Source: an uncultured Actinomycetes bacterium
Lineage (GTDB): Bacteria > Actinomycetota > Thermoleophilia > Gaiellales > JAICJC01
Assembly (NCBI GenBank): GCA_963703275.1
Contig: OY969804.1
Location: forward strand, 2,963,154 to 3,027,153
Length of the DNA: 64,000 nucleotides
Direction of reading: 5' to 3'
The notes under the pieces are model-generated. The model worked only from the letters and a program-made list of their open reading frames with translations, had not been told where the DNA came from and did not search any database. A program made the translations under genes and the position numbers. Positions 1-64,000 of the stretch are shown here, piece after piece; position 1 is the stretch's first letter; the number at the start of each line of letters is the position of its first letter.

Positions 1-200
1 TGAGAGTTGCGGCCGAGAGGGCAGAAATGGCCCTCTACGGCATCGATGACCATTCTCTCGGCGGCCAAGGTCGGGGCTTTGCGCCCTTTCAAGCTTCCGA
101 TGGGCGTAATGTGAACCAGGGCCGTGCGAAGGGACCGCAACGCGCGGCTGGTTTGACGATTCTCGCTCTGGGTGTACGCTAGTCACCGGGCCCAGAGGGG

Positions 201-1457
201 GTGTGGACGATGTGGGGTCGAGCGGCACAACTGATGGTCGCCATCATGGCGTCGATGGCGGTGCTCGCGAGCTCGGCGAGTGCGACGGGAGGCTCCTTCC
301 CGCCGGACCCGAGTTGCCAGACGAACGGAGTCGTTCGCTCCATCCTGTACCTGAACGGGGTCGCATACTTGGCGGGCGATTTCACGCAGGTCGCACCTGC
401 CGGGGTCGCGATGGGAGGCGCGGGCACGGTGACGCGCCACGCACTGGCCGCATGTAGCGAGAAGACCGGAGCGATCCTGTCGTGGAGCCCCGGGGCGAAC
501 GGGCGCGCCTACTCGCTCGCCCACATCGGCAACACCATCTACGTCGGCGGCAGCTTCACCACGCTCGCCGACAAGCCGCGCCACAACATCGGCGCGGTCA
601 CCACGGCGGGTGCTGCGACCAGCTTCAACCCGGGCGCGAATGACACGGTGTACGTGGTACGGGCGGCTCCCAACGGCGACATCTTCGCCGGCGGCACCTT
701 CGGTACGCTCGCGGGCAAGAACCGCGCCAAGATCGGCGAGGTGACGCGCGCCGGCGCCGCGGTCAACTGGAACGCCAGCGTCGGCCAGGTGACCGGGTTT
801 GCCTGCCCACCACGGTGCCACCCGGTCGTGTTCACGATCGCGTTCTCGGGCTCAACGGTGTACTTCGGCGGTCACTTCGGACTGGTGGACGGACAGCCGC
901 GCAACTCGGCCGCGGCCGCCAACCTTCAGTCGGCGTCCCTGCTCCGGTGGAACCCGAACGTGTACGCCCCGTCAAACTGCCCCACCTGCACCACCGTCGA
1001 AACGGAGCGCGTCTACACCATCATCCCCGACCCAACCACCAACGAGGTGTATGTCTGCGGCGGGTTCTGGAAGGTCAACGGAACGAAGCGAGCATTCAAC
1101 CTGGCGGCGTTCGATCCCACCACCGGCACCCTCGACCCACACTTCACCATCCAAGACGACGGCGACACACCCGGCTGCGCCCTCCGCAAAAGCATCCTGT
1201 ACTTCGGCGGCCACTTCAACTACGCCGGAGCCGGATGCCAGCACACGACCGCGCCGCCGTGCCTTGTCTACCACCACGTTGCGGCCGCGGACGTCACCAC
1301 CAACACCCTGCTGTCCTGGAACCCCGGTGCAAACTCAAATCACGGCATCTACACGGTCCGGCAGGACGCCACTCACGTCGGCTTCGGCGGCTATCAGACA
1401 CACTTCGGCGGAAAGCTCCAAGAGGGCTACGCCACCTACTCGACAACGCTGCCCTGA
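201..1457 (+). CDS. secreted beta-propeller repeat protein (GGxF-type blades, DUF5122/delta-60-like)
   Basis: 418-aa ORF with a signal-like N-terminus (MVAIMASMAVLASSASA). Blade motif recurs: IYVGGSFTTLADKPRHNIG, IFAGGTFGTLAGKNRAKIG, VYFGGHFGLVDGQPRNSAA. Paralogous to 38062-39945. Confidence 0.6.
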   Translation: MWTMWGRAAQLMVAIMASMAVLASSASATGGSFPPDPSCQTNGVVRSILYLNGVAYLAGDFTQVAPAGVAMGGAGTVTRHALAACSEKTGAILSWSPGANGRAYSLAHIGNTIYVGGSFTTLADKPRHNIGAVTTAGAATSFNPGANDTVYVVRAAPNGDIFAGGTFGTLAGKNRAKIGEVTRAGAAVNWNASVGQVTGFACPPRCHPVVFTIAFSGSTVYFGGHFGLVDGQPRNSAAAANLQSASLLRWNPNVYAPSNCPTCTTVETERVYTIIPDPTTNEVYVCGGFWKVNGTKRAFNLAAFDPTTGTLDPHFTIQDDGDTPGCALRKSILYFGGHFNYAGAGCQHTTAPPCLVYHHVAAADVTTNTLLSWNPGANSNHGIYTVRQDATHVGFGGYQTHFGGKLQEGYATYSTTLP

Positions 1458-1498
1458 CGACCGCGCGGGGTAGGTCGAGGCCACGAGTCATTGGGGGG

Positions 1499-2563
1499 TT
1501 ACCGGTTGGCGATGGCAACTGAGCGCGCCTCGGTCGCAACCGCGCGCACGATCCGCCGGCGCAGCGTTGCGGCGTCGAGTTCGGTCACACGTCCGTCAAG
1601 CAGTGACGTCGTCACCAGCACGTCGCCTGCCACTGCCAGGTTGAACGAGCCGTACGGCAGGGACGTCCGCCGCACCACTCGGTCGCTTCGGGGGTCGACC
1701 ATCTCGATCGTCGAGCCGTATCCGCTCGCGAGGTAGGCGTACGGCGCGGCCGGCCCTCCGAAGACAACGTGCTGCGGCGGAGCCCCCGCCGGGATTTGCG
1801 CAAGCGGTCGCCCCGACACGGCGTCGAGCACCGACACGTACGGCTCGGAGGCCGAGGTGACCCAGACGGTCGCGCCGCCAGGGCTGAAGGCGAGATCGTG
1901 CGCTGCCACGCGTGGGTGGATCCGTCCGGTCACACGCAGGTGTCGCATCTGCGAGCAGTCGACGGTGACGATCGTGTGCGCCGTCTCGCCCAATGCGACC
2001 CAGATCGTGGTTCCGTCGGGGCTGATCGCGAGATGGTGGGCGCCCAGGCCGACCCAGACGCGGTCGGCGACCTGCGCAGTGTTCAGGTTGATTGCCGACA
2101 CCGATCCGGCGGCCGCATCGCTCACAAGCGCCCAGTTGCCGCCGCGAGCGATCGCCGCGATCTGGGGCGAGCGGAAGCTGTGCAGGATGGCCTCTGGACG
2201 CAGAGTTCGCGGAGACAAGAGCGTGACCGTTCCCGACTGCGGGCTGACGACCACCGCCGGGCCGGTGCTTGCCGCGGCGATCGTTGTCGGACGGGCAGCC
2301 ATGCGCACGCGGCGGATCACGCGACCACCGGGAACGGTCACCGCCAGCACCTCGTCCTCGCCCTCGGCGGTGACCAGCGCCTCCTGGCGTCGGCGCCGAG
2401 TGGGCTCGGCCTTCGCGTGGCCGCGTCGAGCGCGTGGGTTGTGGGAGCCGCGGCGGCCGTGGTGCGTCGAGACCGACCGGGCGGACGACCCGGACCCCGA
2501 GCCGGCGCACGCCGCCACAGTCATGCTGCACCCCACCGCCAGTACGACGCAGACGATCCGCAT
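1499..2563 (-). CDS. lipoprotein with YVTN/lactonase-type beta-propeller
   Basis: ATG at 2563 gives MRIVCVVLAVGCSMTVAAC, a signal plus lipobox. Blades LAISPDGTTIWVA and LAFSPGGATVWVT. The upstream part of ORF 1499-3079 is Arg/Pro-rich shadow sequence. Confidence 0.6.
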   Translation of the reverse strand: MRIVCVVLAVGCSMTVAACAGSGSGSSARSVSTHHGRRGSHNPRARRGHAKAEPTRRRRQEALVTAEGEDEVLAVTVPGGRVIRRVRMAARPTTIAAASTGPAVVVSPQSGTVTLLSPRTLRPEAILHSFRSPQIAAIARGGNWALVSDAAAGSVSAINLNTAQVADRVWVGLGAHHLAISPDGTTIWVALGETAHTIVTVDCSQMRHLRVTGRIHPRVAAHDLAFSPGGATVWVTSASEPYVSVLDAVSGRPLAQIPAGAPPQHVVFGGPAAPYAYLASGYGSTIEMVDPRSDRVVRRTSLPYGSFNLAVAGDVLVTTSLLDGRVTELDAATLRRRIVRAVATEARSVAIANR

Positions 2564-2652
2564 GTGATCGGTACGTGTCTGCGCGGCATTTGCGTCCGGC
2601 GTTTTGGAGAGCGGCGCGTAGGGGGCCCCACGAGAAGGAAGGCTGTGCCAGA

Positions 2653-4551
2653 ATGACGCCCGTGAACTGGCAGGCGCTGCTCGACGTGGTGCATCCGGCG
2701 CGGCCCGCGTTCTCGCCCGACGGCACGATGATCGCCTGCGCCGTCGAGGCCAACTACACGCTGCCGGGCGCGGCCGCCCGCAGCCGCATCTGGATCGCGG
2801 CAGCCGACGGCTCGGGGGCGCGCGAGGCGACGCGCGGCCCGGGTGCCGACACCGCCCCGCTGTGGTCGCCGGACGGGAGCACGCTGGCGTTCCTCTCCGA
2901 CCGCGATCAGGCCGGCCAGCGCGCGGTCTACCTGCTCGACGGCGGCGTCGGCGAGGCGCGCAGGGTGGGCGACGTGCCGGGATCGGTGGAGCAGCTGCGC
3001 TTCGCTCGTGACGGCCGCACGGTGATGGCGCTCGCGGCCGACCCGGGATCTGACCGGGCCGGGGCGGACTCGGCCACACGCATCGAGGCCGGCGACGCCG
3101 ACGACCCCCGGGTGGAGCGGGCGGCCCAGTTCTGGCGCCGGCTCTACCGGATCGACACGGCCACCGGAGAGACCACCACGGTGGTGCTTGACGGCGTCAA
3201 CGTGTGGGAGTTCGACTGGCGCGGCGGGCTGGTCGCGGCGATCGTCTCGGCCGACCCGTCCGAGAGCGGCTGGTACGCGACCCGCGTGGCGCTCGTCGAC
3301 GCCGACCGCGGTGACGTGCGCGATCTGCATACGCCGGCCCACCAGGTGGAGGGCGTGTGCCTGTCACCCGACGAGGCTCGGGTCGCGTTCATCGAGGGCT
3401 TCTGCTCCGACCGCGGCCTGCTGGTCGGCGAGGCGGTCGTCGTCCCCACCTCGGGCGGCGCCGCCAGGACGCTCGCGCCTGAGCTGGACGCGGGCTGCCT
3501 GCTGTGGCGGGACGAGCGATCGCTGTGGTTTGCCGGACAGCTCGGGCTGGGCTCGAACTGTGGCACGATCGACGTCGAGCGCGGAGGCGCGGTTCTCTGG
3601 GAGGGCGACGTCTCGATCATGTCCGGCTGGACGCCGTTTCTGACAGCCGCGCCCGACGGGCGGCTCCTGGCGGCCGCGTTCAGCGCATGGGACGCCCCGC
3701 CCGAGCTGTGCGTGCTCGACCCGTCCGCACCGGCGCCGGACTGGCGGCCGGTGACAACGCTCAATCCGCAGGCGGAGCCGCCGCCGGGCGGGTGCGAGCG
3801 GCGCAGGTGGCGCTCGGATGAGTTCGAGATCGAGGGCCTCCTGCTGCGCCCCGCGGACGCCGGCGAGCGACTGCCGCTGATCGTGTGGGTGCACGGCGGG
3901 CCCACGGGGACGTTCGGGTTCGAGCACCCCCGGGTGCACCATGCCGCGCTCCTGGCCGCCGGCTATGCGCTGCTGCTCCCCAACCCGCGCGGCAGCTCCG
4001 GCCGCGGCCAGCCGTTCGCGCTCGCCAACCTCGGCGACATGGGTGGCGGCGACCTGCGCGACATCCTGGCCGGCGTCGACGCGCTGGTTGCCGAGGGCGT
4101 GGCGGATCCCGGCCGGATCGGGATTGCCGGCGGGAGCTACGGCGGGTTCATGGCGGCCTGGGCGGTCACGCAGTCTGACCGCTTCGGCGCCTCGATCCCG
4201 TTCGCGGCCGTGACCGACTGGCTGTCGTTCCACAACACCACCAACATCGGCCGCTTCGACGAGCTGTTCCTGGACGCCGACCCGTACGAGGCGGGCGGCG
4301 AGTACTTCCACCGCTCACCCGTCGCGCACGCGCGCGCGGTCACGACGCCGACCCTGGTCATGCACGGCGAGCTCGACCTGTGCGTGCCCGTCTCCCAGGG
4401 CGTCGAGTTCCACCGGGCGCTGGCCGAGGCGGGTGTTGAGACCGAGCTGGTCATCTACCCGCGCGAGGGCCACGGCTGGCGCGAGCGCGAGCACCAGCTG
4501 GACGGCTGCCGGCGCATGGTCGAGTGGTTCGACCGCCACCTGCGCGGCTGA
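2653..4551 (+). CDS. S9 family serine peptidase (prolyl oligopeptidase / acylaminoacyl-peptidase type)
   Basis: N-terminal propeller motifs (FSPDG, WSPDGS). C-terminal hydrolase with nucleophile elbow GGSYGG, an acid residue in GELDLCVP and His in EGHGW. Start taken at ATG 2653 (MTPVNWQ). Confidence 0.85.
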   Translation: MTPVNWQALLDVVHPARPAFSPDGTMIACAVEANYTLPGAAARSRIWIAAADGSGAREATRGPGADTAPLWSPDGSTLAFLSDRDQAGQRAVYLLDGGVGEARRVGDVPGSVEQLRFARDGRTVMALAADPGSDRAGADSATRIEAGDADDPRVERAAQFWRRLYRIDTATGETTTVVLDGVNVWEFDWRGGLVAAIVSADPSESGWYATRVALVDADRGDVRDLHTPAHQVEGVCLSPDEARVAFIEGFCSDRGLLVGEAVVVPTSGGAARTLAPELDAGCLLWRDERSLWFAGQLGLGSNCGTIDVERGGAVLWEGDVSIMSGWTPFLTAAPDGRLLAAAFSAWDAPPELCVLDPSAPAPDWRPVTTLNPQAEPPPGGCERRRWRSDEFEIEGLLLRPADAGERLPLIVWVHGGPTGTFGFEHPRVHHAALLAAGYALLLPNPRGSSGRGQPFALANLGDMGGGDLRDILAGVDALVAEGVADPGRIGIAGGSYGGFMAAWAVTQSDRFGASIPFAAVTDWLSFHNTTNIGRFDELFLDADPYEAGGEYFHRSPVAHARAVTTPTLVMHGELDLCVPVSQGVEFHRALAEAGVETELVIYPREGHGWREREHQLDGCRRMVEWFDRHLRG

Positions 4552-4552
4552 G

Positions 4553-5509
4553 CTAGGAAACGACGAGCACGGCTGACCCGCTGATCTCGCCGGCGGCCAG
4601 CCGCCTGAGCGCGTCGGCCGCCGCCGCCAGCGGGAACTCCTGCACCTGCGCCCGGATCGGCACCTCGGCGGCGAGCGCCAGGAACTCGGTCGCGTCGGCG
4701 CGGGTGAAGTTCGCGACGGAGCGGATGCAGCGCTCCTGCCACAGGAGGTCGTAGGAGAAGGCGGGCATCTCGTCGAGGTGGATCGCGTTCACCGCGACGG
4801 TCGCTCCCGGCGCAAGCGACCGCAGCGCGGCCACCACCACCGACCCGACCGGGGCGAAGGTGACCGCGCCGTCGAGTGGCCAGGGCGACGGGTCGTCGTA
4901 GCCGCCGGTCCAGGCGGCCCCGAGCCGAGTGGCCAGCTCCCGCTCGCGCCGCGACCGGCTGAACACCGCCACCGTGCAGCCCTGGTGCAGCGCAACCTGG
5001 ATCGCCAGGTGGGCGGACGACCCGAAGCCGTAGAGGCCCAGGCGCCCGCCGGGCCCGACCCCGGCGAGCCGCAGCGACCGGTAGCCGATGATGCCGGCGC
5101 ACAGGAGCGGCGCCGCCTCGAGATCGCTGAACCCCTCGGGCAGCGGGAACACGTAGTCGCGCCGGGCGGCGATCAGCTCGGCGTAACCGCCGTCGGTCGT
5201 CCAGCCGGTGAACTCGGCGTTCGGGCACAGATTCTCGAGGCCACGGCGGCACGCCGGGCAGATGCCGTCGGCGCCGTGCAGCCACGCCACTCCCACCCGC
5301 TCGCCGGTGCCCGCGATCCTCCCGACCACCTGGTGGCCGGGGATGACCGGCCGGCGCCGCATCTCGAGATCGCCCTGGACGATCTGCAGGTCGGTGCGGC
5401 AGACGCCGCAGGCGGCGACCTCGATCAGCACCTCGCCCTGCCCCGCCACCGGATCGGCGACCTCACGCTCGACGAGCCGGCCGGGGCGCTCAAGCACGAT
5501 CGCACGCAT
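4553..5509 (-). CDS. zinc-dependent alcohol dehydrogenase family oxidoreductase
   Basis: MDR motifs GVCRTDLQ and PGHQVVG, with nucleotide fold LYGFGSSAHLA. Confidence 0.85.
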   Translation of the reverse strand: MRAIVLERPGRLVEREVADPVAGQGEVLIEVAACGVCRTDLQIVQGDLEMRRRPVIPGHQVVGRIAGTGERVGVAWLHGADGICPACRRGLENLCPNAEFTGWTTDGGYAELIAARRDYVFPLPEGFSDLEAAPLLCAGIIGYRSLRLAGVGPGGRLGLYGFGSSAHLAIQVALHQGCTVAVFSRSRRERELATRLGAAWTGGYDDPSPWPLDGAVTFAPVGSVVVAALRSLAPGATVAVNAIHLDEMPAFSYDLLWQERCIRSVANFTRADATEFLALAAEVPIRAQVQEFPLAAAADALRRLAAGEISGSAVLVVS

Positions 5510-5536
5510 GCCGTCACACTATCCGCGAATGCGCGT

Positions 5537-6700
5537 ATGAGCTTCGGCATCCTCACGCTGATCGTCGCCTGCGGCCTGGTCGGCCCACTGCTCTCGGGCG
5601 CGTCGAGGCTCACGGTGCCCGTCGTCGTTGGCGAGATCACGGCGGGAGTGCTGGTCGGTCAGACCGGCCTGCGCGAGATCGACCCGGCCGATCCGACGAT
5701 CGTCTTCCTCTCGAGTGTGGGCTTCGCAATGCTGATGTTCGTGGTCGGCACGAAGCTGCCGCTGCGCGACGCCGGGCTGCGGCAGGCCCTGCGCCGGGCG
5801 GCGGTCGCAAGCGTGCTCTCGTTCGTGATCGCCGTGCCCGGCGGGTGGCTCCTGTCGCACGTCACCGGGCTCGGGCATCCGGCAATTTTCGTGCTCCTCC
5901 TGGCGGCATCGAGCTCGGCCGTGGTGATGCCGATCGTTCAGGAGCGCGGCCTGACCGGCGGCGAGATGCTGCTCGTGACGGCGTGGATCGCCGTGGTCGA
6001 TATCGCCACCATCGTCGCCCTGCCGCTGGCGCTCGAGCCGTCCCAGGCGGCCCGGATCGCCGGCGGCGGCGTGCTGGTGACGGTGGCGGCGATCGGCGTG
6101 TTCCGGTTCATCCACGTGACCCGCTACCACCGGATCGTCACCGCGCTTCGCCGCGACTCCAAGCTGCGCGGATGGGCGCTCGACCTGCGCCTGTCGCTGG
6201 TGGTGCTGTTCGGCCTCGCGGCGCTCGCGACCCGGTTCAACACGAGCATCCTGATCGCCGGCTTTGCGGCCGGCATGATCGTTGCCCTGGCCGGCGAGCC
6301 GGGCCGGCTGACCGAGCAGCTGGTCGGTCTGGCCGAGGGGTTCTTCATCCCCTTCTTCTTCGTGGCCCTCGGGGCCAAGCTCAACTTCCGGTCGCTCGCA
6401 TCCTCGCGCACGAACATCGAGCTGATGGTGCTCCTGGCCGCCGCGATCCTCATCTGCCATCTGGCGGTGGCGATCGTGATGCGCATGCCGTGGCCGGCCG
6501 GCATGCTCGCATCCGCCCAGCTCGGACTGCCCGCCGGCGTGGTGTCGCTGGGGCTCACCGAGCACGTTCTGACGCCGGGAGAGGGCGCGGCGATCGTCGC
6601 CGCGGCGGTGATCACACTGGCTCTCTCGAGCCTGGGGGCGGTGCTGCTCTCGCGCACCCTGGCGCCGGCGCCGGGTACGGCGCCCGCGACTCCCGGGTGA
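5537..6700 (+). CDS. cation:proton antiporter (Na+/H+ or K+/H+ exchanger family)
   Basis: Polytopic hydrophobic protein whose N-terminus VVVGEITAGVLVGQTGL is typical of CPA exchangers. ATG 5537 chosen because upstream ORF sequence is antisense to the ADH gene. Confidence 0.75.
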   Translation: MSFGILTLIVACGLVGPLLSGASRLTVPVVVGEITAGVLVGQTGLREIDPADPTIVFLSSVGFAMLMFVVGTKLPLRDAGLRQALRRAAVASVLSFVIAVPGGWLLSHVTGLGHPAIFVLLLAASSSAVVMPIVQERGLTGGEMLLVTAWIAVVDIATIVALPLALEPSQAARIAGGGVLVTVAAIGVFRFIHVTRYHRIVTALRRDSKLRGWALDLRLSLVVLFGLAALATRFNTSILIAGFAAGMIVALAGEPGRLTEQLVGLAEGFFIPFFFVALGAKLNFRSLASSRTNIELMVLLAAAILICHLAVAIVMRMPWPAGMLASAQLGLPAGVVSLGLTEHVLTPGEGAAIVAAAVITLALSSLGAVLLSRTLAPAPGTAPATPG

Positions 6701-6707
6701 GTACAAT

Positions 6708-7139
6708 TTGACGATGTCCGATCCAGCCCCACGCCCCTGGTACGCCGAGCACGTCGACCGCTACCTCGCCACGAACGGCGAGGACGGCCACGACTGGAAC
6801 GGCAAGCCCACCCTGCTCCTCACCACCCGCGGCCGCCGGTCGGGGGAGCTGCACACGCTGCCGCTGATCTACGGCCGCGACGGCGACAACTTTCTGATCG
6901 TCGCGTCCCGCGGCGGCGCCCCCAAACACCCGAGCTGGTACCTCAACCTGGTCGCCGAGCCCGAGGTCGGCCTGCAGGTGCGCGACCGCGTCCTGACCGC
7001 CCGCGCCCACACCGCCGATCCCGGCGAGAAGCGGCGGCTGTGGCCGGTGATGACGGGGATCTTCCCCGACTACGACGACTACCAGAAGAAGACCGACCGC
7101 GAGATCCCGCTGGTCGTGCTCGAGCCCGTCACACCGTGA
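6708..7139 (+). CDS. deazaflavin (F420)-dependent nitroreductase-family protein
   Basis: [20 protein letters not shown] ... [17 protein letters not shown] pattern of the Ddn/DUF385-type family. Start is TTG 6708 or ATG 6714. Confidence 0.7.
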
Positions 7140-8538
7140 GCCGGTTCAGCGCCCGCAACTTGTTGGTGGCGTCGAGCGCGGCAACCTTGTAGGACTCGGC
7201 CAGCGTCGGGTAGTTGAACACCTGGTCGATCAGGTAGTCGACCGTCCCGCCGAGCCCCATCACGGTCTGGCCGATGTGCACCAGCTCGGTCGCGGCGGTG
7301 CCGAACACGTGCACCCCGAGCAGCGTGCGCTCCTCGGGGGCGACCAGCAGCTTGAGGATGCCGACCGAGTCGCCCAGGATCTGGCCGCGGGCGAGCTCGC
7401 GGTAACGTGACATGCCGATCTCGTAGGGGATCCCGGCCGCCGTCAGATCCTCCTCGGTGCGGCCGGCGAAGCTGATCTCGGGGATCGTGTAGATGCCGAT
7501 CGGCAGCAGCTCGCGCATCGGCCGGGCGTCGACGCCGAAGGCGTGGGCGGCCGCCAGCCTGCCCTGCTCGAACGACGCCGATGCCAGACTCGGAAAGCCG
7601 ATCACGTCGCCGACGGCATAGATGTGCTCGACCGCCGTGCGGTAGTGCTCATCGACCTTGATCCGGCCGCGGGAGTCGGCCTCGATGCCGGCCGTCTCGA
7701 GCCCCAGGTCGGCGGTCGCGCCCTGGCGGCCGGCCGAGTACATGACGGCGTCGGCGGCGATCCGCTTGCCACTGGCCAGGGCCGTGAGCGTGGCGCCGTC
7801 GTGCTTCTCGACCGACGTCACCGTCTCGCCCAGCCGGAACACCAGGCCCAGGTCGCGCAGGTAATACTGGAGCGCCTCGACCACCTGGTTGTCGCAGAAC
7901 TCGAGCAGCCGCTCGTTTCGCTCGACCACGGTGACGCGCGTGCCGAGCGCGGCGAAGATCGAGGCGTACTCGATCCCGATCACCCCGGCACCGACAACGA
8001 CCAGGGTCGAGGGAATCTTGGCCAGGAGGAGGATGCCGTCGGAGTCGAGGATGGTGGCCTCGTCGAACTCGACCCCCGGGGGCCGGGCGGGGGCGGTGCC
8101 GGTCGCGATCACGATCTTGTCGGCCTCGACGGTGCGCACGTTGCCATGGTTGTCCGACACCGCGACCCGGTGGGTGTCGATCAGGCGGCCCTGTCCCGGC
8201 AGCACGCGGACGTGGTTTCGGGCGAGCTGGTTTCGGATCACGTCCACCTCGCGGCCCATCACCTGCTGGGTGCGCCAGACCAGGTCGTCGATGGTGACGT
8301 CCTCCTTGACCCGGTAGCTCTGCCCGTACAGCCCCCGCTCGGACAGGCCGGTGAGGTAGATCGCGGCCTCGCGCAGCGTCTTTGACGGGATCGTGCCGGT
8401 GTTGGCACACACGCCGCCGATCGCGTCGCGGCGCTCGACAACAGCCACCGAGGCGCCCACCTTGGCCGCCTGGATCGCGGCCTTCTGCCCGGCCGGCCCC
8501 GAGCCCAGCACCACGAGGTCAAAGCGGCTGCCTTCCAT
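7129..8538 (-). CDS. sthA: soluble pyridine nucleotide transhydrogenase
   Basis: FAD fold [23 protein letters not shown] has a single Cys, as in SthA. Second dinucleotide fold [13 protein letters not shown]. 469 aa. Confidence 0.8.
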
Positions 8539-8547
8539 CGGGCGATG

Positions 8548-10011
8548 CTACTCCACGCCGCGCGTTGGCCGGGCTGCCTTCACCGGTCGGACACCGCTTG
8601 CAGCGGGCGGCAGGAGGCTGGAATACGCCGTCAGCTCGTCGATCGCCTGGGCGACTTCGAGCAGCGCCCGCTCCGCGAACGGCCGCGCCACGAGCTGCAG
8701 CCCCACCGGCAGGCCGGCCGCCGTGAGACCGGCGGGGATCGAGATCGCGGGGCAGCAGGTGACCGTGACCCGCGAGCACGACCGCATCCACTGCAGGTAG
8801 GAGCCCATCGCCACGCCGGCCACCTCGGCCGGGTACTCGGTCTCGACGGGGAACGGCTCGACCTGCGTCACCGGGCAGGCCAGGTAGTCGTAGCGCTCGA
8901 AGAACGCGCCGACGCGGTCACAGAGCTCGGCGTGCAGCCGGGCGGCGGCCACGAGGTCGGCCGAGGTGAGCGCGCGGCCGCGCTCGATGTTCCAGCGCAG
9001 CGTCGCCTTCATGCGGCCGCCGTCGCTGTCGTAGAGATCGCCGAGCGAGACCGCGAACATGAACGCCCGCCAGGTTTCGAACACGTGGTCCGCACCGGTC
9101 AGGTCGGGCTCGTCTTCCACCACGTCGAGGCCGACCTCGCCCAAGCGGCCGACCGCGGCCGCGACCGCGTCGAGCACCGCCGGCTCGAAGGGCAGGCCGC
9201 CGAGCGACCGGCTCCACGCGACCCGGCGGCCGCGCAGGTCGGCATCGAGCGGGCCCGCCAGGTCGAGCGCGGCGGCGCGCTGCGAGAGCGGCGCCCGCGG
9301 ATCGGGCCCGGCCATCGCGCTCAGAAGCAGGGCGACGTCGGCAGCCGTGCGGCCGATCGGCCCGTCGACCGAGAACGGCAGCCAGGGGGTGAGCGACGGC
9401 CAGTCCGGGACGACGCCGGGCGTCGGCCGCAGGCCCACGAGGCCGTTCCAGGCGGCCGGGTTTCGCAGTGATCCGCCCAGGTCGCCGCCGTCGGCGAGCG
9501 GAACCATCCGGCAGGCCAGGGCGACGGCGCCGCCACCGCTCGAGCCGCCCGCCGACCGGCTCGTGTCCCACGGGTTGCGGGTCACGCCGAAGACCGGGTT
9601 GAACGTGTGCGAGCCGGCGCCCCACTCCGGCGTGTTCGTCTTGCCGACGACGATCGCGCCCGCGTCCTTGAGCCGGGCCGCGAGCAGCGCGTCCGCATCG
9701 GGCACGTGGCCGGCGAAAGACGGCGAGCCGTAGGTGGTGCGGATGCCGGCGGTGTCGACCAGGTCCTTGTGGGCGATCGGGAGGCCGTGCAGCGGCGGCA
9801 GCGGCCGGCCGGAGGCGCGCAGGCGATCGGCGGCGTTCGCAGCGGCGAGCGCGTGCCCGGCGGCGACGGTCACGATCGCGTTCACGGCCGGGTTGATGCG
9901 GTCGATCCGGGCCAGCGTCGCCTCGGCGAGCTCGACGGCTCCAAGCGTTCCGCCCCGCAGCGCGCGGGCCTGATCGGTCGCGGGCAGGAGGCAGGGGTCG
10001 TCAGAGCCCAT
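8548..10011 (-). CDS. amidase (amidase-signature family)
   Basis: AS signature GGSSGG and catalytic Lys context PIAHKDL. 487 aa, 9 nt upstream of sthA on the same strand. Confidence 0.85.
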   Translation of the reverse strand: MGSDDPCLLPATDQARALRGGTLGAVELAEATLARIDRINPAVNAIVTVAAGHALAAANAADRLRASGRPLPPLHGLPIAHKDLVDTAGIRTTYGSPSFAGHVPDADALLAARLKDAGAIVVGKTNTPEWGAGSHTFNPVFGVTRNPWDTSRSAGGSSGGGAVALACRMVPLADGGDLGGSLRNPAAWNGLVGLRPTPGVVPDWPSLTPWLPFSVDGPIGRTAADVALLLSAMAGPDPRAPLSQRAAALDLAGPLDADLRGRRVAWSRSLGGLPFEPAVLDAVAAAVGRLGEVGLDVVEDEPDLTGADHVFETWRAFMFAVSLGDLYDSDGGRMKATLRWNIERGRALTSADLVAAARLHAELCDRVGAFFERYDYLACPVTQVEPFPVETEYPAEVAGVAMGSYLQWMRSCSRVTVTCCPAISIPAGLTAAGLPVGLQLVARPFAERALLEVAQAIDELTAYSSLLPPAASGVRPVKAARPTRGVE

Positions 10012-10032
10012 GGCTCACGCTACCAGCCCGGG

Positions 10033-10458
10033 TCAGCTCTGCGTGAGCCGCTGGAGCAGCGGAACGGCGGCGTCGAGCGTGCGCTGCTCGTCGCCGGTGA
10101 GCTGCGTCGCGATCGCCTCGGCCAGCCACCCCTCGCGGCGACGGCGATCCTCTCGCAGCGTGTCGCGGCCGTGCTCGGTGAGCTCGATCAGGATGCAGCG
10201 GCGATCGATCGGGTCGGGCCGGCGGCCGACCATGCCGTCGGCCTGCAGGTCGGCGATCGTCTGGGCCATCGACTGGGGCCGCACGCGCTCGGCCGCGGCC
10301 AGCGCGCTCGTCGTCTTGGGGCCCTCGCGGTCGAGCCGGCTCAGCACGGCCGCGTGCGAGATCGGGAAGCGATGCTCCGTGCGCAGGCGGCGGATGAGCT
10401 GGCCCAGCACGATGCGCAGCTCGCTCGCAGACCGGGTCATGTCGGGTGTCGGCGCCAT
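10033..10458 (-). CDS. MarR family transcriptional regulator
   Basis: 141 aa with a winged-helix core (TTSALAAAERVRPQSMAQTIADLQADGMVGRRPDPIDRR). Divergent from the MFS gene. Confidence 0.85.
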   Translation of the reverse strand: MAPTPDMTRSASELRIVLGQLIRRLRTEHRFPISHAAVLSRLDREGPKTTSALAAAERVRPQSMAQTIADLQADGMVGRRPDPIDRRCILIELTEHGRDTLREDRRRREGWLAEAIATQLTGDEQRTLDAAVPLLQRLTQS

Positions 10459-10470
10459 CGCAGAATCATA

Positions 10471-10494
10471 CAGGTAAACTGTGCAGTCTACCTG
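10471..10494. promoter_or_regulatory. imperfect 24-bp palindrome, candidate MarR operator
   Basis: CAGGTAAACTGT|GCAGTCTACCTG, with 10 of 12 half-site positions complementary. Lies in the MarR/MFS divergent region. Confidence 0.35.
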
Positions 10495-10523
10495 GTGTAT
10501 TTCGCAGCGAATCGAGGCTGAGG

Positions 10524-12254
10524 GTGGAACGGGCGGACGACGGCTACAAGTGGGTTGCGCTCTCGAACACCACGCTCGGCGTGCTCCTGGCGACGATCGA
10601 CGCCTCGATCATGCTGATCGCGATGCCCGACATCTTCCGCGGCATCGGCCTCGACCCGCTGAAGCCGGGCAACAGCTTCTACCTCCTGTGGATGATCCTC
10701 GGCTTCCTGATCGTGTCGAGCGTTCTGGTGGTCAGCGTCGGCCGGCTCGGCGACATGTTCGGGCGGGTGCGGATGTACAACCTCGGATTCGTCATCTACA
10801 CCCTCGCGTCGCTTCTGCTCACGATCGACTGGATGCACGGGCGGGCCGGCGCCGACTGGCTGATCTTCTTCCGGATCGTGCAGGGCGTCGGCGCGGCGTT
10901 CCTGATCGGAAACTCGGCGGCGATTCTCACCGACGCGTTCCCCGCCAATCAGCGCGGGCTCGCGCTCGGCATCAACAACGTGGTGGGGATCAGCGGCCAG
11001 TTCATCGGCCTCGTGCTCGGTGGGGTGCTGGCACCGATCGACTGGCGGCTCGTGTTCCTGGTGTCGGTGCCGTTCGGGATCTTCGGGACGATCTGGTCGC
11101 GCCGCAAGCTGCGCGAGATCGGCGTGCGCCGCCCGGCCCCGATCGACTGGGCGGGCAACCTGACGTTCGGGATCGGGCTCGTGATGGTCATGATCGGCGT
11201 GACATACGGGATCCGCCCGTACGGCACGCACACGATGGGCTGGACATCGCCGTTCGTGCTCGCCTGCCTGATCGGCGGCGCCGCGCTGCTCGTGCTCTTC
11301 GGCGTGATCGAGACGCGCGTGCGCTACCCGATGTTCCGGCTGCACCTCTTCCGCATCCGCGCCTTCACGTTTGGGGTTTTCTCGAGCTTCCTGGCGGCCA
11401 TCGCCCGGGGCGGGCTGATGTTCATGCTGATCATCTGGCTGCAGGGGATCTGGCTGCCCGAGCACGGCTACAGCTTCTCGTCGACGCCGCTCTGGGCGGG
11501 CGTCTCGATTCTGCCGCTGACCTTCGGGATCCTGGTCGCGGGCCCGCTCTCGGGCATCCTCTCCGACCGGTACGGATCGCGGCCGTTCGCCACCGGCGGC
11601 ATGATCGGCGCGGCGGTGAGCTTCGTCCTGCTGTCGCTGCTTCCGATCGACTTCTCCTATCCGCTCTTCGCCGGCATCCTGTTTCTGATGGGGCTCTCGA
11701 TGGGCGCGTTCGCATCGCCGAACCGCGCGGGGGTCATGAACAGCCTGCCGGCGGAGCACCGCGGCGCCGGCGGGGGCATGAACCAGACGTTCCAGAACTC
11801 CGCCCAGGTGCTCTCGATCGGCATCTTCTTCACGCTGATGATCATCGGCCTCTCCTCCACGCTCCCGCACAGCCTGGCGGGGGGGCTGCACGCGCACGGC
11901 GTCCCCGCGGCCACCGCCGTCAAGGTCGCGCACCTGCCGCCCGTCTCGGTGCTGTTCGCCGCGTTCCTCGGATACAACCCGGCCAAGGAGCTGATCGGGC
12001 CGCACATCCTCAGCCACCTGTCGACGGCCAACGCGACCGCGATCGGCGGCCGCGGCTTCTTCCCCCACCTGATCGCCGCGCCGTTCCACTCAGGACTGCA
12101 CGAGGCATTCGCGTTCGCCGCCGGCGCGTGCCTGCTCGCCGCCGCAGCGTCGTGGTCGCGCGGGCGCAAGTACATCGCGATCGAGACGCCGTTCGGCGGC
12201 GACGGGGCGGCCGCGGAGGCAGACGAGCCGGTCGACGCGGACGTGCTGGCCTAG
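10524..12254 (+). CDS. MFS transporter, DHA2 (EmrB/QacA-like) drug:H+ antiporter
   Basis: About 14 hydrophobic segments. Motifs LGDMFGRVRMY and QGVGAAFLIGNSAAILTDAFP. GTG 10524 preferred because ORF start 10446 would overlap the marR start. Confidence 0.8.
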   Translation: MERADDGYKWVALSNTTLGVLLATIDASIMLIAMPDIFRGIGLDPLKPGNSFYLLWMILGFLIVSSVLVVSVGRLGDMFGRVRMYNLGFVIYTLASLLLTIDWMHGRAGADWLIFFRIVQGVGAAFLIGNSAAILTDAFPANQRGLALGINNVVGISGQFIGLVLGGVLAPIDWRLVFLVSVPFGIFGTIWSRRKLREIGVRRPAPIDWAGNLTFGIGLVMVMIGVTYGIRPYGTHTMGWTSPFVLACLIGGAALLVLFGVIETRVRYPMFRLHLFRIRAFTFGVFSSFLAAIARGGLMFMLIIWLQGIWLPEHGYSFSSTPLWAGVSILPLTFGILVAGPLSGILSDRYGSRPFATGGMIGAAVSFVLLSLLPIDFSYPLFAGILFLMGLSMGAFASPNRAGVMNSLPAEHRGAGGGMNQTFQNSAQVLSIGIFFTLMIIGLSSTLPHSLAGGLHAHGVPAATAVKVAHLPPVSVLFAAFLGYNPAKELIGPHILSHLSTANATAIGGRGFFPHLIAAPFHSGLHEAFAFAAGACLLAAAASWSRGRKYIAIETPFGGDGAAAEADEPVDADVLA

Positions 12255-12258
12255 CGGC

Positions 12259-12918
12259 TCAGGCCGCGGTCATGTCGGTCAGGGTGCGTTCGGCCCAGGC
12301 CCGTTGCTTGGCCCCCGGCTTGCGCCGGCGGCCGAGCGCGGCGAGCAGTTCGGGGCGTGCAGCAGCCGGGTCGGAGAACGCCCGGCGAAGCGTGCGCTCC
12401 ACCTCGCCGACCTCCTCGCCCTCGAGCAGCAGGTCGACGATCGTCCGCGCCGGCGTGGTCACCGGCAGGTGCATCCCCGAGGCGACGCGACACCACGCCC
12501 AGTCGTCCGGGCCGAGCCGCGCGGGGTGGATCACCATGTCGGTGCGGCGGCTGCGCTGACGGGCCTGCGTCAGCTCGGCGCGCTCCGGGATGCGCGTGCC
12601 GATCCCGAGCAGCCGCGCGGCGCTGCGATGGCTGACGACCGCGTCGGGTGCGCCGTCGCGCTGCCACGGCAGGCGGCCTCCAGCGATGGCGAGCCAGGCG
12701 CTCGCGACGTCCTCGAGCTCACCGTCGGCTTCGGCTGTTCCGAGGCCGTAGACGCTGCGGCGAAGATGGCGGAGATGTCCGCCGGCGGCGAGGTCGGACA
12801 GCTGGTTTCTGGTCACCCCGGCGAGCACGACCTGCGCCGCGCTCACGAGGCCGCCCTGCTCGGCCGCGATTGGGGCAAGCGCGCTGAGGACGCCGGCTCG
12901 TGCCATCGCGCGCAACAT
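12259..12918 (-). CDS. AbiEi-like antitoxin-domain protein / putative regulator (orphan)
   Basis: GLVSAAQVVLAGVTRNQLSDLAAGGHLRHLRRSVYGL, then VVSHRSAARLLG and TTPARTIVDLL, recall AbiEi_4-type proteins. Family pattern is from memory. No AbiEii partner is seen. Confidence 0.4.
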   Translation of the reverse strand: MLRAMARAGVLSALAPIAAEQGGLVSAAQVVLAGVTRNQLSDLAAGGHLRHLRRSVYGLGTAEADGELEDVASAWLAIAGGRLPWQRDGAPDAVVSHRSAARLLGIGTRIPERAELTQARQRSRRTDMVIHPARLGPDDWAWCRVASGMHLPVTTPARTIVDLLLEGEEVGEVERTLRRAFSDPAAARPELLAALGRRRKPGAKQRAWAERTLTDMTAA

Positions 12919-12956
12919 AGTTGCCGAGGCCGATTTTGGCCTAGACTCCGCCTCTC

Positions 12957-13063
<107 letters not shown>

Positions 13064-13176
13064 TCCTCGCGAGCGGGGATGGCAGAGCCGCTCGGGGCCG
13101 GTGGGGGCATACTGGGGGCACGAGCGCGGCTTTTTCAGGACCGTGGATCCTCGACTCCGAGGGTTCGGGCGTGTCA

Positions 13177-13400
13177 TACCCCGCCGTTGTGGCTGGATCG
13201 TCTCGCTCCGCCGACGGATCGCTCAGCTGAACTCTTGGAGGCCATTCGACGCCCCCAGCTAACGCCCGTCGTACCGTCGAGGGGGTGACCCACACCCCAG
13301 CGATCCTGCGCCGGTCGGCGGAAGCGCTGCCACTCACCGACCTCCACCGCCAGCCCAAGGGCAGTCAGCGTGTCCACATCGCGCCGATCCAAAGTGTGCG
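13177..13400 (-). pseudogene. possible IS110-family transposase C-terminal remnant
   Basis: Minus-strand translation DVDTLTALGLAVEVGEWQRFRRPAQ...GVGHPLDGTTG resembles the (I)TA..L.AE(I/V)GD..RF ... GL.P....SG motif of IS110 transposases. No N-terminal domain and no start codon. Confidence 0.3.
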
Positions 13401-13467
13401 AGCGGGGCTGGATGAGCGTGGAGTCGCGGGAGCCAGGGTTTGCGTGTGTCCGGTACGATCCGGACGC

Positions 13468-15132
13468 ATGCCGAAGGTCACGATCGCGTTGCCGGCGTAT
13501 CAGGCCGTGACGACCCTGGCGATGACTGTTGCGGACATTCCTGCTGGGGTGGCGGATGAGTTGATCTTGGTCGACGATGCCAGTACCGATGGCACGGCCG
13601 CGCTGTCGCGCGGGCTGGGGATAGCGACGTATGTCCATGCGCACAATCGCGGCTACGGGGGGAATCAGAAGACCTGCTATTTGCGGGCTCTGGAGCGTGA
13701 GACGGATATCGTTGTTCTGCTCCATCCCGATTATCAGTACGACCCCAGGGCGGTGCCGCTGCTGATTGCCCCGATCCTGTCGGGCGATGCCGAGATGACC
13801 TTTGGATCGCGCTTCGCCGGACTTGGGGACCCTCGTGCGGGCGGGATGCCGCTCTATCGCTACGTGGGGAATCGCGTTGCCACCGTGGCCGAGAACGTGC
13901 TGTTGGGATCGCGCTTTACGGAGCTGCACTCCGGTATGCGCGCGTATTCCCGGTGGTGTCTGCTGCGGTTGCCGTTCCTTGGGTATAGCGACGACTTCGC
14001 GTTCGACACGCAGTTGCTAATCGACGCGATCACGGGCGGATTGCGAGTGGTGGAGGTTCCCATCCCGACGCGGTATTCGCGCGAGTCGTCTTCGATCTCG
14101 GTTGGGCGGTCGCTGCGCTACGTGGCGTCCAGTGTGACCGCGTGCGCACAGACGTCGGCGGCGCGGGGCCGGCGTGGCCGCCGCTGGCCCGTCTCGGCGG
14201 CGGCGGTGCAGCCGCGGAAAGCGGCGAGGGGCGAGTGGGATGCCCAAGAGTGCGTGCTGTGCCATGGCATGCGGATGGAGCTTTTGTTTGAGGCGAATAC
14301 GAGTAGACCCGCGGACGTGGGCGAGTTTTCGTGTACCAGCAACCGACTGGCGGAGCATGACGACATCCTTCGCTGCGTTGAGTGTGGGATGATCAGCTCG
14401 CGGCCGACGTTGGATCGCGACGGTCTGGTGGACATGTACGCGTCGTCTCAGGACGAGAACTACCTCGCCGAGGCCGCGGGCCGTAGGGAACTGTTCGACT
14501 GGGTGCTTGACCGGATCTGCGGCTATGCGTTGGGCGGCCGGCGGCTGCTGGAGGTTGGGGCCAACGTCGGCCTGTTCCTGGATGTCGCCACCGGTCGAGG
14601 GTGGCAGGCGCGAGGGGTTGATCCGTCCCGCTGGGCGGTGGCGGAGGGTCGGCGCCTGTTCGGCGTCGACCTGGTCGAGGGGTCGGTTGAGGGAGTCAAC
14701 CCTGACGGTGGGGACACCGACGCCGCCGTGATGCTTGATGTTCTCGAACATGTCACCGATCCCGTCGCAGCATTGGCGGCGCTGCGCAGTGTCGTGGACG
14801 ACGAGGGTCTGCTGGCGCTCACGACCATCAACTGCGAGAGCCTGCATTCACGGGTGCGACGCGGCTCGTGGCCCTGGTACATCCGGCCGCACCTGCACTA
14901 CTTCACTCCGGCGACGTTGCGGATGACGATGGAGCGGGGCGGATTCGACATGGTCGACTATCGGATCGTGCCCCGATCGTTCCATCTCTCCTACGTGATC
15001 GGTCGCGGCCGGAGCAACCTCGGCGCGGCAGGTCGACTTGGCGAACGGCTCGCTGAGTTGTGGGATCCGCGATTGCCGTTCGGCTTGCTCGGCGACGTCG
15101 TACTTGCCATCGGCCGGCCACAGCCCACCTAA
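13468..15132 (+). CDS. GT2 glycosyltransferase (polyprenol-phosphate sugar synthase-like) fused to a Zn-ribbon and class I SAM methyltransferase
   Basis: N-terminus has VTIALPAYQ, LILVDDASTDGT and HNRGYGGNQK (GT2). Middle has CVLCHG...RCVECG. C-terminus has LLEVGANVGLFLD and AAVMLDVLEHV (SAM MTase). ATG 13468 chosen. Confidence 0.8.
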   Translation: MPKVTIALPAYQAVTTLAMTVADIPAGVADELILVDDASTDGTAALSRGLGIATYVHAHNRGYGGNQKTCYLRALERETDIVVLLHPDYQYDPRAVPLLIAPILSGDAEMTFGSRFAGLGDPRAGGMPLYRYVGNRVATVAENVLLGSRFTELHSGMRAYSRWCLLRLPFLGYSDDFAFDTQLLIDAITGGLRVVEVPIPTRYSRESSSISVGRSLRYVASSVTACAQTSAARGRRGRRWPVSAAAVQPRKAARGEWDAQECVLCHGMRMELLFEANTSRPADVGEFSCTSNRLAEHDDILRCVECGMISSRPTLDRDGLVDMYASSQDENYLAEAAGRRELFDWVLDRICGYALGGRRLLEVGANVGLFLDVATGRGWQARGVDPSRWAVAEGRRLFGVDLVEGSVEGVNPDGGDTDAAVMLDVLEHVTDPVAALAALRSVVDDEGLLALTTINCESLHSRVRRGSWPWYIRPHLHYFTPATLRMTMERGGFDMVDYRIVPRSFHLSYVIGRGRSNLGAAGRLGERLAELWDPRLPFGLLGDVVLAIGRPQPT

Positions 15133-15138
15133 CACGCC

Positions 15139-15823
15139 ATGCGCTCCCGGCTCGCGACCATGTGGGCTCGGTTGGGCTGGGTGCCTGGGCCGGTCTGGGC
15201 GGGGTTGGTGCTGGCGGCTCTCGAATTGGTCGCCTTCTGGCGACCGCTGACCGGAGGCGGCGTCCTGTCTGCCGCCACGGCCACGTTCGGTTCACTTCTT
15301 CAGGATCACGGGCGCCAATCGTCGGGTACTCGACGCCCTCAGCGTCCGTTACATTCTGACGCGTCCTGGCGCCAGAGCGCCGTCGCTGCCCGGGTTTCGC
15401 ATCGTCTGTCGAGGCCGCGATGCCACCGTGTTCGAGAATCTGTGCGCCTGCCCCCGAGCGTTCGTCCCGGAACGGAACGGCACCGTCGTGTTCGTGCACG
15501 ACGGCGATGGGACGGTGGCGCTGGCGGCGCGGATGCGGCGTGCGGGGACGGTCGTGCTCGCCGATCAGTTCGCGGCGGGGTGGGGCGTGTCGGTCGACGG
15601 TCACACCGCCCGCCCGCTCCGGTACGACTCGGTGCTCCGCGCCGTGGCCGTGCCCGCCGGGAGGCATCGGATTGTGTGGCGCTACCGCACCCCCGGCCTG
15701 ACCACCGGAACCGTCATCAGCCTCGCCGGGCTCATCCTTGCCGCAATCTGGCTGGTAGCGCCGTGGCGCCTGTTCGTCGGTCGGAACACGGATCGGTTCG
15801 CCGCTGCGCTGAGGTTGGAGTGA
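15139..15823 (+). pseudogene. YfhO-like (GT-C type) membrane glycosyltransferase remnant with internal deletion and frameshift
   Basis: Frame 1 (15139 to about 15290) encodes an N-terminal TM segment (LVLAALELVAFWRPLTGGGVL). Frame 2 (about 15302-15823) encodes a typical C-terminus: VLDALSVRYIL, GWGVSVDGHTARPLRYDSVLRAVAVPAGRHRIVWRYRTPGL, final TM. About 230 codons remain; my recollection is that intact family members are several-fold longer. Confidence 0.5.
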
Positions 15824-15861
15824 GTGGCTAAAACCGCCGCCTCCTCTGCGCGTGTCCAATC

Positions 15862-17721
15862 GTGCTCCAGTGCCGTACTGGTGGAATGCACTCGATGCTG
15901 AGGCTCCGATCGTTCCGACCGGCCGTGGTTGAGGGGGTGGCGTTCGTCGCCGTGGCCGCGCTTGCGACGGTGTACGCGGAGCGCCAGATCCTGTTCACGC
16001 CCCACGTCTATCAGAGCGATGCTCTCCTGCTCGAGTACTGGATGCGGCAGTTCCAGGATCCGCGGTTGTTCACCGATCCCCTCACGCGCGCCCTCGTCCA
16101 CACGGGGTACGTGCCGTTCGGCATACGGGGCCTGTACCTGGTTGCAAGCTACGTGATGGAGCCCATCCGCTTCGGAGCGTGGGCCGCGGTGGTGGTGGCC
16201 CCGTTCTCCGCCTGGCTGGTGTTCCGGATCATCCGCGAGCACACCGCGTGGATTCCCGCGGCGTGGCTCGGTGCCGCGCTCTTTCTCCTGCCCTGGAGCA
16301 CCGAAAGGTTCAGCGGCACTCACGCCAGGGCGTTCGCACAGCCGATCGTCCTTCTGACCCTCTACCTTGTCCTCCGGAGGCGGATCCGATGGGCAGCCGT
16401 GGTACCTCCGGTGGGAGCGTTGCTCTACCCGCCGGCGTCGATCCTCGCGGCCGGGGTACTGGCGGCCTCCGCGCTCGGCCGACACGGACGCCGGCCGACC
16501 ATCGACCGCAGGCTCGCCACGATGGCAGCGGCGTCCGTCTCGGCGGTGCTGGTGGTGCTCTTGACCCCCCGGCTGGCCGGACTGCCCACAAGCCATCTGA
16601 TCAGCGCGTCAGCGGCTCGCCACTACCCCGAGTTCGGCCCCCACGGGCAGATGGTCTTCTTCCGAAAGTCCGTCTGGCAGATGCTCAAGGGACGCTATTC
16701 AGGGTTCGACCTCAAGGCGGCCGGTAGCGTGCTTCTGACCGCGACCGTCGTCACGCTCGCGCTCCGACCGAAAAGCGTGCGGCTTGTACGGAAAGAGGTC
16801 TGGGCGACGGCGGCAGTCTCACTGATCCTGTTCGGCCTGAGCTGGGCAGTGCTGTTCCACCTGTACCTTCCGAACCGCTACACCTATCCGCTGACACCCG
16901 TCTGGTGCATCGTATTAGGCGTGTGCTGGAGACCGACATGGCACGCACTCGCGCGTCGCATGGGCACGCTGTCGTTGGCAACAGTTGCGGTTGTTCTGCC
17001 CGCCGCCATCGTCTGGATCGGCGTCAGGTGGCTAAAACTCGGGCCCCAACTGTCTCTGACCGGGACCCGGCGCCTGCTGGATAGCGGAGCCGGGACCCTC
17101 ATCTCGTCCGCGCTCATCGGGGTGGCGCTCTGCGTCGCCGCGATCCTCCGGAAGCGCCGGAGCAGGACGCGTCGCTCGCTCGTGGCACTTGGATGCACAA
17201 TCTTCTCGGGAGCTGTGCTCGTCGGCGCCGTCACGGGCGCCGGCGGCGGACGGGACTCCATCGTGTGCGGCCAGCCGCGACTGCAGGCCTACCTGCGATC
17301 GCTTCCAACGGACGCGATCATCGCCGGTGACCCGGTGAAGCTCGACTGCGTTCCCATCGAATCGCTGCGCGCAGTCGTCATCTCGAGAAAGCTCTACCAG
17401 CCGGTCGACGCGAACTACCTGAAGGTCATCCGACCGCGCATGTTCGCGATGCTGAACGCGTATTACGGAGCTTCTCGGCAGGCGATCGCCAATCTGTACT
17501 CTCATTACGGAGCCGACTATCTCGTCGTCCAGCGGTCGCTTCTGACCGCCCGTAGGGCGCTTCCCGCCTACACGAACATGGCGCCATTCGAGAAGCTGAT
17601 CAACACCTTGCTCACCAAGAGCTCCACCCGGGCCGCGCTCAGCCTGCCCGCCACCTGCGCCACCTGGAAACACGGCGAGGTCACCGTCTATGAACTCCGG
17701 TGCGTCAGCCGTTCCCGCTGA
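15862..17721 (+). CDS. polytopic membrane protein with C-terminal extracytoplasmic domain (possible GT-C-like)
   Basis: 619-aa ORF with at least 10 hydrophobic segments followed by a soluble tail of about 150 aa. No motif I can name. True start may be an internal Met. Confidence 0.55.
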   Translation: MLQCRTGGMHSMLRLRSFRPAVVEGVAFVAVAALATVYAERQILFTPHVYQSDALLLEYWMRQFQDPRLFTDPLTRALVHTGYVPFGIRGLYLVASYVMEPIRFGAWAAVVVAPFSAWLVFRIIREHTAWIPAAWLGAALFLLPWSTERFSGTHARAFAQPIVLLTLYLVLRRRIRWAAVVPPVGALLYPPASILAAGVLAASALGRHGRRPTIDRRLATMAAASVSAVLVVLLTPRLAGLPTSHLISASAARHYPEFGPHGQMVFFRKSVWQMLKGRYSGFDLKAAGSVLLTATVVTLALRPKSVRLVRKEVWATAAVSLILFGLSWAVLFHLYLPNRYTYPLTPVWCIVLGVCWRPTWHALARRMGTLSLATVAVVLPAAIVWIGVRWLKLGPQLSLTGTRRLLDSGAGTLISSALIGVALCVAAILRKRRSRTRRSLVALGCTIFSGAVLVGAVTGAGGGRDSIVCGQPRLQAYLRSLPTDAIIAGDPVKLDCVPIESLRAVVISRKLYQPVDANYLKVIRPRMFAMLNAYYGASRQAIANLYSHYGADYLVVQRSLLTARRALPAYTNMAPFEKLINTLLTKSSTRAALSLPATCATWKHGEVTVYELRCVSRSR

Positions 17722-17922
17722 ACGAAGGACTCGTCCGCGTTCCGACTTTCCGACGTCCGCAGAGCATCCCAAACGGAGGCGCTGAGTGCGGCGCCGTGGG
17801 ACGCCCCATGCAAGGCTGCCTTCGGTGCAGCCGTCCTTGTACCTCCAGGCGCCGCGGGTCATCCCGTATATCGCCAGGCGCTGGAGCAACTCCGGTGAGA
17901 CGCCGTGAGACCCCAAAGCGCC

Positions 17923-18000
17923 CATCGTAAGGAAGGGGGCAACGGTTCGAGTCCGTCAGAGGGCTTCCTTGTTTTCGGCTTTGTTGAGCGGATTCACGGC
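17923..18000 (+). repeat. direct repeat copy 2 (decayed tRNA-Thr 3' half), attR-like
   Basis: CATCGTAAGGAAGGGGGCAACGGTTCGAGTCCGTCAGAGGGCTT starts in the anticodon loop. The T stem is now mismatched, so this is not a functional tRNA. Confidence 0.75.
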
Positions 18001-18070
18001 GGGCAGGTCTCGTGAAGTGCCCGCGGGTCGACGCGGGTGGGAGCGTGGCCGTGGGCTCATGCTCACCGGC

Positions 18071-19180
18071 TCACTTGTGTTGCGCGGTCAGCGTCTCGGA
18101 CGGCTTCGCTCCGGCGTGGATCTCGCGTGTTCGCTCGAGTTCGGCGTTCACTTCGGCCGCGAACAGGATCGCGAGGCTGCAGAGCCAGAGCCATGTCAGG
18201 GTGATGATCACCGCCGCCAGGGACCCCCAGGCTTTGTTGTACGACGAGAACCCTGACGCGTATACGCCGAAGAGCGCCGATCCTGCGATCCAGAGCACCG
18301 CGCCTGCAATCGCGCCGGGCGTGATGAACTGGAACCGTGGGTGGTCGACATCGGGGCCGAGATACAGAATGCCACCGAAGGCCATCAGCAAGGCCACAAA
18401 GAGAATCGGCCACTGCAGCGTCCACCCGAAAAGGGACGCGGCTCCGGGATAGCCGGTGGCGGTTCCCACCCACCCGGTCATATACGGGGCCAGCACGACT
18501 ATCGCGAACATCGCCACCAGGGCTCCGGTCAGGATCAGCGTGATGAGAAGCGCGGACGCTCGACGGCGGATGAAGCCTCGCTCCTCGCGACGCTCGTAGG
18601 CCACGTTCAACCCCCACATCACGGTCTGCACCGCACCAGTCAGCGAGAACACGGCGAGTACGAGGCCGATGACCACCATGAGCCCGCCGGCCTGGGAGCT
18701 TGACACCTGTTCCAAGTTGGTGCGGATCAAAGTTTGCGCGCTTGCGGGCACGACGCCGTTGAGCTTGTCCACCAGCGCGTTGATGTCGCCCGGGCCGGCG
18801 GTGAGGTTGAGGATCCCAAGCGCCACGATCATCGCCGACGGGATTGCGAAGAACGCCCCGTAGGCGATGCCCTTGCCGATGCTCATCATGTTGTCGGCCA
18901 TTGTGCGCTTCGCTGCCCGCACGAAGACACTTACATAGTCGCTCGCGGGCAGGTCGGCGAGGCCAGGATTGGCGACGGGCGCCGGGTGTGCCGACCAGGC
19001 CGCTCCGGCCTCGGCCGTCGACACGTCGTTGGCGGGCCCGTGTGGTTCCGCGACGCGTCCGAATCGCGGTGGGTGGATTCTCGGCAACGGCTGGGTGATC
19101 CGCTTGTGGAGTTCCGCGATATCGGTCGCGACCGCTTCGCGCGCCTGCTCCGCAGCCAGTCGTGCACGTTCGGCTGACAT
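18071..19180 (-). CDS. YihY/BrkB family membrane protein
   Basis: GKGIAYGAFFAIPSAMI, QAGGLMVVIGLVLAVFSLTGA and SYNKAWGSLAAVIITLTWLWL are typical of YihY. Start at MSAERA (19180), 4 nt after the upstream stop. Confidence 0.8.
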   Translation of the reverse strand: MSAERARLAAEQAREAVATDIAELHKRITQPLPRIHPPRFGRVAEPHGPANDVSTAEAGAAWSAHPAPVANPGLADLPASDYVSVFVRAAKRTMADNMMSIGKGIAYGAFFAIPSAMIVALGILNLTAGPGDINALVDKLNGVVPASAQTLIRTNLEQVSSSQAGGLMVVIGLVLAVFSLTGAVQTVMWGLNVAYERREERGFIRRRASALLITLILTGALVAMFAIVVLAPYMTGWVGTATGYPGAASLFGWTLQWPILFVALLMAFGGILYLGPDVDHPRFQFITPGAIAGAVLWIAGSALFGVYASGFSSYNKAWGSLAAVIITLTWLWLCSLAILFAAEVNAELERTREIHAGAKPSETLTAQHK

Positions 19181-19184
19181 TGGA

Positions 19185-19394
19185 TCACACGACGTCGGCG
19201 TCGTCGGCCGCAAGCCGGCGCTCGATAACGTCGTTCAGCACCTTGGTCAGCACCGTCGTCAGAACGGCGACAGCCACGTATGCAACCCACTGCTTCTTCG
19301 CGACGCTGTGTTGCCTGGATTTTGTCTTGCGCGCCCGCATCGTCCCGGTCACTGCCGGTCTTACCAGAAGACCCGCAATATCTCCCGCACCCAT
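19185..19394 (-). CDS. small membrane protein (hypothetical)
   Basis: 69 aa with one TM (WVAYVAVAVLTTVLTKVL). Its ATG abuts the DUF3618 stop (TAGATG). Confidence 0.45.
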   Translation of the reverse strand: MGAGDIAGLLVRPAVTGTMRARKTKSRQHSVAKKQWVAYVAVAVLTTVLTKVLNDVIERRLAADDADVV

Positions 19395-19571
19395 CTAGAC
19401 CCTCCTGCTCTTTGTCTGAACGCTCTTCTTCAATCGCACGAGAGCGTCGGTGAAGCGATCCTTCGCTCGTTTGGGCGCGTTGGCGCGGTAGACCAACGCC
19501 TCCACCGTGTCCCCCAGATGGTCTCGCGCCTCCTCTACCTGACGGCGGACTTCGCGTGTGTCGCCACCCAT
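19395..19571 (-). CDS. DUF3618-like small protein
   Basis: MGGDTREVRRQVEEARDHLGDTVEALVYRANAPKRAK matches my memory of the DUF3618 N-terminal pattern. Overlaps the end of the holin-X gene. Confidence 0.6.
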   Translation of the reverse strand: MGGDTREVRRQVEEARDHLGDTVEALVYRANAPKRAKDRFTDALVRLKKSVQTKSRRV

Positions 19572-19954
19572 GCGACATCCTCCTTTGCAGACTCGACCGC
19601 ATCCAGCGGCAGGGGCGGCCCTGCTGAGCGCAGCGCCTTGACACCCGTGGTCGTGACGATCGCGGCGATCGCGGCCGCCACCACCGCAACAATCAGCGCA
19701 GCGAGCCAAACGTCGACCACAAGCGCGAGAGCGGCTATGGCAGCCGTGACCAAGCACGAAACCACGATCAACGCAAGGAGCACACCCACGGCGACCATGC
19801 CTACCCCGCGCGCCATGGTCGACGCGCGCTCCGAAACTTCGGCCTTGGCGAGCATCACCTCACCGCGCACCAACGCCGAAATGTCCTGCGAGAGTTGCTT
19901 GGACAGATCGCCGAGGGAACGCTCTTTAACGGGGCGTGTGTCGGTCACAGTCAT
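19535..19954 (-). CDS. Holin-X (phage holin superfamily III-like) membrane protein
   Basis: SLGDLSKQLSQDISALVRGEVMLAKAEV followed by two TM helices, the pattern of the actinobacterial Holin-X family. Confidence 0.7.
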   Translation of the reverse strand: MTVTDTRPVKERSLGDLSKQLSQDISALVRGEVMLAKAEVSERASTMARGVGMVAVGVLLALIVVSCLVTAAIAALALVVDVWLAALIVAVVAAAIAAIVTTTGVKALRSAGPPLPLDAVESAKEDVAWVATHAKSAVR

Positions 19955-20023
19955 CGAATACCCACATCAACACCTGCTCAACCATTTCCGTGGAGTTGGC
20001 GGAGCCTACGAGGCGCGCTCCGA

Positions 20024-20599
20024 TCAGCGCGGCGCCGGGGCACGGTCCTGGTTGCTGTGCACCCCTTCCGCGAACTCCTCCACAATCTTCTGGCAGAAGG
20101 CGTCGAGGTCGTCGGGCTTGCGACTGGTGACCAGGCCGCGGTCCGTGACCACCTCCTGGTCGACCCACTTGGCACCGGCGTTGCGAAGGTCTGTGCGAAG
20201 GCTGGGCCAAGACGTGACTCGAACGTCGTCAACGACGTTCGCCTCGACGAGCATCCAGGGCCCATGGCAGATTGCTGCCACGGGCTTGGCCTGGTCGAAG
20301 AAGGATCGGACGAATCGCACGGCGTTGTCGTCCGTTCGAAGCGTGTCCGGGTTGATGACGCCTCCGGGCAGCACCAGTGCGTCGTAGGCGTTCGGGTCGG
20401 CGTCGTCCAAGGCGCGGTCGACGGGGAACTTGTCACCCCTGTCGTGGTGGTTGAACGCCTGAATTTCCCCTGGCTTCAATGACACCAACTCCGCGGCGCC
20501 GCCCGCTTGGCGCACCGCATCCAGCGGCCGCTCCAACTCGACCTGCTCGACCCCATCGGTCGCGAGAAACGCAATTTTCTTGCCGTCCAGCAGTGCCAT
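20024..20599 (-). CDS. DJ-1/PfpI family type 1 glutamine amidotransferase-like protein
   Basis: YDALVLPGG and nucleophile elbow AAICHGPW. ATG 20599 is preceded by AGGAGGA. Confidence 0.85.
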   Translation of the reverse strand: MALLDGKKIAFLATDGVEQVELERPLDAVRQAGGAAELVSLKPGEIQAFNHHDRGDKFPVDRALDDADPNAYDALVLPGGVINPDTLRTDDNAVRFVRSFFDQAKPVAAICHGPWMLVEANVVDDVRVTSWPSLRTDLRNAGAKWVDQEVVTDRGLVTSRKPDDLDAFCQKIVEEFAEGVHSNQDRAPAPR

Positions 20600-21127
20600 C
20601 CGTCTTCCTCCTTTGCGGGTGTCTGTGATCGAGTACCCGTGGTCGGGCGCCTCTACACCTGGTCGGAACTTTCCGGGTCGGCCGCGCCCGCCAGCTCCGC
20701 GGAAACCTCCCCGCAGGCGTTCGTCCACGCGCTCCTCCTCCTCTGTCCCTCAGCCGTCCGGCCGCCCCGTGTTGCCGTCCGCGAGCCGGCCCAAAATGAT
20801 GGTCATCGAAGTCCGGTGTGGGCGAGAACTGGTCCGCTGCGCATTCGTTGTCGACTGAAGGTTTCGGGTTCGCGCGAGGCCGGGTATCCACGGTTCCCAG
20901 GCGGCGCGTTCGTAACGCTTGGAGGTGGGGGGTGTTGTCTGCCTTGCGCTTGCTCTTGGGTACTGACACCGTTGGACCATTCGGGATCCTTCTGATGGCA
21001 GAGAAGGGCGAGATGGCGACGCCTTTACCGACGGCACCGGAAGCGGTTTGGTGCGCGCGGGAGGTTCGGTGGCTCAGCCTGCTCTCAGCGTCGGTCCGTG
21101 CGAGCGGAAGGGACGGGAGGTAGTTCG

Positions 21128-21520
21128 ATGGGATCCGAGTCGGAGGTGCGTCTGGGGGAGTGGCGGTTTGCTGCCACACCGGAGCATGTGCCACTGATTC
21201 GGCATCGCGTGGTACGACTCGTCGAGGGCCTCGGTGTCGATCGGGCCGCCGTCGCGCTCGCGGTGACAGAGGCGGTCGCCAACGCGGTTCGCCATGCCTA
21301 CCCCAGTGGGATTGGCGAGGTGCGGGTGCGGGTTTCCGCGGTCGACAACGGAGTTGTGGTATCGGTTGCCGACGACGGCATCGGCGTGCGCGGGTTCACC
21401 GCCAGCCGGAGCCCGGGCGACGGACTCGGGCTGGGGCTGATCAGAGCACTGGCGGACCGAGCGCGGATCGAGCCAGGCAGCAACGGCACGCTGGTCGAGA
21501 TGGTGTTCGAACGGTCGTAA
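21128..21520 (+). CDS. anti-sigma regulatory factor, RsbW/SpoIIAB-like Ser/Thr kinase (HATPase_c)
   Basis: N-box TEAVANAVRHAY, G1 ADDGIG, G2 GLGLGLI. GGGAGG lies 7 nt before ATG 21128. Confidence 0.75.
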   Translation: MGSESEVRLGEWRFAATPEHVPLIRHRVVRLVEGLGVDRAAVALAVTEAVANAVRHAYPSGIGEVRVRVSAVDNGVVVSVADDGIGVRGFTASRSPGDGLGLGLIRALADRARIEPGSNGTLVEMVFERS

Positions 21521-21692
21521 TCCGGTGGTCGGCGACGCCATTCCTGCTTGACGTTGCGCGCTGCGCGCTCGTAAACTCTGGGTGACTGGGGTGGATCGAC
21601 AGCTCACCATTTTGCGGACGGGAACGCGCCGTGACCGCGATCGGACGGTTCGGCGTCGGCTTCAATCGTGATGACCGTGGGAGGAGGGTGTC

Positions 21693-22055
21693 ATGCTCGA
21701 AAATCGGGTGGTCGTGGAGCAGTTCGGTTCGTCGGCGTGGCAGATCAGTCTCATCGGCGAGCATGACCTCTCGACTGTGCCGGAGGTTCAGAATGCGCTC
21801 GAACAGGTCTTCTCCAAGGGGACGACCATCGTCATCGACCTGTCTAGCACCACATTCATCGACTCCTCGATGATCAGATTGCTCATCGGTGCCCAGATGC
21901 GGGCGAACGCGAACCCCGCCGAAGAACTTGTACTCGTCGCAACGCCCGGCGCTCGAGCGGCCGATGTCATCGAGCTCGCGGGTGTTCGACCGGTGTTGCG
22001 CATGTACGACTCGCGTGAGGCCGCCGAGAACGCACTGACAGCCTCCTCAGCTTAG
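21693..22055 (+). CDS. STAS-domain anti-sigma factor antagonist (RsbV/SpoIIAA-like)
   Basis: 120 aa with the conserved phosphorylatable-serine context TTFIDSSMIRLL. Strong RBS GGGAGGAGGG. Confidence 0.85.
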   Translation: MLENRVVVEQFGSSAWQISLIGEHDLSTVPEVQNALEQVFSKGTTIVIDLSSTTFIDSSMIRLLIGAQMRANANPAEELVLVATPGARAADVIELAGVRPVLRMYDSREAAENALTASSA

Positions 22056-22133
22056 AGCGCAAGCTGCTCCGCTTGGCCGAGGTACTCGCCCAAGCGCGTC
22101 TGCAAGCCGGTCTCGCTCGCTTCGGCGTGTCGC

Positions 22134-22559
22134 GTGTATTCGTGGCGGCTCGGGGGTACCACGCCCGTGATGGCTCTTGACGCCGGTTTTGGGTTCAAGC
22201 TCACCAGTGAGCACGACAACGTCATCGTCGTGCGACGCGCGTTGCGCGCACTCTTGGGGCGCGCGGAGATCAGCGCCGAGCGTGTCTCAGACATCGTGCT
22301 CGCGACGACCGAGGTATGTACGAACGCTGTTCTGCATGCCTACCCTGAGCGCGAGGGAGTCTTCCAGATCGAAGCCCGGCTCACGCCCGAATGTGTGACC
22401 GTCATCGTCCGTGATCATGGGGGCAACTATGCCGCCGATCGTCGCCGCGGACTCGGTGTATCGCTGGTCGCGGCACTCGCCGACGCCATCGAGATCGATG
22501 CGATCGAGGGTATCGGCACCGAGGTCCGCATGACCTTCAGCCTACTCGACTCCGAATGA
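22134..22559 (+). CDS. second anti-sigma regulatory factor kinase (HATPase_c), divergent
   Basis: N-box TTEVCTNAVLHAY. G1 is degenerate (RDHGGN). G2 is GLGVSLV. Start uncertain, 22134 or ATG 22170. Confidence 0.7.
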   Translation: MYSWRLGGTTPVMALDAGFGFKLTSEHDNVIVVRRALRALLGRAEISAERVSDIVLATTEVCTNAVLHAYPEREGVFQIEARLTPECVTVIVRDHGGNYAADRRRGLGVSLVAALADAIEIDAIEGIGTEVRMTFSLLDSE

Positions 22560-22624
22560 GCTCCGATTCGTCCTGAGTCGGCGTTCGGGACGTGCGGGCG
22601 CTACTCGTTTCCGCCTTCGAGCGC

Positions 22625-22642
22625 AAGCCGTCGTTACGGCTT
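22625..22642 (+). terminator. small hairpin downstream of the partner-switching genes
   Basis: AAGCCGT-cgtt-ACGGCTT, a 7-bp stem with a 4-nt loop and no clear U tract. Confidence 0.3.
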
Positions 22643-22730
22643 GAATGCCGAAATGCACGAAGCCTGTACCTGCCATTCAACGGTCGGCCCAAGCGCATTC
22701 TGAGTCACCACAAATGGGCCCCGGGGTATC

Positions 22731-23084
22731 TCAGGCCAGGCTCTTGGTGCCGCGGACCCTCAAAGCGACGGCGCATGCGCTCGCTCCAAGCACGCCCACA
22801 CCAAGCACGACCTTGGCGACCCGCCGCCGTTTTGAGCGTGGATCGGTGCGATTTGCGATCGCTCGGATCGCGTCGGAGGTCGCTCGTAGGTCGGCGACCA
22901 CGCGTGGGTCCGACATAGCCTGAGCGTAACCAACTATCTGGGCTCGTCGGACGCCGTCCGACGCAGCCTCAGCCGCCCGTCGCGCATGCTCTTGCACCCG
23001 GGGATCCGAAACGAATCGGATAGCGCCTTCCCTCCATACCCGTGCGGACGACACCGTCTCGTTGATCTTCGAGGATCGTTTCAT
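22731..23084 (-). CDS. hypothetical C-terminally membrane-anchored protein
   Basis: 117 aa from ATG 23084, helical and charged, with C-terminal TM VVLGVGVLGASACAVAL. The longer ORF, extending to 23561, is antisense to the next gene. Confidence 0.4.
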   Translation of the reverse strand: MKRSSKINETVSSARVWREGAIRFVSDPRVQEHARRAAEAASDGVRRAQIVGYAQAMSDPRVVADLRATSDAIRAIANRTDPRSKRRRVAKVVLGVGVLGASACAVALRVRGTKSLA

Positions 23085-23316
23085 GTGTCCGTGGTTCCCC
23101 GATCGCCCGAACGCAAAACGCACGGACGCCGCGCGCCTCGCCGCCCGGCGTAATCGGTGAGAGCGCCACGACCCGGGGACGGGACGCCTCTCGGGTTTGG
23201 GATGACCGCCCGCGGGGCAACGGCACCAACGCGATGACGACCGCTTGATGTGCCGAGGTCCGAGCGAGGAGTGGCATGCAGACGGCGGACCCGTCCACAC
23301 GAACAAAGGAGTAGAC

Positions 23317-23808
23317 ATGGCAGATCTCACGAACCTCGAGACCAAGCTCGGTGAAGTCACCGGTCTGGCGATGGCCGCCCAGGCGGCGACCGAGAAGGTG
23401 CTCAAGCTGGCCAAGCAGGACGGCGAATCACAGCTCGAAGCCAAGCTCACGCAGATGCACGCCGAAGCCGCCGAGACCGAGAAGCGCTGCACACACCTGT
23501 CCGAGTCGTTCGAGGGCAAGAAGACCGCAATCCTCGAGGAGGCCCGGTCGACGAAGTCCAAGGGCGCGGAAATGATGAAGACCTACCTCGACGAGGAGTC
23601 AGATTCGCTGGACGGCTTCGAGTTCCTGACCATGGCCGAGGCCGGCGAGGTCGGCCACTGGTCAGTGCTCCAGGCCATGAACGGCGACAACCCTCAGGTG
23701 GCAGAGCTCGTGGGCTGGGCACTCCCGATCCAGCAGCGCCACCTCAGCGAGGTCATGGCGGCCTCGATCAATCTGGCCGCCGCCGAAGACCCCGACGAAG
23801 CAGCCTGA
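23317..23808 (+). CDS. ferritin-like / four-helix-bundle domain protein (tentative)
   Basis: 163 aa, helical. Motif LDGFEFLTMAEAGEVGHWSVL recalled from actinobacterial ferritin-like-domain proteins. RBS AAAGGAG. Confidence 0.55.
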   Translation: MADLTNLETKLGEVTGLAMAAQAATEKVLKLAKQDGESQLEAKLTQMHAEAAETEKRCTHLSESFEGKKTAILEEARSTKSKGAEMMKTYLDEESDSLDGFEFLTMAEAGEVGHWSVLQAMNGDNPQVAELVGWALPIQQRHLSEVMAASINLAAAEDPDEAA

Positions 23809-23816
23809 CGGCCGTC

Positions 23817-23861
23817 AGCCCAGTCAGGCCGCCTGCATTTACGAGCGGCCTGAACTGGGCT
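23817..23861 (+). terminator. strong stem-loop after the ferritin-like gene
   Basis: AGCCCAGTCAGGCCGC - 12-nt loop - GCGGCCTGAACTGGGCT. 16 bp with one bulge, 9 nt after the stop codon. Confidence 0.55.
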
Positions 23862-23962
23862 ATTCGGAACTTCATAGGCGAATCGCGAGGCATCGCGACA
23901 TCCCGATCGCGGTCTCCAGAACGAGGAACCCTCTTTGGGCGGACACGAAAGGAGCGATAGCA

Positions 23963-24112
23963 ATGCCGAGCAGCAACGGGCAGGACCACGCATCACGACC
24001 GACGGCCGACAGGCCCGCCAAGGCCCACCCGCCGCCCGCCCCCAAACAACAACAACCCACTTCACCCGAGAAGTCCAAAGACATCCACGGCGACCCCGAA
24101 ACACCTGTCTGA
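23963..24112 (+). CDS. 49-aa hydrophilic Pro/Gln-rich micro-protein (unlisted ORF)
   Basis: ATG is 8 nt after GAAAGGAG. Hand translation is MPSSNGQDHASRPTADRPAKAHPPPAPKQQQPTSPEKSKDIHGDPETPV. Falls below the ORF-track length cut-off. Confidence 0.3.
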   Translation: MPSSNGQDHASRPTADRPAKAHPPPAPKQQQPTSPEKSKDIHGDPETPV

Positions 24113-24246
24113 CGCCAAGCTCCCCTCGAGCCTAGGCGCGGTCGCGCGTGATCCACAGGATACGCCACGCCCTGGTTTGCGAAACACCGGGCCTGGGCAT
24201 TGTGTCCATCGCAAGCCTTGTTCTCCGCTGTTCAGAAGGGAGGGTC

Positions 24247-24330
24247 ATGCTAATCGAGATTCTCATCGTTCTCGCGATCATCGCGCTCGCGCTGTTCATC
24301 TGGCGCAGCGTCGCTGGGCGCGGCGTCTAG
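24247..24330 (+). CDS. 27-aa single-TM peptide (unlisted start inside ORF 24148-24330)
   Basis: GGGAGGG lies immediately upstream of ATG 24247. Peptide is MLIEILIVLAIIALALFIWRSVAGRGV. Confidence 0.3.
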   Translation: MLIEILIVLAIIALALFIWRSVAGRGV

Positions 24331-24377
24331 GCTGGCAGACGAACGTCCATCACTATCGCCGCCGGGCGGGATGCGCG

Positions 24378-24779
24378 TCACGTCCAGCCCGGCGTGCGTC
24401 CCGCTTGCTCGATCCACTTCTCCATCTCCGGTCGCTGTGCCTCCTCTAGGCTGGTTACCTTGATGTACCGGGTCCGGTCGGTCGTTCCGAGAGGGGGCGG
24501 GGACTCGAAGTCGGCGCCGCCGAGGAACACGACGTTCACGGAAACGTCGTAGGCGGCTATTTCAATGATCCACCCGAGTTCTGGTAGCCCGTAGTACGCC
24601 CTTCTCCACTTGACGGCGTGGTCAAGCCCCGGGACTGTCGCTCGGATCGACTCATCCAACCACTTGACGATGGGCTGCAGGTCCGGCATCACACGCCGGC
24701 ACCAATGATCGATGTCCGAGTGATTCGCCGAGGGCTCTGGGGGCTTCCGCCCAGCGTTCCCCTTGATCGCTTTCGGCAT
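24378..24779 (-). CDS. DUF1801 (YdhG-like) domain protein
   Basis: 133 aa. AVKWRRAYYGLPELGWIIEIAAYDVSVNVVFLGGADF fits the DUF1801 pattern. Confidence 0.65.
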   Translation of the reverse strand: MPKAIKGNAGRKPPEPSANHSDIDHWCRRVMPDLQPIVKWLDESIRATVPGLDHAVKWRRAYYGLPELGWIIEIAAYDVSVNVVFLGGADFESPPPLGTTDRTRYIKVTSLEEAQRPEMEKWIEQAGRTPGWT

Positions 24780-24861
24780 TCGCGTGTCCTCCCCGCTGGA
24801 TTCGCACCCTCGCCCCGTTTCGGTGTCCCCAACCGTTCAGCACTCGAGCCTGCCCGCTGCG

Positions 24862-25134
24862 CTACGACCCCACCCCGGCCGACCGCTCCATCCGCACGCG
24901 CGCGCGAATCACCAGGCGGGTGATCTCGCCGAGTTCGTCGCCTCGGCTCACATAGGTAGGAACCGAGAACGTCACCGTGTCACCATCGGGCCCTTCCACT
25001 GTGACGGTGATGGAGTCCCTTGCGGCGTCCGAGTCAAACGGAAGGTACTTCCAGCCCGGACAGCCGCCGACGTCGACCCGGCCTCGGCTGTCGTACGGAG
25101 AGGAATCGGCACGTACATCACGGCGATTCTTCAT
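24862..25134 (-). CDS. hypothetical protein
   Basis: 90 aa from ATG 25134 (MKNRRDV...). No recognisable motif. Codon pattern is plausible. Confidence 0.3.
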   Translation of the reverse strand: MKNRRDVRADSSPYDSRGRVDVGGCPGWKYLPFDSDAARDSITVTVEGPDGDTVTFSVPTYVSRGDELGEITRLVIRARVRMERSAGVGS

Positions 25135-25336
25135 GCGGGACAGAATACCCAAAATCCCACGCACGTAACCACGCCCGCGTCCTCGCGTAGGCGGGGGTCA
25201 GAGACTCGCTGGCCAGCGTCTCGGTGTGTGATTCCGAGGCGGCCGCCACGACCGACGCTGGCTGCGTGGGTCCGCGCCTCGTTCTTCGGCGAAAGGCGAC
25301 CGGGTACAGCTCAGCCGCGACACTAGAGCGGGGTAG

Positions 25337-25570
25337 CTACGAGACGACGGGCGGGCCTCCGGTGCGATCATCCACCACCGTAGCGCCACGGCGCGACGCG
25401 GTCGCGACCATGATGAGTGAGATCACAAGAGCCACAACGCCGGCGATCATCAGAATGTCCCCAATGATGTGCCAGTTGACGGTAATGCCTGCGAAGTGCC
25501 CCCGCAAGCTTACGCCGAAGCGCAGAATCGCACCGATCGCGATGAGAATTATCGATCCACCGATACCCAT
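25337..25570 (-). CDS. DUF6458-like small membrane protein
   Basis: MGIGGSIILIAIGAILRFGV ... WHIIGDILMIAGVVALVISLIM. Two TM helices, typical of the family. Confidence 0.65.
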   Translation of the reverse strand: MGIGGSIILIAIGAILRFGVSLRGHFAGITVNWHIIGDILMIAGVVALVISLIMVATASRRGATVVDDRTGGPPVVS

Positions 25571-25678
25571 GGTTTTTGCTCCCTTTCTCGTAAGTATGAG
25601 TCGTGTACCCGGCTCCCGGCCGGCGCAAACAGTCCCAAGACGCGGCGCGGCCTTTTGCTAGGGCCGCAAAGATTGCGA

Positions 25679-26347
25679 TTGAGTCGCGGCAGATTTGGGT
25701 ACGACACGCCTGTGAACCCGTTCCACACCTGGCGGATCCGCACGCTCGACGCGGTCGTGGCGATATGGACGTGCCTTTGGATCGGCCTTGGCGTGCTCGT
25801 TGCGCACGACTTACGTGAACTTACCCAGCTCTCCGCGACCATCGCCACCACCGGCCGGGCAATGCAATCGATCGTCGATGCGATCGCACCGCTCAAGTCG
25901 CTTCCGATTGTGGGCTCGACGATCACACCGCTCGCCACGACTGCGGCTTCCGAGGCCGCATCCGTGCGGGCCAGCGGACGGGTGAGCGCGCAGAGCGTCC
26001 GCCAGCTCTCGGTACTGCTCGGAATCGCCGTGGCCGTCGCCCCCGCCCTGCCCCTGCTCGTGCTCTACATCCCGCTGCGTGTCTCGCAGGAACGCGAGGC
26101 ACGTGCCTTCCGGCGCGCCCTCGCCGACGGCGCCTACGACCCCGTGTTCGAGGAGTTCCTCGCGCACAGGGCTGCACACAACCTGCCTTACCACAGGTTA
26201 CGAGAGATCACGACCAACCCCTGGCGAGAGATCCAGGACGGCCACTTCCGCCGCCTTGCCGACGCTGAGCTGAAACGCGTCGGCGTGCGGCGGCCACCCA
26301 CACCCGCACCTGCGCGTGACAGCACGCACGCGCACGAGCACTCCTAG
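25679..26347 (+). CDS. hypothetical membrane protein
   Basis: TM segments VVAIWTCLWIGLGVLVA and LLGIAVAVAPALPLLVLYI. Start uncertain, TTG 25679 or GTG 25712. Confidence 0.45.
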   Translation: MSRGRFGYDTPVNPFHTWRIRTLDAVVAIWTCLWIGLGVLVAHDLRELTQLSATIATTGRAMQSIVDAIAPLKSLPIVGSTITPLATTAASEAASVRASGRVSAQSVRQLSVLLGIAVAVAPALPLLVLYIPLRVSQEREARAFRRALADGAYDPVFEEFLAHRAAHNLPYHRLREITTNPWREIQDGHFRRLADAELKRVGVRRPPTPAPARDSTHAHEHS

Positions 26348-26395
26348 CTCCATGGGAGACGGGTCACTCAAACCAGACGAACGGAGACGGTCAGC

Positions 26396-27223
26396 ATGAG
26401 CGATGTCCAGGCATGGTCGGGTTCGGTGGGTCGCTCCCGTTTTCGGAGCACGGCGTTCGCGGCGCTGACACGGTTCGGATTTGTCGTCCGCGGTGTCATC
26501 TACGCCATCATTGGCGTGCTCGCCGGTCAGGTCGCCCTACACGCGCCCAGTAGTCCGAGCAATCAGCGCGGGGCGTTGGAGACGATCCAGAAGCAGCCGT
26601 TCGGGCATTGGCTGGTGATCGCGGTTGCGATCGGGCTGGGGGCATACGCCCTGTGGCAGTTTGTGCAGGCGGCGTTCGGGTATGGGCCCGAGGGAGGCGG
26701 AGACCCGTCGGTGATCGGACGGATCTCCGCAGCCGCGAGCGGGTGCGCGTATGCGGGCCTGTGTGCCCTGGCGGTGGCGATCGTCCTGGGCGCCTCGAGC
26801 CGGAGTTCGGGCAACCCGCACAAGTCGGCTGCGGGCGTCCTGGGATGGCCCGGCGGTCAGTGGCTCGTGGGTGCCGCCGGCGTCGTCCTTATAGGCGTGG
26901 CGCTGTTCCAGGGCTACAGGGGCGTGTCGAAGAAGTTTCTTGACCAGGACAAGACCGAGGAGATGCGCCCCGCCGTGAGACGCTGGTTCACCCGGCTCGG
27001 TGTCTTCGGCCATGTCGCTCGGATGGTCGCGTTCGGCCTTATTGGCCTGTTTGTCCTCAGGGCGGCGATCGACTACGCACCCTCCGACGCCGTGGGCCTC
27101 GACGGCGCGCTCAGCAGGGTTGCTCGACAGCCGTACGGGCCGTTTCTGCTCGTGGTCGTCGCTGCCGGGCTGTTCGCGTTCGGTATCTACTCGATCGCAG
27201 ACTCCCGGTACAGGCGAATCTAG
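26396..27223 (+). CDS. DUF1206 domain membrane protein
   Basis: Repeated units of the type FVVRGVIYAIIGVLAGQVAL ... GHWLVIAVAIGLGAYALWQF. Confidence 0.7.
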   Translation: MSDVQAWSGSVGRSRFRSTAFAALTRFGFVVRGVIYAIIGVLAGQVALHAPSSPSNQRGALETIQKQPFGHWLVIAVAIGLGAYALWQFVQAAFGYGPEGGGDPSVIGRISAAASGCAYAGLCALAVAIVLGASSRSSGNPHKSAAGVLGWPGGQWLVGAAGVVLIGVALFQGYRGVSKKFLDQDKTEEMRPAVRRWFTRLGVFGHVARMVAFGLIGLFVLRAAIDYAPSDAVGLDGALSRVARQPYGPFLLVVVAAGLFAFGIYSIADSRYRRI

Positions 27224-28693
27224 CTATCCGTCGACGAGGAGCCCCTGAACGGGGCCGAGCAGGCGCGCGGTGTTGCGTGAGACATGGTCGAGTCGCATCA
27301 GTCGGTGGGTGAGCGGCCTGCCGTGGCGGTGGTGGTCGAGTTGCGCCTCCGCGATCGGGCGCCACCGGTGATCGATGATGTCGGTGGGGTCGCCATCGAT
27401 GTCTGCTGGTGTGCATTCGAGGTGCTCGGCCCACAGCGCGAGCCGGGTTCTGTGGGCGAGGCTCGGATCGTGGGTGACAACGTTCAGCTCGGTGTCGTTG
27501 AAGAGGGAGTGGTCGTTCAGGTTCGCAGACCCGATCGTCAACCAGCGATCATCCACGATCCCGATCTTGGCGTGCACGTAGATCGGATCGGCGGTGAGGC
27601 CGGCGCGGGCGAACAGGCAACAGGCAAGCACCCGGCCGTGTCCACGGTCGGCCGCGATCAGCTCTGCAAGCGCTCCACGCGTGTCATCGCCTCCCCCCTT
27701 GGGCTTCACCGGCAGTACGAGCACGATCCGGAATCGGTCGCTTGGCGGCCGGCGAAGCTTCTCTCGCAGCACTGCGACAATTTCGGGTGACCACAGGTAC
27801 TGCGTCTCGAGGTAGATCAGGCTCTCGGCCGAGCGAAGCGCGCGCAGGTAGGACTCGAGCACGCCGAACGCTCCCCGCGGCAGCGCCGGATAGACGCCTT
27901 CCGGGCACGTTCCAACGAGCTGGGCGGCCACCGAGCCGGCGGGTTCGGAAGGCTGGGGCGACGCCAGTCGCTCGCCCGTAACCGCCTCCCAGCGCAGGTT
28001 GAAGTGTTCGGCCACGTCTGCCACCAACGGACCCCGGATCCGGGTCGTCGCGTCATGCCACCCCAACGCGGCGCGAGCGGGATGGCGCGACGAGTCGCGA
28101 CGATCGCCCGCGAGCGAGGTCATGTCGATGCCGCCCACAAACGCGACGCGATCGTCGATCACGATCGACTTCTCGTGGTGGCAATGAAGGGGCCTCTCCC
28201 GGCTATCGAGAGCGCACTGCACAACCCCGGCCGCCCGAAACTCGTCACGGACACCCCGCACCAACCTCCGCGACGGCGTAAACACCGGCAACGGCGCGCC
28301 CGCCCACAGAAGCACACGAACCTCGACCCGCGCCGCCGCCCCAACCAGCAGATCACGCACCACCACCGGCGGATCGCCCGCCACCAACACGAACCCCGGC
28401 GAGATAAACCATCCAGTCAAATGCACATGGGACGACGCCGCGCGGATCTCCTCCACCATCCGCGCCAGCGCGAACTCACCGTCAACCAGCACCTCCAACT
28501 CGTTCCCATGCCGCGGCGGCGGAGCATCATCCGCCCACCCGCCCGCCGGCGCCCCCAGCACCACACTGCCAACCCGCTCCAGCCGCCGCGCATGATGCCG
28601 ACGAACTCCCCAAGAGATACCCTCGCCCGCCACTCGATCGACCCTCGAAACCGCATCATCGACTCCCATACCCACCACCCTACGGCAAACCAA
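27224..28693 (-). CDS. phospholipase D / cardiolipin synthase-like protein (two HKD motifs)
   Basis: HKD motifs HCHHEKSIVIDDRVAFVGGIDMT and VHAKIGIVDDRWLTIGSANLNDHS. Confidence 0.8.
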   Translation of the reverse strand: MVCRRVVGMGVDDAVSRVDRVAGEGISWGVRRHHARRLERVGSVVLGAPAGGWADDAPPPRHGNELEVLVDGEFALARMVEEIRAASSHVHLTGWFISPGFVLVAGDPPVVVRDLLVGAAARVEVRVLLWAGAPLPVFTPSRRLVRGVRDEFRAAGVVQCALDSRERPLHCHHEKSIVIDDRVAFVGGIDMTSLAGDRRDSSRHPARAALGWHDATTRIRGPLVADVAEHFNLRWEAVTGERLASPQPSEPAGSVAAQLVGTCPEGVYPALPRGAFGVLESYLRALRSAESLIYLETQYLWSPEIVAVLREKLRRPPSDRFRIVLVLPVKPKGGGDDTRGALAELIAADRGHGRVLACCLFARAGLTADPIYVHAKIGIVDDRWLTIGSANLNDHSLFNDTELNVVTHDPSLAHRTRLALWAEHLECTPADIDGDPTDIIDHRWRPIAEAQLDHHRHGRPLTHRLMRLDHVSRNTARLLGPVQGLLVDG

Positions 28694-28753
28694 ACCGCTA
28701 ACTCGACCACCATTGGACTGCCGCAGCGATGACGACTCCGCCGGGAGCAGGTT

Positions 28754-31077
28754 CTAGGTCACGGGCAGGGTGACGGCCTCGCGCGTCGCCCTCTCTCCAG
28801 TCCGGAGGCGTTTGCCCGGCCAGCCACTGGCTTCCCCAAAAAGTGCGATCAGGGCCGGGGCGAGGAGGGAGCGCACGACGAAGGTTTCGAGCAGGAGTCC
28901 GACGACCATTGCGAAGGCGACCTCGCGGAAGGAGCGCACGGGGATGACGGCGATGACGGCGAAGCTGGCGGCGAGGGTGATGCCGGCGGTGCGGATGGTG
29001 CGGGCGGCGCTTGGGGAGGCGATCGCGATTGCTTCGCGGAGCGGCCGGAGGCGTGCTTCCTGCCAGATCCTGCCAACGACGAAGACGTTGTAGTCCGAGC
29101 CGAGTGAGATCAGCAGCACGGCCACGGCGAAGGGCACGTAATACGCGAGCTGGTGATAGCCGAGGAGCGTCTGGAACACCCAGGTTGTGATGCCGAGCGC
29201 CGCCGCGACGGCTCCGACGCTGGAGAGCAGCAGGAAGACGGGGGCGGTGATGCCTCCCAGAAAGATGATCAGAAGCAAGAGGTTGACGGCGAGGACGACC
29301 GCCGAGACGCGCAGGATGTCGCTATGAATGGTTGTGACGGTGTCGTCGGCGATGGCGGTGTCCCCGGCGAAACTGATCCGGGCCGATCTCAGGCCGGCGC
29401 CGGCCGCCAGGGAGGGCATCGCGGCTTGCAGACGCTGCAGGTCATGGATCCCGGACGCGGACAGGGGATCGTCTCGGAAGATCACGACGATCCGCGCGGC
29501 GTTGCCGCCCGGGGCAAGGAAGACGCCGAATCGAGCCGGAGTTGGTTGTTCGCGGGGGCCGAGAACACCGGCGACGCCCGGCCGGCGCTCGATCTCCGAC
29601 TCCAGACGAGAGAGGCGGGTGTGGAAGAACCCCGCCGCTACACCGCGGCCTTGGACCAGGACGGTCGTGGGGTCGAGGATGCCGGGCGCGAACCCGCGCG
29701 ACGCGTTCTGTGCGGCCCGCTGAGGCGCCGAACTTTTGGGCAGATCGCTGATCTGGCCGAACCCGAGCCGGAGATCGCGAAGCTGACTTGCTCCGACCGC
29801 GAGCAGGGCGATGCACGCGATCGCCGTCACCGCGGCCACCGGGCGACTGGTCATTCGGTACGCGATCCGATAGCGCCGCGAGGCGGTGGGCGCCGGCGTG
29901 TCGGCGCCAGCGTCGGTAGGCACCCGCGGCCAGTACGCGAAGCGGCCGAGGACCGCGAGCAGTGCGGGCAGCAGCGTCAGCGACACCACCAGCGCCACGG
30001 CAACCGTCAGTGCGAGTGCGGGGCCGAGGTTTCGGAAGAACGAAAGGCTGGAGACGAGCAGGCCAAGCAGGCCGCAGCTGAGGATCAGGCCGCTGGTGAG
30101 GATGATCGGCGAGAACTCAGCGGTCGTCGTGCGCACGGAGGCGTGAGCCGATCATCGCCCGCGACTCGCCGTCTGCGCACGCCCGAGAGGAAGAAGATCG
30201 AGTAGTCGGTGACGATCCCGAGCAGGAGCGCGACAATCACCGGGTCAAGCTCCTGAGGAACGTCGATACCGAACCTGCGGCTCAACTGGTTGAGTCCCAC
30301 CAGCGTGATCGGGAAGGCAACGCCGATCGCCGCCATCGGCACCAGCGGCGCCACCAACGAGCGATAGCTGACCGCCACAATCACGATGATCAGCGCCGCC
30401 GTGAGCAACTCGATCACGTTCAGATCGTGGTCGATCAGGACTCCCTGCGCGACCTGGCCAGGCACCGCGCCCGTCAGGCCCGCTGGCCGCCCGGTCGCCC
30501 GTGCCAGCGCAGCAGCATACCGGTGGGCCGAGGCGATCTGGGCATTCACCGGCATGCTCTGCGGGTAGTACAGAAACGTCACCGCCGTCGTGCCCGACTC
30601 GCGCGACCCCGGCACCAACCGCAGCGTGTCGACCAGCGGAAGCGCAAACGCCGGCCTCGAACCCTCTTGCGTCGCCCGACGATCAACAGCAAGCGCTTGC
30701 GAGAACACCGCGGCATGCGCCCCCGCCGACAACCCACCCGGATCCCGCACCACCACCGCAAACTCCGACCCCGCCGGCACCTTAAAAATCCGAAGCGACG
30801 TCGCAAGCGCCCTCAACGCCGGAGCGTTCCCCGGAATCAACTGAACCACCGGCCCACTCGAAGATCCAAACGACGGCAGATGCACAACCGCCAATCCCGC
30901 CACCACCAACCACACCAACAGCAGCGGCACCCGCAACCACACCACCACCGTCCCATACAAACGGGGACCGCGACCAACCCGGAGGCGTCGCCGACGCGTC
31001 ACCGACGATGATCCCGATTGTGATGGCAGCCCGGACACTGAGACCACCACTACCCCGCAGACGCATCTGCTAACCAC
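28754..31077 (-). pseudogene. MMPL family (RND superfamily) lipid/metabolite transporter, split by a frameshift near 30137-30151
   Basis: N-terminal ORF 30085-31077 ends just after IVTDYSIFFLSGVRRRR. The sequence continues in another frame (28754-30151) as SVRTTTAEFSPIILTSGLIL...LLPALLAVLGRFAYWP. Together they make one MMPL. Confidence 0.7.
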
Positions 31078-31278
31078 CGCGGGAGTCGCCAGACATCGAG
31101 TACGGACGCTCCCGTCAGGGACGATGGGCCGGAGGTTCTCGCCGTCGTCGTTGCCTGGCTGTCGCGGCGTCCGCCGATCGCTCGATCGACGAACCGGTTG
31201 GGGTGGACGTGTTTGTCGGGCGTCGCCGGGTGGAATGAAGGTGTTGGTGAGTATGCACTCGGCGATGGGAGGATCCCG

Positions 31279-31833
31279 ATGGGGTGGACAATTGCGGCGG
31301 CCGTGGCGGTTGCGGTCGTTGTGGTCGTGGTGAGCGGGGTTGTATGGGCGAGCGCGCGGCGGACGCGCGAGTTGCAGCGCCAGTTCGGACCTGAGTACGG
31401 GCGTACGGTCGCAACGGTGGGCGAGCAGCAGGAGGCCGAGGAGGAGCTGCGACGGAGGACGAAACGTCGCGAGCAGTTGACCATCCTCCCGCTGTCAGAG
31501 AGTGACCAACGAGCCTTCTCGCAGCGATGGGAGGCGACGCAAGCGAGATTCGTGGATACACCGGCAATCGCAGTCGAGGACGCCGATCGGTTGATCAGCG
31601 ACGTGATGACCGTGCGCGGGTATCCCGTCGAGAACTTTGAACAGCAGGCAGCGGATGTGTCGGTCGACCATCCGGAGGTGGTGGCTGAATATCGGGCTGG
31701 CCATCGCCTCGCCGGGGCCAATGGGCCGCAACAGGCAAGCACGGAGGATCTCCGCCGAGCGATCGTTCACTATCGAGCGCTTTTCAAAGCCTTGGTGACC
31801 GACACCGACAAACAATCGGAGGCACGTCAATGA
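31279..31833 (+). CDS. hypothetical N-terminally anchored protein (paralogue A)
   Basis: ATG 31279 after GGGAGG. TM IAAAVAVAVVVVVVSGVVW. Shares SQRWEATQARFVDTP...EDADRLISDVM and STEDLRRAIVHYRALF with the next gene. Confidence 0.55.
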   Translation: MGWTIAAAVAVAVVVVVVSGVVWASARRTRELQRQFGPEYGRTVATVGEQQEAEEELRRRTKRREQLTILPLSESDQRAFSQRWEATQARFVDTPAIAVEDADRLISDVMTVRGYPVENFEQQAADVSVDHPEVVAEYRAGHRLAGANGPQQASTEDLRRAIVHYRALFKALVTDTDKQSEARQ

Positions 31834-32264
31834 CCGACCAGAGACACCTGACCACGAGCGATCTCGCCGCGGTCCCGTCACGCGATAGCCGCCCCGACTC
31901 GGGCGACTCGTCTTCCACTCCTCAGCTGGTCGGTGAAGCCGGCCCAGCCGCGGATGCCGGCGACGAACCCCGATCATCGCGGCCACAAGTCGACTCGTTC
32001 GAGTTGCTTGATAGAACTGATCGCGAGAGCTTTCATGACCGCTGGCGGAGGATCCAGATTGGTTTCGTTGACGACCCGCGAGAGTCCGTCGAACATGCAG
32101 ATGCACTCGTCGCCGAGGCCATGAGGCGCCTGGCCGAGATCTTCGCCCAAGAGCGCCAGAGCCTCGAGGCGCAATGGGGAGAAGGCACCAGCGTGAGCAC
32201 CGAAGATCTCCGGGTCGCGCTGCAACGCTACCGAGCCTTCTTCCAACGCCTACTCGTCGTCTAG
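31830..32264 (+). CDS. hypothetical protein (paralogue B)
   Basis: ATGA overlap with the upstream gene. HDRWRRIQIGFVDDP...EHADALVAEAM and STEDLRVALQRYRAFF parallel paralogue A. Confidence 0.55.
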   Translation: MTDQRHLTTSDLAAVPSRDSRPDSGDSSSTPQLVGEAGPAADAGDEPRSSRPQVDSFELLDRTDRESFHDRWRRIQIGFVDDPRESVEHADALVAEAMRRLAEIFAQERQSLEAQWGEGTSVSTEDLRVALQRYRAFFQRLLVV

Positions 32265-32444
32265 CCCATCCAGCACGCGCCGCGATACCCCAGAGCCCGC
32301 GCAGGAAGACGGGCGAGGCGCCGCCTTGAGGTGCGCCTTGCGGGTGGCGGAGCCTGATCCTGGCGCGCGACGTCTTCATCGACAACACCGTCTTGCTGCG
32401 ACGCCTTCGCCTGGGCGTCTTCCTCTCCAGCGCGGCCGTGCGAA

Positions 32445-33560
32445 ATGGTGGGATCGAACCGGGCCTCTTTCGGGTGGCACCTTATCTGGGATGGTGGTTG
32501 TGCCGATAGACACTGGGTGTGGCTGCACCGACGGAGCGGTTTGAACTTGCCTGACTCGATCGTCGATGGCGTGCTGGTTCGGGTGGCGTTGGAGCTGGCC
32601 GAACCGACGACCGTCGAGGGCGTGTTGGACACCCTGGCGCGCGAGTTGACTGGGGCGGTTGCGCGTGCATCAGAGTGCACCATCTCGACGTGGGATCCGA
32701 TCGGCGACCAGTTGGTGGTGGCGGCCGTCGGCTACGCCGATGAGTGGCCCGAGGAAGATGAGCATGGCAAGCGGTACGCGTTGGGTGACTACCCTGGCCT
32801 GCGAGACCTCCTCCACCGCCATGGCGGCTACGTGCAGTATCGCGCGTCGGACCCGAGTCTTCCGGAGCGGGTGCGTGCGCAGTTGGCCGAGTGGGGGTGG
32901 CAGACGTGGTTGTCGGTTCCGCTGATCGTGGGCGGCGACGCGGTCGGTGTCATCGAGGTGGTCGACTACCGGTCAAGCGAGGCCTGGTCGGCGGCGGACG
33001 TACGCTCGTGCCAGGCGTTGGCGAGCTTGGCTGCGGTGTCGGTGCGAAACGCCCAATTGGTGGCGGAACTGCGCGACCTCGCCGACAGAGACCCGCTAAC
33101 TGGATTGCTCAACCACCGTGCCTTCTACCAAGCGCTCGAGCAGCAACACGCCCAGTCGTTGCGAACCGGTGAGCCGCTGGCCGTGCTTGTTGCAGACCTC
33201 GACGAGTTCAAAGCGCAGAACGACCATTACGGGCACTTGTACGGCGATGAAACCCTCCGCCGTGCTGCACAGGTCATCGTCGGCCTCACGCGTCCTGGCG
33301 ACATCGCTGGCCGTATTGGAGGAGACGAGTTCGCCGTGGTGCTTCCAAACGCGGCCACGACCGACGTCGAAACGATCGCGCATCGCCTCGTCATCGGCCT
33401 GCAGGACTCGGCCGGCCTCTCCGCGTCGGTCGGCATCACCCTTAGCCCCACCCCCAACAGCAGCCAGTCACACTTGGACATCGTCGAGGGCGCCGACCAC
33501 GCACTCCGCGTCGCCAAGCACACCGGTAAAGGCGGCGTCCGCATCGCAGACGCCGCCTAG
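32445..33560 (+). CDS. GAF-domain diguanylate cyclase (GGDEF)
   Basis: RDPLTGLLNHRAF, active site GGDEF, and I-site RPGD five residues upstream. N-terminal GAF-like region. Start uncertain. Confidence 0.85.
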   Translation: MVGSNRASFGWHLIWDGGCADRHWVWLHRRSGLNLPDSIVDGVLVRVALELAEPTTVEGVLDTLARELTGAVARASECTISTWDPIGDQLVVAAVGYADEWPEEDEHGKRYALGDYPGLRDLLHRHGGYVQYRASDPSLPERVRAQLAEWGWQTWLSVPLIVGGDAVGVIEVVDYRSSEAWSAADVRSCQALASLAAVSVRNAQLVAELRDLADRDPLTGLLNHRAFYQALEQQHAQSLRTGEPLAVLVADLDEFKAQNDHYGHLYGDETLRRAAQVIVGLTRPGDIAGRIGGDEFAVVLPNAATTDVETIAHRLVIGLQDSAGLSASVGITLSPTPNSSQSHLDIVEGADHALRVAKHTGKGGVRIADAA

Positions 33561-33991
33561 CCACGAGGAACTGCCAACCTTACGGCTGGCTCGTGGACAA
33601 GGACAAGACGCCTCGCAGCCGGGCATCCTAAGATCCGGCGCAGCGAGCACGGTTCGTCCGCCCGCGAGAGCGGGGCATACCGTGCCAACGGAACGATCGA
33701 CTGACGAGGTCGATGGCGAGCGTCGCCTCGGCCCGACCGATCATCGCGTCGATGGCGACGTCCAGCGCCGCCTCGTAGGCCGCGCCGGCGAGAAAGGGGT
33801 GTGGCAGGGCCAGCGGCCGAGCCGGAGCAGATCACCGTCTGCGTCTGCCGTCTTCACTGGGTCACGCTCCCGAAGGCCAGTGGCGAGCGGGAATATCCGA
33901 TTTACAATCGACATACCGACACAGGCCGCGCCGGCCGGTGCGGGCTGTGACCGAAGGCACGAGGGAGCCGTATGCCAGGTGGGAAGCGTCC

Positions 33992-35863
33992 ATGAGCGTC
34001 GGAGAAGGCGTGTCCAAGCAGGATGAGCGATGGCCGATCGCCGCACGCGCGATCGCCCACCTGAAGAACGGGCACGCGGGGGTGATGCTGCTGCGCGGTG
34101 CGATTCTCGTCGGCGCCACGGTCGCATCTTTGGTGATGGTCACGCCCGGTCCCGCGGCCGGTTCACCGCCGGGTCGCGTTGGCCACGATCCGCGCGGAAC
34201 GAGCGGGGCCGGTCGGGCATCGCCGGCGCACAAGCCCCGGCCGGCCGCACCGCCAGTCCACCGCTTCGGCAAGATGTTCCCGAAGCTGCCGCCGTTCCGG
34301 TTCTCCGCGCAGGCGGCGGCTGATCTCGTGGCCACAATGGAGGACCGAACGCCGGACCCCGCCGGCGCAGACGAGGGCTCGGCGCAGGACAGCCCAGATC
34401 TACCAGCCGAATACACCTATCTCGGCCAATTCCTGGATCACAATCTCGATTTCGACACCACACCCCAGCCCACCGCGCCGGTCAACCCCGACACCGTGGT
34501 CAACCACGAGTCGTTCCGATGGGATCTCAACGATGTCTTCGGCGGCGGGCCGACCGTCGACCCGCAGCTGTACGCGGCGGATCACAAGCACCTGCTGATC
34601 CAGGGCACGGTCTTGGCCCCGAATCGCGACGGCCGGACGGTCGTGGAGAACGGGAACCCCAACGGTGTGCTCGACCTGGCGCGCGCGCCCGACGGGACCG
34701 CGATCATTGCCGACCCGCGCGACGACGAAAACCAGATCATCAGCCAGATCGACACGGCGTTCATCACCTTCTACAACCACTTCGTCAACAGGGGAGCGTC
34801 CTACGTTCGGGCGCGAAGGCTGACGGAGAACTACTACCAAGATATCGTCCTCACAGACGTTCTGCCGCATTACGTCGGCTGGGCCGAGATCCACAAGTAC
34901 CTGCACTCACGCACCGTCAACGGTCACGCCGTCTACACCGTCCACACGCCCAACTTCCCGGTTGGAAACTTCGATCCGATCGAGTTCAGCGTCGGCGCGT
35001 ACCGGTTCGGTCACGCCCTCGTGCGAGAGGAGTACCACATCAACGACATCCTCCCCGACGGCACCGACATCGACGACAACGTGGACATCTTCAACCTCGA
35101 CACCTTCCAACTCGGCGACCTCACTGGCGGTGGCGAGCTGCCCGGCCCGGACCCATCCTCCACAGCATGCGGTGTCGATGACCCAGTCGCGATCGAGGCG
35201 ACCTGCGGGCTTGACGACCCGGCCGGTCATCAGATCGAGTGGAAGTACTTCGTCCCCGCCCTGAACGCCGCCCAGGCCGCGGACGGCCTACCGATCGACA
35301 TGGCATCCACCGGCTGTACCGGGGCGATCACTGGTCCTGGGTCGCCTGGCACGTATCGGTGCGGTGATACGGGCATCAACTTCGCCCGCAAAACCCAAAC
35401 GACAATCTCGCCGGCGCTGTTCAACTTGCCGGCGTCAACGATCCCGGGCTGCGCCGACGCCGCCAGCCCGGTCTGCAACGGCTCGGGTGACCTCGTCTCC
35501 CGGGACTTCGCGCGCGGCGAGGAATACGGCTTGGCGTCGGGCCAGGACATCGCCAGAGCCATGGGCTGCCACGTCATTCCTGCGGCATCGATCAATCCAA
35601 CAAGAGATAGCGTCTTCAACACCGGTACCCCATTGTTGTACTACGTGCTCGCTGAAGCCAAGCGAGAGAACCGGACACTTGGATGCGTCGGGGCCGGCAT
35701 CGTGGCCCAGGTCTTCCTCCGCGTCCTGTGGGACACCCCCCACTCAATCCTGCACAACGGCTTCAGGCCCAGCCCCGCTCTGATCCACATCGATCCCGAC
35801 AAGAAGCACTTCTCGTTCGGAGACCTGCTCGTGGACACCGGCATCGCGCCCCGACTGTCGTAG
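33992..35863 (+). CDS. secreted haem peroxidase of the animal-peroxidase (peroxidase-cyclooxygenase) superfamily
   Basis: Distal-His motif YLGQFLDHNLDFD and proximal-His motif AYRFGHALVREEY. Signal-like MLLRGAILVGATVASLVMVTPGPAAG if the start is ATG 34085. Confidence 0.8.
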   Translation: MSVGEGVSKQDERWPIAARAIAHLKNGHAGVMLLRGAILVGATVASLVMVTPGPAAGSPPGRVGHDPRGTSGAGRASPAHKPRPAAPPVHRFGKMFPKLPPFRFSAQAAADLVATMEDRTPDPAGADEGSAQDSPDLPAEYTYLGQFLDHNLDFDTTPQPTAPVNPDTVVNHESFRWDLNDVFGGGPTVDPQLYAADHKHLLIQGTVLAPNRDGRTVVENGNPNGVLDLARAPDGTAIIADPRDDENQIISQIDTAFITFYNHFVNRGASYVRARRLTENYYQDIVLTDVLPHYVGWAEIHKYLHSRTVNGHAVYTVHTPNFPVGNFDPIEFSVGAYRFGHALVREEYHINDILPDGTDIDDNVDIFNLDTFQLGDLTGGGELPGPDPSSTACGVDDPVAIEATCGLDDPAGHQIEWKYFVPALNAAQAADGLPIDMASTGCTGAITGPGSPGTYRCGDTGINFARKTQTTISPALFNLPASTIPGCADAASPVCNGSGDLVSRDFARGEEYGLASGQDIARAMGCHVIPAASINPTRDSVFNTGTPLLYYVLAEAKRENRTLGCVGAGIVAQVFLRVLWDTPHSILHNGFRPSPALIHIDPDKKHFSFGDLLVDTGIAPRLS

Positions 35864-36016
35864 CAGCCGCCTCACCGATGACCGTGTGCCTCCTGTACGC
35901 CCACCCTCGTCAGCGCATGGTGGGTACGGGGCCGAGCGCAGTCGATCGTTGCATCTGCGCCGAACGAGGCGGAAAATCGAGACGCTCCTTCTGACCTCGC
36001 CGAAAGGGGAAGTGTC

Positions 36017-36685
36017 GTGACCGCTCCAGTCAATGCCCGCCGCCTTGCCGCGCTGGCAGGCGTCGCGTTCGTCATCCTCGACATCGCCGGAGGCGTCATC
36101 CACGGCAGTCCGCCGAGCCTGACCGCCTCTGCAGCGCAGATCACCCACTTCTATCGTGCCCACCACTCGGCAGTCATCGTCTCGCTACTCATGGCCGCGA
36201 TCGCGTCTGTGCTTCTGATTGTCTGGGCGGCGGTCTTGGCAGGCGAGTTGCGCACGGCCGGCCGGCGGGCAGCCGCGGGAGCGCTGCTCGCGTCGATGGC
36301 TGCCCTGGCCGCGGTCTCCGTACTGTCCGGAGGGATCGAGATCGGTGTCGCCCAGACCGCCGTGCACTCAACCAACCCGAGCTTCGTGAGTGGTGCCTAC
36401 AGTTGGGCTGCCAGTCTCAATTCGGCCCCGAGTCTGTTCGTCGCGCTCGCCGCGGCGGCGGTCGTCATCGATGGGCGAGGAGTCCTGCCGCGCTGGTTCA
36501 TCTGGCTAACTGCGGTGGTCGGTGTGTTCAACTTGCTCGGTGGAGTTGCCGTGGGCGCGTCGGGATTCTTCGCCTCAAACGACGGCGGCGCGATTGTGTT
36601 CGCGGGTCTCGCACTCTCGGTGTGGGCGCTCGCAGCCGGTTGGGTTCTTTGGCGGCTCCCCCTGATGTCGCCAAGCTCGCCCTAG
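36017..36685 (+). CDS. hypothetical polytopic membrane protein
   Basis: 222 aa with about 6 hydrophobic segments. GTG start after GAAAGGGGA. Confidence 0.5.
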   Translation: MTAPVNARRLAALAGVAFVILDIAGGVIHGSPPSLTASAAQITHFYRAHHSAVIVSLLMAAIASVLLIVWAAVLAGELRTAGRRAAAGALLASMAALAAVSVLSGGIEIGVAQTAVHSTNPSFVSGAYSWAASLNSAPSLFVALAAAAVVIDGRGVLPRWFIWLTAVVGVFNLLGGVAVGASGFFASNDGGAIVFAGLALSVWALAAGWVLWRLPLMSPSSP

Positions 36686-36754
36686 CCACGGGCGCCGGGC
36701 CACGCGGCATCGCCCAACGGGCCGAGACACAGCATTCCCTATGCTCAGGCAGAG

Positions 36755-38065
36755 ATGAGCGGGACGAATCTCCACCGCGTTGTCGTCGTCGGCGGCGGCT
36801 TTGGCGGGCTCCAGGCCGCGTTAAAGCTGCGGCGGGCGCCGGTCGAGGTGACGCTTGTCGATCGGCGCAACTTTCACCTGTTCCAGCCGCTTACCTACCA
36901 GGTCGCGACCGGCGCGCTGGCGCCGGGCGAGGTCGCCTACCCGCTGCGGGCGATCTTCAAGCGGAGCCATAACGTCAGCGTGCTTCTGGCCGAGGTCTGC
37001 GATTTCGATCTCGATGCGCGGAGGGTGCATCTGCGGCCGGTCGGCGGAGTCTCGGCCCCGAACTCGATCGCCTACGACACGCTCATCGTGTCCGGCGGCT
37101 CACGCTACTCCTACTTTGGCCACGACGACTGGCGCGAGCACGCCTCGGAGGTCAAGTCGCTCGAGAGCGCCCTTCACGTGCGCACCCGTCTGCTGAGCGC
37201 CTTCGAGGCCGCCGAGCAGGAGACCGATCCCGCGCTGCGGGCAGCTCAACTCACCTTTGTGGTGGTGGGCGGGGGCCCAACCGGTGTGGAGATGGCGGGG
37301 CAGATCGCGGAGCTCGCCCGCGACACTCTGCGCCGAGACTTCCGCAGCATCGACCCGCGCGCGGGTCGCATCCTGCTCGTCGAGGCGTCGGATCGGGTGC
37401 TGACAACCTTTCCGCCGACGCTCTCCCGGAAGGCGGAGCGATCCCTGCAGCGGCTCGGTGTGACCGTACTCCTAGGACGCACGGTGGTCGGTGTCGACGC
37501 CGAGGGTGTCACCGTCGATGCCGGACACGATTCCTCCGAGCGGATCCCCGCCCGAACGGTGATCTGGGCCGCCGGAGTGACCGCCTCTGACCTCGCATCG
37601 CGGCTCGCGGCACTGGCGGGGAGCAAACCCGATCGGGCCGGGCGCGTGACCGTCGAACCGGATCTCACACTTCCGGGTCACCCCGAGGTCTTTGCGCTCG
37701 GTGACATGATCCGGGTGCGTGATGCCGGCGGTGCGCTTCTGACGCTTCCCGGGGTCGCCCCGGTCGCCATGCAGCAGGGGCGCTACGCCGCGAAGGCGAT
37801 CAGCGCCCGGCTGGGCCACCGTGAACCGCCGCCTTTTCGGTATCGCGACAAGGGCAACCTGGCGACGATCGGGCGGGCCGCCGCCGTCGCGGACATCAAG
37901 GGCCTGCGGCTGAGCGGGCTGCTCGCGTGGATGACCTGGCTGGTCGTCCACCTCTGGTACCTCGTCGGCTTCCAGAATCGGATCCTCGTCCTCACCCGCT
38001 GGTTGTTCAGCTTCGTGACCCGAGGCCGGGGCTCGCGACTGATCACCGAGTCTGAGGACGACTAA
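36755..38065 (+). CDS. ndh: type II NADH dehydrogenase (NDH-2)
   Basis: VVVVGGGFGGL, NFHLFQPLTYQVATG, second fold FVVVGGGPTGVEMAG, C-terminal membrane-anchoring helices. Confidence 0.85.
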   Translation: MSGTNLHRVVVVGGGFGGLQAALKLRRAPVEVTLVDRRNFHLFQPLTYQVATGALAPGEVAYPLRAIFKRSHNVSVLLAEVCDFDLDARRVHLRPVGGVSAPNSIAYDTLIVSGGSRYSYFGHDDWREHASEVKSLESALHVRTRLLSAFEAAEQETDPALRAAQLTFVVVGGGPTGVEMAGQIAELARDTLRRDFRSIDPRAGRILLVEASDRVLTTFPPTLSRKAERSLQRLGVTVLLGRTVVGVDAEGVTVDAGHDSSERIPARTVIWAAGVTASDLASRLAALAGSKPDRAGRVTVEPDLTLPGHPEVFALGDMIRVRDAGGALLTLPGVAPVAMQQGRYAAKAISARLGHREPPPFRYRDKGNLATIGRAAAVADIKGLRLSGLLAWMTWLVVHLWYLVGFQNRILVLTRWLFSFVTRGRGSRLITESEDD

Positions 38066-39945
38066 TGCCCGAGGAACATCCCGTGGACGCCGGAGAACCC
38101 GCTCGCGGCAATCGTCGTCTGCGTTCCGGGGACGGGCACGCTGTTGGTGAAGGCGATTGACTGCAGCGCCCCGCCGGACGTGGCGTAGTAGAGGCGGCCG
38201 GCGGCCAGGGTCACGCCGCTCGTGCTGCTCCAGTCGAGTCCGTCCCCGTTGCCGGACGCGATGAACTCCTGCGCGCCCACCAGCCCATCCTCGGGCTCGA
38301 ACCAGCGCCAGTACAGGTAGGGGCTCCCCGCCTCGGTGTAGAAGATGCGGCGCACCGAGTAGAACATGCCGGTCACGTTGGCGGCGTTGAAGTATGTGGG
38401 CGAGAGGCCGTTCAGCTGCAGCGCCACGGGCGGGCCGAGGGTGGTGCCGTTGAAGCTGCGCTCGTACACGTTGCCGTCGCTCCAGGCGGTGTACAGCTCG
38501 CCGCCCAGCAGGAAGCCGCCGCGGGCCTGCGACCAGTCGACCCCTGGCGTGGAGACGACGCTCGCCGAGCCGAGGGTCGTGCCGTTGAACGACTGGCCGG
38601 TGAGCGTCGACGAGCCGATCGCATACAGCGTTCCCGGCAGGCCCTGGGCGGTGTAGCTCGGCGGTGTCTCGCCTCCGTTCAGGGGCATGAACGCGATCCG
38701 GTCGCGGTAGACCCCGTCGATGTAGGCGGTGTTGCTGCCGACATACAGGCCCTCCGCGGTGGGCAGCAGCGCCCATGCGCCGGTGCCGCGCGGATCGCGG
38801 CCGGGGTTCCAGCCGTACGGCAGTCCGTTCGTGGGATCGAGGGCGGCAATGCCGAACCGCTGCACCGCGCCGGCCGCGGCCGCGTTGCTGCCGTACGGAT
38901 TGTTCAGCCAGCGCTGGTGCCCGCCCACGTACACCGCCGCACCGGTGACGGACACGCTGGTGAGGCTGTCGCCGCCCGTGTAGTCGATCCATGTCGGCGC
39001 CAGGTTGCTCCCGGTCGCGCTCGTCTCCCAGCGCTGCGCGCTGTCGCAGAACGTGCCGGCGAACGGCCCACCCGTGTCCGCGACGACGAAGTACTTCCCA
39101 TTCGGCGCGAAGTCGACGCCGCGAAGGTACGTGTCAAACGTGGTCGAGCAGGTGCCCTTGAAGTCGTTCGTCTCCCAGTTGGCCACCTTGATGGGCGTGG
39201 TGGTCAGGTTGAGCATCGCGATCTGGTTGCGGTCGAGGCCGTTGGCCAGGGTGAACGTGCCGGTCACGACCATCCTGGTGTGGTCGGGCGAGACCGCCAT
39301 GTGCGCGACCCGGAGGGTGCCGCGACGTTTGGCCGAGAAGCTCACCTTGACGTTGGGGTCCACCGCGCCGGTGGTGGTGTTGACCGCGCCGAAACGGCCG
39401 CGGGCAACGCCGTCGATCTTCGTCTCCGACCCGCCGATGTAGAGCTCGCCGCCGACCACCACGAGCGACTCGACCCACGTCGCCTGGACGGTCGCCGAGA
39501 ACCCGGCGGTCGGCTTGCCCGTCGCGATGTTGAGCTTGGCCAGGCGCTTGATGGGGTGGCCGGCGATGCTCGAGAACGTCCCTCCCGCGAAAACCGCGGT
39601 GCCCGAGGGAGCGGTCGCGAGGCTGTAGACCGTGTTGTTCGGGTTGGGCTGGAAATGCGTGTCCACGAGCCCGGTGCTGGGGTTGAACGCGAACAGATTC
39701 GAGACGTTGTAGGTGGTGCCGCCACGGTTCGCCACCTGCGTGAACGACCCGCCCACGACGATCTCGGTGCCGACCTTGGCGACCGCAAACACGGTTCCGT
39801 TCAGGACGTTGGGCGTGTTGGTGCCCGGGATGGGACTGACGATCTGCGTCTGCTTGAGCGCCGCGCCCGCCTCGGACACGGCTCCCGTGATCACCAGCAC
39901 CAACCCCAGCACAATGCCAAGCCCAAGCGTCCGTCTCATTCTCAT
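38062..39945 (-). CDS. secreted beta-propeller repeat protein with C-terminal repeat domain
   Basis: Signal MRMRRTLGLGIVLGLVLVITGAV. Blades IVVGGSFTQVANRGG, VFAGGTFSSIAGHPIKRLA, LYIGGSETKIDGVARGRFG. Paralogue of 201-1457. Confidence 0.65.
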   Translation of the reverse strand: MRMRRTLGLGIVLGLVLVITGAVSEAGAALKQTQIVSPIPGTNTPNVLNGTVFAVAKVGTEIVVGGSFTQVANRGGTTYNVSNLFAFNPSTGLVDTHFQPNPNNTVYSLATAPSGTAVFAGGTFSSIAGHPIKRLAKLNIATGKPTAGFSATVQATWVESLVVVGGELYIGGSETKIDGVARGRFGAVNTTTGAVDPNVKVSFSAKRRGTLRVAHMAVSPDHTRMVVTGTFTLANGLDRNQIAMLNLTTTPIKVANWETNDFKGTCSTTFDTYLRGVDFAPNGKYFVVADTGGPFAGTFCDSAQRWETSATGSNLAPTWIDYTGGDSLTSVSVTGAAVYVGGHQRWLNNPYGSNAAAAGAVQRFGIAALDPTNGLPYGWNPGRDPRGTGAWALLPTAEGLYVGSNTAYIDGVYRDRIAFMPLNGGETPPSYTAQGLPGTLYAIGSSTLTGQSFNGTTLGSASVVSTPGVDWSQARGGFLLGGELYTAWSDGNVYERSFNGTTLGPPVALQLNGLSPTYFNAANVTGMFYSVRRIFYTEAGSPYLYWRWFEPEDGLVGAQEFIASGNGDGLDWSSTSGVTLAAGRLYYATSGGALQSIAFTNSVPVPGTQTTIAASGFSGVHGMFLGH

Positions 39946-40059
39946 CCCCTACTCCAGGCGTCCATTCTGGAACTCTTCGGCGACCCGAGCAAATCGCCCG
40001 CGTGCCCACAATGACCATACGACCGGTCCGGCTCCGTGCCTAGACGCCACGATGCACGA

Positions 40060-40929
40060 TCAGCTCTGAAGTGCGCTTCGGGCCGCGTCGTCGAACGGCG
40101 TGAGTTCGAACGGGAGCAGCGTTCGCAGCCGCACCTCGCGCGCAACGGTAGGGCTGCGAAGGCCCTCGACCAGCGGACGCGCGACCGCCGCGTTGACCGG
40201 TGTGACGAGTTCGAGCCAAAGCGCCGACAGCGCCGGCGTGAGCACGGGTACCTCGACGATGCGGGGGTGTCGGCCGAGCAGGGCCGCGATTCGTTCGATC
40301 ATCTGCCTGTAGGTCATCACCTCCGGCCCGCCGACGTCGAACGTCTCGCCGATCGCGGCATCGTTGCCGCACACCCCCGCCAGGTAGCGAGCGATGTCCT
40401 GGAGTGCAATTGGCTGGGTCGGAGTCGAGACCCAGCTCGGCGTAATCATCACCGGCAGCTTCTTCACGAGGCCGAGGATCGTCTCGAACGCGGCACTGCC
40501 CTTGCCGACGACCATCGCCGCACGCAGTGTCGTCACGGGCACCCCGTCCGCCGCGAGGTGCTCACCCGTCTCGCGGCGGCTCCGCAGGTGAGGGGAAGCA
40601 TCGGGTTCGTCTCCGCCAAGTCCCCCCAGATACACGATCTGCTTCACCCCCGCCCGAGCCGCCTCTCGCGAGACGTTCCGCGCCGCCTGCCGGTCCTGGT
40701 CTTCGAAGTCGCGCGCACCAAGAGAATGGACGAGGTAGTAGCCGACATCCGCGTCCTCGAGCGCCTCGGCCACTCCGACACCGGAGGTGGTGTCGGCCAC
40801 GACCCAACGGATGCCCGAAACGGCGTCGCGAGGCCGGCGCGAGACGGCGACGACCGCGTGATCGTCGGCCAGCAGCGGCAGGAGCGCCCGGCCGATCACC
40901 CCTGTCGCTCCGAACACCGTCACCCTCAC
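40060..40929 (-). CDS. NAD(P)H-binding NmrA/atypical-SDR family protein
   Basis: GTG start gives VRVTVFGATGVIGRALL (Rossmann fold). GTGA overlap with the upstream gene. Confidence 0.75.
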   Translation of the reverse strand: MRVTVFGATGVIGRALLPLLADDHAVVAVSRRPRDAVSGIRWVVADTTSGVGVAEALEDADVGYYLVHSLGARDFEDQDRQAARNVSREAARAGVKQIVYLGGLGGDEPDASPHLRSRRETGEHLAADGVPVTTLRAAMVVGKGSAAFETILGLVKKLPVMITPSWVSTPTQPIALQDIARYLAGVCGNDAAIGETFDVGGPEVMTYRQMIERIAALLGRHPRIVEVPVLTPALSALWLELVTPVNAAVARPLVEGLRSPTVAREVRLRTLLPFELTPFDDAARSALQS

Positions 40930-41450
40930 GCTGTGCCTTCCCGAACGAGCAGCTCGAAGTATCGCCGGCTCACCCAAACATGGAACGGGCTCTGTCCCTT
41001 CGTGTACAGCGCGCCCGTCCACCTCGGTGCGCGGGAGCGCGTGGCCAGCCGCGGCCGGTACGCCTCCACAGTGACGCTGAGCTCGTGTCCGTCACCGATG
41101 CGGCGTTGGGCAAGCGTGACCGACCCGCCGGCCCGCACGGCGAGGAAACCGCCCTCGATCGCGTAGCCGCACGAGACGAGGTCGTCGGCGTGCCGCAACT
41201 CGGGAGGGCCGAACCGGAGCAGCGTTGGGCCACCCAGCAGACGCAGTCGGCCGCCCCGGTCACTCCAGCCCGCGCGGACTCCGCCCCGGGTGAGACCGCG
41301 CACGGCCCGCCAGTATGTCGATCCAAGCCTGCGAGCGCCTCCTTCGGATGCCGGGACGGCTGGCTCCGACACGAGCACCCGCTGGCGTGACTCGAATCCA
41401 CCGGACTCGAGCATCCGCTCGGTCGCTTCCCAGCCGCGAAGATCGCTCAC
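40926..41450 (-). CDS. hypothetical protein, translationally coupled to the NAD(P)-binding protein
   Basis: 174-aa ORF with coding-like composition. Its stop overlaps the downstream GTG. No motif recognised. Confidence 0.45.
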   Translation of the reverse strand: MSDLRGWEATERMLESGGFESRQRVLVSEPAVPASEGGARRLGSTYWRAVRGLTRGGVRAGWSDRGGRLRLLGGPTLLRFGPPELRHADDLVSCGYAIEGGFLAVRAGGSVTLAQRRIGDGHELSVTVEAYRPRLATRSRAPRWTGALYTKGQSPFHVWVSRRYFELLVREGTA

Positions 41451-41639
41451 CGCCAGACAAGATACTGCTCAATCAGGTCTCGGTCGCATCGGGGGTGACC
41501 GGCAGCACCTACGCCGTGGACGACCAGACGCGTGTGTACCGGTATCGCGCGGCGGCAACGCCCCAGGCACCGCCGGCACGCTCGCCGTCGGCCCCGCGTC
41601 CGGAACGACCTACAGGAACTGCACCAAGCACAGCTGAGC

Positions 41640-43103
41640 TCAGTGAGCCGGCTCGGTCTCGCCCTCGGTCAGTGCGTACTCCGGGGCATCCCCGCGCGGA
41701 ATGAAGCCGAGCGAGAGCGCAAAGCCGATGCCAGAGATCAGCGCACCGACCAGGAACGCGACCGAGAAGCCGTGCACGGAGGACTGCAGGCCCAGCAGGG
41801 CGGCGTTCGCCGAGCCGATGTGATCCTTGGCGTAGTCGGCGGCCTCGGTGAACGCGACGGTCGAGAGGATCGCGGTGCCGAGCGCTCCGCCGATCTGCTG
41901 CGAGGTGTTCAGAATGCCCGAGGCGATACCGGCCTCGTCGGGCTCGACCCCGACGAGGGCGGCGATGGACACGGGCACGAACGAGAAGCCGAGCCCGATG
42001 CCGGTCAGGATGAATCCCGGCGTGAGGTCGACGAGGTAGGAGCCTCCGACCGAGATCCGGCTGAAGTACAGGAGGCCGATGGCCGTGAGCGCCATCCCGG
42101 TCGCAAGCACGGTGCGCACGCCGATCCTGGTGACGATCGCCTGGGAGGCGCCCGCGGAGACCACGATCACGCTCGAGACGAGGAGGTAGCCGATCCCGGT
42201 CTTGAGCGGCGAGTACCCGAGCACCTGCTGCATGTAGAGCGTCAGCAGGAAGAACATCGAGAAGATCGACGCACCCAGCATGAGGGCGACGCCGTTTGCG
42301 GCCGAAAGCGAGCGGTTCCGGAAGATGTGCAGCGGCATGAGCGGAGCCGCCACCCGCCGTTCGGTTGCCAGGAAGCCCGCCAGGAGCAGAAACGCCGCCA
42401 CGAACAGCGCGATCGTGCGCGGGGCCGACCACGAGTGGTCGACGGTCTGCACCAGCGCGTAGACGAGCAGCGACATGCCGGCGGTCGCCGTGATCGCGCC
42501 CACCAGGTCGAACGAGCGGGTCCCGCCCTCGACGCGGCTCTCACGCAGGTACCTGGGGCCGGCGGCGATCACCGCGAGTCCCACGGGCACATTGATGAAG
42601 AAGATCCACGACCAGCTCAGCTCCTGGGTGAGGACGCCGCCGAGAAGCACGCCGGCCGCGCCACCCGTACCGGCGATTGCGCCCCAGATTCCGAGGGCCT
42701 TGTTCCGCTCCGGGCCCTCCTCGAACGTGGTCACGAGGATCGAGAGCGCCGCCGGCGAGACCATCGCTGCGCCAATGCCCTGGATCGACCGCGCTGCGAT
42801 CAGAGTGGCCTCGGAATTGGCGAAGCCACAGGCGAAGGACGCCAGCGAGAACAGCAGGAGGCCGGCGATGAAGATGCGCCTCCGGCCGAGCAGGTCAGCC
42901 GTCCGGCCACCGAGCAGCAGGAGCCCGCCGAACGTGAGAGTGTACGCGTTGATCACCCATGAAAGGTTGGTCTCGCTGAAGTCCAGAGCGGTCTTGATCG
43001 ACGGCAGCGCGACATTGACGATCGCGATGTCCAGCACCACCATGAACTGGACGATGCACAGCAAAAACAGCGCCATGCCCTTGTGCTCGTTGGTGCTCGG
43101 CAT
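41640..43103 (-). CDS. MFS transporter, DHA2 (EmrB/QacA-like)
   Basis: FMVVLDIAIVNVALPSI, GRTADLLGRRRIF, about 14 TMS. Confidence 0.85.
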   Translation of the reverse strand: MPSTNEHKGMALFLLCIVQFMVVLDIAIVNVALPSIKTALDFSETNLSWVINAYTLTFGGLLLLGGRTADLLGRRRIFIAGLLLFSLASFACGFANSEATLIAARSIQGIGAAMVSPAALSILVTTFEEGPERNKALGIWGAIAGTGGAAGVLLGGVLTQELSWSWIFFINVPVGLAVIAAGPRYLRESRVEGGTRSFDLVGAITATAGMSLLVYALVQTVDHSWSAPRTIALFVAAFLLLAGFLATERRVAAPLMPLHIFRNRSLSAANGVALMLGASIFSMFFLLTLYMQQVLGYSPLKTGIGYLLVSSVIVVSAGASQAIVTRIGVRTVLATGMALTAIGLLYFSRISVGGSYLVDLTPGFILTGIGLGFSFVPVSIAALVGVEPDEAGIASGILNTSQQIGGALGTAILSTVAFTEAADYAKDHIGSANAALLGLQSSVHGFSVAFLVGALISGIGFALSLGFIPRGDAPEYALTEGETEPAH

Positions 43104-43132
43104 CTCGAATTCCCCTCGCCGCGATTTTCAAT

Positions 43133-43152
43133 ACGATACTGTGGTGTATCAT
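43133..43152. promoter_or_regulatory. inverted repeat, candidate TetR operator
   Basis: ACGATAC-tgtggt-GTATCAT. The core GATAC/GTATC is perfect. Lies in the 57-bp divergent gap between the MFS and TetR genes. Confidence 0.35.
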
Positions 43153-43160
43153 TACTCCTG

Positions 43161-43748
43161 ATGGATGTCAAACCGAAACCGCGGCCGCGGGGCAGACCCC
43201 GGAATCCTGACGCCGACGAGCTGATCGTGGCCGCCACGCTGCGCCTGCTGGCCGAGCACGGCTACGACCGCTGCTCGATCGAGGCGGTGGCCGACGAGGC
43301 GGGTGTCACCCGCGCCACCGTCTATCGCCGCTACCCCACCAAGGCCGACCTCGTGACGCTGGCGGTGTGTGGGATGGAACAGCTGCCCGACCCGTCGGAG
43401 ATGCCCGACACGCGGGCGTGCCTGACGTGGCTCGTCAATCAGTTTCGCGATGGGATCGGCCGCGCCGACGGTGTGTCGATCGTCTCGTCGCTGTACGTCC
43501 AGCGGGGTGAGCACCCGGAGATGCTCGCCCGGTTCCGCGACCAGGTGATGCGGCCCGGCCGCGAGAAGTTCCTGGCGACGCTGCGGGCCGGCGTCGAGCG
43601 CGGGCAGGTGCGGCCCACGGCCGACCTCGAGCTGGCCGTCGACCAGCTGATCGGCGCATACCTGACGCGCACCTTCGCCGGGGCCGAGTTCGACGCGGAT
43701 TGGGCGGACCGGCTCGTCGACCAGGTGTGGCCGGGCCTGCAGGCATGA
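43161..43748 (+). CDS. TetR family transcriptional regulator
   Basis: HTH region SIEAVADEAGVTRATVYRRYPTK. Divergent from the MFS gene. Confidence 0.85.
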   Translation: MDVKPKPRPRGRPRNPDADELIVAATLRLLAEHGYDRCSIEAVADEAGVTRATVYRRYPTKADLVTLAVCGMEQLPDPSEMPDTRACLTWLVNQFRDGIGRADGVSIVSSLYVQRGEHPEMLARFRDQVMRPGREKFLATLRAGVERGQVRPTADLELAVDQLIGAYLTRTFAGAEFDADWADRLVDQVWPGLQA

Positions 43749-43760
43749 CGCGAGGTAGCG

Positions 43761-44498
43761 TCAGCCGGTACGCCGGCGTAGCGTAACTGCTCCGAGCGCG
43801 AGCGACGCCATTGTCGCGCCAACGACGACAACCACGTCGAGCGCAAACCGCGAGTTCAGGCCGGCGGGGACAGTGGCGCGCGCCAGCGCGTCGTAGGCGT
43901 AGGTCAGCGGAAGCGCCCACGACACCCAGTAGAGAAGCGCCGCCATCTCGCGGCGCTCGATGAAGAGACCGCACAGGAGCAGCTGCGGGAAGATGAACGC
44001 GGGCATGAACTGCACGGCCTGGAACTCGGTGCGGGCAAACGCGCTCACGAACAGGCCGAGCGCCATCCCCAGAAGCGCGTTTCCGATCGCCAGCAGCCCG
44101 ACGAGCCAGGCGCCGTGGGCGGCGCTCAGGCCGAGCGCCACGAACCCGACGACACACACGATGGTCGCCTGCAGCGCCGCCAGCAGCCCGAATGCAATGG
44201 CGTATCCGGCCAGCAGGTCGAGCTTTGCCATCGGCAGTGTCATCAGCCGCTCGAGTGTGCCGGTGGTACGTTCGCGCAGCATCGCGATCGACGTGATCAG
44301 AAACATGATGATGAACGGGAAGAGGCCGCACATCGGAGCACCGATCGACTGAAACGTCTCTGGCTCTCCCTCGAACACGTACTTCAGCAGCGTCAGAAGC
44401 ACCACCGGCACCACCAGCAGGAGCGCGATCGTGCGCGGGTCGCGGCGAATCTGCCACAGCACGCGCCGCGCGATTGCGAATGTCACACGCGGGCTCAC
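43761..44498 (-). CDS. ABC-2 type exporter permease
   Basis: GTG start VSPRVTFAIARRVLWQIRRDPRTIALL with 6 TMS. GTGA overlap with the ATPase stop. Confidence 0.8.
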   Translation of the reverse strand: MSPRVTFAIARRVLWQIRRDPRTIALLLVVPVVLLTLLKYVFEGEPETFQSIGAPMCGLFPFIIMFLITSIAMLRERTTGTLERLMTLPMAKLDLLAGYAIAFGLLAALQATIVCVVGFVALGLSAAHGAWLVGLLAIGNALLGMALGLFVSAFARTEFQAVQFMPAFIFPQLLLCGLFIERREMAALLYWVSWALPLTYAYDALARATVPAGLNSRFALDVVVVVGATMASLALGAVTLRRRTG

Positions 44499-45223
44499 GC
44501 GGACTCCCGTTCGATCACGGCCAGGAACGCGCGGCTCAGGTCTTGCTCGCCGGTCTCGGTGCGCAGTCGCTGCGGCGTGGTCTCGCGCAGCAGCGCGCCG
44601 TCGCGCATCAGGAGCAACGCCTCGCACTCGGCCGCCTCGTCCATCACGTGGCTCGAGATCAGAAGGGTGGTGCCGTCGTTCGCCAGGCGCTGAAAGGTCT
44701 GCCACAGCTCCCCTCGCAGGACCGGGTCGAGACCGACGGTCGGCTCGTCCAGCACCAGCACGTCGGGCTCGGCGAGAAGCGCGGTTGCAAGCGACACCCG
44801 CGAGCGCTGTCCCCCGGAGAGCGAGTCCGTCACCCGGCGCTCGAACCCCTCGAGGCCGACCGTCTCGATCACCGCGCCGATCCGCGTGCGGTCGGCGCCC
44901 ACGACCGCAGCGAAGAAGCGCAGGTTCTCCTCGACGCTGAGGTCGCCGTACACCGAGGGCGCCTGGGTGACATACCCGACCCGGCGACGGAGAGCGGGCG
45001 AGCCGGCCGGCTCGCCCAGCACCGTGACCGACCCTGAGGCGACGATCTGCACGCCGACGATCGATCGCATCAGGGTGGATTTGCCGCATCCGCTGGGGCC
45101 GAGGAGACCCGTGACCGATCCGGCCGCGATCTCCAGCGTGACCGCCGTCAGCACCGGCCGGCCGCCGCGGACGACCGTGAGGTCGGAGATGGCGATCGCC
45201 GGGGGCGGGTGGTTCTCGTTCAC
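44495..45223 (-). CDS. ABC transporter ATP-binding protein (DrrA-like)
   Basis: Walker A GPSGCGKST, signature LSGGQRSRV, Walker B VLVLDEP. Confidence 0.9.
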   Translation of the reverse strand: MNENHPPPAIAISDLTVVRGGRPVLTAVTLEIAAGSVTGLLGPSGCGKSTLMRSIVGVQIVASGSVTVLGEPAGSPALRRRVGYVTQAPSVYGDLSVEENLRFFAAVVGADRTRIGAVIETVGLEGFERRVTDSLSGGQRSRVSLATALLAEPDVLVLDEPTVGLDPVLRGELWQTFQRLANDGTTLLISSHVMDEAAECEALLLMRDGALLRETTPQRLRTETGEQDLSRAFLAVIERESA

Positions 45224-45357
45224 CGCTCCATCCTATGGCGACGGTCACTCCCCGCCCGGGTGATTGCCACCCGGCCGCCTCGTTGCAATCGTGAGAACTG
45301 TCAGCGCATCGCCGGGGGGTCCGGCACCGCGCCCAAACATTCCAGGGAGGCCGTCAG

Positions 45358-46668
45358 GTGGCGCCTATCCCCGTCGAGTACCCAGAGCGACCCGTTGCGT
45401 CCGCCGTTCGCGGACAGGCGCTGCCGCTCGTATGCGTGTTCATGTTCACGATTTTGATCTTCGCCGGCCTCGTCATCGACCTGGGCAACGCCTACCGCGT
45501 GCAGCAGGCGCTGCAGGCCTCCGCCGACGCCTCCGCTGCGGCCGGAGCCGGTCAGCTGACGCTGACGTATCCGCCGGTCGCGGCCACGGCCACCACCGAG
45601 GCGCAGCGGTACGGGTCGCAGTCCGGCGGCCAGAACCCGATCACGGGTGTGCCAACGGCGAACGTCACCCAGAACGTCAGCGTCACGTGCGCCCCTCAGG
45701 CCGGCTACAACTGCACCACGGGGTATCCCAACACCGTCACGGTGAACGAGACGGCCAGCGTGCCCACGTACCTGCTGAAGCTGCTCGGCTTCAACACGAT
45801 CACGCTGAACGCCCATGCCCAGGCCTGCTCGCCGTGCGGCGGCGTGCCACTGGATGTGATGATCGTCCTCGACCGCACGGGATCGATGTCCGATAACAAC
45901 AAGCTCACGCAGGCGAAGGCTGGGATCACCGCGTTCATGAATACGATGGATCCCACCCTCGACGACGTCGGCCTGGCCGTTCTGCCGCCGGCACCGAGCG
46001 TCAGCCAGGCATGCACCGACGTCACCTCGTACTTCAACACGTTCAACGCGCAGGGTCAGTACAACGGCAGCGGAGGTACCTACAGCCTCACCAACGCCGC
46101 ATACACACTTGTGCCCCTTTCGAATACCTATGCCTCGAGCATCGGCAACCTGATCAGCAGCTCGCCGCTCATGTCGACGGTCAATTGCGTCCAGGCCGGC
46201 GGCGGGACGGCCTACGCCGAGGCCATCGACGCCGCCTACGCCGAGCTGCAGAAGGATGGCCGCCCCGGAACGCAGAAGGTGATCGTCATCCTGTCCGACG
46301 GCGCGGCCAACGACGCCCCGACCTTCCTGGCGAGCACGTCGCCCTATCGCACCAATCCATGCGGGCAGGGTGTCACCAGCGCGGGCATCGCCAAGGCGGC
46401 CAAGGTGCTCGTCTACTCGATCGCCTACACCGCCGACGGCGACAACTGCTACGCCGCGGTCGGTGCGAGCATCGCCGGCAAGACCGTCAAGACCTACGAC
46501 GGCACCCTCGAATCACCGTCGATCGGAGCCCAGCAGGCGCTGCAGAACATGGCCAGCACGGGCAGCGGCACGTATTTCTACGACCTGCCCAATCCGACGT
46601 CGCTCACGGGCATCTTCCAGCAGATCGCAGCCGACATCACCGGCGGCTCGGCCCGCATCGTCCAGTGA
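45358..46668 (+). CDS. TadE/TadG-like N-terminal domain plus von Willebrand factor A domain protein
   Basis: N-terminal TM and AYRVQQALQASADASAAAGA (Tad-like). VWA MIDAS DRTGSMS ... GGTAYAEAI ... ILSDGAAND. Confidence 0.75.
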   Translation: MAPIPVEYPERPVASAVRGQALPLVCVFMFTILIFAGLVIDLGNAYRVQQALQASADASAAAGAGQLTLTYPPVAATATTEAQRYGSQSGGQNPITGVPTANVTQNVSVTCAPQAGYNCTTGYPNTVTVNETASVPTYLLKLLGFNTITLNAHAQACSPCGGVPLDVMIVLDRTGSMSDNNKLTQAKAGITAFMNTMDPTLDDVGLAVLPPAPSVSQACTDVTSYFNTFNAQGQYNGSGGTYSLTNAAYTLVPLSNTYASSIGNLISSSPLMSTVNCVQAGGGTAYAEAIDAAYAELQKDGRPGTQKVIVILSDGAANDAPTFLASTSPYRTNPCGQGVTSAGIAKAAKVLVYSIAYTADGDNCYAAVGASIAGKTVKTYDGTLESPSIGAQQALQNMASTGSGTYFYDLPNPTSLTGIFQQIAADITGGSARIVQ

Positions 46669-46689
46669 TGGAACCGCACACCCAACCCG

Positions 46690-47445
46690 TCAGTACGTGG
46701 CACGCCCGCCGGAGATGTCGAAGGTCGCTCCAGTCGAGAACGACAGTCGTTCACTGGCGAGAAACGCCACGAGCTCTGCCACCTCGTCCACGTGACCCAT
46801 CCGACCAAGGGGGATACGCTCGAGCATATAGTCGATGTGCTCCTGGGAGATCTGCCCCAAGAGCGGTGTACGGATCACGGCCGGGGCGATGCAGTTGACG
46901 AGCACGCCGGTTCCGGCCACGTCCTTGCCGATCGCCTTGGTCATCGCGATCACCGCCGCCTTGCTGGCGGAGTAGGCGGTGGCCATGGGGTTTCCCTCCT
47001 TGCCCGCGATCGAGGCGATGTTCACGATCCGGCCGTAGCCGCGCTCGGTCATCCCGCCCAGCACCGCGCGATTCGCGTAGAAGACGCCGTCGCAGTTGAC
47101 CGCAAAGACGCGCCGCCACTCCGCGTCGGACACCTCGACGGTGTGCAGCGAATCGCCGCCGATCCCGGCCGAGCACACGAGCACGTCGATCGGCCCGAGC
47201 GCGGCTGAGGCCGCGGCCATCGCGGCGTCGACGTCGGCGGATGCGGTGACGTCTGCGCCCAGGCCCAGGGCCGCGTCGCCAATCCCGCGCGCACAGGCCT
47301 CGGCGGCCGCCGCGTCCAGGTCGATCAGCGCGACCTTCGCGCCCAGCCCCGCCAGGTGCGTGGCGCTCGCCAGGCCGATGCCACTCGCGCCGCCCGTAAC
47401 GGCGGCGACCCGGCCGGCGAAGGGTTGAGACGTCGAATCAGGCAT
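46690..47445 (-). CDS. short-chain dehydrogenase/reductase (FabG-like)
   Basis: TGGASGIG, NIASIAG, YSASKAAV catalytic motif. Confidence 0.85.
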   Translation of the reverse strand: MPDSTSQPFAGRVAAVTGGASGIGLASATHLAGLGAKVALIDLDAAAAEACARGIGDAALGLGADVTASADVDAAMAAASAALGPIDVLVCSAGIGGDSLHTVEVSDAEWRRVFAVNCDGVFYANRAVLGGMTERGYGRIVNIASIAGKEGNPMATAYSASKAAVIAMTKAIGKDVAGTGVLVNCIAPAVIRTPLLGQISQEHIDYMLERIPLGRMGHVDEVAELVAFLASERLSFSTGATFDISGGRATY

Positions 47446-47451
47446 GGGCGG

Positions 47452-48795
47452 TCATCCTTTCCGGAAGTGCTCCGCGGAACCGGAGCGAGTTTGCATTGGT
47501 GACGCCTCACGAGGAGGTGCGGAGACCGCGCCGGCGCCGGCATAGGTAGCATGATCGCCCTCGCGGGCTTCGATTTGCAGTAGCCGGTTCCACTTCGCGA
47601 GGCGTTCTGACCTGGTCAGCGAACCAACCTTGATTTGTCCGGCGCTCCAGGCGACCGCGAGGTCGGCAACCCAGGAGTCTTCGGTATCACCGGAGCGAGC
47701 CGAGACGACGACGCCGTACCCCTGCGCCTGAGCGGATCGCGCGACGTCTTCAGCTCGCGAAAGCGACCCGGCCTGGTTGGGCTTGACCAGCACCGCGTTC
47801 GCGATGCCCCGCTCGCACCCGGCTCGGAGCCGTTCGAGGTTCGTGGCAAACAGGTCATCACCGACCAGCTGGACGCCTGCCAGGACCCCAGTGGCCGCTT
47901 CCCAGCCGGCCCAGTCCCGGTCGCCCAGAGGATCTTCGATCGAAAGGATTGGAAACTCTACTCGCCACCGGTTGATCTCGTCGATCAGTCCGGCGCTGGT
48001 GAGTTGGCGATCCTCGAGGCCCAGGCGGTATCCGCCGCCCGACTCCAACTGATTGGCCGCAACATCGATGGCGATGGCGACGTCGACCCCCGGGTCGAAC
48101 CCCGCCGCCTCGATCGCGTCGGTAACCAGTTCAAGCGCTCGGCGGTTGCTTCCGAGCCTCAATCCGAGCCCCCCTTCGTCGGCAACGAGATCCGTGCGCA
48201 AACCCGAGCGGGTTGCGAGTCTGACCGCGGCGGCCCGCACTCGCGAGACGTGTTCGATCGCGTCGGAGAACCGGCGGGCCGCGAGCGGAATCACAAGCAC
48301 GTCCTGCAGGTCGAGCGCACCGGCGGCATGGGCTCCGCCCGAGAGGATGTTGACCATCGGCAGTGGCAAGAGCGGCGGCGTGCCTTTCGGCGCGATCTGA
48401 TACAGCTCGAGTCCGCGACTGCGGGCGTTCGCGAGTGCCCATGCAACCGAAAGCGCCAGAACCGCATTGGCGCCGACGTGTGACAGATTCGGGCTCCCGT
48501 CGGCCTCGACCAACGCGGCGTCGAGCTCGTGCTGATTCTCGAACCGACGACCGGCGATTGCAGGCAGAAGGATGTTGTTTAAATTCTCGACCGCGCGTTG
48601 CACTCCGAGCCCTCCGAACCTCTCGCCGCCATCGCGGAGCTCGGTCGCCTCGTACCGTCCGGTGGAAGCGCCGGACGGCACGGTGGCTGCGCCGGTCGCA
48701 CCTGACTCGAGTCGCAGCTCACAGCCGACGGTCGGCCTGCCGCGAGAATCCAGCGCTTCCCATGCGAGACCGCCAGCGACGACCGGCGCGCTCAC
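47452..48795 (-). CDS. enolase-family protein (divergent phosphopyruvate hydratase paralogue)
   Basis: SGASTG, GGAHA, ADEGG, AIDVAA, SIEDP, VGDDL, VKPNQAG and QIKVG are retained. SHRSGETED is SARSGDTED and QEFMI is QDVLVI. GTG 48795 overlaps the kinase stop. Confidence 0.8.
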   Translation of the reverse strand: MSAPVVAGGLAWEALDSRGRPTVGCELRLESGATGAATVPSGASTGRYEATELRDGGERFGGLGVQRAVENLNNILLPAIAGRRFENQHELDAALVEADGSPNLSHVGANAVLALSVAWALANARSRGLELYQIAPKGTPPLLPLPMVNILSGGAHAAGALDLQDVLVIPLAARRFSDAIEHVSRVRAAAVRLATRSGLRTDLVADEGGLGLRLGSNRRALELVTDAIEAAGFDPGVDVAIAIDVAANQLESGGGYRLGLEDRQLTSAGLIDEINRWRVEFPILSIEDPLGDRDWAGWEAATGVLAGVQLVGDDLFATNLERLRAGCERGIANAVLVKPNQAGSLSRAEDVARSAQAQGYGVVVSARSGDTEDSWVADLAVAWSAGQIKVGSLTRSERLAKWNRLLQIEAREGDHATYAGAGAVSAPPREASPMQTRSGSAEHFRKG

Positions 48796-49793
48796 GGGGC
48801 TCCTGCCATCCTTGCACGTTCGCACAGTTGCCCGACGGACCCGCATGGGTCGAGCAGCAACCGCCGTCCCAGCTCGCGAGCGACGTCCCGCTCGACGGGC
48901 GTGAGGTACTCGGCCGGAGATTTCCCGTCCACGCGGGCGAGCATCAGGCATCCGACTTCCGCGGAGATCTCGTCGACGGGCTCGAGAAGCCGCGCGTCGA
49001 CCGCCTCCCGGTAGGCCATGAGGAACTGCTCGACGCAGCAATGGTATTGGGCCACGAGACCAGGATTGTGGATGGCCTTCAGCAGCAGATGGTTGACCAT
49101 GAACGCGGTGTCGAACAACGGACTCCCGATGTGTGCGACCTCCAGATCGATAATCCAGCGTCCCGTCGGCCCCACCAGGACGTTCTTGGGCGCAAAGTCA
49201 CCGTGGACGAGGCACCGCCGATCCTGGTTGAGCCGGTCGATGCGCGTCTCGATCGCGGCGGCCACCTCTGGCCGACGGGCCGCCGTGGTTCGGTAGTACG
49301 GGTCGATTCGGAGCTGGGTGAAGACGTCTCGATCCGCGAACGCACGTCGCACCGCTTCGTCATCGAGAGAGCACGAGTGGAGGCGCCCCAGAGCCTTGCC
49401 GAGAAAGCGGGCGGTGGCGGACTCCACGACTCCGTCCATCAGATCCTGCTTCCAACTCCTCCAGTCGCGCGGGGCACACTCGATGGTAATGACGTTTGCT
49501 TCGCGATCCACGTCGAGCACCAACGGCACCGTGCCGGGCAGGATCCGGGCCATGATCCGAAGCGCGGCCGCCTCGTTCACCACCCGTCCGACGGGCGCCA
49601 TCCACTCGTCGGCAACCTGTAGCCGGGGGCGCGCCTGCTTGGCCACCAGCCGGCGCCCGCTGGCGGATTCGACCCTCAGGACCACACACGAGACTCCTCC
49701 GCCGAGCTCCTCGACCGTGGCCGCATCGGAGGCGTGGAGCTGCCCCCTCGCGACGAGGTATCGAACCACGGATTGTGGGGCGAGCAGCATCAC
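48792..49793 (-). CDS. MtnK-like / aminoglycoside-phosphotransferase-fold kinase
   Basis: VEELGGGVSCVVLRV, LVAKQARPRLQVADEWMAPVGRVVNEAAAL and Brenner-type LVHGDFAPKNVLV...IIDLE. Overall pattern recalls 5-methylthioribose kinase. Confidence 0.65.
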   Translation of the reverse strand: MMLLAPQSVVRYLVARGQLHASDAATVEELGGGVSCVVLRVESASGRRLVAKQARPRLQVADEWMAPVGRVVNEAAALRIMARILPGTVPLVLDVDREANVITIECAPRDWRSWKQDLMDGVVESATARFLGKALGRLHSCSLDDEAVRRAFADRDVFTQLRIDPYYRTTAARRPEVAAAIETRIDRLNQDRRCLVHGDFAPKNVLVGPTGRWIIDLEVAHIGSPLFDTAFMVNHLLLKAIHNPGLVAQYHCCVEQFLMAYREAVDARLLEPVDEISAEVGCLMLARVDGKSPAEYLTPVERDVARELGRRLLLDPCGSVGQLCERARMAGAP

Positions 49794-49848
49794 GGGCCGC
49801 CTCGCGGGTGACGGGTTCGACCGGCGAAAGGGGCCATCACAGCGGTGC

Positions 49849-49877
49849 TTGACAACCCGATGCCGAGAGCCTAGAGT
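49849..49877 (+). promoter_or_regulatory. sigma-70-like promoter TTGACA-17 nt-TAGAGT
   Basis: Perfect -35 at 49849-49854, 17-nt spacer, -10 TAGAGT at 49872-49877. Lies about 65 nt upstream of the MR/MLE gene. Confidence 0.45.
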
Positions 49878-49944
49878 CGCCTATAAGTTTCAATGAGAGT
49901 GGAGTCTACACCCTGTCGTTCCTCGTCCCGAGGTGGTGTGGCCG

Positions 49945-51120
49945 GTGCGTGTCGAGCACGTTGATCTGACGTTTTTGAACCTCCCGCTCGTGCGTCCAGA
50001 GGTGTGGACATGGGGCAGCCGGTCGTCCTACACAGTTGGGTTGGTCGAGGTGCAGACCGACGTCGGGGTCGTCGGTTTGGGAGAGGTCAACGTCTGTATG
50101 GGCCCCAACCCGGCGGTGATCGCAGCCATGTGCGACCAGTTGTCGGAAAGCCTGATCGGTGAGTCAGCGCTGGCACCCCAGAGGTTCCTCAGTCGTGTGC
50201 TCGGGCTCGGCTGGTATCCGTTCCATCGCACCTGCGCGCTCGTGCTGGGCGGAATCGAGATGGCGCTCTGGGACGCGATGGGCAAGCACCTCGGGCAGCC
50301 GATCTCAACGCTCTTCGGTGGTTCGCTACGCGAGAGCTTCAACTCGATGTACTACGTGCAGTCGCAGGAGAACCTCGCCGACATGGTCGGCCAGGCTTGC
50401 GAGGCGGTTGGGCGCGGGTTCGACACCATCTACTTCAAGGTGGGCATCGGCGAGCAGCGCGACGTCGAGCTGGTGGCATTGATGCGCGAGGGCCTGGGAG
50501 CTGGGCCAAAGATCCGGGTCGACTCGAACGAGGCCTGGAGTCCGGGTACGGCGGTGCGGATCCTCCGCCAGATGGCGCCCTACACGATCGAATACATCGA
50601 GCAGCCCGTGTCGATGTTCGACATCGACGGTATGGCGCACGTGCGAGCCGCGAGCGGCGTTGCGGTCGCCGCCAACCAGACCTCATGGGGGCCGCAGTCA
50701 ATCATGGAAGTGATCCGTCGCAACGCGGCCGACGTGATCATGACCGACCCCCATCAGGAAGGCGGCCTGATCCCGTTCAAAAAGGCGCTAACGGTATGTG
50801 AGATGGCCGGAGTGCCGTTCGTCGTCCACGCCTTCAATGCGACGACCATGTCGTTGCTCGCAGACGTGCAGGTGATGAGCACCTCGACCGCACCGATCCT
50901 GGCCCAGCAGGGCCATCCCGACTTCCTGGCCGACGACTACGTCACTGAACCGCTCGACTACGCCGGCGGCCAGATCCCCGTGCCGCAGCGGCCGGGGATC
51001 GGCGTTGAAATCGACCGCGACAAGCTTGCCCGATACCACGCCCAGTTCCTGGAGGAAGGAATGGCGTCGATCTACCCGCTCTCAACCGAGGCACCGGCGA
51101 TCTATGTCCCTGCGTACTAG
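49945..51120 (+). CDS. enolase-superfamily enzyme, mandelate racemase/muconate lactonizing (MR/MLE) type, copy 1
   Basis: GIEMALWD, YFKVGIG, RVDSNEAW, YIEQPV. GTG 49945 (VRVEHVDL) preferred, preceded by GAGGTGG. The ORF itself opens at 49933. Confidence 0.8.
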   Translation: MRVEHVDLTFLNLPLVRPEVWTWGSRSSYTVGLVEVQTDVGVVGLGEVNVCMGPNPAVIAAMCDQLSESLIGESALAPQRFLSRVLGLGWYPFHRTCALVLGGIEMALWDAMGKHLGQPISTLFGGSLRESFNSMYYVQSQENLADMVGQACEAVGRGFDTIYFKVGIGEQRDVELVALMREGLGAGPKIRVDSNEAWSPGTAVRILRQMAPYTIEYIEQPVSMFDIDGMAHVRAASGVAVAANQTSWGPQSIMEVIRRNAADVIMTDPHQEGGLIPFKKALTVCEMAGVPFVVHAFNATTMSLLADVQVMSTSTAPILAQQGHPDFLADDYVTEPLDYAGGQIPVPQRPGIGVEIDRDKLARYHAQFLEEGMASIYPLSTEAPAIYVPAY

Positions 51121-51139
51121 CGCCCTGCCGGTCGCGCGT

Positions 51140-51745
51140 CTAGAACGATGGGGGGCACACGATGAAGAGCGCGATCGCAGGCGTGCTGCTGACGACCTCA
51201 CAGCGGTGTGGCAGACGGGCGTCGAACGTGATCAGATCCCCGGCCTCCAAGTCGTACACCTCATCGCCCACCTGAAGGCGGACGCTGCCGGCGAGGATGT
51301 AGTTGGCCTCCTCCCCGGCATGGGCGCGTGCCTCGCGAGTGTTCGACCCGCCGGGCGGGAGCGCCCAGCGGCCGACCTCGAACGCACCATCGAACGAGGG
51401 CGACAGCAACTGGAACTCGAGGAACTCGGGAAGCCCGAGATCAATGGCCTCTCCGGAGCGCACAACGCGTGCGGCGGCCCGGCCGGCAAGCAGCTGGAAC
51501 GGAGCCGTCCCGAGCACCTCGGCGATGTTTCGGAGGGAGTCCAACGAGGGCGCAGCAAGGCCGCGTTCGACCTGGCTGAGCAGGCTGACCGAAATCGCCG
51601 CCTGGCCCGCGACGTCAGAGAGCGTACGACCCTGCTGGTGGCGGAGTTTCCTGATCGCCGAACCAAGGTTTCGACGCTCCGCGGCGCGGGCCCAATCGCG
51701 GCCATCGCCCTGCGGGACGCTTCTTCCCTCGGCGATGTCTGCCAT
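51140..51745 (-). CDS. XRE-family HTH plus cupin-domain transcriptional regulator (PuuR-like architecture)
   Basis: HTH LGSAIRKLRHQQGRTLSDVAGQAAISVSLLSQVERG. C-terminal cupin HAGEEANYILAGSVRLQVG. Confidence 0.8.
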   Translation of the reverse strand: MADIAEGRSVPQGDGRDWARAAERRNLGSAIRKLRHQQGRTLSDVAGQAAISVSLLSQVERGLAAPSLDSLRNIAEVLGTAPFQLLAGRAAARVVRSGEAIDLGLPEFLEFQLLSPSFDGAFEVGRWALPPGGSNTREARAHAGEEANYILAGSVRLQVGDEVYDLEAGDLITFDARLPHRCEVVSSTPAIALFIVCPPSF

Positions 51746-51801
51746 GACCCCATCTTAGACGAGCAACCCTCGCCTACAAGCCACCACGAGGAGGATTCGC
51801 G

Positions 51802-53451
51802 ATGAGTTCTGAAGCTGAAACCGGCGGTCCCGGCGTTTCAACGCCCCTCCCGGTGTTCACCCGGAAAGCAACCGGGCTTGTGCGCGAGGTTACCGCCCTC
51901 GACATGGTGCTCTACAACGCCGCGTCGACCTCCCCGATCGGCCTCGTACTCGTGTTCGGCCTGTTCGCTCTGGTGCTGTTCCCGCGGTCCAACTTCTATC
52001 TCGCAATGCTGATCGCCGTCGCCCTCGGAACGGCGGTGTGGACGACGTTCGCTCTGATCAGTGCCGCGATTCCGCGGATCGGTGGTGACTACACATTCAA
52101 CTCCCGGATATTGCATCCGTGGGTCGGCATGGCGGGCTCGCTCTGCGTCCTGATCTCATCGGCTCTGTGGACGGGAATCTTCTGTTATTTCTTTGTCGCC
52201 CAGGGGCTCTCGCCGATCTTCACGGTCATCGGTGCCACTTCCCACTCGCAACGGATCACCAACTGGGGTACGTACTTCTCGGCCGAGCACCAAACCGTCT
52301 GCTTCATCGGCGGCGTGATTGCGTTGGCCCTAATGGCACTTCTCTCCTCACTCGGCACGCACGTCGTCATCCGGACGATGTCAATACTGCTCCTGGTCGC
52401 CGTCGCCGGCTTTGCGATCGACATCCTCATCCTGCTCTTCACAAGCCACACCAGCTTCATCCACACCGTCAACTCGGTCGCCGGTCACAACGCGTACCAG
52501 AAGACCGTTGCGGCCGGAAAGAGCCAGGGCATCTACCCATCTCAAGGCGGATACTCGTCCTCGAACACCCTGGGCGCGATCTACTACGCCTTCACGGTCA
52601 CCATCTTCTGCTTCTGGGGTACGTACATGGCCTCGGAGTTCAAGGGCGCCGGTCGGCGCAAGCGCCAGCTGTCTGTGATGTTGGGAGCGGGTATCGGTCA
52701 AGGCTTGCTGGCACTGATCGCGATTGTCGTGTTCCTGCACACGGTCGGCTACGACTTTTTCGCATCCGCACTCAACGGGAACTACACGGGCACGGGTGGG
52801 GGAACCATCGGCCAGGTCGGCTACGGGTACTTCTCGGCGCTGGTTTCGGGAAACACCTTCTTCGTCACGATCCTCGGTCTGACGTTTCTCGGCTGGTGGC
52901 TGCCGTCGAGCTATTGCAACTCCTCGGTCGTCCAGCGGTACTTCGTCTCGTGGGCGCTCGATGGCCTGCTCCCGTCCAGGCTCGCCAACGTGGATGAGCG
53001 CCGGCACACGCCGATCGTCGCGATCGTCGTCACCTTTGTCCTGTCGGTCGTCGGTGTCGCCTGGACCGCATACAGCAGCACCTTCTTCCAGGTTTTCGCC
53101 TTCGGCACGATGTTCGCGTTCTTCCCGATCGTGCTGGTTGGGATCTCGGGGGCCGTGATGAAGTGGCGCCGGCCCGACCTGTACAAGGGGTCACCCGCCG
53201 AGTGGCGACTGTTCGGCATCGAGGTGTTGCCGATCGCCGGAACGATCTGTTTCCTGGTCGGCTGCTTCGCGATTGGGCTCGTGCTCCACTTCCACACCCA
53301 GCTCGGAATCACCAAGTACTTCACCTATGTCTGGGCGGGGCCCCTGATTGTCTTCATCGTCGCGGCGGTCTGGTGGTTCGTCGCCAAGGCGGTTCAATCG
53401 AGCCGCGGTGTTGACCTGACGCTCGCCTACAAGGTGATTCCGCCAGAGTGA
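51802..53451 (+). CDS. APC superfamily amino acid/polyamine-type permease
   Basis: 549 aa with 12-14 TMS. The N-terminal region (FTRKATGLVREVTALDMVLYN, then IPRIGGDYTF) is typical of APC permeases. Confidence 0.75.
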   Translation: MSSEAETGGPGVSTPLPVFTRKATGLVREVTALDMVLYNAASTSPIGLVLVFGLFALVLFPRSNFYLAMLIAVALGTAVWTTFALISAAIPRIGGDYTFNSRILHPWVGMAGSLCVLISSALWTGIFCYFFVAQGLSPIFTVIGATSHSQRITNWGTYFSAEHQTVCFIGGVIALALMALLSSLGTHVVIRTMSILLLVAVAGFAIDILILLFTSHTSFIHTVNSVAGHNAYQKTVAAGKSQGIYPSQGGYSSSNTLGAIYYAFTVTIFCFWGTYMASEFKGAGRRKRQLSVMLGAGIGQGLLALIAIVVFLHTVGYDFFASALNGNYTGTGGGTIGQVGYGYFSALVSGNTFFVTILGLTFLGWWLPSSYCNSSVVQRYFVSWALDGLLPSRLANVDERRHTPIVAIVVTFVLSVVGVAWTAYSSTFFQVFAFGTMFAFFPIVLVGISGAVMKWRRPDLYKGSPAEWRLFGIEVLPIAGTICFLVGCFAIGLVLHFHTQLGITKYFTYVWAGPLIVFIVAAVWWFVAKAVQSSRGVDLTLAYKVIPPE

Positions 53452-54425
53452 GCGGACTGTTTCGACGTCGCGCTCGCCCGGAGGGCGTCAGGATCTTCTT
53501 CGCCACGGATGTGCACGGCTCGGACCGATGCTTCAAGAAGTTCATCGGTGCCGCCAAGTTCTACAACGCGAGGTATTTGATATTGGGAGGCGATATCACG
53601 GGGAAGACATTGGTGCCGGTCGAGCGCACGACGCGGGGATGGACTGCGCGGTTCGGCGATCACACCTACATCGATATGACCGACAGCGAACGGCGTGATC
53701 TCGAACAATCCATCCGTGACAACGGCCAGTACCCGATCGAGGGCGAACGCGATGTGTTGATGCAACTCCATGACGAGACACACCGCGAGATCGCGTTTCG
53801 CGCCGCCGTGGTCGACGGCATCCGGCGCTGGGTCGCCATTGCCGAGGAGCGGCTTGCCGGCACCGATGTGCGGTGCTTCATCACTCCCGGCAACGACGAC
53901 TACTGGGAAATCGATGAACCGCTCCAGGCCTCGAGCACGGTCGAGTTCGTGGAGGGCCGGTGCGTGCGACTGAACGATGATCACGAGATGATCACCACCG
54001 GCTACTCGAACATCACCCCGTGGCAGTCTCCCCGTGAGATCTCCGAGCCGGAGTTTTCCAAGCTACTCGAGGGGATGTTCACCGAGGTGGCCGACCCGGA
54101 GAACCTCATCTGCGTCTTTCACCCGCCCCCCTACGACACCGACCTCGATCAGGCACCGGCGATCGACTCGGAGTTCCGGATGCAGATGTCCGGTGGGGCG
54201 CCCAAGATGATTCCGGTCGGCTCGACCGCCGTCCGCGCGTTCATCGAGGAGCACCAGCCGTTGCTGGCCCTTCATGGGCACGTGCACGAGTCCAAGGCCG
54301 CCCAGCGGATCGGGCGCACGCTCTGCCTCAACCCCGGTTCGGAGTATCCCGAGGGTGTGCTGAGTGGAGCGCTCGTGACGGTGGGGGCGCGGGAGGTCAC
54401 CGCCCACCAGTTCACGCTCGGCTAA
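53448..54425 (+). CDS. metallophosphoesterase (calcineurin-like)
   Basis: Motifs ATDVHGS, GGDITGK, TPGNDD, LHGHVHES. GTGA overlap with the permease stop. Confidence 0.7.
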   Translation: MSGLFRRRARPEGVRIFFATDVHGSDRCFKKFIGAAKFYNARYLILGGDITGKTLVPVERTTRGWTARFGDHTYIDMTDSERRDLEQSIRDNGQYPIEGERDVLMQLHDETHREIAFRAAVVDGIRRWVAIAEERLAGTDVRCFITPGNDDYWEIDEPLQASSTVEFVEGRCVRLNDDHEMITTGYSNITPWQSPREISEPEFSKLLEGMFTEVADPENLICVFHPPPYDTDLDQAPAIDSEFRMQMSGGAPKMIPVGSTAVRAFIEEHQPLLALHGHVHESKAAQRIGRTLCLNPGSEYPEGVLSGALVTVGAREVTAHQFTLG

Positions 54426-54440
54426 GGAGGCGAGGATCAG

Positions 54441-55550
54441 ATGATCACACGGGACGAGTATCCCCACCGAGTCGAGCGGCTTCGGGTTGGAATCGAGCGC
54501 CTCGGCGTGGATGAGGCCGTCCTGGACGGCGCCGACCATGTCACCCACCTGTGCGGTTACTCCCGCTACCTGGCCGGGCCGAGCGTTGTCGTGCTCACAC
54601 GGGACGGACGGAGGGTGTTGATCGTTCCACGCTACGAGTTCGAGGCAGCCGCGCACGGCGCCCAGGCGGACGATGTGATCGCCTACGGGGACGAGGAGTT
54701 TCTCGACTTCGATCCGGCGCCCTTGATCGCCCGGGCCTGCCGGTCGGTGCTCGCGTCCCCGGTTGTCGGCGTGTGCGGAATCGCTCCCGGGCTGGCTGCG
54801 GCGCTCGGCGATGTGGGTGTCGAGGGGACCGACGTTGCCGGCCCTGTGACCGAGGTGCGGCTCGTCAAAGACGGCGACGAGCTCGTCGCGATGGCGGAGT
54901 CTCGGGTGCACGCGCTCAGAGGGCAGGACGCGATTGACGCACGCGCCAAGCCCGGCGAGCGTGATCTCGACCTCTTCACGGCCGCCTGGTCGGCCGCCCA
55001 GACGAGTGCCGGCGTCCCGGTCGAATTTGTCGGAAGCGTCGCGAGCGGCGCCCACACCGCCGAGGTGGCGCCGCCGGTATACGTGCCCGGCGCCAAACAG
55101 GTAGAGCCCGGCGATCCGCTCCTCTCCGATGTTGCGGTGCGCGTCAACGGGTACTGGAGCGACACGACCCGGACAACGATCGTGGGGGAGAACGACGAGG
55201 CGACCGCAGTCCGCGACGAGATCGCCGCGATCCTGGAACGCTCCGTCGGCCAGATGCGTACGGGAATCCCGGTGAGCGAGTTCTACGGCCACCTTCGTGA
55301 CCAGATCAGCGACCGCTTCCCCGACGGGTGGTTTCCTCACCACGGGGGGCACAGTCTCGGGCTCTCGGTCGGGGAGAACCCTCAGATCATCCCCACGGAG
55401 CATTCGGTGATGCGGCACGGCATGGTGTTCGCGGTTGAGCCAGGGGTGTATTTCCCCGCCCGGTTCGGCGTCCGCGTCGAGGACATGTACCGAGTCACCG
55501 ACGGAGGCGGCGTCCGCATCGACATCGCTGCCGCAGGGGCGTCGGCATGA
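54441..55550 (+). CDS. M24 family metallohydrolase (Xaa-Pro peptidase / creatinase-like)
   Basis: Metal-ligand contexts LSDVAVRVNGYWSDTTRT, HHGGHSLG, VFAVEPGVY, VRVEDMY. Confidence 0.8.
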   Translation: MITRDEYPHRVERLRVGIERLGVDEAVLDGADHVTHLCGYSRYLAGPSVVVLTRDGRRVLIVPRYEFEAAAHGAQADDVIAYGDEEFLDFDPAPLIARACRSVLASPVVGVCGIAPGLAAALGDVGVEGTDVAGPVTEVRLVKDGDELVAMAESRVHALRGQDAIDARAKPGERDLDLFTAAWSAAQTSAGVPVEFVGSVASGAHTAEVAPPVYVPGAKQVEPGDPLLSDVAVRVNGYWSDTTRTTIVGENDEATAVRDEIAAILERSVGQMRTGIPVSEFYGHLRDQISDRFPDGWFPHHGGHSLGLSVGENPQIIPTEHSVMRHGMVFAVEPGVYFPARFGVRVEDMYRVTDGGGVRIDIAAAGASA

Positions 55551-56725
55551 GGGTCGAGCGACTCGAGACGATCGTGGTGAGTGTCCCCTATCGCCATCGA
55601 GAGGTGAGCGCGCAGGTCGAACGGGATGGTGTAACCGACGTGCTGGTGAAGCTCACAACCACGGATGGGATCACGGGTTGGGGAGAAGCCCCGAGCGGGG
55701 CGGATGTCACCAGCGTTGAGAACGCCATCCAAGCGATGGCGCCATTTGTGATCGACCGCAGCCCCTGGGACGGCGAGGCGATTCGAGGGGAGCTGTACCA
55801 GCACGGGCTATGGCAGTTCCGGCCGATGACCGGGAACTTCGCCTGGGCCGGGATCGACATGGCGCTGTGGGACATCTGCGGCAAGGCGGCCCAGCTTCCG
55901 ATCCACCGCTTCTTTGGCAGTCTCCGCCGCGAGAACGTCGACTATTTCTACTACCTCGCCCGCGGCGACCGTGAGGATCTGACGGCGCAGTGCAAGCAGG
56001 GCTTGGCGGCCGGCTACTCGGTGTACTACCTCAAGGTCGGCATCGATCTGAACGCCGAGCTGGCGATGGTCGACGCGATCCGAAGCGCGCTCGGGCCGGG
56101 GCCCCGGATCCGCCTTGATGCCAATGCGGCCTGGAGCGCTTCGGAGGCACTCCGCAACCTCGAGCAGTTCGCCGTGTACGACATCGACTTTGTCGAGCAG
56201 CCGGTGCGCGAATCGCCGATCCGCCAGATGGCGGAGCTGCGCGGCCGGTCCCCGATCCGCATCTGCGCCAATGAGGGCCTGTGGACTGAGGATGACGCCT
56301 ACGCGAGGATCACGCAGCGCGCCGCCGACCTGATCTGCTTCAGCCCGTACTGGGTGGGCTCGCTGCGAGCGTTTTCGCGGATCTCCCACCTCGCCCAGCT
56401 GGAAGGTCTGGGGGTGTGCAAACACACCCACGGCGAACTCGGAATCGCCGCCGCAGCCTGCCATCAGGTGCTGCTCACGCTGCCCAGCATCGAGAAAGGG
56501 AACCAGCAGACCGCGCAGTTGATGATGAGCGATGTTCTGGCGCACCCTCTGCCGATCGCCACCGGGCCCTCCTGGGGCGTACCGGACGAACCGGGACTGA
56601 GCATCGTCATCGACGACGACGCTGTGGCGGATGCAGCCGAGCGCTACCGGCTTGATGGCCCGTTCCTTCCCTACCAGCTTCCTCACTCCCGGCGCGCATC
56701 GCCTGCGCCAAGCCGTGTGAGCTAG
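55547..56725 (+). CDS. enolase-superfamily enzyme, MR/MLE type, copy 2
   Basis: GIDMALWD, YYLKVGID, RLDANAAW, FVEQPV. ATGA overlap with the M24 gene. Paralogous to copy 1. Confidence 0.8.
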   Translation: MRVERLETIVVSVPYRHREVSAQVERDGVTDVLVKLTTTDGITGWGEAPSGADVTSVENAIQAMAPFVIDRSPWDGEAIRGELYQHGLWQFRPMTGNFAWAGIDMALWDICGKAAQLPIHRFFGSLRRENVDYFYYLARGDREDLTAQCKQGLAAGYSVYYLKVGIDLNAELAMVDAIRSALGPGPRIRLDANAAWSASEALRNLEQFAVYDIDFVEQPVRESPIRQMAELRGRSPIRICANEGLWTEDDAYARITQRAADLICFSPYWVGSLRAFSRISHLAQLEGLGVCKHTHGELGIAAAACHQVLLTLPSIEKGNQQTAQLMMSDVLAHPLPIATGPSWGVPDEPGLSIVIDDDAVADAAERYRLDGPFLPYQLPHSRRASPAPSRVS

Positions 56726-57036
56726 GGTTGCTCTTGGCCGATGTCCTCGTACAGTCCGGCGTCACAATCGACGACGCTCAGCCACAGGTCGATGTTCGCA
56801 GCGGCCTCGGGGTCCCGTCGCCGCTGCTCGTTCCACTCGTCGAGCCGCGCGGCCGAATCGATCTCCCAGATATTGATGTACTGGGGACCGCCGAGCCGCC
56901 AGGTGCGCCCGATGGAAAGGGTCGGACGATCCTGCGGATTCGCATTCGCCCAGTACGCATCGGTGCGCCTGATGGTTTCATGAAACACCTGCGGGTCAAC
57001 GTTCGGTTTCCGTGAATAGAACTCTATGTAGTACAT
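56722..57036 (-). CDS. hypothetical small protein
   Basis: 104 aa from ATG 57036 (MYYIEFYSRKPNVD...). The ORF extends to 57075, but that ATG sits inside a TATAAT box. Confidence 0.45.
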   Translation of the reverse strand: MYYIEFYSRKPNVDPQVFHETIRRTDAYWANANPQDRPTLSIGRTWRLGGPQYINIWEIDSAARLDEWNEQRRRDPEAAANIDLWLSVVDCDAGLYEDIGQEQP

Positions 57037-57073
57037 ACGCGATGTCCCTTTCATCTCCGTCGAACGTTTGTAC

Positions 57074-57083
57074 ATTATAGAAT
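57074..57083. promoter_or_regulatory. overlapping divergent -10 elements in an AT-rich patch
   Basis: Minus strand reads TATAAT (57079-57074). Plus strand reads TAGAAT (57078-57083). The surrounding 23 nt (57066-57088) have only 5 G/C. Confidence 0.35.
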
Positions 57084-57130
57084 AAAAGCGGCGGGCTCTT
57101 CAACCCGCCAAGAGGTGGTGGCAGCCTGAA

Positions 57131-57514
57131 GTGTCTGAGTACAATGACTACACCATAAGGATCGAGCAGGGACGACCGTTCGATGCACTGGGTGCACCCG
57201 TGCGGCGGTTGGTACATCCGAACACCGTGGGCTCACACCTGCTGGGCGTGTCGATCTGCCTGATGGAGCCGGGCGACCGAATCCGCGCGCACTCGCATGA
57301 CTATGAAGAGGCGTACTTCGTGCTGCGCGGGCGAGGGGTGATGACGCTTGAGGGCGTCGGAGAGATCCGGCTCGAGCCCGAGCTCACGGTGTACGTCCCA
57401 CCGGGCCGGGTGCACGGTCAGGTGAACGATGGCGACGAACCGCTCCACATCGTGCTCGCGCTCGCGCCGCCGCCGGTGGAAGGCGATCCCCCACGCTTCG
57501 CGGACGAGTCGTGA
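57131..57514 (+). CDS. cupin domain protein
   Basis: Cupin motifs HSHDYEEAYFVLRG and VYVPPGRVHG. GTGA overlap with the transketolase N subunit. Confidence 0.7.
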   Translation: MSEYNDYTIRIEQGRPFDALGAPVRRLVHPNTVGSHLLGVSICLMEPGDRIRAHSHDYEEAYFVLRGRGVMTLEGVGEIRLEPELTVYVPPGRVHGQVNDGDEPLHIVLALAPPPVEGDPPRFADES

Positions 57515-58341
57515 CCGACCCTGACCGGATCCGGGAGAAGGCGCGGTTTGCGCGCGAAGAGACCATTCGGCTGATCCAGGTCGCGAAGGTGGGGCATTTC
57601 GCCTCGTCATTCTCATGTGCGGAGATCCTGGCCACGCTCTACTACGGCGTGATGCGCCTGCGCCGAGGTGAGCCGGACTGGCCCGGCCGCGACCGGTTCC
57701 TGTTCGGCAAAGGCCACGCGGCGGTCGCGCTCTATCCAATACTGGCTGACTGGGACTTCATCGAAGATGACGTCTTGGACAGATACACCCGGCTGGGGAA
57801 CCCGCTGGGCGATCACCCCGACATGACCCGGGTGCCGGGTATCGACTTCAGCTCTGGCTCGCTTGGGCATGCGCTCTCGGCCGGCCTGGGTATGGCGCTT
57901 GGCAGCCGCTTCCACCGCCGGCCGTTCAACGTTTTCGTGCTGATGGGCGACGGCGAGCAGCACGAGGGGCAGGTGTGGGAGGCCGCGATGTCCGCAGCTC
58001 ATCATGGTGTGAGCAACCTGATCGCGATCATCGACCGAAACCAGTACTCACTCGACGGAAAGGTCGACGACGTGATCGGGATCGAGCCGCTGGCCGCCAA
58101 GTGGCGTGCCTTCGGCTGGAACGTGTCCGAGGTTGACGGCCATGACGTTGACCAGCTCTTGCCGACCCTGGCGGGTCTGGCCGCCGGCGCCGCCTCAGGC
58201 CGAGCCCCGTCGCTCGTGATCGCTCACACCGTCAAAGGGAAGGGCGTTCCGTTCATGGAGTCGGAGCTGGGATGGCACCTCGGTTACCTGACGCCCGCCG
58301 ACGCGAAGTACGCGCTCGAGCAGATCCGGGGGCAGCCGTGA
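57511..58341 (+). CDS. transketolase, N-terminal (TPP-binding) subunit
   Basis: GHFASSFSCAEILATLYY, SGSLGHALSAGLGMA, VLMGDGEQHEGQVWEA, IIDRNQYSLDG. Confidence 0.85.
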   Translation: MTDPDRIREKARFAREETIRLIQVAKVGHFASSFSCAEILATLYYGVMRLRRGEPDWPGRDRFLFGKGHAAVALYPILADWDFIEDDVLDRYTRLGNPLGDHPDMTRVPGIDFSSGSLGHALSAGLGMALGSRFHRRPFNVFVLMGDGEQHEGQVWEAAMSAAHHGVSNLIAIIDRNQYSLDGKVDDVIGIEPLAAKWRAFGWNVSEVDGHDVDQLLPTLAGLAAGAASGRAPSLVIAHTVKGKGVPFMESELGWHLGYLTPADAKYALEQIRGQP

Positions 58342-59312
58342 GTGTGCATCAACTCGACGAGGGATCGTGGCATCTTCTGATGCTGCTCGACCAAGCCCCG
58401 GGGTTCGTCGTTCTTGCCGACGTGCTGGGCGATCTCGCGGATGAGGGCCACCCGATTGTGGTGTGCACCGCCGATTTGGGGCACTCAAATGGCCTCGTTC
58501 GCTTTCACGAGCGGCATCCGGACCGGTTCTTCCAGTTTGGGATCTCCGAGCAGAACATGGTGACCGCGTCGGCTGGGTTGGCCACCACTGGGCTGCGACC
58601 GTATGTGGCCACGTTCGCATCGTTCCTGGCCCTGCTCTGTTGCGAGCAGATCCGCACCGACGTCGCGTACACAAGACAACCTGTGAGGCTGATCGGCCAC
58701 CACTCGGGGATTACGCTGGGGTTCTACGGCACGTCTCACCATGCGACCGAGGATCTCGCAATCACCCGGTCGATCGCCGGACTCTCGGTCGTCGCCCCGG
58801 CCGACTCGACCTCGATGGCCGCAGCATTCAGAGCCACCGTCGACCACGACGGCCCGATCTACTTCCGGATCGGACGGGGTCGAGATCCACAGGTATACGA
58901 GACGGTCGACTTCACCCTGGGCAAGGCCATCCCCCATGGAGTGGGAGCAGACCTGACGATCATCGCCACCGGTTCCATGGTGCACGACTCGCTCGCCGCC
59001 GCAGCGACACTGCGGGAGGACGGTCACTCGGTCGGAGTGCTCGACATGCACACCATCAAACCGCTCGATGTGGAAGCGATCGCCGCCGTTCGATCACCGC
59101 TCATCCTGACCGTGGAGGAGCACAACATCCTCGGCGGGTTGGGCGGCGCGGTGGCAGAGGTACTCGCCGAGGGCGGTACCGGCGTGCGACTCGTCCGCCA
59201 CGGAATCCGCGACGAGTACAGCCTGATCGGACCACCCACACACCTCTACGCGCACTACGGACTCGACGCCGAGGGCATCGCCAACGCCGCGCGCTCCGCT
59301 CTGACAGCTTGA
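58338..59312 (+). CDS. transketolase, C-terminal (pyrimidine-binding) subunit
   Basis: FFQFGISEQNMVTASAGLA and HATEDLAITRSIAGL. The GTG 58338 start overlaps the upstream TGA. Confidence 0.85.
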   Translation: MSVHQLDEGSWHLLMLLDQAPGFVVLADVLGDLADEGHPIVVCTADLGHSNGLVRFHERHPDRFFQFGISEQNMVTASAGLATTGLRPYVATFASFLALLCCEQIRTDVAYTRQPVRLIGHHSGITLGFYGTSHHATEDLAITRSIAGLSVVAPADSTSMAAAFRATVDHDGPIYFRIGRGRDPQVYETVDFTLGKAIPHGVGADLTIIATGSMVHDSLAAAATLREDGHSVGVLDMHTIKPLDVEAIAAVRSPLILTVEEHNILGGLGGAVAEVLAEGGTGVRLVRHGIRDEYSLIGPPTHLYAHYGLDAEGIANAARSALTA

Positions 59313-59394
59313 GGTGCCCTGACCGCCCAAGACGGCGGCGAATCAGGCATGGGCGCGCCTAGGTTACCGCTGGAGCCGTTCGTATACTGGCGGG

Positions 59395-59940
59395 ATGCCC
59401 GGCGTGGCGTTCGTCGCCCACTGTCTGCTCAACCAGAACGCGAAGACGGATGGCGGCGCGCTGTGCCCCGGCGTCTATTCCCCGCTGGTCGACGAGCTGC
59501 GGTCGCGCGGCTGGCGCATCGAGCAGATGCCCTGCCCGGAGCTCGCATTCACCGGCCTCCACCGCTTCTGGGCCGTGCGGGAGCAACTGGACACCACGGC
59601 GTATCGACGCCACTGCCGCCGGATCGCCGGCGCTGTGGCCGGGGCAATCGAGCTCCACGTGCAGCGCGGTGACGACGTGATCCTGGTCGGGCTCGAGGGC
59701 AGCCCGTCGATGGGCGTTCACGTCACCAGCTCGGATCCCGAACGGGGCGGCCGCCCGATCTGGCCCGAGGGGACGGACGAGCTCTCCCCGGGCAGCGGCA
59801 TCTTCATCGAGGAGCTGGCGGCCGAGCTGTCCGAGCGAGGCGTCGCCACACCGCGGGCCATGGGCATCTCGCACCAGCTGCCCGATCACGACCCGGCGGG
59901 CGAACGGGCGGCGCTCGCCGACCTGATGGCCGGGCGGTAG
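59395..59940 (+). CDS. hypothetical protein, DUF523-like (tentative)
   Basis: FVAHCLLNQNAKTDGG ... QMPCPELAFTGL loosely recalls the DUF523 CLLG..VRYDG ... CPE pattern. Confidence 0.4.
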   Translation: MPGVAFVAHCLLNQNAKTDGGALCPGVYSPLVDELRSRGWRIEQMPCPELAFTGLHRFWAVREQLDTTAYRRHCRRIAGAVAGAIELHVQRGDDVILVGLEGSPSMGVHVTSSDPERGGRPIWPEGTDELSPGSGIFIEELAAELSERGVATPRAMGISHQLPDHDPAGERAALADLMAGR

Positions 59941-60282
59941 GTGGAGGGCGATCAGCGCGGGTTCCGGGTGGCGCTCGTCACGAGCGAACTGCTGAACCCA
60001 GCCGCCGGTGGTCTCGACGCGCTGGCCGTGCTGGAGCAGGAGGACTGGGGAGCCATCCAGCTCCCCGCCGCCGACTATCCCGACGTGGTCGCCGGCCCGC
60101 TGCTCGACCAGGTCGCCGAGCAGGCCGAGGAGTTCGCCCGGCACGGGTATCGCCTGGCGCTGGTGGGGCGCCGGGCCGGCCTCGCGGAAGCGCTCGCACG
60201 CCACGGAGTTGAGGTTCCACCGGCCATCGAGCCTTCCAGCACCGAGGAGCTGCGCAGCTTCCTGGCCCGCCTGGGCGGGTGA
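59941..60282 (+). CDS. hypothetical protein
   Basis: 113-aa ORF starting at the GTG immediately after the upstream TAG. Coding-like composition, no motif. Confidence 0.35.
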   Translation: MEGDQRGFRVALVTSELLNPAAGGLDALAVLEQEDWGAIQLPAADYPDVVAGPLLDQVAEQAEEFARHGYRLALVGRRAGLAEALARHGVEVPPAIEPSSTEELRSFLARLGG

Positions 60283-60445
60283 ATGCGATGGCCACCCGCA
60301 TGCGCGTTCTCGTCGGAAAAGTGCAGTAGAACCTCCCAGTCGAGATCCGTGTTCTCCCGGATTCGGCGGCACCGTTTCCCGGCGAGGATGCGGTTACCCG
60401 GCTGCGACTGTGCCGGGCGTCGAAGCACCAATACGGAGGTACCCC

Positions 60446-60919
60446 ATGTTCTCGAAGATTGTCCTGGCACTCGACGGCTCGGAGCCGTCGGAGCGCGCGA
60501 TCCCTGTTCTCCACGAGCTGGTCGACGGCGGCAATGCCCGCATCGACGTCGTGCACGTCCGCCAGCTCATGGTGGGACGGGCGGGCGGCCAGCCGCTCCA
60601 CGCTGACGAAGACGAGATCACCGAGCGGGTGCGGGCGCGCGCCAAGGACCTGGCCGACGCGGGCTTCGACGTCCACGTTCATATCGAGTCCACCGTCGGC
60701 GACGGCCCGGCACATCTGATCGCCGAGATCGCCGCCAAGGTCGGGGCCGACGTGATCCTCATCGGAACACGTGGCCACACGCCGCTGGCCGGGCTGCTCA
60801 TCGGATCCGTGACCCAGCGGCTCCTGCTGATCGCAACCTGTCCCGTCCTGTCGGTCCCCACGGGCGGCACGAGTCCCGCAGCCCGCGGAACCGAGCGGGT
60901 CGCCGCGACCGCGTCCTGA
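60446..60919 (+). CDS. universal stress protein (UspA family)
   Basis: MFSKIVLALDGSEPSERA and C-terminal ILIGTRGHTPLAGLLIGSVTQRLL. GGAGG RBS. Confidence 0.85.
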   Translation: MFSKIVLALDGSEPSERAIPVLHELVDGGNARIDVVHVRQLMVGRAGGQPLHADEDEITERVRARAKDLADAGFDVHVHIESTVGDGPAHLIAEIAAKVGADVILIGTRGHTPLAGLLIGSVTQRLLLIATCPVLSVPTGGTSPAARGTERVAATAS

Positions 60920-60933
60920 CGCCTGCGGTATGG

Positions 60934-60970
60934 GGGCCAATTGGCGCTTCGAGACAATGCCAATTGGCCC
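60934..60970. terminator. perfect 12-bp stem hairpin between convergent genes
   Basis: GGGCCAATTGGC - 13-nt loop - GCCAATTGGCCC. Each arm contains the self-palindrome CCAATTGG. Sits between the USP stop (60919) and the S4 stop (60977). Confidence 0.5.
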
Positions 60971-60976
60971 TTACCG

Positions 60977-61282
60977 TCACCGGCGGCGGAGCGCGTTGAT
61001 CCGCCGCCGGTCTTGCTTCGTCGGCCGGGGGCCGCTGACATCGGCCCCCGGAGGGCGGGAGAGCCTGCGGTCCTCGGCCGCCTGCTCGCGCGCGTCGATC
61101 GAGTCGGCGCTCTCGGTGTAGAGCGTCGCGGCGACGCGAGCCGAGCCCCGCTTCTCGGCCACTCCGCGCACGACGACCGTCCACCGCACCTCGCCGATCC
61201 GCACCTCGACCTCATCGGCCGGGCGAACGTCCTTCGCCGGCTTCACCCGCTCGCCGTTCAGACGCACCTGGCCGCCCAGCAC
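60977..61282 (-). CDS. S4-domain RNA-binding protein (Hsp15/HslR-like); true N-terminus probably upstream
   Basis: S4 core GGQVRLNGERVKPAKDV. In-frame upstream codons (to 61366) encode the missing conserved RIDRWLWAARFFKTRS but contain no ATG/GTG/TTG. Confidence 0.65.
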   Translation of the reverse strand: MLGGQVRLNGERVKPAKDVRPADEVEVRIGEVRWTVVVRGVAEKRGSARVAATLYTESADSIDAREQAAEDRRLSRPPGADVSGPRPTKQDRRRINALRRR

Positions 61283-61362
61283 GGCCTCGGTCGCCGCCGA
61301 GCGGGTCTTGAAGAACCGCGCCGCCCACAGCCACCGGTCAATGCGGATGCTCGTCGGGACGC

Positions 61363-61614
61363 CTACTCAGGTGCGAGCTCGTGCGGCGCGAAGAGTCCGT
61401 GCTTCGCCCAGCGGTCGACCTTCTGGTCGAACTCGACCAGAACGTGAAACCCACCAGCCCGAACCGAGTCGACGCGGCCGTGGGCCCAGCCACCGTGTCT
61501 GACAGCACGCACCCGGTCGTCCATCTTCCACCTGGTCGAAGCGCTCGCGATACCGCTGGTCGCACGCACCGCCGACTCGATGGTCGGGTAGCCGTTCCGC
61601 TCGCGAAATCGCAC
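61363..61614 (-). CDS. hypothetical small protein
   Basis: GTG 61614 after GGGGAG, or ATG 61524. C-terminal WKMDDRVRAVRHGGWAHGRVDSVRAGGFHVLVEFD suggests a small beta-barrel. Confidence 0.35.
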   Translation of the reverse strand: MRFRERNGYPTIESAVRATSGIASASTRWKMDDRVRAVRHGGWAHGRVDSVRAGGFHVLVEFDQKVDRWAKHGLFAPHELAPE

Positions 61615-61688
61615 CCGCTCCCCGTGGTTCTTCGTCTCGGTCTCGTTCTCGGTGATGTAGCTCGGTAGCGCGATAAGGACTCCTCTGC

Positions 61689-62246
61689 TTACCTTTTGAC
61701 GACGGACGTGCGGGCGACTTCGCGGACGGCGCTGTGCCAGAAGGGGGCGGCGGCGAGGTACAGGCCGCCACCCGCGATCGTCACGATCGCCGCGTCGACG
61801 CTCGTTCGGCCGTCGGCGCCCCAGTAGACGTCCTGCAGGTCGAGCAGCAGGGCGAACTCGTCGACGATCAGCGCGACCCCACTGCCGTACGCCGTCGCCG
61901 TGATCGGGTGGCGGCGTGTATCCACCTGGCCGCGGACGCCCGCCGCCCCAACCGCCGCCAGGAGCGCGATCCCGAAGTTGAAGTGATGGATGTGCCGGCC
62001 CTTGATGACGATCCCACCGGGGCCGCCCTCGCGGCGCAGCCGGTGGGTGAGCAGGCGAGTGGCACAAAACGTTGCGCCGAACGCGGCCCACGACACAAGC
62101 AGGGCCCGCTCCGACTCTCCGACGTGCTCCCCCCACACGGCTCGAAGCCGGCTCGGCAGGCTGGTGGCGGTCGCCGGGGTCGACTTCGGCCCGGGCGTGG
62201 TGGCCGGCCGGTCACCGTTCTCGTCCTGGGGCGGCGGAGTCTCCAT
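61689..62246 (-). CDS. hypothetical integral membrane protein
   Basis: 185 aa with 4 hydrophobic segments (LLVSWAAFGATFCATRLL, FNFGIALLAAVGAAG, ...). Confidence 0.5.
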   Translation of the reverse strand: METPPPQDENGDRPATTPGPKSTPATATSLPSRLRAVWGEHVGESERALLVSWAAFGATFCATRLLTHRLRREGGPGGIVIKGRHIHHFNFGIALLAAVGAAGVRGQVDTRRHPITATAYGSGVALIVDEFALLLDLQDVYWGADGRTSVDAAIVTIAGGGLYLAAAPFWHSAVREVARTSVVKR

Positions 62247-62330
62247 GGGGCGATCCTACTCGACCCTGCATCGCCGAGACGTCCGGCGAACCGCGATACT
62301 GCGCGGCGGGAGGCAACTGCGGAGGGGGAC

Positions 62331-63464
62331 ATGGTGAGTGCGGCGGAGCGAACGTTGCAGCTGTACCGATCGTGGGTCGGCCGCACCCTGGACGAGGTCG
62401 AGACGCCGGTTCCGGTCGTCGATCTGGATCTGCTCGACGCCAACGTGGCCCGCCTGCAGGACTACGCGAACGCGCACGGCATCGCGGTCTGGCCGCACGC
62501 GAAGACGCACAAGAGCCTCGAGGTGGGCTCGCGCCAGCTCGCCGCCGGTGCGGCCGGGCTGACGGTCGCCAAGTCCGGCGAGGCCGAGGTCTTCCACGAG
62601 GCGGGAGTCGAGCGGCTCCTGCTGCACTATCCGACGTACGGGCGGGCGAAGTGGGAGCGGCTCGCGCACCTCGTCGGGGACGGTCTCGATCTGACAGTCG
62701 CGCTTGACGACGTCACCGCCGCGGAGGGCCTCTCCGGCGCGCTCGCGGCGAGCGGCGGACATGCCGACGTGCTGATCGAGGTCGACGTCGGCATGCGCCG
62801 CACGGGTGTGGCATCGCCGGCGGACGCGGTCACCCTGGCACGGCGCGTTGACGCCCTCCCCGGGCTGGACGTGGTCGGCATCAGCGGCTACCCCGGGATG
62901 CGGGCCACCGGCCGGTCGCTGTCGCCGTATCTCGACGGTGTCGATGCGACACTGCGCGCGACGCGGGATGCCTTCCAGGACGCCGGCCTGCACTGCGAGC
63001 GGATCTCGGCCGGGTCGACACCGACGCGATACCTGACACACACAACCTGTATTTCCGAGATCCGGCCCGGAACGTACGTCTTCCTCGATCGCATGGAGGC
63101 GCCCACGGAGCCCGACGGCGGGGTCGACGCCTGCGCCCTCACCATCCTCGCCACGGTGATCTCGACACGTGTGCCGCAACGAGCGATCGTCGACGCCGGG
63201 TCGAAGAGCCTCACCAGCGATCCCCACCCCGACGGCGGTCACGGGGTGGTCGTCGGAGTGGGCGGCACGCTCGTCGCCTTGAACGAGGAGCACGGCTACA
63301 TCGATCTGGAGTCCGCGACCACGTCGCCGCAGGTCGGTCAGCGCGTGCGCATCATCCCCAACCACGCCTGCACATGCGTGAACCTGCACGATGCGCTTCT
63401 CGGCGTACGGTCAGGCGTGGTCGAGTCGGTCATCCCCGTCGCGGCGCGCGGGCTGACCTGGTAG
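62331..63464 (+). CDS. D-threonine aldolase / D-serine dehydratase-like PLP enzyme (alanine racemase N-terminal fold)
   Basis: PLP-Lys context WPHAKTHKSLEVG and C-terminal RVRIIPNHACTCVNL. ATG 62331 after GGAGGGGG. Confidence 0.75.
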   Translation: MVSAAERTLQLYRSWVGRTLDEVETPVPVVDLDLLDANVARLQDYANAHGIAVWPHAKTHKSLEVGSRQLAAGAAGLTVAKSGEAEVFHEAGVERLLLHYPTYGRAKWERLAHLVGDGLDLTVALDDVTAAEGLSGALAASGGHADVLIEVDVGMRRTGVASPADAVTLARRVDALPGLDVVGISGYPGMRATGRSLSPYLDGVDATLRATRDAFQDAGLHCERISAGSTPTRYLTHTTCISEIRPGTYVFLDRMEAPTEPDGGVDACALTILATVISTRVPQRAIVDAGSKSLTSDPHPDGGHGVVVGVGGTLVALNEEHGYIDLESATTSPQVGQRVRIIPNHACTCVNLHDALLGVRSGVVESVIPVAARGLTW

Positions 63465-63468
63465 TCCC

Positions 63469-64000
63469 TCACTCGTAGGTATCCACCTCGAAGTGCGTGA
63501 ATCCCGAGTCGGCGTTGGTGTCCCCGACGCCGAAGTTGAACCCGATGCCCGGACTGCCCGACGTATAGACGTCATCCGTCGCTGACATCACCTCGACGCC
63601 GTTGATGAAGCTTCTGATGACGTTCCCGACGACCGTTGCCTCGACCACGTCGCCGGCCTTGACGCCGTATTCGGGCCCGATCTTCTTCGCCAGCGAGGTG
63701 AAGTCACCGATCTTGCCGTTCCAGCGCACGATCTCGGCATAGGCGGCGTCGGACTTGAGACATCTCCAGAAGACCTCATACCCGTTGCAGACATGGGGCG
63801 TGATCGTGCTGCGCAGCCGCAGCTCGACCTCCTGGAACAACTCCTCGGTCTGGTTGCGGCTGAAGACGGTGCCCTTCGCGTGCTGGTTTGGCCCCCACTC
63901 GCCCGTGAGCACCGCGGTGGGATCGTCGTAGTCACCGATCGGGGCGGCGTCCTCGGCGTCGGCGACATCGAGATTGCCCTGCTCGACCCGGCGCTCCGCG
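63469..64000 (-). CDS. partial ORF (C-terminal part), possible jelly-roll/LamG-like domain
   Basis: The reading frame stays open to the window edge. It ends ...GIGFNFGVGDTNADSGFTHFEVDTYE. No firm family call. Confidence 0.35.
   Translation of the reverse strand, partial: AERRVEQGNLDVADAEDAAPIGDYDDPTAVLTGEWGPNQHAKGTVFSRNQTEELFQEVELRLRSTITPHVCNGYEVFWRCLKSDAAYAEIVRWNGKIGDFTSLAKKIGPEYGVKAGDVVEATVVGNVIRSFINGVEVMSATDDVYTSGSPGIGFNFGVGDTNADSGFTHFEVDTYE

Follow-up and report, generated by a model that had tools for sequence, protein, structure and literature searches.

Two RsbW-Like Kinases and a STAS Antagonist as Probable Parts of a Dispersed Stress-Sigma Switch in an Uncultured Actinobacterial Soil Lineage

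In the canonical sigB and spoIIA operons, the genes for the antagonist, the kinase, and the sigma factor are co-transcribed in that order. The network of SigB homologues in Streptomyces coelicolor comprises 9 sigma factors, 45 RsbW-like genes, 17 RsbV-like genes, and 44 PP2C genes (PMC8346170). Its regulators (BldG, UshX, RsfA, and SCO7328) are scattered and unlinked to the sigma genes, several kinases can share one antagonist, as with BldG, and SigB-type promoters read GNNT-N14-16-GGGTA(C/T) (PMC8346170). The SigF consensus of Mycobacterium smegmatis, GTTT-N14-19-GGGTA, is the motif found here; SigF promoters of that species often lie 8 to 11 nt from start codons, and among the members of its SigF regulon are genes for a solitary RsbW (MSMEG_1787), an antagonist, and a phospholipase D (PMC4694148). 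We describe here a kinase-STAS-kinase locus from an uncultured, probably Thermoleophilia, soil lineage. The locus is ordinary, its genes probably being pieces of a dispersed stress-sigma switch of a type already known in Streptomyces and mycobacteria. The window is the whole 64-kb stretch of DNA analyzed; related loci carry numbers prefixed with L.

The preliminary description placed two RsbW-like kinases, here K1 and K2, on either side of a single STAS antagonist, and all three open reading frames (ORFs) were recovered on the forward strand with the expected domains (Table 1). The locus is near-identical in at least five independent assemblies and is therefore not an assembly artifact. K2 was assigned the ATG start at 22170 rather than the GTG at 22134, because its homologues start at the equivalent Met and L010 has an in-frame stop upstream. 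With this start the spacers are 172 nt (K1-STAS), exactly as first given, and 114 nt (STAS-K2), instead of about 80 to 110 nt. Both spacers contain promoter-like sites, so their length is not the oddity it had been taken for, and on these motif predictions the three genes are separately promoted pieces, not a single designed triad.

Table 1. Positions of genes, promoter-like sites, and other features in the window
Feature	Position	Strand	Basis or remark
GGTT-N16-GGGTAT	19958-19983	-	At start of holin-like gene (19535-19954)
GTGT-N16-GGGTAC	20633-20658	-	33 nt upstream of DJ-1/PfpI gene (20024-20599)
SigB/SigF-type promoter-like motif GGTTT-N17-GGGTAT	20860-20887	+	240 nt upstream of K1
K1	21128-21520	+	Intact ORF, 130 aa; RsbW-like Ser kinase/anti-sigma factor
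Sigma-70-type promoter-like site TTGACG-N18-TAAACT for STAS	21548-21577	+	Sequence motif
Conserved STAS leader, ~110 nt	21578-21692	+	Near-invariant GACAGCTCACCATTTTGCGG ... GCGATC
STAS anti-sigma-factor antagonist	21693-22055	+	Intact ORF, 120 aa
Phosphorylatable Ser58 of STAS (codon)	21864-21866	+	Alignment to SpoIIAA
SigB/SigF-type promoter-like motif GTGT-N16-GGGTAC	22134-22159	+	10 nt before K2 ATG
K2	22170-22559	+	Intact ORF, 129 aa; RsbW-like anti-sigma factor
GTTT-N16-GGGTAC	25605-25630	-	34 nt upstream of 77-aa gene (25337-25570)
GATT-N16-GGGTAC	25677-25702	+	9 nt upstream of 211-aa gene (25712-26347)
GGTTT-N13-GGGTAT	28668-28695	-	~100 nt upstream of phospholipase D gene (27224-28564)

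K1 and K2 are stand-alone single GHKL domains, without a DHp or sensor domain, and share only 28% identity. Against HATPase_c_2 (PF13581; cut-off, 27.4 bits) they scored 78 bits (E 8e-22) and 75.7 bits (E 4e-21), respectively. Their top NCBIfam matches were RsbA, RsbW, and SpoIIAB. Scores against the RsbW/SpoIIAB equivalogs were 41 to 58 bits, far under the cut-offs of 135 to 155 bits, and by this measure both are superfamily members, not RsbW or SpoIIAB orthologues. The AlphaFold models (pLDDT, 85 for each) matched RsbW (6M36/6M37), SpoIIAB, and Mycobacterium tuberculosis UsfX at TM scores of 0.7 to 0.9 and histidine-kinase catalytic domains at about 0.55; the top PDB matches were RsbW, SpoIIAB, and UsfX for K1 and RsbW for K2. 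The notion that HMMs might class the two proteins as fragments of sensor histidine kinases was discarded, as PF13581 scored far above PF02518, DHp is absent, and the folds favor RsbW, SpoIIAB, and UsfX. Both ATP lids are unusually short, with 13 (K2) to 17 (K1) residues between G1 Asp and G2 Gly.

K1 has all of the ATP-binding motifs: a complete N-box (TEAVANAVRHA; E48, N52, and H56), a DDGIG G1 box, and a GLGLG G2 box. The G1 box of K2 reads DHGGN, in which Asn86 (codon, 22425 to 22427), unique to K2, replaces the Gly of 70 of the 71 family members, and the K2 lid is the shortest in its family. K2 keeps every one of the ATP-binding residues that are invariant in that family: those of the N-box, Asp82 and Gly84 of G1, and Gly96 of G2. 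The short lid and the unique Gly-to-Asn change leave the kinase activity of K2 uncertain. The G1 box is degenerate, as first described, but a Ser occupies this position in the active kinase RsbW of B. subtilis, and the change in K2 does not necessarily abolish activity.

The antagonist scored above the cut-offs of PF01740 (37.3 versus 22.6 bits) and PF13466 (39.1 versus 29.2 bits) and slightly below that of TIGR00377 (47.5 versus 53.45 bits). Its FIDSS motif aligns with FMDSS of SpoIIAA (1H4Y/1H4X), which puts Ser58 at the SpoIIAA phosphoserine, and Asp57-Ser58 is invariant in six family members; the phosphorylatable serine of the DSS motif is thus retained, as had been proposed. A STAS-based scan of species-representative genomes returned relatives at 30 to 45% identity only.

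The claim that no sigma factor, PP2C, or RsbT/RsbR gene lies nearby proved true of the entire window. Practically every plausible ORF in the 64 kb was scanned against Pfam, and none had a sigma, SpoIIE/PP2C, or RsbR/RsbT domain; six-frame phmmer searches of the window found no SigB/F/G-type sigma factor, while the positive control worked. The 757-nt gene-free stretch after K2 (22560 to 23316) was considered as the site of a sigma pseudogene and rejected, giving no Pfam match and no phmmer match with RpoS, FliA, and L034 sigma factors as queries. Sixteen related loci with scattered STAS and kinase genes contained no clear sigma factor gene, the one weak sigma-like match being in L017 (E 1e-4). 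In this lineage, as in Streptomyces, a neighboring sigma factor is normally absent.

With no sigma gene in 64 kb, the order kinase-STAS-kinase, and promoter-like sites in both gaps, the locus does not have the canonical operon arrangement. It is like the B. subtilis RsbV-RsbW-SigB and SpoIIAA-SpoIIAB-SigF switches in its single-domain GHKL fold (TM, 0.7 to 0.9; 6M36/6M37, 1TH8, and 1L0O), an antagonist with an Asp-Ser phosphorylation site, a GGGTAT-type -10 element, and PP2C (SpoIIE-type) phosphatases, here in related loci. It differs from them in that a kinase precedes the antagonist, the sigma gene is missing from both the operon and the 64 kb, each gene has its own predicted promoter, and the ATP lids are much shorter. 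As in the S. coelicolor network, the regulators are unlinked to sigma genes and occur as several paralogues per genome (the same contig has, at a distance of ~1 Mb, a paralogous kinase-STAS unit together with a third RsbW-like gene), and SigB/SigF-type motifs, identified by motif matches, precede putative regulon genes that include the anti-sigma genes. This locus belongs to another actinobacterial class than S. coelicolor and has a lineage-specific conserved K1-STAS spacer. UsfX of the mycobacterial SigF system (UsfX/RsbW, RsfA, and RsfB; PDB 8IH8 and 8JZT) is among the best structural matches, but usfX adjoins sigF (PMC4694148), whereas the window has no linked sigma gene.

The K1-STAS pair, with its 172-nt spacer, is a conserved two-gene unit that recurs in the paralog (L008) and in L027, L029, and L014; neither the paralogous copy nor the orthologous loci contain K2. 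Purifying selection is indicated by protein identities of 70 to 86% for paralogs and orthologs, against 40 to 67% at four-fold degenerate sites in most comparisons. A DUF4118-GAF-GAF-SpoIIE (PP2C) gene overlaps the STAS stop in L027, the paralog keeps a 62-residue PP2C remnant, and no such remnant was found in the gene-free stretch after K2. The neighboring phosphatase gene thus appears to have been lost locally, at the window locus and at the paralog. In L029, a GAF-ANTAR gene comes after STAS, a hint of possible non-sigma outputs.

K2 is a member of a distinct RsbW-like family whose genes usually stand alone, being solitary in L010 and L011 and without an adjoining STAS gene in L012. A kinase 45% identical to K2 occurs in L034, from an uncultured relative, in the order sigma, PAS-GAF-SpoIIE, kinase, STAS, sigma, kinase, STAS. 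L034 has the same protein families as the window and the same order of kinase then STAS, but its two sigma factor genes (both TIGR02980, SigB/F/G) and phosphatase gene lie within 6 kb, and the window has none.

The promoters considered here are predictions from motif matches; three transcription starts are predicted, near 20894, 21584, and 22167 to 22170. GTTT-N13-18-GGGTA occurred four times, against 0.24 expected, always within 20.8 to 28.7 kb, and 5 of 21 local genes have GNNT-N16-GGGTAY at most 50 nt from the start codon (0.33 expected; P 2.6e-5). This second type, which is that of K2, also precedes four neighboring stress-type genes. GGGTAY lies at -16 in all five K2-family loci, with GNNT 16 nt upstream and the start codon 10 nt past the motif, a position from which the K2 transcript is predicted to be leaderless or nearly so. 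The paralogous kinase has GGTTT-N16-GGGTAC at -130, and the K1 motif was not found in the orthologs L027 and L029.

Both hexamers of the STAS promoter-like site are kept in six of seven orthologous and paralogous spacers, the -35 stretch being missing in L014, and the leader ends in the ribosome-binding site GGGAGGAGG. The idea that the spacer is a known RNA, or one with a stable fold, was rejected: it had no Rfam match at E ≤ 1, and its minimum free energy was weaker than that of shuffled sequence (z, +1.57). Covariation analysis of the spacer drew on five sequences only. A small ORF was also ruled out, since the orthologs differ by indels of lengths not divisible by three. Searches with nhmmer across the related loci examined matched K1-STAS spacers only, and a metagenome pattern scan for further copies gave a single spurious match, which fell within an ORF resembling acyl-CoA dehydrogenase.

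We consider it probable that K1, STAS, and K2 are each transcribed separately and serve in a dispersed SigB/SigF-type partner-switching network with its sigma factor encoded elsewhere, K1 and STAS as a pair and K2 as a separate anti-sigma factor. K1 would hold a SigB/F/G-family sigma factor encoded elsewhere in the genome and would act as a kinase on Ser58 of STAS; the sigma factor would be released when STAS, in its unphosphorylated form, bound K1. STAS would be reset in relatives by the sensor GAF-SpoIIE phosphatase encoded next to it, a neighbor presumed lost at the window locus and its paralog. K2 would act as a second anti-sigma factor, from its separate and usually solitary family. SigB/SigF-type promoters would drive both K1 and K2, giving negative feedback, and a housekeeping-type promoter followed by the conserved leader would drive STAS.

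The preliminary description proposed that one antagonist shared by two kinases would allow signals to be integrated. On this reading, K1 and K2 would both bind and/or phosphorylate the same STAS, coupling two inputs or two sigma factors. The three genes are adjacent and on the same strand, both kinases are modeled with the fold of RsbW as in the RsbV/RsbW complex, and BldG of S. coelicolor offers a precedent for sharing (PMC8346170). We nevertheless think this unlikely, as K2 falls outside the conserved K1-STAS unit in paralog and orthologs alike, its family is solitary in L010 and L011 and lacks a STAS neighbor in L012, it has its own conserved predicted promoter, and it has little identity to K1. 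The preliminary description also left a choice between a sigma factor encoded elsewhere and a non-sigma partner. The RsbW/SpoIIAB/UsfX folds, the SigB/SigF motifs, and the L034 sigma factors favor the former, and control of a c-di-GMP enzyme or ANTAR antiterminator, comparable to SypA/SypE, HsbA, or Bordetella Btr, seems to us very improbable. Such an output would fit the lack of a sigma factor in 64 kb, a GAF-GGDEF gene 10 kb downstream, the GAF-ANTAR gene of L029, the presence in L012 of a PAS-GGDEF-EAL gene close to a SpoIIE-STAS-kinase cluster, and the non-canonical roles reviewed for STAS-only proteins (PMC8256260). The best structural matches, however, are all sigma-binding anti-sigma factors, SigB/SigF-type motifs are overrepresented near the locus and conserved before K2-family genes, a K2 relative lies between SigB/F/G sigma genes in L034, and it is normal for actinobacterial sigma genes to be unlinked (PMC8346170).

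We give equally little credence to a decaying or partly disabled module with little regulatory role, or to K2 as only a non-catalytic binder. The PP2C remnant at the paralog, with none in the window, and the singular Asn86 and minimal lid of K2 among 71 sequences would agree with decay. Against it, all three ORFs are intact in the near-identical assemblies, protein and four-fold degenerate site identities indicate purifying selection, the invariant ATP-binding residues persist in K2, RsbW itself has Ser at the Asn86 position, and a PP2C encoded at another site in the genome can serve, S. coelicolor having 44 PP2C genes (PMC8346170).

One further idea is a long shot: the STAS promoter and ~110-nt leader may form a new cis-regulatory element setting the amount of antagonist, and the lineage may run the switch mainly by regulated STAS synthesis against sigma-induced kinases, not by dephosphorylation. 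The second suggestion arises because both K1-STAS copies appear to have lost the neighboring PP2C, with K2, bearing its altered G1 box and minimal lid, standing in its place. The conserved leader is the sole element of the locus that might repay experimental follow-up.

As a calibration, the lack of a sigma factor or phosphatase close by is usual for an actinobacterial kinase-STAS cluster and no sign of a new mechanism. The locus puts the local loss of a phosphatase gene on record and marks 19.9 to 28.7 kb as a candidate stress-regulon island. It extends the SigB/SigF-type motif, predicted leaderless anti-sigma genes, and the dispersed layout to this uncultured lineage.

Three plus-strand genes, on which an ORF listing, GC content by codon position, and independent gene calls in six public assemblies with the same STAS protein agree, encode a STAS antagonist between two RsbW-like kinases, K1 and K2, as the preliminary description had it. 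Ribosome-binding sites are strong for K1 (GGGAGG) and STAS (GGGAGGAGG). The K2 start was set at the ATG whose equivalent Met starts 15 homologues, with an in-frame TGA upstream of it in locus L010, which makes the K1-STAS and STAS-K2 gaps 172 and 114 nt long. Both kinases match PF13581 (HATPase_c_2; E values of 8e-22 for K1 and 4e-21 for K2), and STAS scores above the PF01740 and PF13466 cut-offs. The region is near-identical across no fewer than five independent sample assemblies, and all three genes are intact and under purifying selection. Their third-position GC content (0.74 to 0.77) is below that of most window genes, and G+C content is 0.64 to 0.65 at 18000-26000 versus 0.68 to 0.74 at 2 to 12 kb.

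Coordinates of the kinase-STAS-kinase genes, their surroundings, and the loci compared
Feature	Position	Strand	Details
K1	21128-21520	+	130 aa
K1-STAS spacer	21521-21692		
STAS	21693-22055	+	120 aa
K2	22170-22559	+	129 aa
Interval after K2	22560-23316		757 nt
Acidic helix-rich protein gene	23317-23808		163 aa
Phospholipase D gene	27224-28564	-	
MMPL transporter gene	28754-31494		
GAF-GGDEF diguanylate cyclase gene	32358-33560		
Candidate SigB/SigF-type regulon island	19958-28695		
Paralogous kinase-spacer-STAS copy	L008 9430-10664		about 1 Mb away, on the contig of the window
Third RsbW-like gene	L008 19309-19650		
Orthologous K1-spacer-STAS	L027/L028		metagenome contigs; 74% and 71% protein identity
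Orthologous K1-spacer-STAS	L029/L030		metagenome contigs; 82% and 70% protein identity
Orthologous K1-spacer-STAS	L014		metagenome contig; 56% and 55% protein identity
Sigma factor locus with K2 relative	L034 196-7051		SigB/F/G sigma (229 aa), hypothetical, PAS-GAF-SpoIIE (882 aa), kinase, STAS, hypothetical, SigB/F/G sigma (249 aa), hypothetical, kinase, STAS

K1 and K2 share only 28% identity. Their top NCBIfam models are RsbA, RsbW, and SpoIIAB, with scores far under the equivalog cut-offs, and the closest solved structures by sequence are Bacillus subtilis RsbW (6M36), the RsbW domain of Rv1364c, and SpoIIAB. The AlphaFold models (pLDDT of 85.1 for K1 and 85.3 for K2) predict RsbW-like folds for both, best matching RsbW in complex with RsbV, SpoIIAB, Mycobacterium tuberculosis UsfX, and Rv1364c (TM scores of about 0.7 to 0.9). 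Histidine kinase catalytic domains match far more weakly (about 0.55 only), so the two are not fragments of sensor kinases. The N-box, DDGIG, and GLGLG motifs are all present in K1. The G1 box of K2, described earlier as degenerate, does have Asn at position 86, a position with Gly in 70 of 71 relatives, and its ATP lid is the shortest in the family, but the invariant Glu48, Asn52, His56, Asp82, Gly84, and Gly96 are retained. In B. subtilis RsbW itself the aligned residue is Ser (DEGDS), so Asn86 alone is no proof of lost activity. The STAS motif FIDSS aligns to FMDSS of SpoIIAA, which bears the phosphoserine, and Asp57-Ser58 is invariant in the small STAS family; by this alignment, the predicted phospho-acceptor serine is conserved, as first proposed.

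The three genes had been read as one module, which holds for K1 and STAS but not for K2. On the same 3.79-Mb contig lies a second kinase-STAS pair (85% and 82% protein identity, respectively), and DNA alignment places the limits of the duplicated unit just upstream of the K1 ribosome-binding site and at the STAS stop, with the spacer inside and K2 outside. That locus, L008, also holds a third RsbW-like gene. In the orthologous units the spacer is 171 to 179 nt long (136 nt in L014), and none has a K2-type gene after STAS. The adjoining gene in L027, which overlaps the STAS stop, codes for a DUF4118-GAF-GAF-SpoIIE phosphatase, and that in L029 codes for a GAF-ANTAR protein. More distant STAS genes in L019 and L022 face a convergent GAF-SpoIIE gene, and L032 has the order kinase-CsbD-SpoIIE. 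Directly after STAS in L008 is a 62-residue SpoIIE (PP2C) remnant with 47% identity to the L027 enzyme; no such remnant was found in the window (best E value, about 0.3). The K1-STAS unit is thus conserved and has lost its neighboring PP2C; an ancestral kinase-STAS-PP2C module was likely duplicated in this genome, with the adjoining phosphatase later lost from both copies.

The family of K2 is a different and larger one, with 71 clusters; those of its members that are named derive from metagenome-assembled genomes (MAGs) of Gaiellales and Solirubrobacteraceae. K2 relatives are lone genes in L010 and L011 and lie near, but outside, a SpoIIE-STAS-kinase cluster in L012; K2 is seen next to this STAS gene in this genome alone. 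The triad is two independent pieces, K1-STAS and K2.

The reported lack of a sigma factor, phosphatase, or further switch gene nearby extends over 21 kb upstream and 41 kb downstream. A Pfam scan of essentially every plausible ORF in the 64 kb, directly or via precomputed annotation of matching contigs, found no Sigma70, SpoIIE, or PP2C domain, and the only STAS or HATPase_c_2 genes were the three already named. The whole window was also searched in six frames by phmmer with Escherichia coli RpoS, FliA, and two SigB/F/G-family sigma factors of a related locus, and gave no match; control sigma factors were recovered at E values of 7e-21 to 8e-12. The interval after K2 contains no convincing gene, Pfam or Rfam match, or sigma or PP2C remnant. 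The acidic helix-rich protein downstream has no Pfam family. The diguanylate cyclase encoded 10 kb downstream is a conceivable non-sigma partner, and no link was found. The MMPL gene reads as a single 666-aa ORF in some assemblies and as two overlapping ORFs in the window and others, and some assemblies also split the phospholipase D gene; these splits are either long-read indel errors or strain-level frameshifts.

The gaps, noted before as unusually long, are real, the second slightly above the earlier figure, but they are not empty, since each carries a promoter-like site. The STAS-K2 gap ends in GTGT-N16-GGGTAC, 10 nt ahead of the K2 ATG. All five K2-family loci compared have GGGTAY at exactly -16 to -11 and GNNT 16 nt upstream in otherwise unconserved DNA, a layout consistent with a transcript that has little or no leader. 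The window has four copies of GTTT-N13-18-GGGTA (0.24 expected; 0 of 100 shuffles reach 4), all within 20.8 to 28.7 kb, and three of these sites are intergenic and correctly oriented, one each ahead of K1, of a 77-aa gene, and of the phospholipase D gene. GGGTAY lies within 50 nt of the start codon in 5 of the 21 genes called at 12 to 32 kb (holin-like, DJ-1/PfpI, K2, 77-aa, and 211-aa), each with GNNT exactly 16 nt upstream (0.33 expected; Poisson P = 2.6e-5). The paralogous kinase in L008 has GGTTT-N16-GGGTAC at -130, and in L013 and L033 lone genes of the K1 type are preceded by GTTT-N16-GGGTAG, 10 nt ahead of the ATG. Judged by motif matches, the surrounding region looks like a SigB/SigF-type regulon island, with the sites lying upstream of stress-type genes (holin-like, DJ-1/PfpI, 77-aa membrane protein, 211-aa protein, and phospholipase D). 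As motifs, not as mapped transcription starts, these sites equal the M. smegmatis SigF consensus GTTT-N14-19-GGGTA, many of whose promoters lie 8 to 11 nt from the start codon (PMC4694148), and the GNNT / GGGTA(T/C/G) promoters of the nine Streptomyces coelicolor SigB homologues (PMC8346170).

The K1-STAS spacer holds a sigma-70-type promoter-like site, TTGACG-N18-TAAACT, kept by all but one (L014) of the seven orthologous and paralogous spacers and followed by a leader of about 110 nt with the near-invariant blocks GACAGCTCACCATTTTGCGG ... GCGATC. Between ortholog pairs the spacer is 64 to 71% identical versus only 40 to 63% at four-fold degenerate sites; in most pairs (five distinct loci) synonymous positions in the genes on either side have diverged further than the spacer has. 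Coding DNA is ruled out by indel lengths not divisible by three. The spacer matched no Rfam family and folded no better than shuffled sequence, with no clear structure signal, and five sequences hold too little covariation to judge structure. A metagenome pattern scan found no further copies, and nhmmer over the compared loci found only K1-STAS spacers.

A K2 relative (P0061; 45% identity) is encoded in L034, a compact locus of an uncultured relative in which two kinase-STAS pairs and a phosphatase gene accompany two SigB/F/G sigma genes; its 249-aa sigma factor matches TIGR02980 at 231 bits. The arrangement supports a SigB/F/G-type target for the K2 family, and it shows that kinase-then-STAS is the usual order in these organisms. 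By analogy rather than orthology, the three proteins may act like RsbW/RsbV and SpoIIAB/SpoIIAA. K1, and probably K2, would sequester a SigB/F/G sigma factor whose gene lies elsewhere; K1 would phosphorylate STAS Ser58, and a PP2C encoded elsewhere would undo this. The sigma factor would induce K1 and K2, giving negative feedback, with STAS made from a housekeeping-type promoter.

The locus differs from the canonical RsbW/SpoIIAB operon layout. It agrees with the network of S. coelicolor, where nine SigB homologues are served by 45 RsbW-like, 17 RsbV-like, and 44 PP2C genes, sigF is unlinked to its regulators, and several kinases phosphorylate BldG (PMC8346170). It also agrees with the mycobacterial SigF regulon, to which, in M. 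smegmatis, the lone RsbW gene MSMEG_1787 belongs along with genes for an antagonist and a phospholipase D (PMC4694148). On these matches, it represents a known type of system in a poorly studied uncultured lineage, for which L034 offers a helpful picture of the complete system. Relatives carry MAG names of the form "MFD...", the label "uncultured Actinomycetes bacterium," or the names Gaiellales or Solirubrobacteraceae. Only two features are not part of the textbook scheme: a conserved leader ahead of STAS and a phosphatase gene locally replaced by a second, slightly atypical anti-sigma gene.

Follow-up and report, generated by a model that had tools for sequence, protein, structure and literature searches.

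A modular gene cluster, possibly for the breakdown of a polyhydroxylated, amino-acid-like organic acid, in an uncultured soil actinomycete

A cluster of 12 genes in an uncultured soil actinomycete was confirmed within the window, the whole stretch of 64,000 nucleotides that was analysed. The cluster is tentatively read as a catabolic island of exchangeable modules, most likely for the uptake and breakdown of a polyhydroxylated, amino-acid-like organic acid, for which an amino-sugar acid or its conjugate would be an example. Gene order is SDR, enolase, APH/MtnK-like kinase, MR/MLE-1, XRE-cupin, APC permease, metallophosphoesterase (MPE), M24, MR/MLE-2, small ORF, cupin, and split transketolase (TK-N and TK-C). 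The gene and domain calls of a sequence-only reading were borne out by ORF calls, Pfam, and NCBIfam, with 12 of 12 genes present at or near the positions noted there. Five 4-nt overlaps, rather than the four counted previously, were found at the kinase/enolase (GTGA; enolase GTG start over kinase stop), APC/MPE (GTGA), M24/MR/MLE-2 (ATGA), cupin/TK-N (GTGA), and TK-N/TK-C (GTGA) junctions. The translational coupling that had been proposed is real.

Two downstream ORFs that had tentatively been counted as members lie outside the cluster. The first (59349-59672) does not follow the coding frame, which runs from 59395 to 59940 and specifies a TudS-related CD3072-family protein (NCBIfam). The second (59941-60282) has no family match, and a Usp-domain ORF (60008-60919) overlaps it. 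A counterpart of either ORF is absent 3' of the transketolase in the syntenic cluster of contig L095, and the end of the cluster was therefore placed at 59312. A hand count of G+C at 52201-52260 (38/60) was reproduced, and that at 56941-57000 (36/60) was corrected to 35/60. The GC fraction of the cluster is 0.653 versus 0.675 for the window and is the minimum among all 12.6-kb stretches of the window. This dip, to which the permease (0.615) and the small ORF (0.606) contribute most, is too small to serve as a sign of recent transfer.

Nine window genes were found in identical order and orientation on soil-metagenome contigs L095-97 at 58-84% amino acid identity (MR/MLE-1 78%, XRE-cupin 81%, APC permease 84%, MPE 72%, M24 58%, MR/MLE-2 73%, cupin 73%, TK-N 68%, TK-C 73%), together with a homologue of the small ORF. 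These contigs are near-identical, and the complete nine-gene synteny thus represents one other population. Unit 1 (SDR-enolase-kinase) is missing from L095. In its place, and divergent from MR/MLE-1, are a kinase of the KDG/KDGal type, best matched by KDG/KDGal kinase at 280 bits, and an aldolase of the KDPG type, best matched by Eda at 153 bits. Units 2-5 keep their order in a second lineage, and unit 1 does not share in this conservation. The set appears not to be a chance neighbourhood, nor is it one fixed unit.

Every module was also found without the others in other genomes, and for this reason the proximity of the modules could in part be recent and without functional meaning. In one alternative, the pathway would comprise APC-(MR/MLE-1)-MPE-M24 only, while kinase-enolase-SDR and MR/MLE-2-cupin-transketolase would serve unrelated pathways. 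Such an accidental grouping would account for the content of L112 (GntR-APC-MR/MLE-1-MPE-M24 alone) and for the lack of unit 1 in L095. It would also fit the transketolase pair, whose orthologues at 63-68% identity stand in unrelated contexts with no window cupin or MR/MLE homologues beside them (the cupin query gave no match), and the MR/MLE-2 orthologues (63-65%) that occur without M24 or transketolase. This explanation is nevertheless considered unlikely. In L095 successive genes from MR/MLE-2 through the cupin and TK-N to TK-C overlap and continue the plus-strand string of APC-MPE-M24; the window M24/MR/MLE-2 junction is itself an overlap, and a lower-pathway module is divergent from MR/MLE-1 in both lineages.

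The XRE-HTH and cupin regulator (51140-51745, minus strand; Pfam HTH_31, Cupin_2), which holds the same position in L095 and has a relative (49%) adjoining an MR/MLE-2 orthologue in L099, is a probable ligand-sensing repressor of the flanking operons. The APC-superfamily permease (51802-53451, plus strand; Pfam AA_permease_2), predicted to function in uptake, has orthologues (48-84%) directly upstream of MPE in L004-L010 and L095, and upstream of it in L112, with MR/MLE-1 between the two. The APC-MPE pair is annotated in Thermomicrobium roseum and occurs without the rest of the cluster in about 80 other genomes. The MPE, a metallophosphoesterase-fold dinuclear hydrolase (53448-54425, plus strand; weak Pfam Metallophos match), has more than 5800 homologues with invariant DxH, GD, GNDD, H, and GHxH motifs. 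Its AF2 model (pLDDT 90) best matched the uncharacterised structures aq_1956 and TT1561. The MPE family, itself uncharacterised, is one whose genes accompany those of APC permeases.

The M24B prolidase-like metallohydrolase (54441-55550, plus strand; Pfam Peptidase_M24, Creatinase_N) has intact D, D, H, E, E ligand motifs and belongs to a rare clade, with 35 proteins at E<=1e-30 among 5.8e9 clusters. All five M24 orthologue contexts at >=48% identity contain an MR/MLE gene. It is the immediate neighbour of M24 in L095, L113, and L117; in L112 one gene intervenes, and in the P0266 context it lies at a distance of about 1 kb on the other strand. Only in L095, L112, and L113 was this gene scored as orthologous to MR/MLE-1 (73-78%); that of L117 has 391 aa, the same length as MR/MLE-1. 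Related M24/MR/MLE-1 clusters contain SDRs, Amidohydro_2, MFS or sugar ABC transporters, FGGY kinase, DeoC, and GFO/IDH/MocA.

The near-consensus promoter reported ahead of MR/MLE-1 was found as TTGACA-N17-TAGAGT. This putative sigma-70-like element (49849-49877, plus strand), with TTGACA at 49849-49854 and TAGAGT at 49872-49877, lies in a 139-bp divergent intergenic region. MR/MLE-1 (49933-51120, plus strand; Pfam MR_MLE_N, MR_MLE_C) has 2PGW as its closest PDB match (E 3e-55) and, when mapped on 3I4K, 4GGB, and 2OQH, carries Lys on strand 2 (YxK), Asp on strand 6, and His on strand 7. It may be an acid-sugar-type dehydratase or cycloisomerase. Its paralogue MR/MLE-2 (55547-56725, plus strand; Pfam; about 30% identical), with the same closest PDB match at the same E value, has YxK and the strand-7 His without a strand-6 Asp or Lys, and would act as an epimerase or dehydratase on an alpha-substituted acid. 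MR/MLE-2 orthologues adjoin D-Ser-dehydratase-like, FmdA/AmdA, SDR, and XRE-cupin genes. A D-serine-dehydratase-like, fold-type III PLP protein of the window (62331-63464, plus strand; Pfam Ala_racemase_N, D-ser_dehydrat) is 55-59% identical to neighbours of MR/MLE-2 orthologues in L125, L099, and L126, and its gene, although beyond the noted limits of the cluster, is a possible outlying member.

The small divergent ORF (56722-57036, minus strand; 104 aa) is a real conserved gene, and its start is most likely at 57036 (MYYIEF...). Its homologues share 35-72% identity and come from three related clusters (L095, 39%; L113, 72%; L117, 37%), always within such clusters, and no match was obtained in Pfam, NCBIfam, or PDB. 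A low-confidence single-sequence AF2 model (pLDDT 59) with a b-a-b-b-a-b pattern suggests that the protein probably adopts a ferredoxin-like alpha+beta fold. The single-domain cupin (57131-57514, plus strand; Pfam Cupin_2, E 1e-15; weak matches to GPI and mannose-6-P isomerase) overlaps the MR/MLE-2 stop in L095, is translationally coupled to the transketolase, and may be an isomerase. The transketolase is split into a ThDP-binding subunit (57511-58341, plus strand; Pfam Transketolase_N, E 6e-36), with orthologues on plasmids (62-68%), and a pyrimidine-binding and C-terminal subunit (58338-59312, plus strand; Pfam Transket_pyr, Transketolase_C), whose orthologues (63-68%) adjoin TK-N in L092-L094.

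Unit 1 is transcribed in the order kinase, enolase, SDR, which is also found in Embleya (L122). The APH-fold small-molecule kinase (48792-49793, minus strand; Pfam APH, E 3e-18) had been described as MtnK-like; this applies to its N-terminal part (residues 4-137), and the rest does not resemble MtnK (TIGR01767, 56 bits versus a cut-off of 275; PDB 2OLC, E 1.5e-5). The 447-aa variant enolase (47452-48795, minus strand; best PDB enolase E 1e-108) retains the canonical metal ligands and catalytic Lys/Glu, with Asp at yeast Glu168 and Ala at yeast His373. It may be a second ordinary enolase because it scores above the curated phosphopyruvate-hydratase threshold (TIGR01060, 424.8 bits, cut-off 300). 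In an alignment of the window enolase, seven kinase-linked enolases, and one canonical enolase, xQD.. and SARSG(E/D)T occurred in 8 of 8 variants, and the enolases of five further kinase-linked loci have the same motifs. The SDR (46690-47445, minus strand; Pfam adh_short_C2, E 4e-54) attained no NCBIfam equivalog. All 12 kinase homologue loci examined have an enolase with both substitutions within 7 kb, and single-chain fusions of kinase with enolase (P0278, P0415) and a fusion of 2-hydroxyacid dehydrogenase with kinase (P0366) were found. The kinase may be a 2-hydroxy-acid (glycerate-type) kinase feeding the variant enolase. Unit 1 is itself an independently mobile module, found among sugar-acid genes of haloarchaea, Proteobacteria, Bacteroidota, and further members of the Actinomycetota. 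PEP carboxylase adjoins a CtBP-kinase in Rhizobium indicum, and an FAH hydrolase and an SDR lie near kinase-enolase in Roseibium, B. pseudomallei, and R. opacus.

Gene content, translational coupling, and genes travelling together were observed, and the following pathway steps are inferred. XRE-cupin would sense the compound and govern the divergent promoters, and the APC permease would import it. The dinuclear metallohydrolases (MPE, M24) would strip a phospho, acyl, or aminoacyl substituent. MR/MLE-1 would take the alpha-proton and eliminate the beta-substituent to give a 2-keto-3-deoxy acid, and MR/MLE-2, probably with the D-Ser-dehydratase-like PLP enzyme, would epimerise a stereoisomer. 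The cupin would convert an aldose-type fragment to a ketose, which the transketolase would cleave to pentose-phosphate-pathway intermediates. The lower module would turn a C3-C4 fragment, by reduction or oxidation, into a glycerate-type 2,3-dihydroxy acid, phosphorylate this acid on O2, and form PEP or an analogue of PEP from it by dehydration; the KDG(al) kinase and KDPG-type aldolase would take this place in the sister lineage. This reading draws on the conserved core (the L095-97 synteny and the constant M24 partner), on the sugar-acid character of the L095 kinase and Eda, the MR/MLE-1 catalytic set, and the M24/MR/MLE-1 neighbours, on the amino-acid character of the permease, M24, D-Ser-dehydratase-like gene, 2PGW contexts, and the RidA, DAO, and FmdA/AmdA genes of related contexts, and on the kinase-enolase linkage, fusions, and PEP carboxylase, FAH, and SDR neighbours. 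Counted against it is a cytosolic phosphoesterase directly after the permease, without an obvious role in the scheme. The upper-to-lower hand-over is incomplete because the window holds no aldolase or FAH-type C-C hydrolase linking the 2-keto-3-deoxy acid to the C3 acid.

Plain hexonate or uronate catabolism of a nitrogen-free substrate is improbable. SDR and lactonase-type steps would lead to MR/MLE dehydratases and then to KDG kinase and aldolase, or glycerate kinase and enolase, with M24 and MPE as moonlighting or accessory proteins. The dehydratase-type residues of MR/MLE-1 and the exchange of unit 1 for KdgK and Eda fit this route, as do kinase-enolase modules inside classical sugar-acid clusters (dgoD, uxuA, DHDPS, FAH, lactonase, sugar ABC transporters) and, in L007 and L010, APC-MPE beside DHDPS, two MR/MLE genes, SDR, and LacI. 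However, the importer is an amino-acid-type permease, the tightest MR/MLE-1 partner is peptidase-like, and related contexts repeatedly contain genes for RidA, DAO, FmdA/AmdA, and D-Ser-dehydratase-like proteins.

Catabolism of a peptide, proline derivative, or betaine, with M24 as a true Xaa-Pro dipeptidase and the MR/MLEs as hydroxyproline/proline-betaine-type epimerases or dehydratases, or dipeptide epimerases, is more doubtful still. The best solved M24 relatives are prolidases (Xaa-Pro peptidases, E 1e-26), and JGI names MR/MLE-2 relatives L-Ala-D/L-Glu epimerase. Genes of the 2PGW type are surrounded by betaine or N-methyl-amino-acid genes: the neighbours in S. meliloti are a betaine ABC transporter, an MttB-family methyltransferase, and a member of the Xaa-Pro peptidase family, and in Paracoccus sarcosine oxidase lies alongside. 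However, neither MR/MLE protein has the Lys-x-Lys and strand-6 Lys set of MLE-type racemases, identity to 2PGW-type proteins is only 32-34%, and KdgK/Eda, transketolase, SDR, lactonase-type, and sugar-transporter partners are unsuited to proline or betaine routes. Biosynthesis of a small natural product, suggested by the unusual, unmatched enzyme combination and an APH-fold kinase that could be a resistance or tailoring enzyme, is very improbable given the importer-type permease, the ligand-sensing regulator, KDG kinase and KDPG aldolase in place of unit 1, and flanks without a core biosynthetic enzyme (NRPS, PKS, terpene, RiPP).

The earlier statement that the cluster matches no named pathway was supported: a literature search found no published pathway with this gene set, and no cluster gene other than the enolase reached NCBIfam equivalog level. 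The most unusual part is the kinase with an altered-active-site enolase; the two occur together repeatedly, in archaea as well as bacteria, without a described function. The Lys/Asp/His set of MR/MLE-1 differs from that of the muconate-lactonizing enzyme 3I4K and is as in 4GGB and 2OQH.

Open reading frame listing, translation and Pfam/NCBIfam scans recovered all of the genes that an earlier, sequence-only reading had named in the cluster. That reading had counted four 4-nt overlaps between genes; the overlaps are present and number five (kinase/enolase, APC permease/metallophosphoesterase, M24 hydrolase/MR/MLE-2, cupin/TK-N, and TK-N/TK-C), with the enolase GTG start at 48795 overlapping the kinase stop. 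The promoter-like site proposed upstream of MR/MLE-1 was located at 49849-49877 (TTGACA-N17-TAGAGT). The left boundary is formed by a convergent, abutting gene that encodes a TadG-like, VWA-domain protein of Flp-pilus assembly (45358-46668, plus strand). Two ORFs that had been tentatively appended downstream are not members of the cluster. The first (59349-59672) was drawn in the wrong frame and overlaps a gene for a TudS-related, CD3072-family putative desulfidase (59395-59940, plus strand; 108 bits on NCBIfam NF045597, where the cut-off is 130), the second (59941-60282, plus strand) has no family match and overlaps in a different frame a longer plus-strand ORF (60008-60919) with a C-terminal Usp domain (E 8e-23), and neither was seen after the transketolase in the related cluster on soil-metagenome contig L095. 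The dip in G+C content is real and small (0.653 in the cluster, 0.675 in this high-GC window), one of the two counts offered for it having been off by one. It is too small to serve as a sign of horizontal transfer, and because positions 18000-26000 of the window are as low (0.64-0.65), it is not unique within the window. A near-identical cluster was found on CAVSYD010000007.1 from 'uncultured Actinomycetes bacterium MFD05521.bin.2.135' (L003), in which amino-acid identity was 93-100% except for TK-C, where the best segment reached 63%.

Conservation of the gene set was examined by co-localisation searches seeded on four different genes. An MR/MLE-2 homologue of 73% identity (P0122) was found on 97 JGI soil contigs, and on the near-identical contigs L095-97 it is surrounded by homologues of MR/MLE-1 (78%), the XRE-cupin regulator (81%), the APC permease (84%), the metallophosphoesterase (MPE; 72%), the M24 hydrolase (58%), the cupin (73%), TK-N (68%) and TK-C (73%), in identical gene order and on identical strands, with overlapping junctions. 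Since order and strands agree from MR/MLE-1 to TK-C, the nine genes of units 2-5 are a conserved set in a second lineage, although this synteny has only a single independent replicate (L095-97), a weak point of the reading. In L095 the position divergent from MR/MLE-1, which in the window holds the SDR-enolase-kinase unit, is taken by three other genes: two encode a PfkB kinase whose best match is KDG/KDGal kinase and an aldolase of Eda type, and the third is homologous to the small ORF. A KDG kinase and an Eda-type aldolase are both missing from the window and were found only on the syntenic contigs L095-97. The proposal that the region represents one novel pathway of 12-14 genes is supported in part: units 2-5 make up a conserved set that no described pathway matches, while unit 1 is separately mobile and the two extra ORFs fall outside the cluster.

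Other MR/MLE-2 orthologues (63-65% identity) occur without M24 and without transketolase genes. Three of the four such contexts that were inspected (L099, L125 and L126) contain a gene for a D-serine-dehydratase-like (DSD-like) PLP enzyme and one for an FmdA/AmdA amidase, together with SDRs, and add a sugar-type ABC transporter (L099, L125) or an XRE-cupin regulator (L099, L126); in the fourth (L098) their place is taken by a GntR regulator and a pair of M20 peptidases. The window also encodes a DSD-like enzyme of fold-type III (62331-63464, plus strand), 55-59% identical to the genes adjoining MR/MLE-2 in L099, L125 and L126. It lies 3 kb past the end that the sequence-only reading had set for the cluster and may belong to the system functionally. 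In L126 the DSD-like gene beside the MR/MLE-2 orthologue (3914-5055) is broken into several frames, reflecting either an assembly frameshift or a pseudogene.

Catalytic residues of the two MR/MLE proteins, which share about 30% identity, were mapped by alignment to the muconate-lactonizing enzyme 3I4K and by inspection. The closest structure for both is the uncharacterised S. meliloti protein 2PGW (32-34% identity to the window proteins), and genes of this type occur in betaine or N-methyl-amino-acid clusters; literature searches on 2PGW and glucosaminate dehydratase turned up no account of these systems. Neither protein has the MLE-subgroup set of dipeptide epimerase, NSAR and HpbD type (Lys-x-Lys on strand 2, Lys on strand 6): Tyr-x-Lys is found in both where MLE-type enzymes carry Lys-x-Lys, and the strand-6 position of MR/MLE-2 is Ser. 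Muconate cycloisomerase was rejected for both, since their scores of 140-164 bits fall short of the cut-off of 335 and they are without the MLE Lys pair. MR/MLE-1 combines a strand-6 Asp with a strand-7 His, the dehydratase/cycloisomerase-type dyad common to 4GGB and 2OQH (K in YFK, D in MTD, H in VVHA; metal ligands D, E and N). Judged by these residues it would be an enzyme of the acid-sugar dehydratase/galactarolactone cycloisomerase type, and it scored far under the cut-off on all NCBIfam dehydratase equivalogs.

The M24 hydrolase has a pita-bread domain and a Creatinase_N domain by Pfam, the architecture of a prolidase, and retains the metal ligands D, D, H, E and E in five motifs (SD..., WSDTTRT, GHSLG, AVEPG and RVED). 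It resembles prolidases at about E 1e-26; among characterised PepQ/PepP families in NCBIfam the best match, PepQ_Arch, reached 85 bits where 630 are required. Ectoine degradation (DoeA) and creatinase were rejected for this protein, the DoeA model giving 30 bits against a cut-off of 575. With 35 proteins at E<=1e-30 among 5.8 billion clusters, its clade is a rare one, and it is located in sugar-acid-type clusters, with MR/MLE genes near the orthologues of at least 48% identity. Scored by tblastn in L095, L112 and L113, the MR/MLE partner is an MR/MLE-1 orthologue (73-78%); in L117 and the context of the M24 homologue P0266 it is a 391-aa MR/MLE protein. Gene order is GntR-APC-MR/MLE-1-MPE-M24 in L112. 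L113 has MR/MLE-1-M24 with Amidohydro_2, the small ORF (72%), RidA, cupin, glyoxalase and an MFS transporter; L117 has small ORF-SDR-MR/MLE-M24 with cupin, MFS, FGGY kinase, GFO/IDH/MocA genes and DeoC; and the P0266 context has DSD-like-M24-FmdA/AmdA with MR/MLE, SDRs, DAO, RidA and an apionate-lactonase-type gene. Relatives at 39-41% identity are still accompanied by MR/MLE, SDR and sugar ABC transporter genes, and even those at 23-33%, the only relatives recovered by a metagenome scan with one M24 protein, have two MR/MLE genes and an SDR as neighbours. Distant plasmid matches in Rhizobium, Halorussus and Fuscovulum were uninformative.

The MPE belongs to a family with more than 5800 matches, and a genome scan yielded 80 loci in Actinomycetota, Chloroflexota, Proteobacteria, Nitrososphaerota, Bathyarchaeia and Thermoplasmata, against which all 15 window proteins were run by tblastn. 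Aside from the MAG of the same species, the only recurrent neighbour across the 80 loci was an APC permease directly upstream, which was 48-53% identical in the closest seven loci; weaker APC genes lie beside many of the distant ones. The pair is annotated in Halobellus limi and in the cultured Thermomicrobium roseum (L127, TRD_RS12760/12765), where a nitrilase-type C-N hydrolase follows. The APC permease and the 325-aa MPE (window 51802-54425; L004-L082; L127; L128) form a conserved two-gene unit that extends far beyond this cluster. The two-metal motifs of the calcineurin-like superfamily are present and invariant across 35 homologues (TDVHG, GGDITG, GNDD, FHPPP and HGHVHE), with GNDD instead of GNHD (His to Asp). 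A confident AF2 model (pLDDT 90) and Foldseek confirm the MPE fold, and sequence and fold searches returned uncharacterised MPEs only, with no characterised relative among them.

The small ORF (56722-57036, minus strand) is conserved in related clusters; it had no match in Pfam or NCBIfam, and a profile of four sequences had none in the PDB. A single-sequence AF2 model was poor (pLDDT 59) and its Foldseek matches (ClcF, ABM family) were all at E>0.06, so that the model at most suggests a ferredoxin-like alpha+beta fold, and a rhamnose-mutarotase identity for the protein would be speculative. The transketolase is split, with Transketolase_N on one chain and Transket_pyr plus Transketolase_C on the other (Pfam); the two adjacent genes overlap by GTGA, and their products scored 244 and 214 bits on the full-length model NF004559 (cut-off 488). 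Orthologues of 63-68% on Rhodococcus, Mesorhizobium and Agrobacterium plasmids stand in unrelated contexts. No homologues of the window's cupin or MR/MLE proteins were found near these plasmid genes, the cupin query giving no match.

The kinase/variant-enolase pair of unit 1 is the most novel element of the cluster. The variant enolase (47452-48795, minus strand) scored 424.8 bits on TIGR01060 (equivalog cut-off 300) and matched solved enolases at E 5e-108. Alignment (yeast numbering) showed that all of the Mg ligands (Asp246, Glu295 and Asp320), the catalytic residues Lys345, Glu211 and Lys396, and the Ser39 loop, the roles of which are known in enolase, are kept, along with the motifs SGASTG, DEGG, (A/S)(I/L)D(V/I)A, SIED, GDD, KxNQ and (I/L)K(V/I)GS. 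Two canonical residues are replaced, Glu168 by Asp (FQEFMI vs LQDVLV) and His373 by Ala (SHRSGETED vs SARSGDTED); in the enolase structure these flank the C3-hydroxyl of 2-phosphoglycerate. The kinase (48792-49793, minus strand) belongs to a family of 735 representatives at E<=1e-30, and a plasmid tblastn search returned 46 records at 34-44% identity. Twelve kinase loci were inspected (L083-L089 and L120-L124), from Halomarina, Haladaptatus, Rhodococcus opacus, Roseibium, Burkholderia pseudomallei, Methylobacterium nodulans, Rhizobium indicum, Paraburkholderia, Azospirillum, Embleya, Cupriavidus and Persicobacter. An 'eno' gene lies at most 7 kb from the kinase in all 12, directly adjoining it in nine, and both substitutions, like the retained Mg ligands and the Lys345, Glu211 and Lys396 equivalents, are shared by the window enolase and all 12 kinase-linked enolases; the pairing thus spans Halobacteria, Actinomycetota, Alpha- and Betaproteobacteria, and Bacteroidota. 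Single-chain fusions of kinase and enolase (P0278, P0415) were also found, as were fusions of the kinase to a D-2-hydroxyacid dehydrogenase (P0366), to a PEP_hydrolase-like domain and to a sugar kinase. Neighbours of the kinase-enolase genes include FAH hydrolases, SDRs, CtBP-type dehydrogenases, MR/MLE and UxuA dehydratases, DHDPS or HpcH aldolases and sugar transporters.

Two of these layouts are of separate note. On Rhizobium indicum plasmid pPR12A204 (L089, 6133-10963), the kinase stands in one gene string with PEP carboxylase and a 2-hydroxyacid dehydrogenase of CtBP type, at a distance of 5 kb from the variant enolase and a cupin, a layout reminiscent of a serine-cycle arrangement. On the Halomarina (L083, 6498-9845) and Haladaptatus (L084, 7231-8925) plasmids, extra TCP-1/cpn60 (thermosome) paralogues adjoin the kinase-enolase genes inside a sugar-acid cluster, an odd site for a chaperonin.

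On the simplest reading of the sequences, the kinase would be a 2-hydroxy-acid (glycerate-type) 2-kinase passing its product to the dedicated enolase for conversion to PEP. Because an ordinary enolase would be sufficient for 2-phospho-D-glycerate, the two conserved substitutions suggest that the substrate of the variant may be a different stereoisomer or longer. Literature searches on the kinase-enolase pair and on L-glycerate kinase found no description of these systems.

The gene neighbourhoods support a reading of the region as a modular catabolic island. Its stable core would be MR/MLE-1 and M24, which the small ORF and an SDR often accompany; the APC permease and MPE would form an uptake module, in place of which relatives have MFS or ABC transporters; and MR/MLE-2, the cupin and the split transketolase, possibly joined by the DSD-like enzyme, would be an extension. 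The comparison with L095-97 likewise supports an interchangeable lower module, which is SDR-kinase-enolase in the window, where the sister lineage has a KDG(al) kinase with a KDPG-type aldolase, and this exchange amounts to a natural experiment on the intermediate delivered by the upper pathway. Recurrent partners are of an amino-acid type (APC, M24, DSD-like, RidA, DAO and amidases) and of a sugar-acid type (dehydratase-like MR/MLE, SDRs, lactonase-type hydrolases, KdgK/Eda, transketolase and kinase-enolase). Both sets would be reconciled best by a polyhydroxylated alpha-amino acid or conjugate as substrate, for example an amino-sugar acid. A weak point of this reading is that no enzyme was found in the window that would cleave a C-C bond on the way from a 2-keto-3-deoxy acid to a C3 acid.

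Soil Actinomycetota commonly carry catabolic islands for which no substrate is known, and the cluster as such is unsurprising and of moderate interest; it brings together four conserved, uncharacterised pieces. These are the kinase and variant enolase, an MPE family that accompanies APC permeases in lineages ranging from Actinomycetota to Nitrososphaerota and Bathyarchaeia, a rare M24 clade tightly coupled to one MR/MLE clade, and the small protein. We advance tentatively, as a possibility with the balance somewhat against it, that the kinase and the Glu168Asp/His373Ala enolase constitute an undescribed two-enzyme route that yields PEP or an analogue of it from a 2,3-dihydroxy acid other than D-glycerate (e.g. 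L-glycerate or a C4 tetronate), and that the rest of the island is an undescribed pathway for an amino-sugar-acid-like compound, with the M24 'peptidase' and the APC-coupled MPE in new roles. If true, this would be the first non-canonical substrate specificity within the enolase subgroup proper, which is generally regarded as single-function, and the kinase would represent a fourth, non-homologous class of glycerate-type kinase.

Among known systems, methionine salvage was rejected: the kinase shares the APH fold and N-terminal sequence similarity with MtnK (PDB 2OLC), but on TIGR01767 it matches over about 135 residues only (4-135; 56 bits vs a cut-off of 275), its conserved partner is an enolase, and the window has no MtnA, MtnB, MtnC, MtnD or MtnW homologues. 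Transketolase-dependent catabolic routes with split transketolases include those for apiose, sulfoquinovose (sulfo-TK) and 5-deoxyribose variants. The window resembles them in having a TK-N/TK-C pair after a putative isomerase (the cupin) in a catabolic operon, but it is without apiose, sulfoquinovose or deoxyribose marker enzymes, and the 63-68% orthologues lie beside aminotransferases, SDRs or other MR/MLE genes. Diketo-hydrolase (Route III-type) non-phosphorylative pathways use an SDR 4-dehydrogenase and an FAH-family hydrolase, end in glycolate or lactate, and involve no kinase and no enolase (PMC6336799). Kinase-enolase modules elsewhere are directly beside FAH and SDR genes, and in the case of a hexonate an FAH-type hydrolase would release glycerate; the FAH gene, however, is absent from the window.

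In D-glucosaminate catabolism, D-glucosaminate(-6-P) ammonia-lyase yields KDG(-6-P), which is followed by KDPG aldolase; uptake in this system is by a PTS, and the PLP lyase is of fold-type I (PMC9529869). The proposed logic is alike, in that an alpha-amino, beta-hydroxy sugar acid would be dehydrated and deaminated to a 2-keto-3-deoxy acid for KDG kinase and KDPG aldolase, whereas the window cluster combines an APC permease with MR/MLE enzymes and with a DSD-like enzyme of fold-type III. The DeLey-Doudoroff/semi-phosphorylative Entner-Doudoroff module (DgoD, KDG(al) kinase and KDPG(al) aldolase) is approached by L095, where a PfkB kinase of KDG/KDGal type and an Eda-type aldolase are divergent from an MR/MLE gene, and by the dehydratase-like Lys/His-Asp set of MR/MLE-1. 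The window differs in being without that kinase and aldolase, in the 112 bits of MR/MLE-1 on the galactonate dehydratase model (cut-off 311), and in adding an APC permease, MPE, M24, a second MR/MLE, cupin and transketolase. Glycerate 2-kinase and enolase together end the glucarate/galactarate, tartrate, serine-cycle and non-phosphorylative ED routes, the kinases being GarK/GlxK (class I) and TtuD/MOFRL (class II) (PMC2063504). The window kinase, with its APH/MtnK fold, falls outside all three known glycerate kinase classes, and the enolase is a dedicated paralogue with the two substitutions, but the likeness to these routes is seen in the chemistry that would be performed (2-hydroxy acid to 2-phospho acid to enol phosphate) and in the 2-hydroxyacid dehydrogenases, FAH hydrolases and PEP carboxylase that neighbour the module, as well as in the fusions of 2-hydroxyacid dehydrogenase and kinase.

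Follow-up and report, generated by a model that had tools for sequence, protein, structure and literature searches.

A non-canonical enolase clade with an almost obligatory APH-fold kinase partner, found mostly in Actinomycetota

The enolase subgroup of the enolase superfamily is, to our knowledge, generally treated as single-function, and annotation pipelines consequently label all of its members "phosphopyruvate hydratase, glycolytic process", including the clade described here. In the serine-cycle, glyoxylate, and tartrate routes, a D-glycerate 2-kinase and an enolase convert a hydroxy acid to a 2-phospho acid and then to an enol phosphate, and the same logic could apply to the gene pair reported below, which likewise has hydroxypyruvate-reductase-like dehydrogenases adjacent to it. 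The glycerate 2-kinases of the MOFRL/GckA type, however, have a fold unrelated to the APH fold of the kinase found here, and the enolase of our pair is dedicated and remodelled. That enolase-family proteins can make PEP analogues has a precedent in phosphinothricin tripeptide biosynthesis, whose enolase homologue PhpH converts a 2-substituted glycerate analogue to carboxyphosphonoenolpyruvate. PhpH belongs to a cluster for phosphonate biosynthesis, where its partner enzymes are a nucleotidyltransferase and a mutase homologue; no such genes are present at this locus. The nearest described relative of the kinase is 5-methylthioribose kinase (MtnK), which phosphorylates an anomeric sugar hydroxyl.

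The window, i.e., the whole stretch of 64,000 nucleotides that was analysed, comes from an uncultured Actinomycetes bacterium (assembly GCA_963703275.1, contig OY969804.1). On its minus strand, a kinase gene, an enolase-family gene, and an SDR gene follow one another as a single unit (Table 1). The kinase is 333 aa long if read from a GTG codon and 332 aa, as in the gene-caller product, if read from the ATG one codon later. Its stop codon and the GTG start of the enolase paralogue share the sequence GTGA, which agrees with the overlap originally predicted and is the classic layout of putative translational coupling; a Shine-Dalgarno-like AGGAG lies 4 nt ahead of this GTG. The gap between the enolase stop and the ATG of the SDR gene (position 47,445), given earlier as 7 nt, measures 6 nt. 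At this locus the SDR gene is probably in the same operon as the kinase and the paralogue; its product had no NCBIfam equivalog match above cut-off. The scan for promoters and terminators yielded nothing useful on the minus strand, and no riboswitch or other Rfam element was found near the operon. The one sigma-70-like site in the divergent intergenic region, a consensus match only, is oriented towards the MR/MLE gene, which we regard as local context and whose membership of the kinase-enolase unit is uncertain.

Table 1. Features of the kinase-enolase locus (positions in the window, or residues of the enolase paralogue where indicated)
Feature	Position	Strand	Basis
SDR-family oxidoreductase, 251 aa	46690-47445	-	PF00106/PF13561
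Non-canonical enolase paralogue, 447 aa	47452-48795	-	Pfam, TIGR01060, alignments, AF2 model
Enolase paralogue, stop codon	47454-47452	-	
Enolase paralogue, GTG start codon	48795-48793	-	
Kinase TGA stop codon	48794-48792	-	direct sequence reading
GTGA overlap of kinase stop and enolase start	48792-48795	-	direct sequence reading
AGGAG, Shine-Dalgarno-like, within kinase coding region	48800-48804	-	direct sequence reading
MtnK-like APH-fold small-molecule kinase	48792-49793	-	PF01636 E = 3e-18; codons checked
Divergent intergenic region, kinase to MR/MLE gene, 139 bp	49794-49932	.	promoter scan
Sigma-70-like site TTGACA-17-TAGAGT	49849-49877		consensus match only
MR/MLE (enolase-superfamily) enzyme, divergently transcribed	49933-51120	+	PF13378/PF02746
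SGASTG	residues 41-46		
GGAHA	residues 153-157		
QDVLVI	residues 164-169		
DEGG	residues 206-209		
AIDVAA	residues 242-247		
SIEDP	residues 285-289		
VGDDL	residues 311-315		
VKPNQ	residues 337-341		
SARSGDTED	residues 365-373		
QIKVG	residues 387-391		

The paralogue is an enolase by domain architecture and by fold. It consists of the N-terminal capping domain (Enolase_N, PF03952, 138 bits) and the C-terminal barrel (Enolase_C, PF00113, 267 bits), and it scores 424.9 bits against TIGR01060, for which the cut-off is 300. Passing this curated HMM is a counterpoint to the idea of a new substrate. Its AF2 model (pLDDT 88.2) superposes on solved enolases with TM scores of at least 0.9, and with 0.91-0.95 on the M. 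tuberculosis enolase (EC 4.2.1.11; Rv1023, PDB 7CLL), with which it has the two-domain fold and 46% identity in common. All the enolase motifs named in the original prediction were found in the translated paralogue, and alignment to solved enolases bore out the two departures it described, a His replaced by Ala and QEFMI replaced by QDVLVI, as H373A and E168D (yeast numbering). The residues kept are S44, H156, Q164, E207, D244, E287, D313, K338, R367, S368, and K389, which comprise the metal ligands, the base Lys, the acid Glu, the phosphate-binding Arg, Ser, and Lys, and the loop His and Ser. In particular, the Mg2+ ligands (yeast D246, E295, D320, and S39) and the catalytic K345 and E211 are present as D244, E287, D313, S44, K338, and E207. 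Among the query and its best 120 homologues, S44, D244, E287, and E207 are unchanged in all 121 sequences, and D313 and K338 in 120 of them, with only P0003, a frameshifted variant, deviating.

Other residues differ from the canonical enzyme. The changed residues (paralogue/yeast) are S152/N155, D165/E168, L167/M170, A205/G209, Q249/E251, A366/H373, and V390/T397, so that in place of the canonical C3-side residues Glu168, His373, Asn155, and Thr/Ala/Ser397 the paralogue has D165, A366, S152, and V390, with about 10 further fixed differences. The Ala, Val, and Ser replacements point to no single substituent. Canonical enolases have E168 in 97% and H373 and N155 in 100% of sequences, and the housekeeping enolase of M. 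tuberculosis keeps both the Glu and the His. Yeast enolase does not strictly require His373, so the paralogue may still have normal activity on 2-phosphoglycerate (2-PG). The Glu168 position does matter, since the corresponding E163A mutant of the M. tuberculosis enzyme is inactive (PMC10619443).

The two substitutions are not private to this sequence; in the alignments, they are near-invariant hallmarks of a large paralogue clade. The D165 equivalent is Asp in all of the best 120 homologues (55-73% identity) and the A366 equivalent is Ala in 118 of the 121 sequences. Asn155 to Ser and Thr397 to Val co-vary with this Asp/Ala (D/A) pair, and over about 40 clusters (at 50% identity) the pair co-varies with V/I390, where enolases with the Glu/His pair have T, A, or S. 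In total, 14 clade-specific positions were found, against a background of only about 58% identity within the clade. When the signature columns were left out of a crude, yeast-rooted neighbour-joining tree, 131 of the 136 D/A sequences formed one pure clade; five distant representatives lay outside it, and we therefore claim one main clade and not strict monophyly of the signature. Clade-specific peptide patterns, searched in the genomes of 185,579 species, gave only 321 loci as a lower bound, and the 80 species genomes whose loci were compared are mostly of Actinomycetota. The distribution is patchy and includes a plasmid-borne copy in Rhodococcus opacus, which, judged from genome sequences, suggests that the paralogue does not have a housekeeping glycolytic role. 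The earlier view that it is probably not the glycolytic enzyme is thus supported: the housekeeping enolase of M. tuberculosis lacks its hallmarks, and the paralogue occurs patchily, paired with or fused to a kinase, outside the housekeeping context. The best 120 matches to the M. tuberculosis enolase as query were all from Mycobacterium and are uninformative for paralogue-bearing genomes. Databases call the paralogue "phosphopyruvate hydratase", and our literature search found no publication on the clade.

The kinase matched only APH-fold families in Pfam and NCBIfam, and the ATP-binding K52, H197-G-D199 and N204 of the catalytic loop, and the metal-binding D216 are invariant in its alignment; homology to the glycerate 2-kinases MOFRL/GckA and GlxK was not found. 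Its resemblance to MtnK, noted earlier, holds insofar as MtnK is the nearest family by both sequence (PDB 2olc, E = 1e-5) and predicted fold (AF2 model with pLDDT 92.3; best PDB folds MtnK, TM 0.75-0.84), and fails beyond the level of the fold, as the MtnK model TIGR01767, whose cut-off is 275, gives 56 bits and covers only the N-terminal third. Compared with MtnK structures (PDB 2OLC, 2PUN, 2PYW), the kinase shares the N-lobe motif (GGGVSN... / VVKQ... where MtnK has GDGNLN... / IIKQ...) and the HGD...N catalytic loop, but it is about 60 residues shorter, is 17-19% identical, and its clade has conserved motifs of its own, e.g., ARVDGKSPAEYL. A true 5-methylthioribose kinase next to an "enolase" step of methionine salvage would account for the older annotations as "methylthioribose kinase" and for MtnK being the nearest solved fold. 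With such a TIGR01767 score, so low an identity to MtnK, and no MtnA/B/C/D/W-like genes in the annotated loci, we rejected this reading as extremely improbable; the "enolase" of the salvage pathway, moreover, comes from families with no relation to this one (RuBisCO-like or HAD).

The kinase is an almost obligatory partner of the paralogue. By tblastn, from which all neighbour and overlap counts across the 80 loci derive, it lies directly upstream of the paralogue in 74 of the 79 assessable GTDB species loci, a recurrence far beyond chance, and the two genes share a 4-nt NTGA overlap in 53/80. The reciprocal check started from two kinases of about 50% identity, each of which is followed by an enolase gene (counted as such irrespective of the D/A signature) with a 4-nt overlap. 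In Rhodococcus opacus the order of the genes is reversed and the overlap is kept. Several contigs encode APH-enolase fusion proteins with a D/A or D/G signature. Conserved adjacency, overlap, and fusions together strongly support the functional coupling of kinase and enolase that had been proposed.

The neighbours of the pair are variable. The SDR, which had been taken as part of the unit, occurs within 3.5 kb of the pair in only 17 of the 80 loci; commoner partners are 2-hydroxyacid dehydrogenases (2HADHs) resembling glyoxylate/hydroxypyruvate reductases (27/80) and FAH-family enzymes resembling 2,4-diketo-3-deoxy-acid hydrolases (28/80). Lactonases also recur, more rarely than these two, and MR/MLE genes are found in 8/80, while the cassette stands alone in 30/80. 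As ORF calling and neighbour clustering recovered about 57-61 of some 90 enolase and kinase genes, this procedure was used solely for naming the frequent neighbour families. By their family assignments, the recurrent neighbours are enzymes expected to make or release 2-hydroxy acids, and the cassette is embedded in apparent aromatic-compound and sugar-acid degradation clusters. It sits, often with overlapping stop and start codons, in catabolic operons together with 2HADH, FAH, lactonase, and MR/MLE genes, sugar transporters, and LysR/GntR/LacI regulators. This setting bears on the idea of an antibiotic-resistance pair, in which the kinase would inactivate a natural product that targets enolase (e.g., an SF2312-like phosphonate) and the paralogue would be an insensitive copy of the target. 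The APH-fold relatives retrieved by the fold search do include corramycin, amicoumacin, and macrolide kinases, the hosts are soil actinomycetes, and the altered residues line what we take, from enolase-SF2312 complexes, to be the inhibitor/substrate pocket. The catabolic operons, the absence of a biosynthetic cluster near the pair, and kinase folds closer to MtnK than to drug kinases nevertheless make this explanation very unlikely.

The sequences show no fewer than two other lineages of non-canonical enolase, of which one carries a fused kinase of a different fold. In protein P0338, the MOFRL glycerate-2-kinase family is joined to an enolase type in which E168 is likewise D and H373 is lost, and in sister types the general acid is gone (E211 to I, T, or S). 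The hydroxypyruvate-reductase-like neighbours and the glycerate-2-kinase fusion would fit plain D-glycerate equally well. The loss of E211 in the sister types suggests that reactions other than dehydration have evolved on the enolase scaffold, and in our clade, too, the changes sit on the leaving-group side; conceivably, the paralogue might perform different chemistry on a 2-phospho acid, such as racemisation or epimerisation, use of L-2-phosphoglycerate, or expulsion of an ether, amine, or sulfonate leaving group. We consider this unlikely, because E207 and D165 are invariant in the clade, where they fit elimination of hydroxide and would repel anionic leaving groups, and because the adjacent 2HADHs are of a D-specific family. 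Sulfolactate, 2,3-bisphosphoglycerate, and other substrates with anionic leaving groups were set aside as unlikely on account of the same two acidic residues.

A more serious competitor, to which we assign a lesser yet appreciable probability, is that the kinase is a new D-glycerate 2-kinase and the paralogue a pathway-linked phosphopyruvate hydratase that turns 2-PG into PEP, with the substitutions tuning kinetics or regulation. It is favoured by the retention of every residue for 2-PG dehydration, by the TIGR01060 score, by the 2HADH neighbours and the MOFRL fusion, and by the loci in which the cassette is alone, where only a central metabolite such as PEP would do as the product. Such an enzyme would, on the other hand, be redundant beside an abundant housekeeping enolase; the fixation of 14 positions, several of them on the C3 side, in a clade as diverse as this suggests that a different specificity was selected for, and Ala at the Glu168 equivalent already inactivates the M. 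tuberculosis enzyme.

A conserved, remodelled branch directly behind its own kinase probably serves a two-step enol-phosphate route and not housekeeping glycolysis. Specifically, we propose a self-contained cassette of two enzymes that converts a 2-hydroxy acid to an enol phosphate, the substrate likely not being 2-PG from the glycolytic pool, a proposal in which we place about even confidence. We infer the substrate class, the phosphorylated position, and the product from the sequences. In the first step, a 2,3-dihydroxy acid of the D-glycerate kind, which a nearby dehydrogenase or hydrolase may supply (the SDR here; a 2-hydroxyacid dehydrogenase or FAH-family enzymes elsewhere), would be phosphorylated on its 2-hydroxyl by the MtnK-like kinase at the expense of ATP. 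In the second, to go by the retained residues, the 2-phospho acid would be held by two Mg2+ (on D244, E287, D313, and S44) and by R367, S368, and K389, K338 would take the C2 proton, and E207 would expel the hydroxyl from C3; the resulting enol phosphate could be PEP or a PEP homologue. Since the C3/leaving-group pocket is remodelled in every member (E168D, H373A, N155S, and T397V), the substrate is most likely not glycolytic 2-phosphoglycerate; a C3-substituted glycerate, or another isomer or analogue of glycerate, would be likelier, and the product may then be an enol phosphate other than PEP. With no conserved third gene, central metabolism in the form of pyruvate kinase would have to accept the product, in which case the net dehydration would be ATP-neutral. 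Of the original interpretation, the non-housekeeping role and the coupling to the kinase stand, and the SDR drops out of the conserved unit. The wider claim that the clade catalyses a non-2-PG reaction, forming with its private kinase an ATP-neutral phosphorylate-then-eliminate route from a 2,3-dihydroxy acid or another glycerate analogue to a PEP homologue, and that the other kinase-fused lineages perform related chemistry, is tentative, and we lean slightly against holding it in full.

In essence, these results point to an enolase side-branch that is large, conserved, and misannotated, with a fixed active-site signature and a near-obligatory kinase partner. Should its reaction differ from 2-PG dehydration, the branch would provide the first case of a distinct function within the enolase subgroup proper, and the other non-canonical enolase lineages with fused kinases, of which there are several, would then perform related, as yet undescribed chemistry. 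A new substrate would mean a new catabolic step in soil Actinomycetota, and would correct the annotations and metabolic models which count the paralogue as glycolysis.

The kinase, the enolase-family gene (447 aa) and an SDR oxidoreductase are arranged head to tail in the window. As originally predicted, the GTG start of the enolase (48795-48793) shares bases with the TGA of the kinase (48794-48792), giving a common GTGA at 48792-48795. An AGGAG precedes the GTG by 4 nt; the ATG of the SDR follows the enolase stop by 6 nt and not by the 7 nt first counted. Since alignments with homologues begin at residues 4-11 of the GTG-initiated protein, the TTG-initiated ORF spanning the same region was ruled out as the enolase gene. 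Disorder is predicted for the C-terminal 21 residues of the GTG-initiated protein. The window sequence lies within a 100-kb soil-metagenome contig (ENA ERZ25039468), and the same cluster was found at 93-100% identity in a MAG labelled "uncultured Actinomycetes bacterium". Both the 93%-identical MAG copy (L009, 9284-9599) and a 392-aa variant (P0003) lose similarity around the end of the enolase and the start of the SDR, with flanking genes 98-100% identical, probably through an indel or frameshift in the assemblies concerned.

Features of the window discussed in the text
Feature	Coordinates	Strand	Remark
Unmatched long ORF	201-1457	+	418 aa
tRNA gene	12957-13029	+	
Unmatched long ORF	15862-17721	+	619 aa
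MMPL transporter family ORFs	28754-31077	-	460 and 330 aa
Unmatched long ORF	38062-39945	-	627 aa
SDR oxidoreductase	46690-47445	-	ATG start
Enolase-family gene	47452-48795	-	GTG start
TTG-initiated ORF	47452-49041		rejected as the enolase gene
APH-fold kinase	48792-49793	-	TGA stop
Divergent gene set beside the pair	49933-59312		MR/MLE, HTH-cupin regulator, APC permease, metallophosphoesterase, M24 creatinase/prolidase-like hydrolase, second MR/MLE, small cupin, split transketolase
Split transketolase, N part	57511-58341		
Split transketolase, C part	58272-59312		
BhcC-like protein	61734-63464	+	576 aa

The central result is the pairing of this kinase with the enolase paralogue. Clade-specific peptides, run against 185,579 species represented by a single genome each, matched 321 loci, and the 80 retrieved for analysis are mainly from Actinomycetota (Acidimicrobiia, Thermoleophilia, Frankia, Nocardia, Kribbella, Blastococcus, Micromonospora, Streptomyces, and others), with a few from Chloroflexota and Dormibacteraeota. 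In 74 of the 79 assessable loci the kinase is the next gene upstream of the enolase and has the same orientation; 53 of the 80 loci repeat the 4-nt overlap between kinase stop and enolase start. The relationship is reciprocal, as two of two kinases picked at about 50% identity are followed by an enolase-family gene with a 4-nt overlap. Rhodococcus opacus PD630 has the opposite order, with the enolase first; the two genes overlap there too, and this enolase has the motifs QD, SARSGETED, and IKVG. Natural fusions (770 and 745 aa) of an APH kinase to an enolase of D/A type (Asp at yeast Glu168, Ala at yeast His373) or D/G type were found on several contigs.

The genes within 3.5 kb of the pair are variable among the 80 loci: a D-2-hydroxyacid dehydrogenase (2HADH; glyoxylate/hydroxypyruvate reductase- or PGDH-like) in 27, an FAH-family protein resembling 2,4-diketo-3-deoxy-acid hydrolases or HpaG in 28, both of these in the order FAH-2HADH-kinase-enolase-FAH in 20, an SDR in 17, MR/MLE in 8, an SMP-30-type lactonase in 6, and none of these families in 30. 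The five-gene arrangement is often amid LysR regulators, flavin monooxygenases, extradiol dioxygenases, and Amidohydro_2 decarboxylases; where none of the listed families is present (30 loci), the pair adjoins transporters and regulators of the LacI or GntR type. The SDR of the original prediction is therefore a local partner lying outside the conserved unit. A transketolase C-terminal gene is also near the pair in another locus (L094). Elsewhere in the window, the C-terminal 360 residues of the BhcC-like protein resemble 3-hydroxy-D-aspartate aldolase BhcC and D-serine-dehydratase-like enzymes (213 bits against a cut-off of 690), with no family match for its N-terminal extension of ~210 residues. 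The two adjacent, slightly overlapping MMPL ORFs could be a single frameshift-split gene or an assembly error, three long ORFs with coding-like GC3 had no Pfam match, and the tRNA gene is the sole Rfam match within the window at the gathering threshold.

The fold and most catalytic residues place the query protein in the enolase family. Both Pfam enolase domains were detected, the curated NCBIfam enolase model gave 424.9 bits (cut-off 300), identity with solved bacterial enolases was 45-47%, and the AlphaFold model (pLDDT 88) superposed on the M. tuberculosis enolase with TM 0.91-0.95. All motifs listed in the original prediction were found. In yeast numbering, checked against the alignment with the query, the metal ligands (D246, E295, D320, and S39), base K345, acid E211, loop residue H159, and the phosphate- and carboxylate-binding R374, S375, and K396 are retained. 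The clade alternates between Ser and Ala at yeast S36, and S39, a metal ligand equivalent to query S44, is invariant. Two residue-level hallmarks of the glycolytic enzyme, Glu168 and His373, are replaced by Asp (D165) and Ala (A366), and the genomic context is not that of a housekeeping gene.

Among the query and its best 120 matches (55-73% identical) from a 5.8-billion-protein collection, Asp165 is present in all 121 sequences, position 366 is Ala in 118 and Gly in 2, and Val390 is present in 118. In representatives clustered at 50% identity, Asp165, Ala366, and Val/Ile390 co-occur in about 40 clusters, and canonical sequences pair Glu and His (E/H) with Thr, Ala, or Ser at position 390. A systematic comparison of 135 D/A versus 38 E/H sequences found 14 positions fixed differently, including N155->S in the catalytic loop, M170->L, G209->A adjoining the acid Glu, E251->Q, and T397->V. 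Judged from sequence comparison, the D/A substitutions define a clade: in a distance tree with the signature columns removed, 131 of 136 D/A sequences form one pure clade, and strict monophyly is not claimed because 5 remote representatives fall outside it. The His-to-Ala change is not a habit of actinobacterial glycolytic enolases, since the housekeeping enolase of M. tuberculosis, from the same phylum as the query host, keeps both residues (IQEFMVAP, SHRSGETED, QIKTG, NGGAHA), so one of the two conditions set for refuting the original prediction does not hold. Changing Glu163 of that enzyme, the Glu168 equivalent, to Ala abolished activity (PMC10619443). The query sequence shows no greater similarity to the actinobacterial housekeeping enolase than to its cyanobacterial or gamma-proteobacterial counterparts, within genera the clade occurs patchily in the one-genome-per-species scan, and linear plasmids of R. 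opacus and R. pseudokoreensis carry its enolase, all of which is consistent with an accessory gene.

The kinase is an APH / protein-kinase-like phosphotransferase with an intact and invariant ATP lysine, HGD...N loop, and metal-binding Asp. Its description as MtnK-like holds for the fold, MtnK being nearest both by sequence (PDB 2olc, E = 1e-5) and by predicted fold (TM 0.75-0.84), but not for function: identity is 17-19%, TIGR01767 gives 56 bits against a cut-off of 275, strongly conserved motifs specific to the kinase clade are present (e.g., ARVDGKSPAEYL), and no other methionine-salvage gene was found in the neighbourhood. A true MtnK was thus rejected, and we give methionine salvage little weight despite the shared fold; a resistance pair built on this phosphotransferase likewise receives little. 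A 524-aa protein of the same kinase clade (P0200) is fused to 3-hydroxyacyl-CoA-dehydrogenase-type domains (PF02737/PF00725), and a 3-hydroxybutyryl-CoA dehydrogenase gene follows the cassette in two Rhodococcus loci (L089 and L092).

As the base, acid, metals, and phosphate site are retained, we propose that the paralogue would abstract the alpha proton from a 2-phospho carboxylic acid and expel its beta hydroxyl, in which case the partner kinase would have to make that acid. The fixed changes that can be placed from known enolase structures presumably all lie on the pocket side facing C3 and its hydroxyl, and these replacements (E->D, H->A, N->S, T->V) each bring in a smaller or a more hydrophobic side chain, so the C3 pocket is probably larger and less polar. 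A second indication in the same direction comes from the MOFRL glycerate-2-kinase family, whose fold is unrelated: it occurs in fusions with another non-canonical enolase type, which likewise carries E168->D and lacks H373 and N155. That kinases were recruited to remodelled enolases on two independent occasions suggests that these enzymes use phospho acids not supplied by central metabolism. Since no third gene is conserved, the product would have to be acceptable to central metabolism, as PEP or a PEP homologue dischargeable by pyruvate kinase. We put this scheme, with a substrate other than 2-PG, at an even chance. The simpler version, a new glycerate 2-kinase feeding a dedicated true enolase, would fit the retained catalytic residues, but sits poorly with the 14 positions fixed across the clade, and we regard it as rather unlikely; a different chemistry by the paralogue, for which the remodelled pocket could speak and the retained acid does not, is less probable still.

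Other non-canonical enolases were also noticed. Three proteins of 908-912 aa from independent sources (P0338, P0513, and P0516) are the DUF4147 and MOFRL fusions; their enolase type has Q167->E, E168->D, H373->L, and T397->L, with E211->I in fused forms, and has an unfused member (P0342). A third type (P0279, P0315, and P0275) has E168->D, H373->Q or R, and T397->F; with Thr or Ser in place of the general acid E211, ordinary dehydration is impossible for it.

Literature searches found no publications on the enolase clade or the kinase-enolase pairing. RefSeq and IMG label the clade enolase "phosphopyruvate hydratase / glycolytic process" and the kinase "phosphotransferase" or "methylthioribose kinase". 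The cassette hypothesis is within reach of a test using two recombinant proteins.
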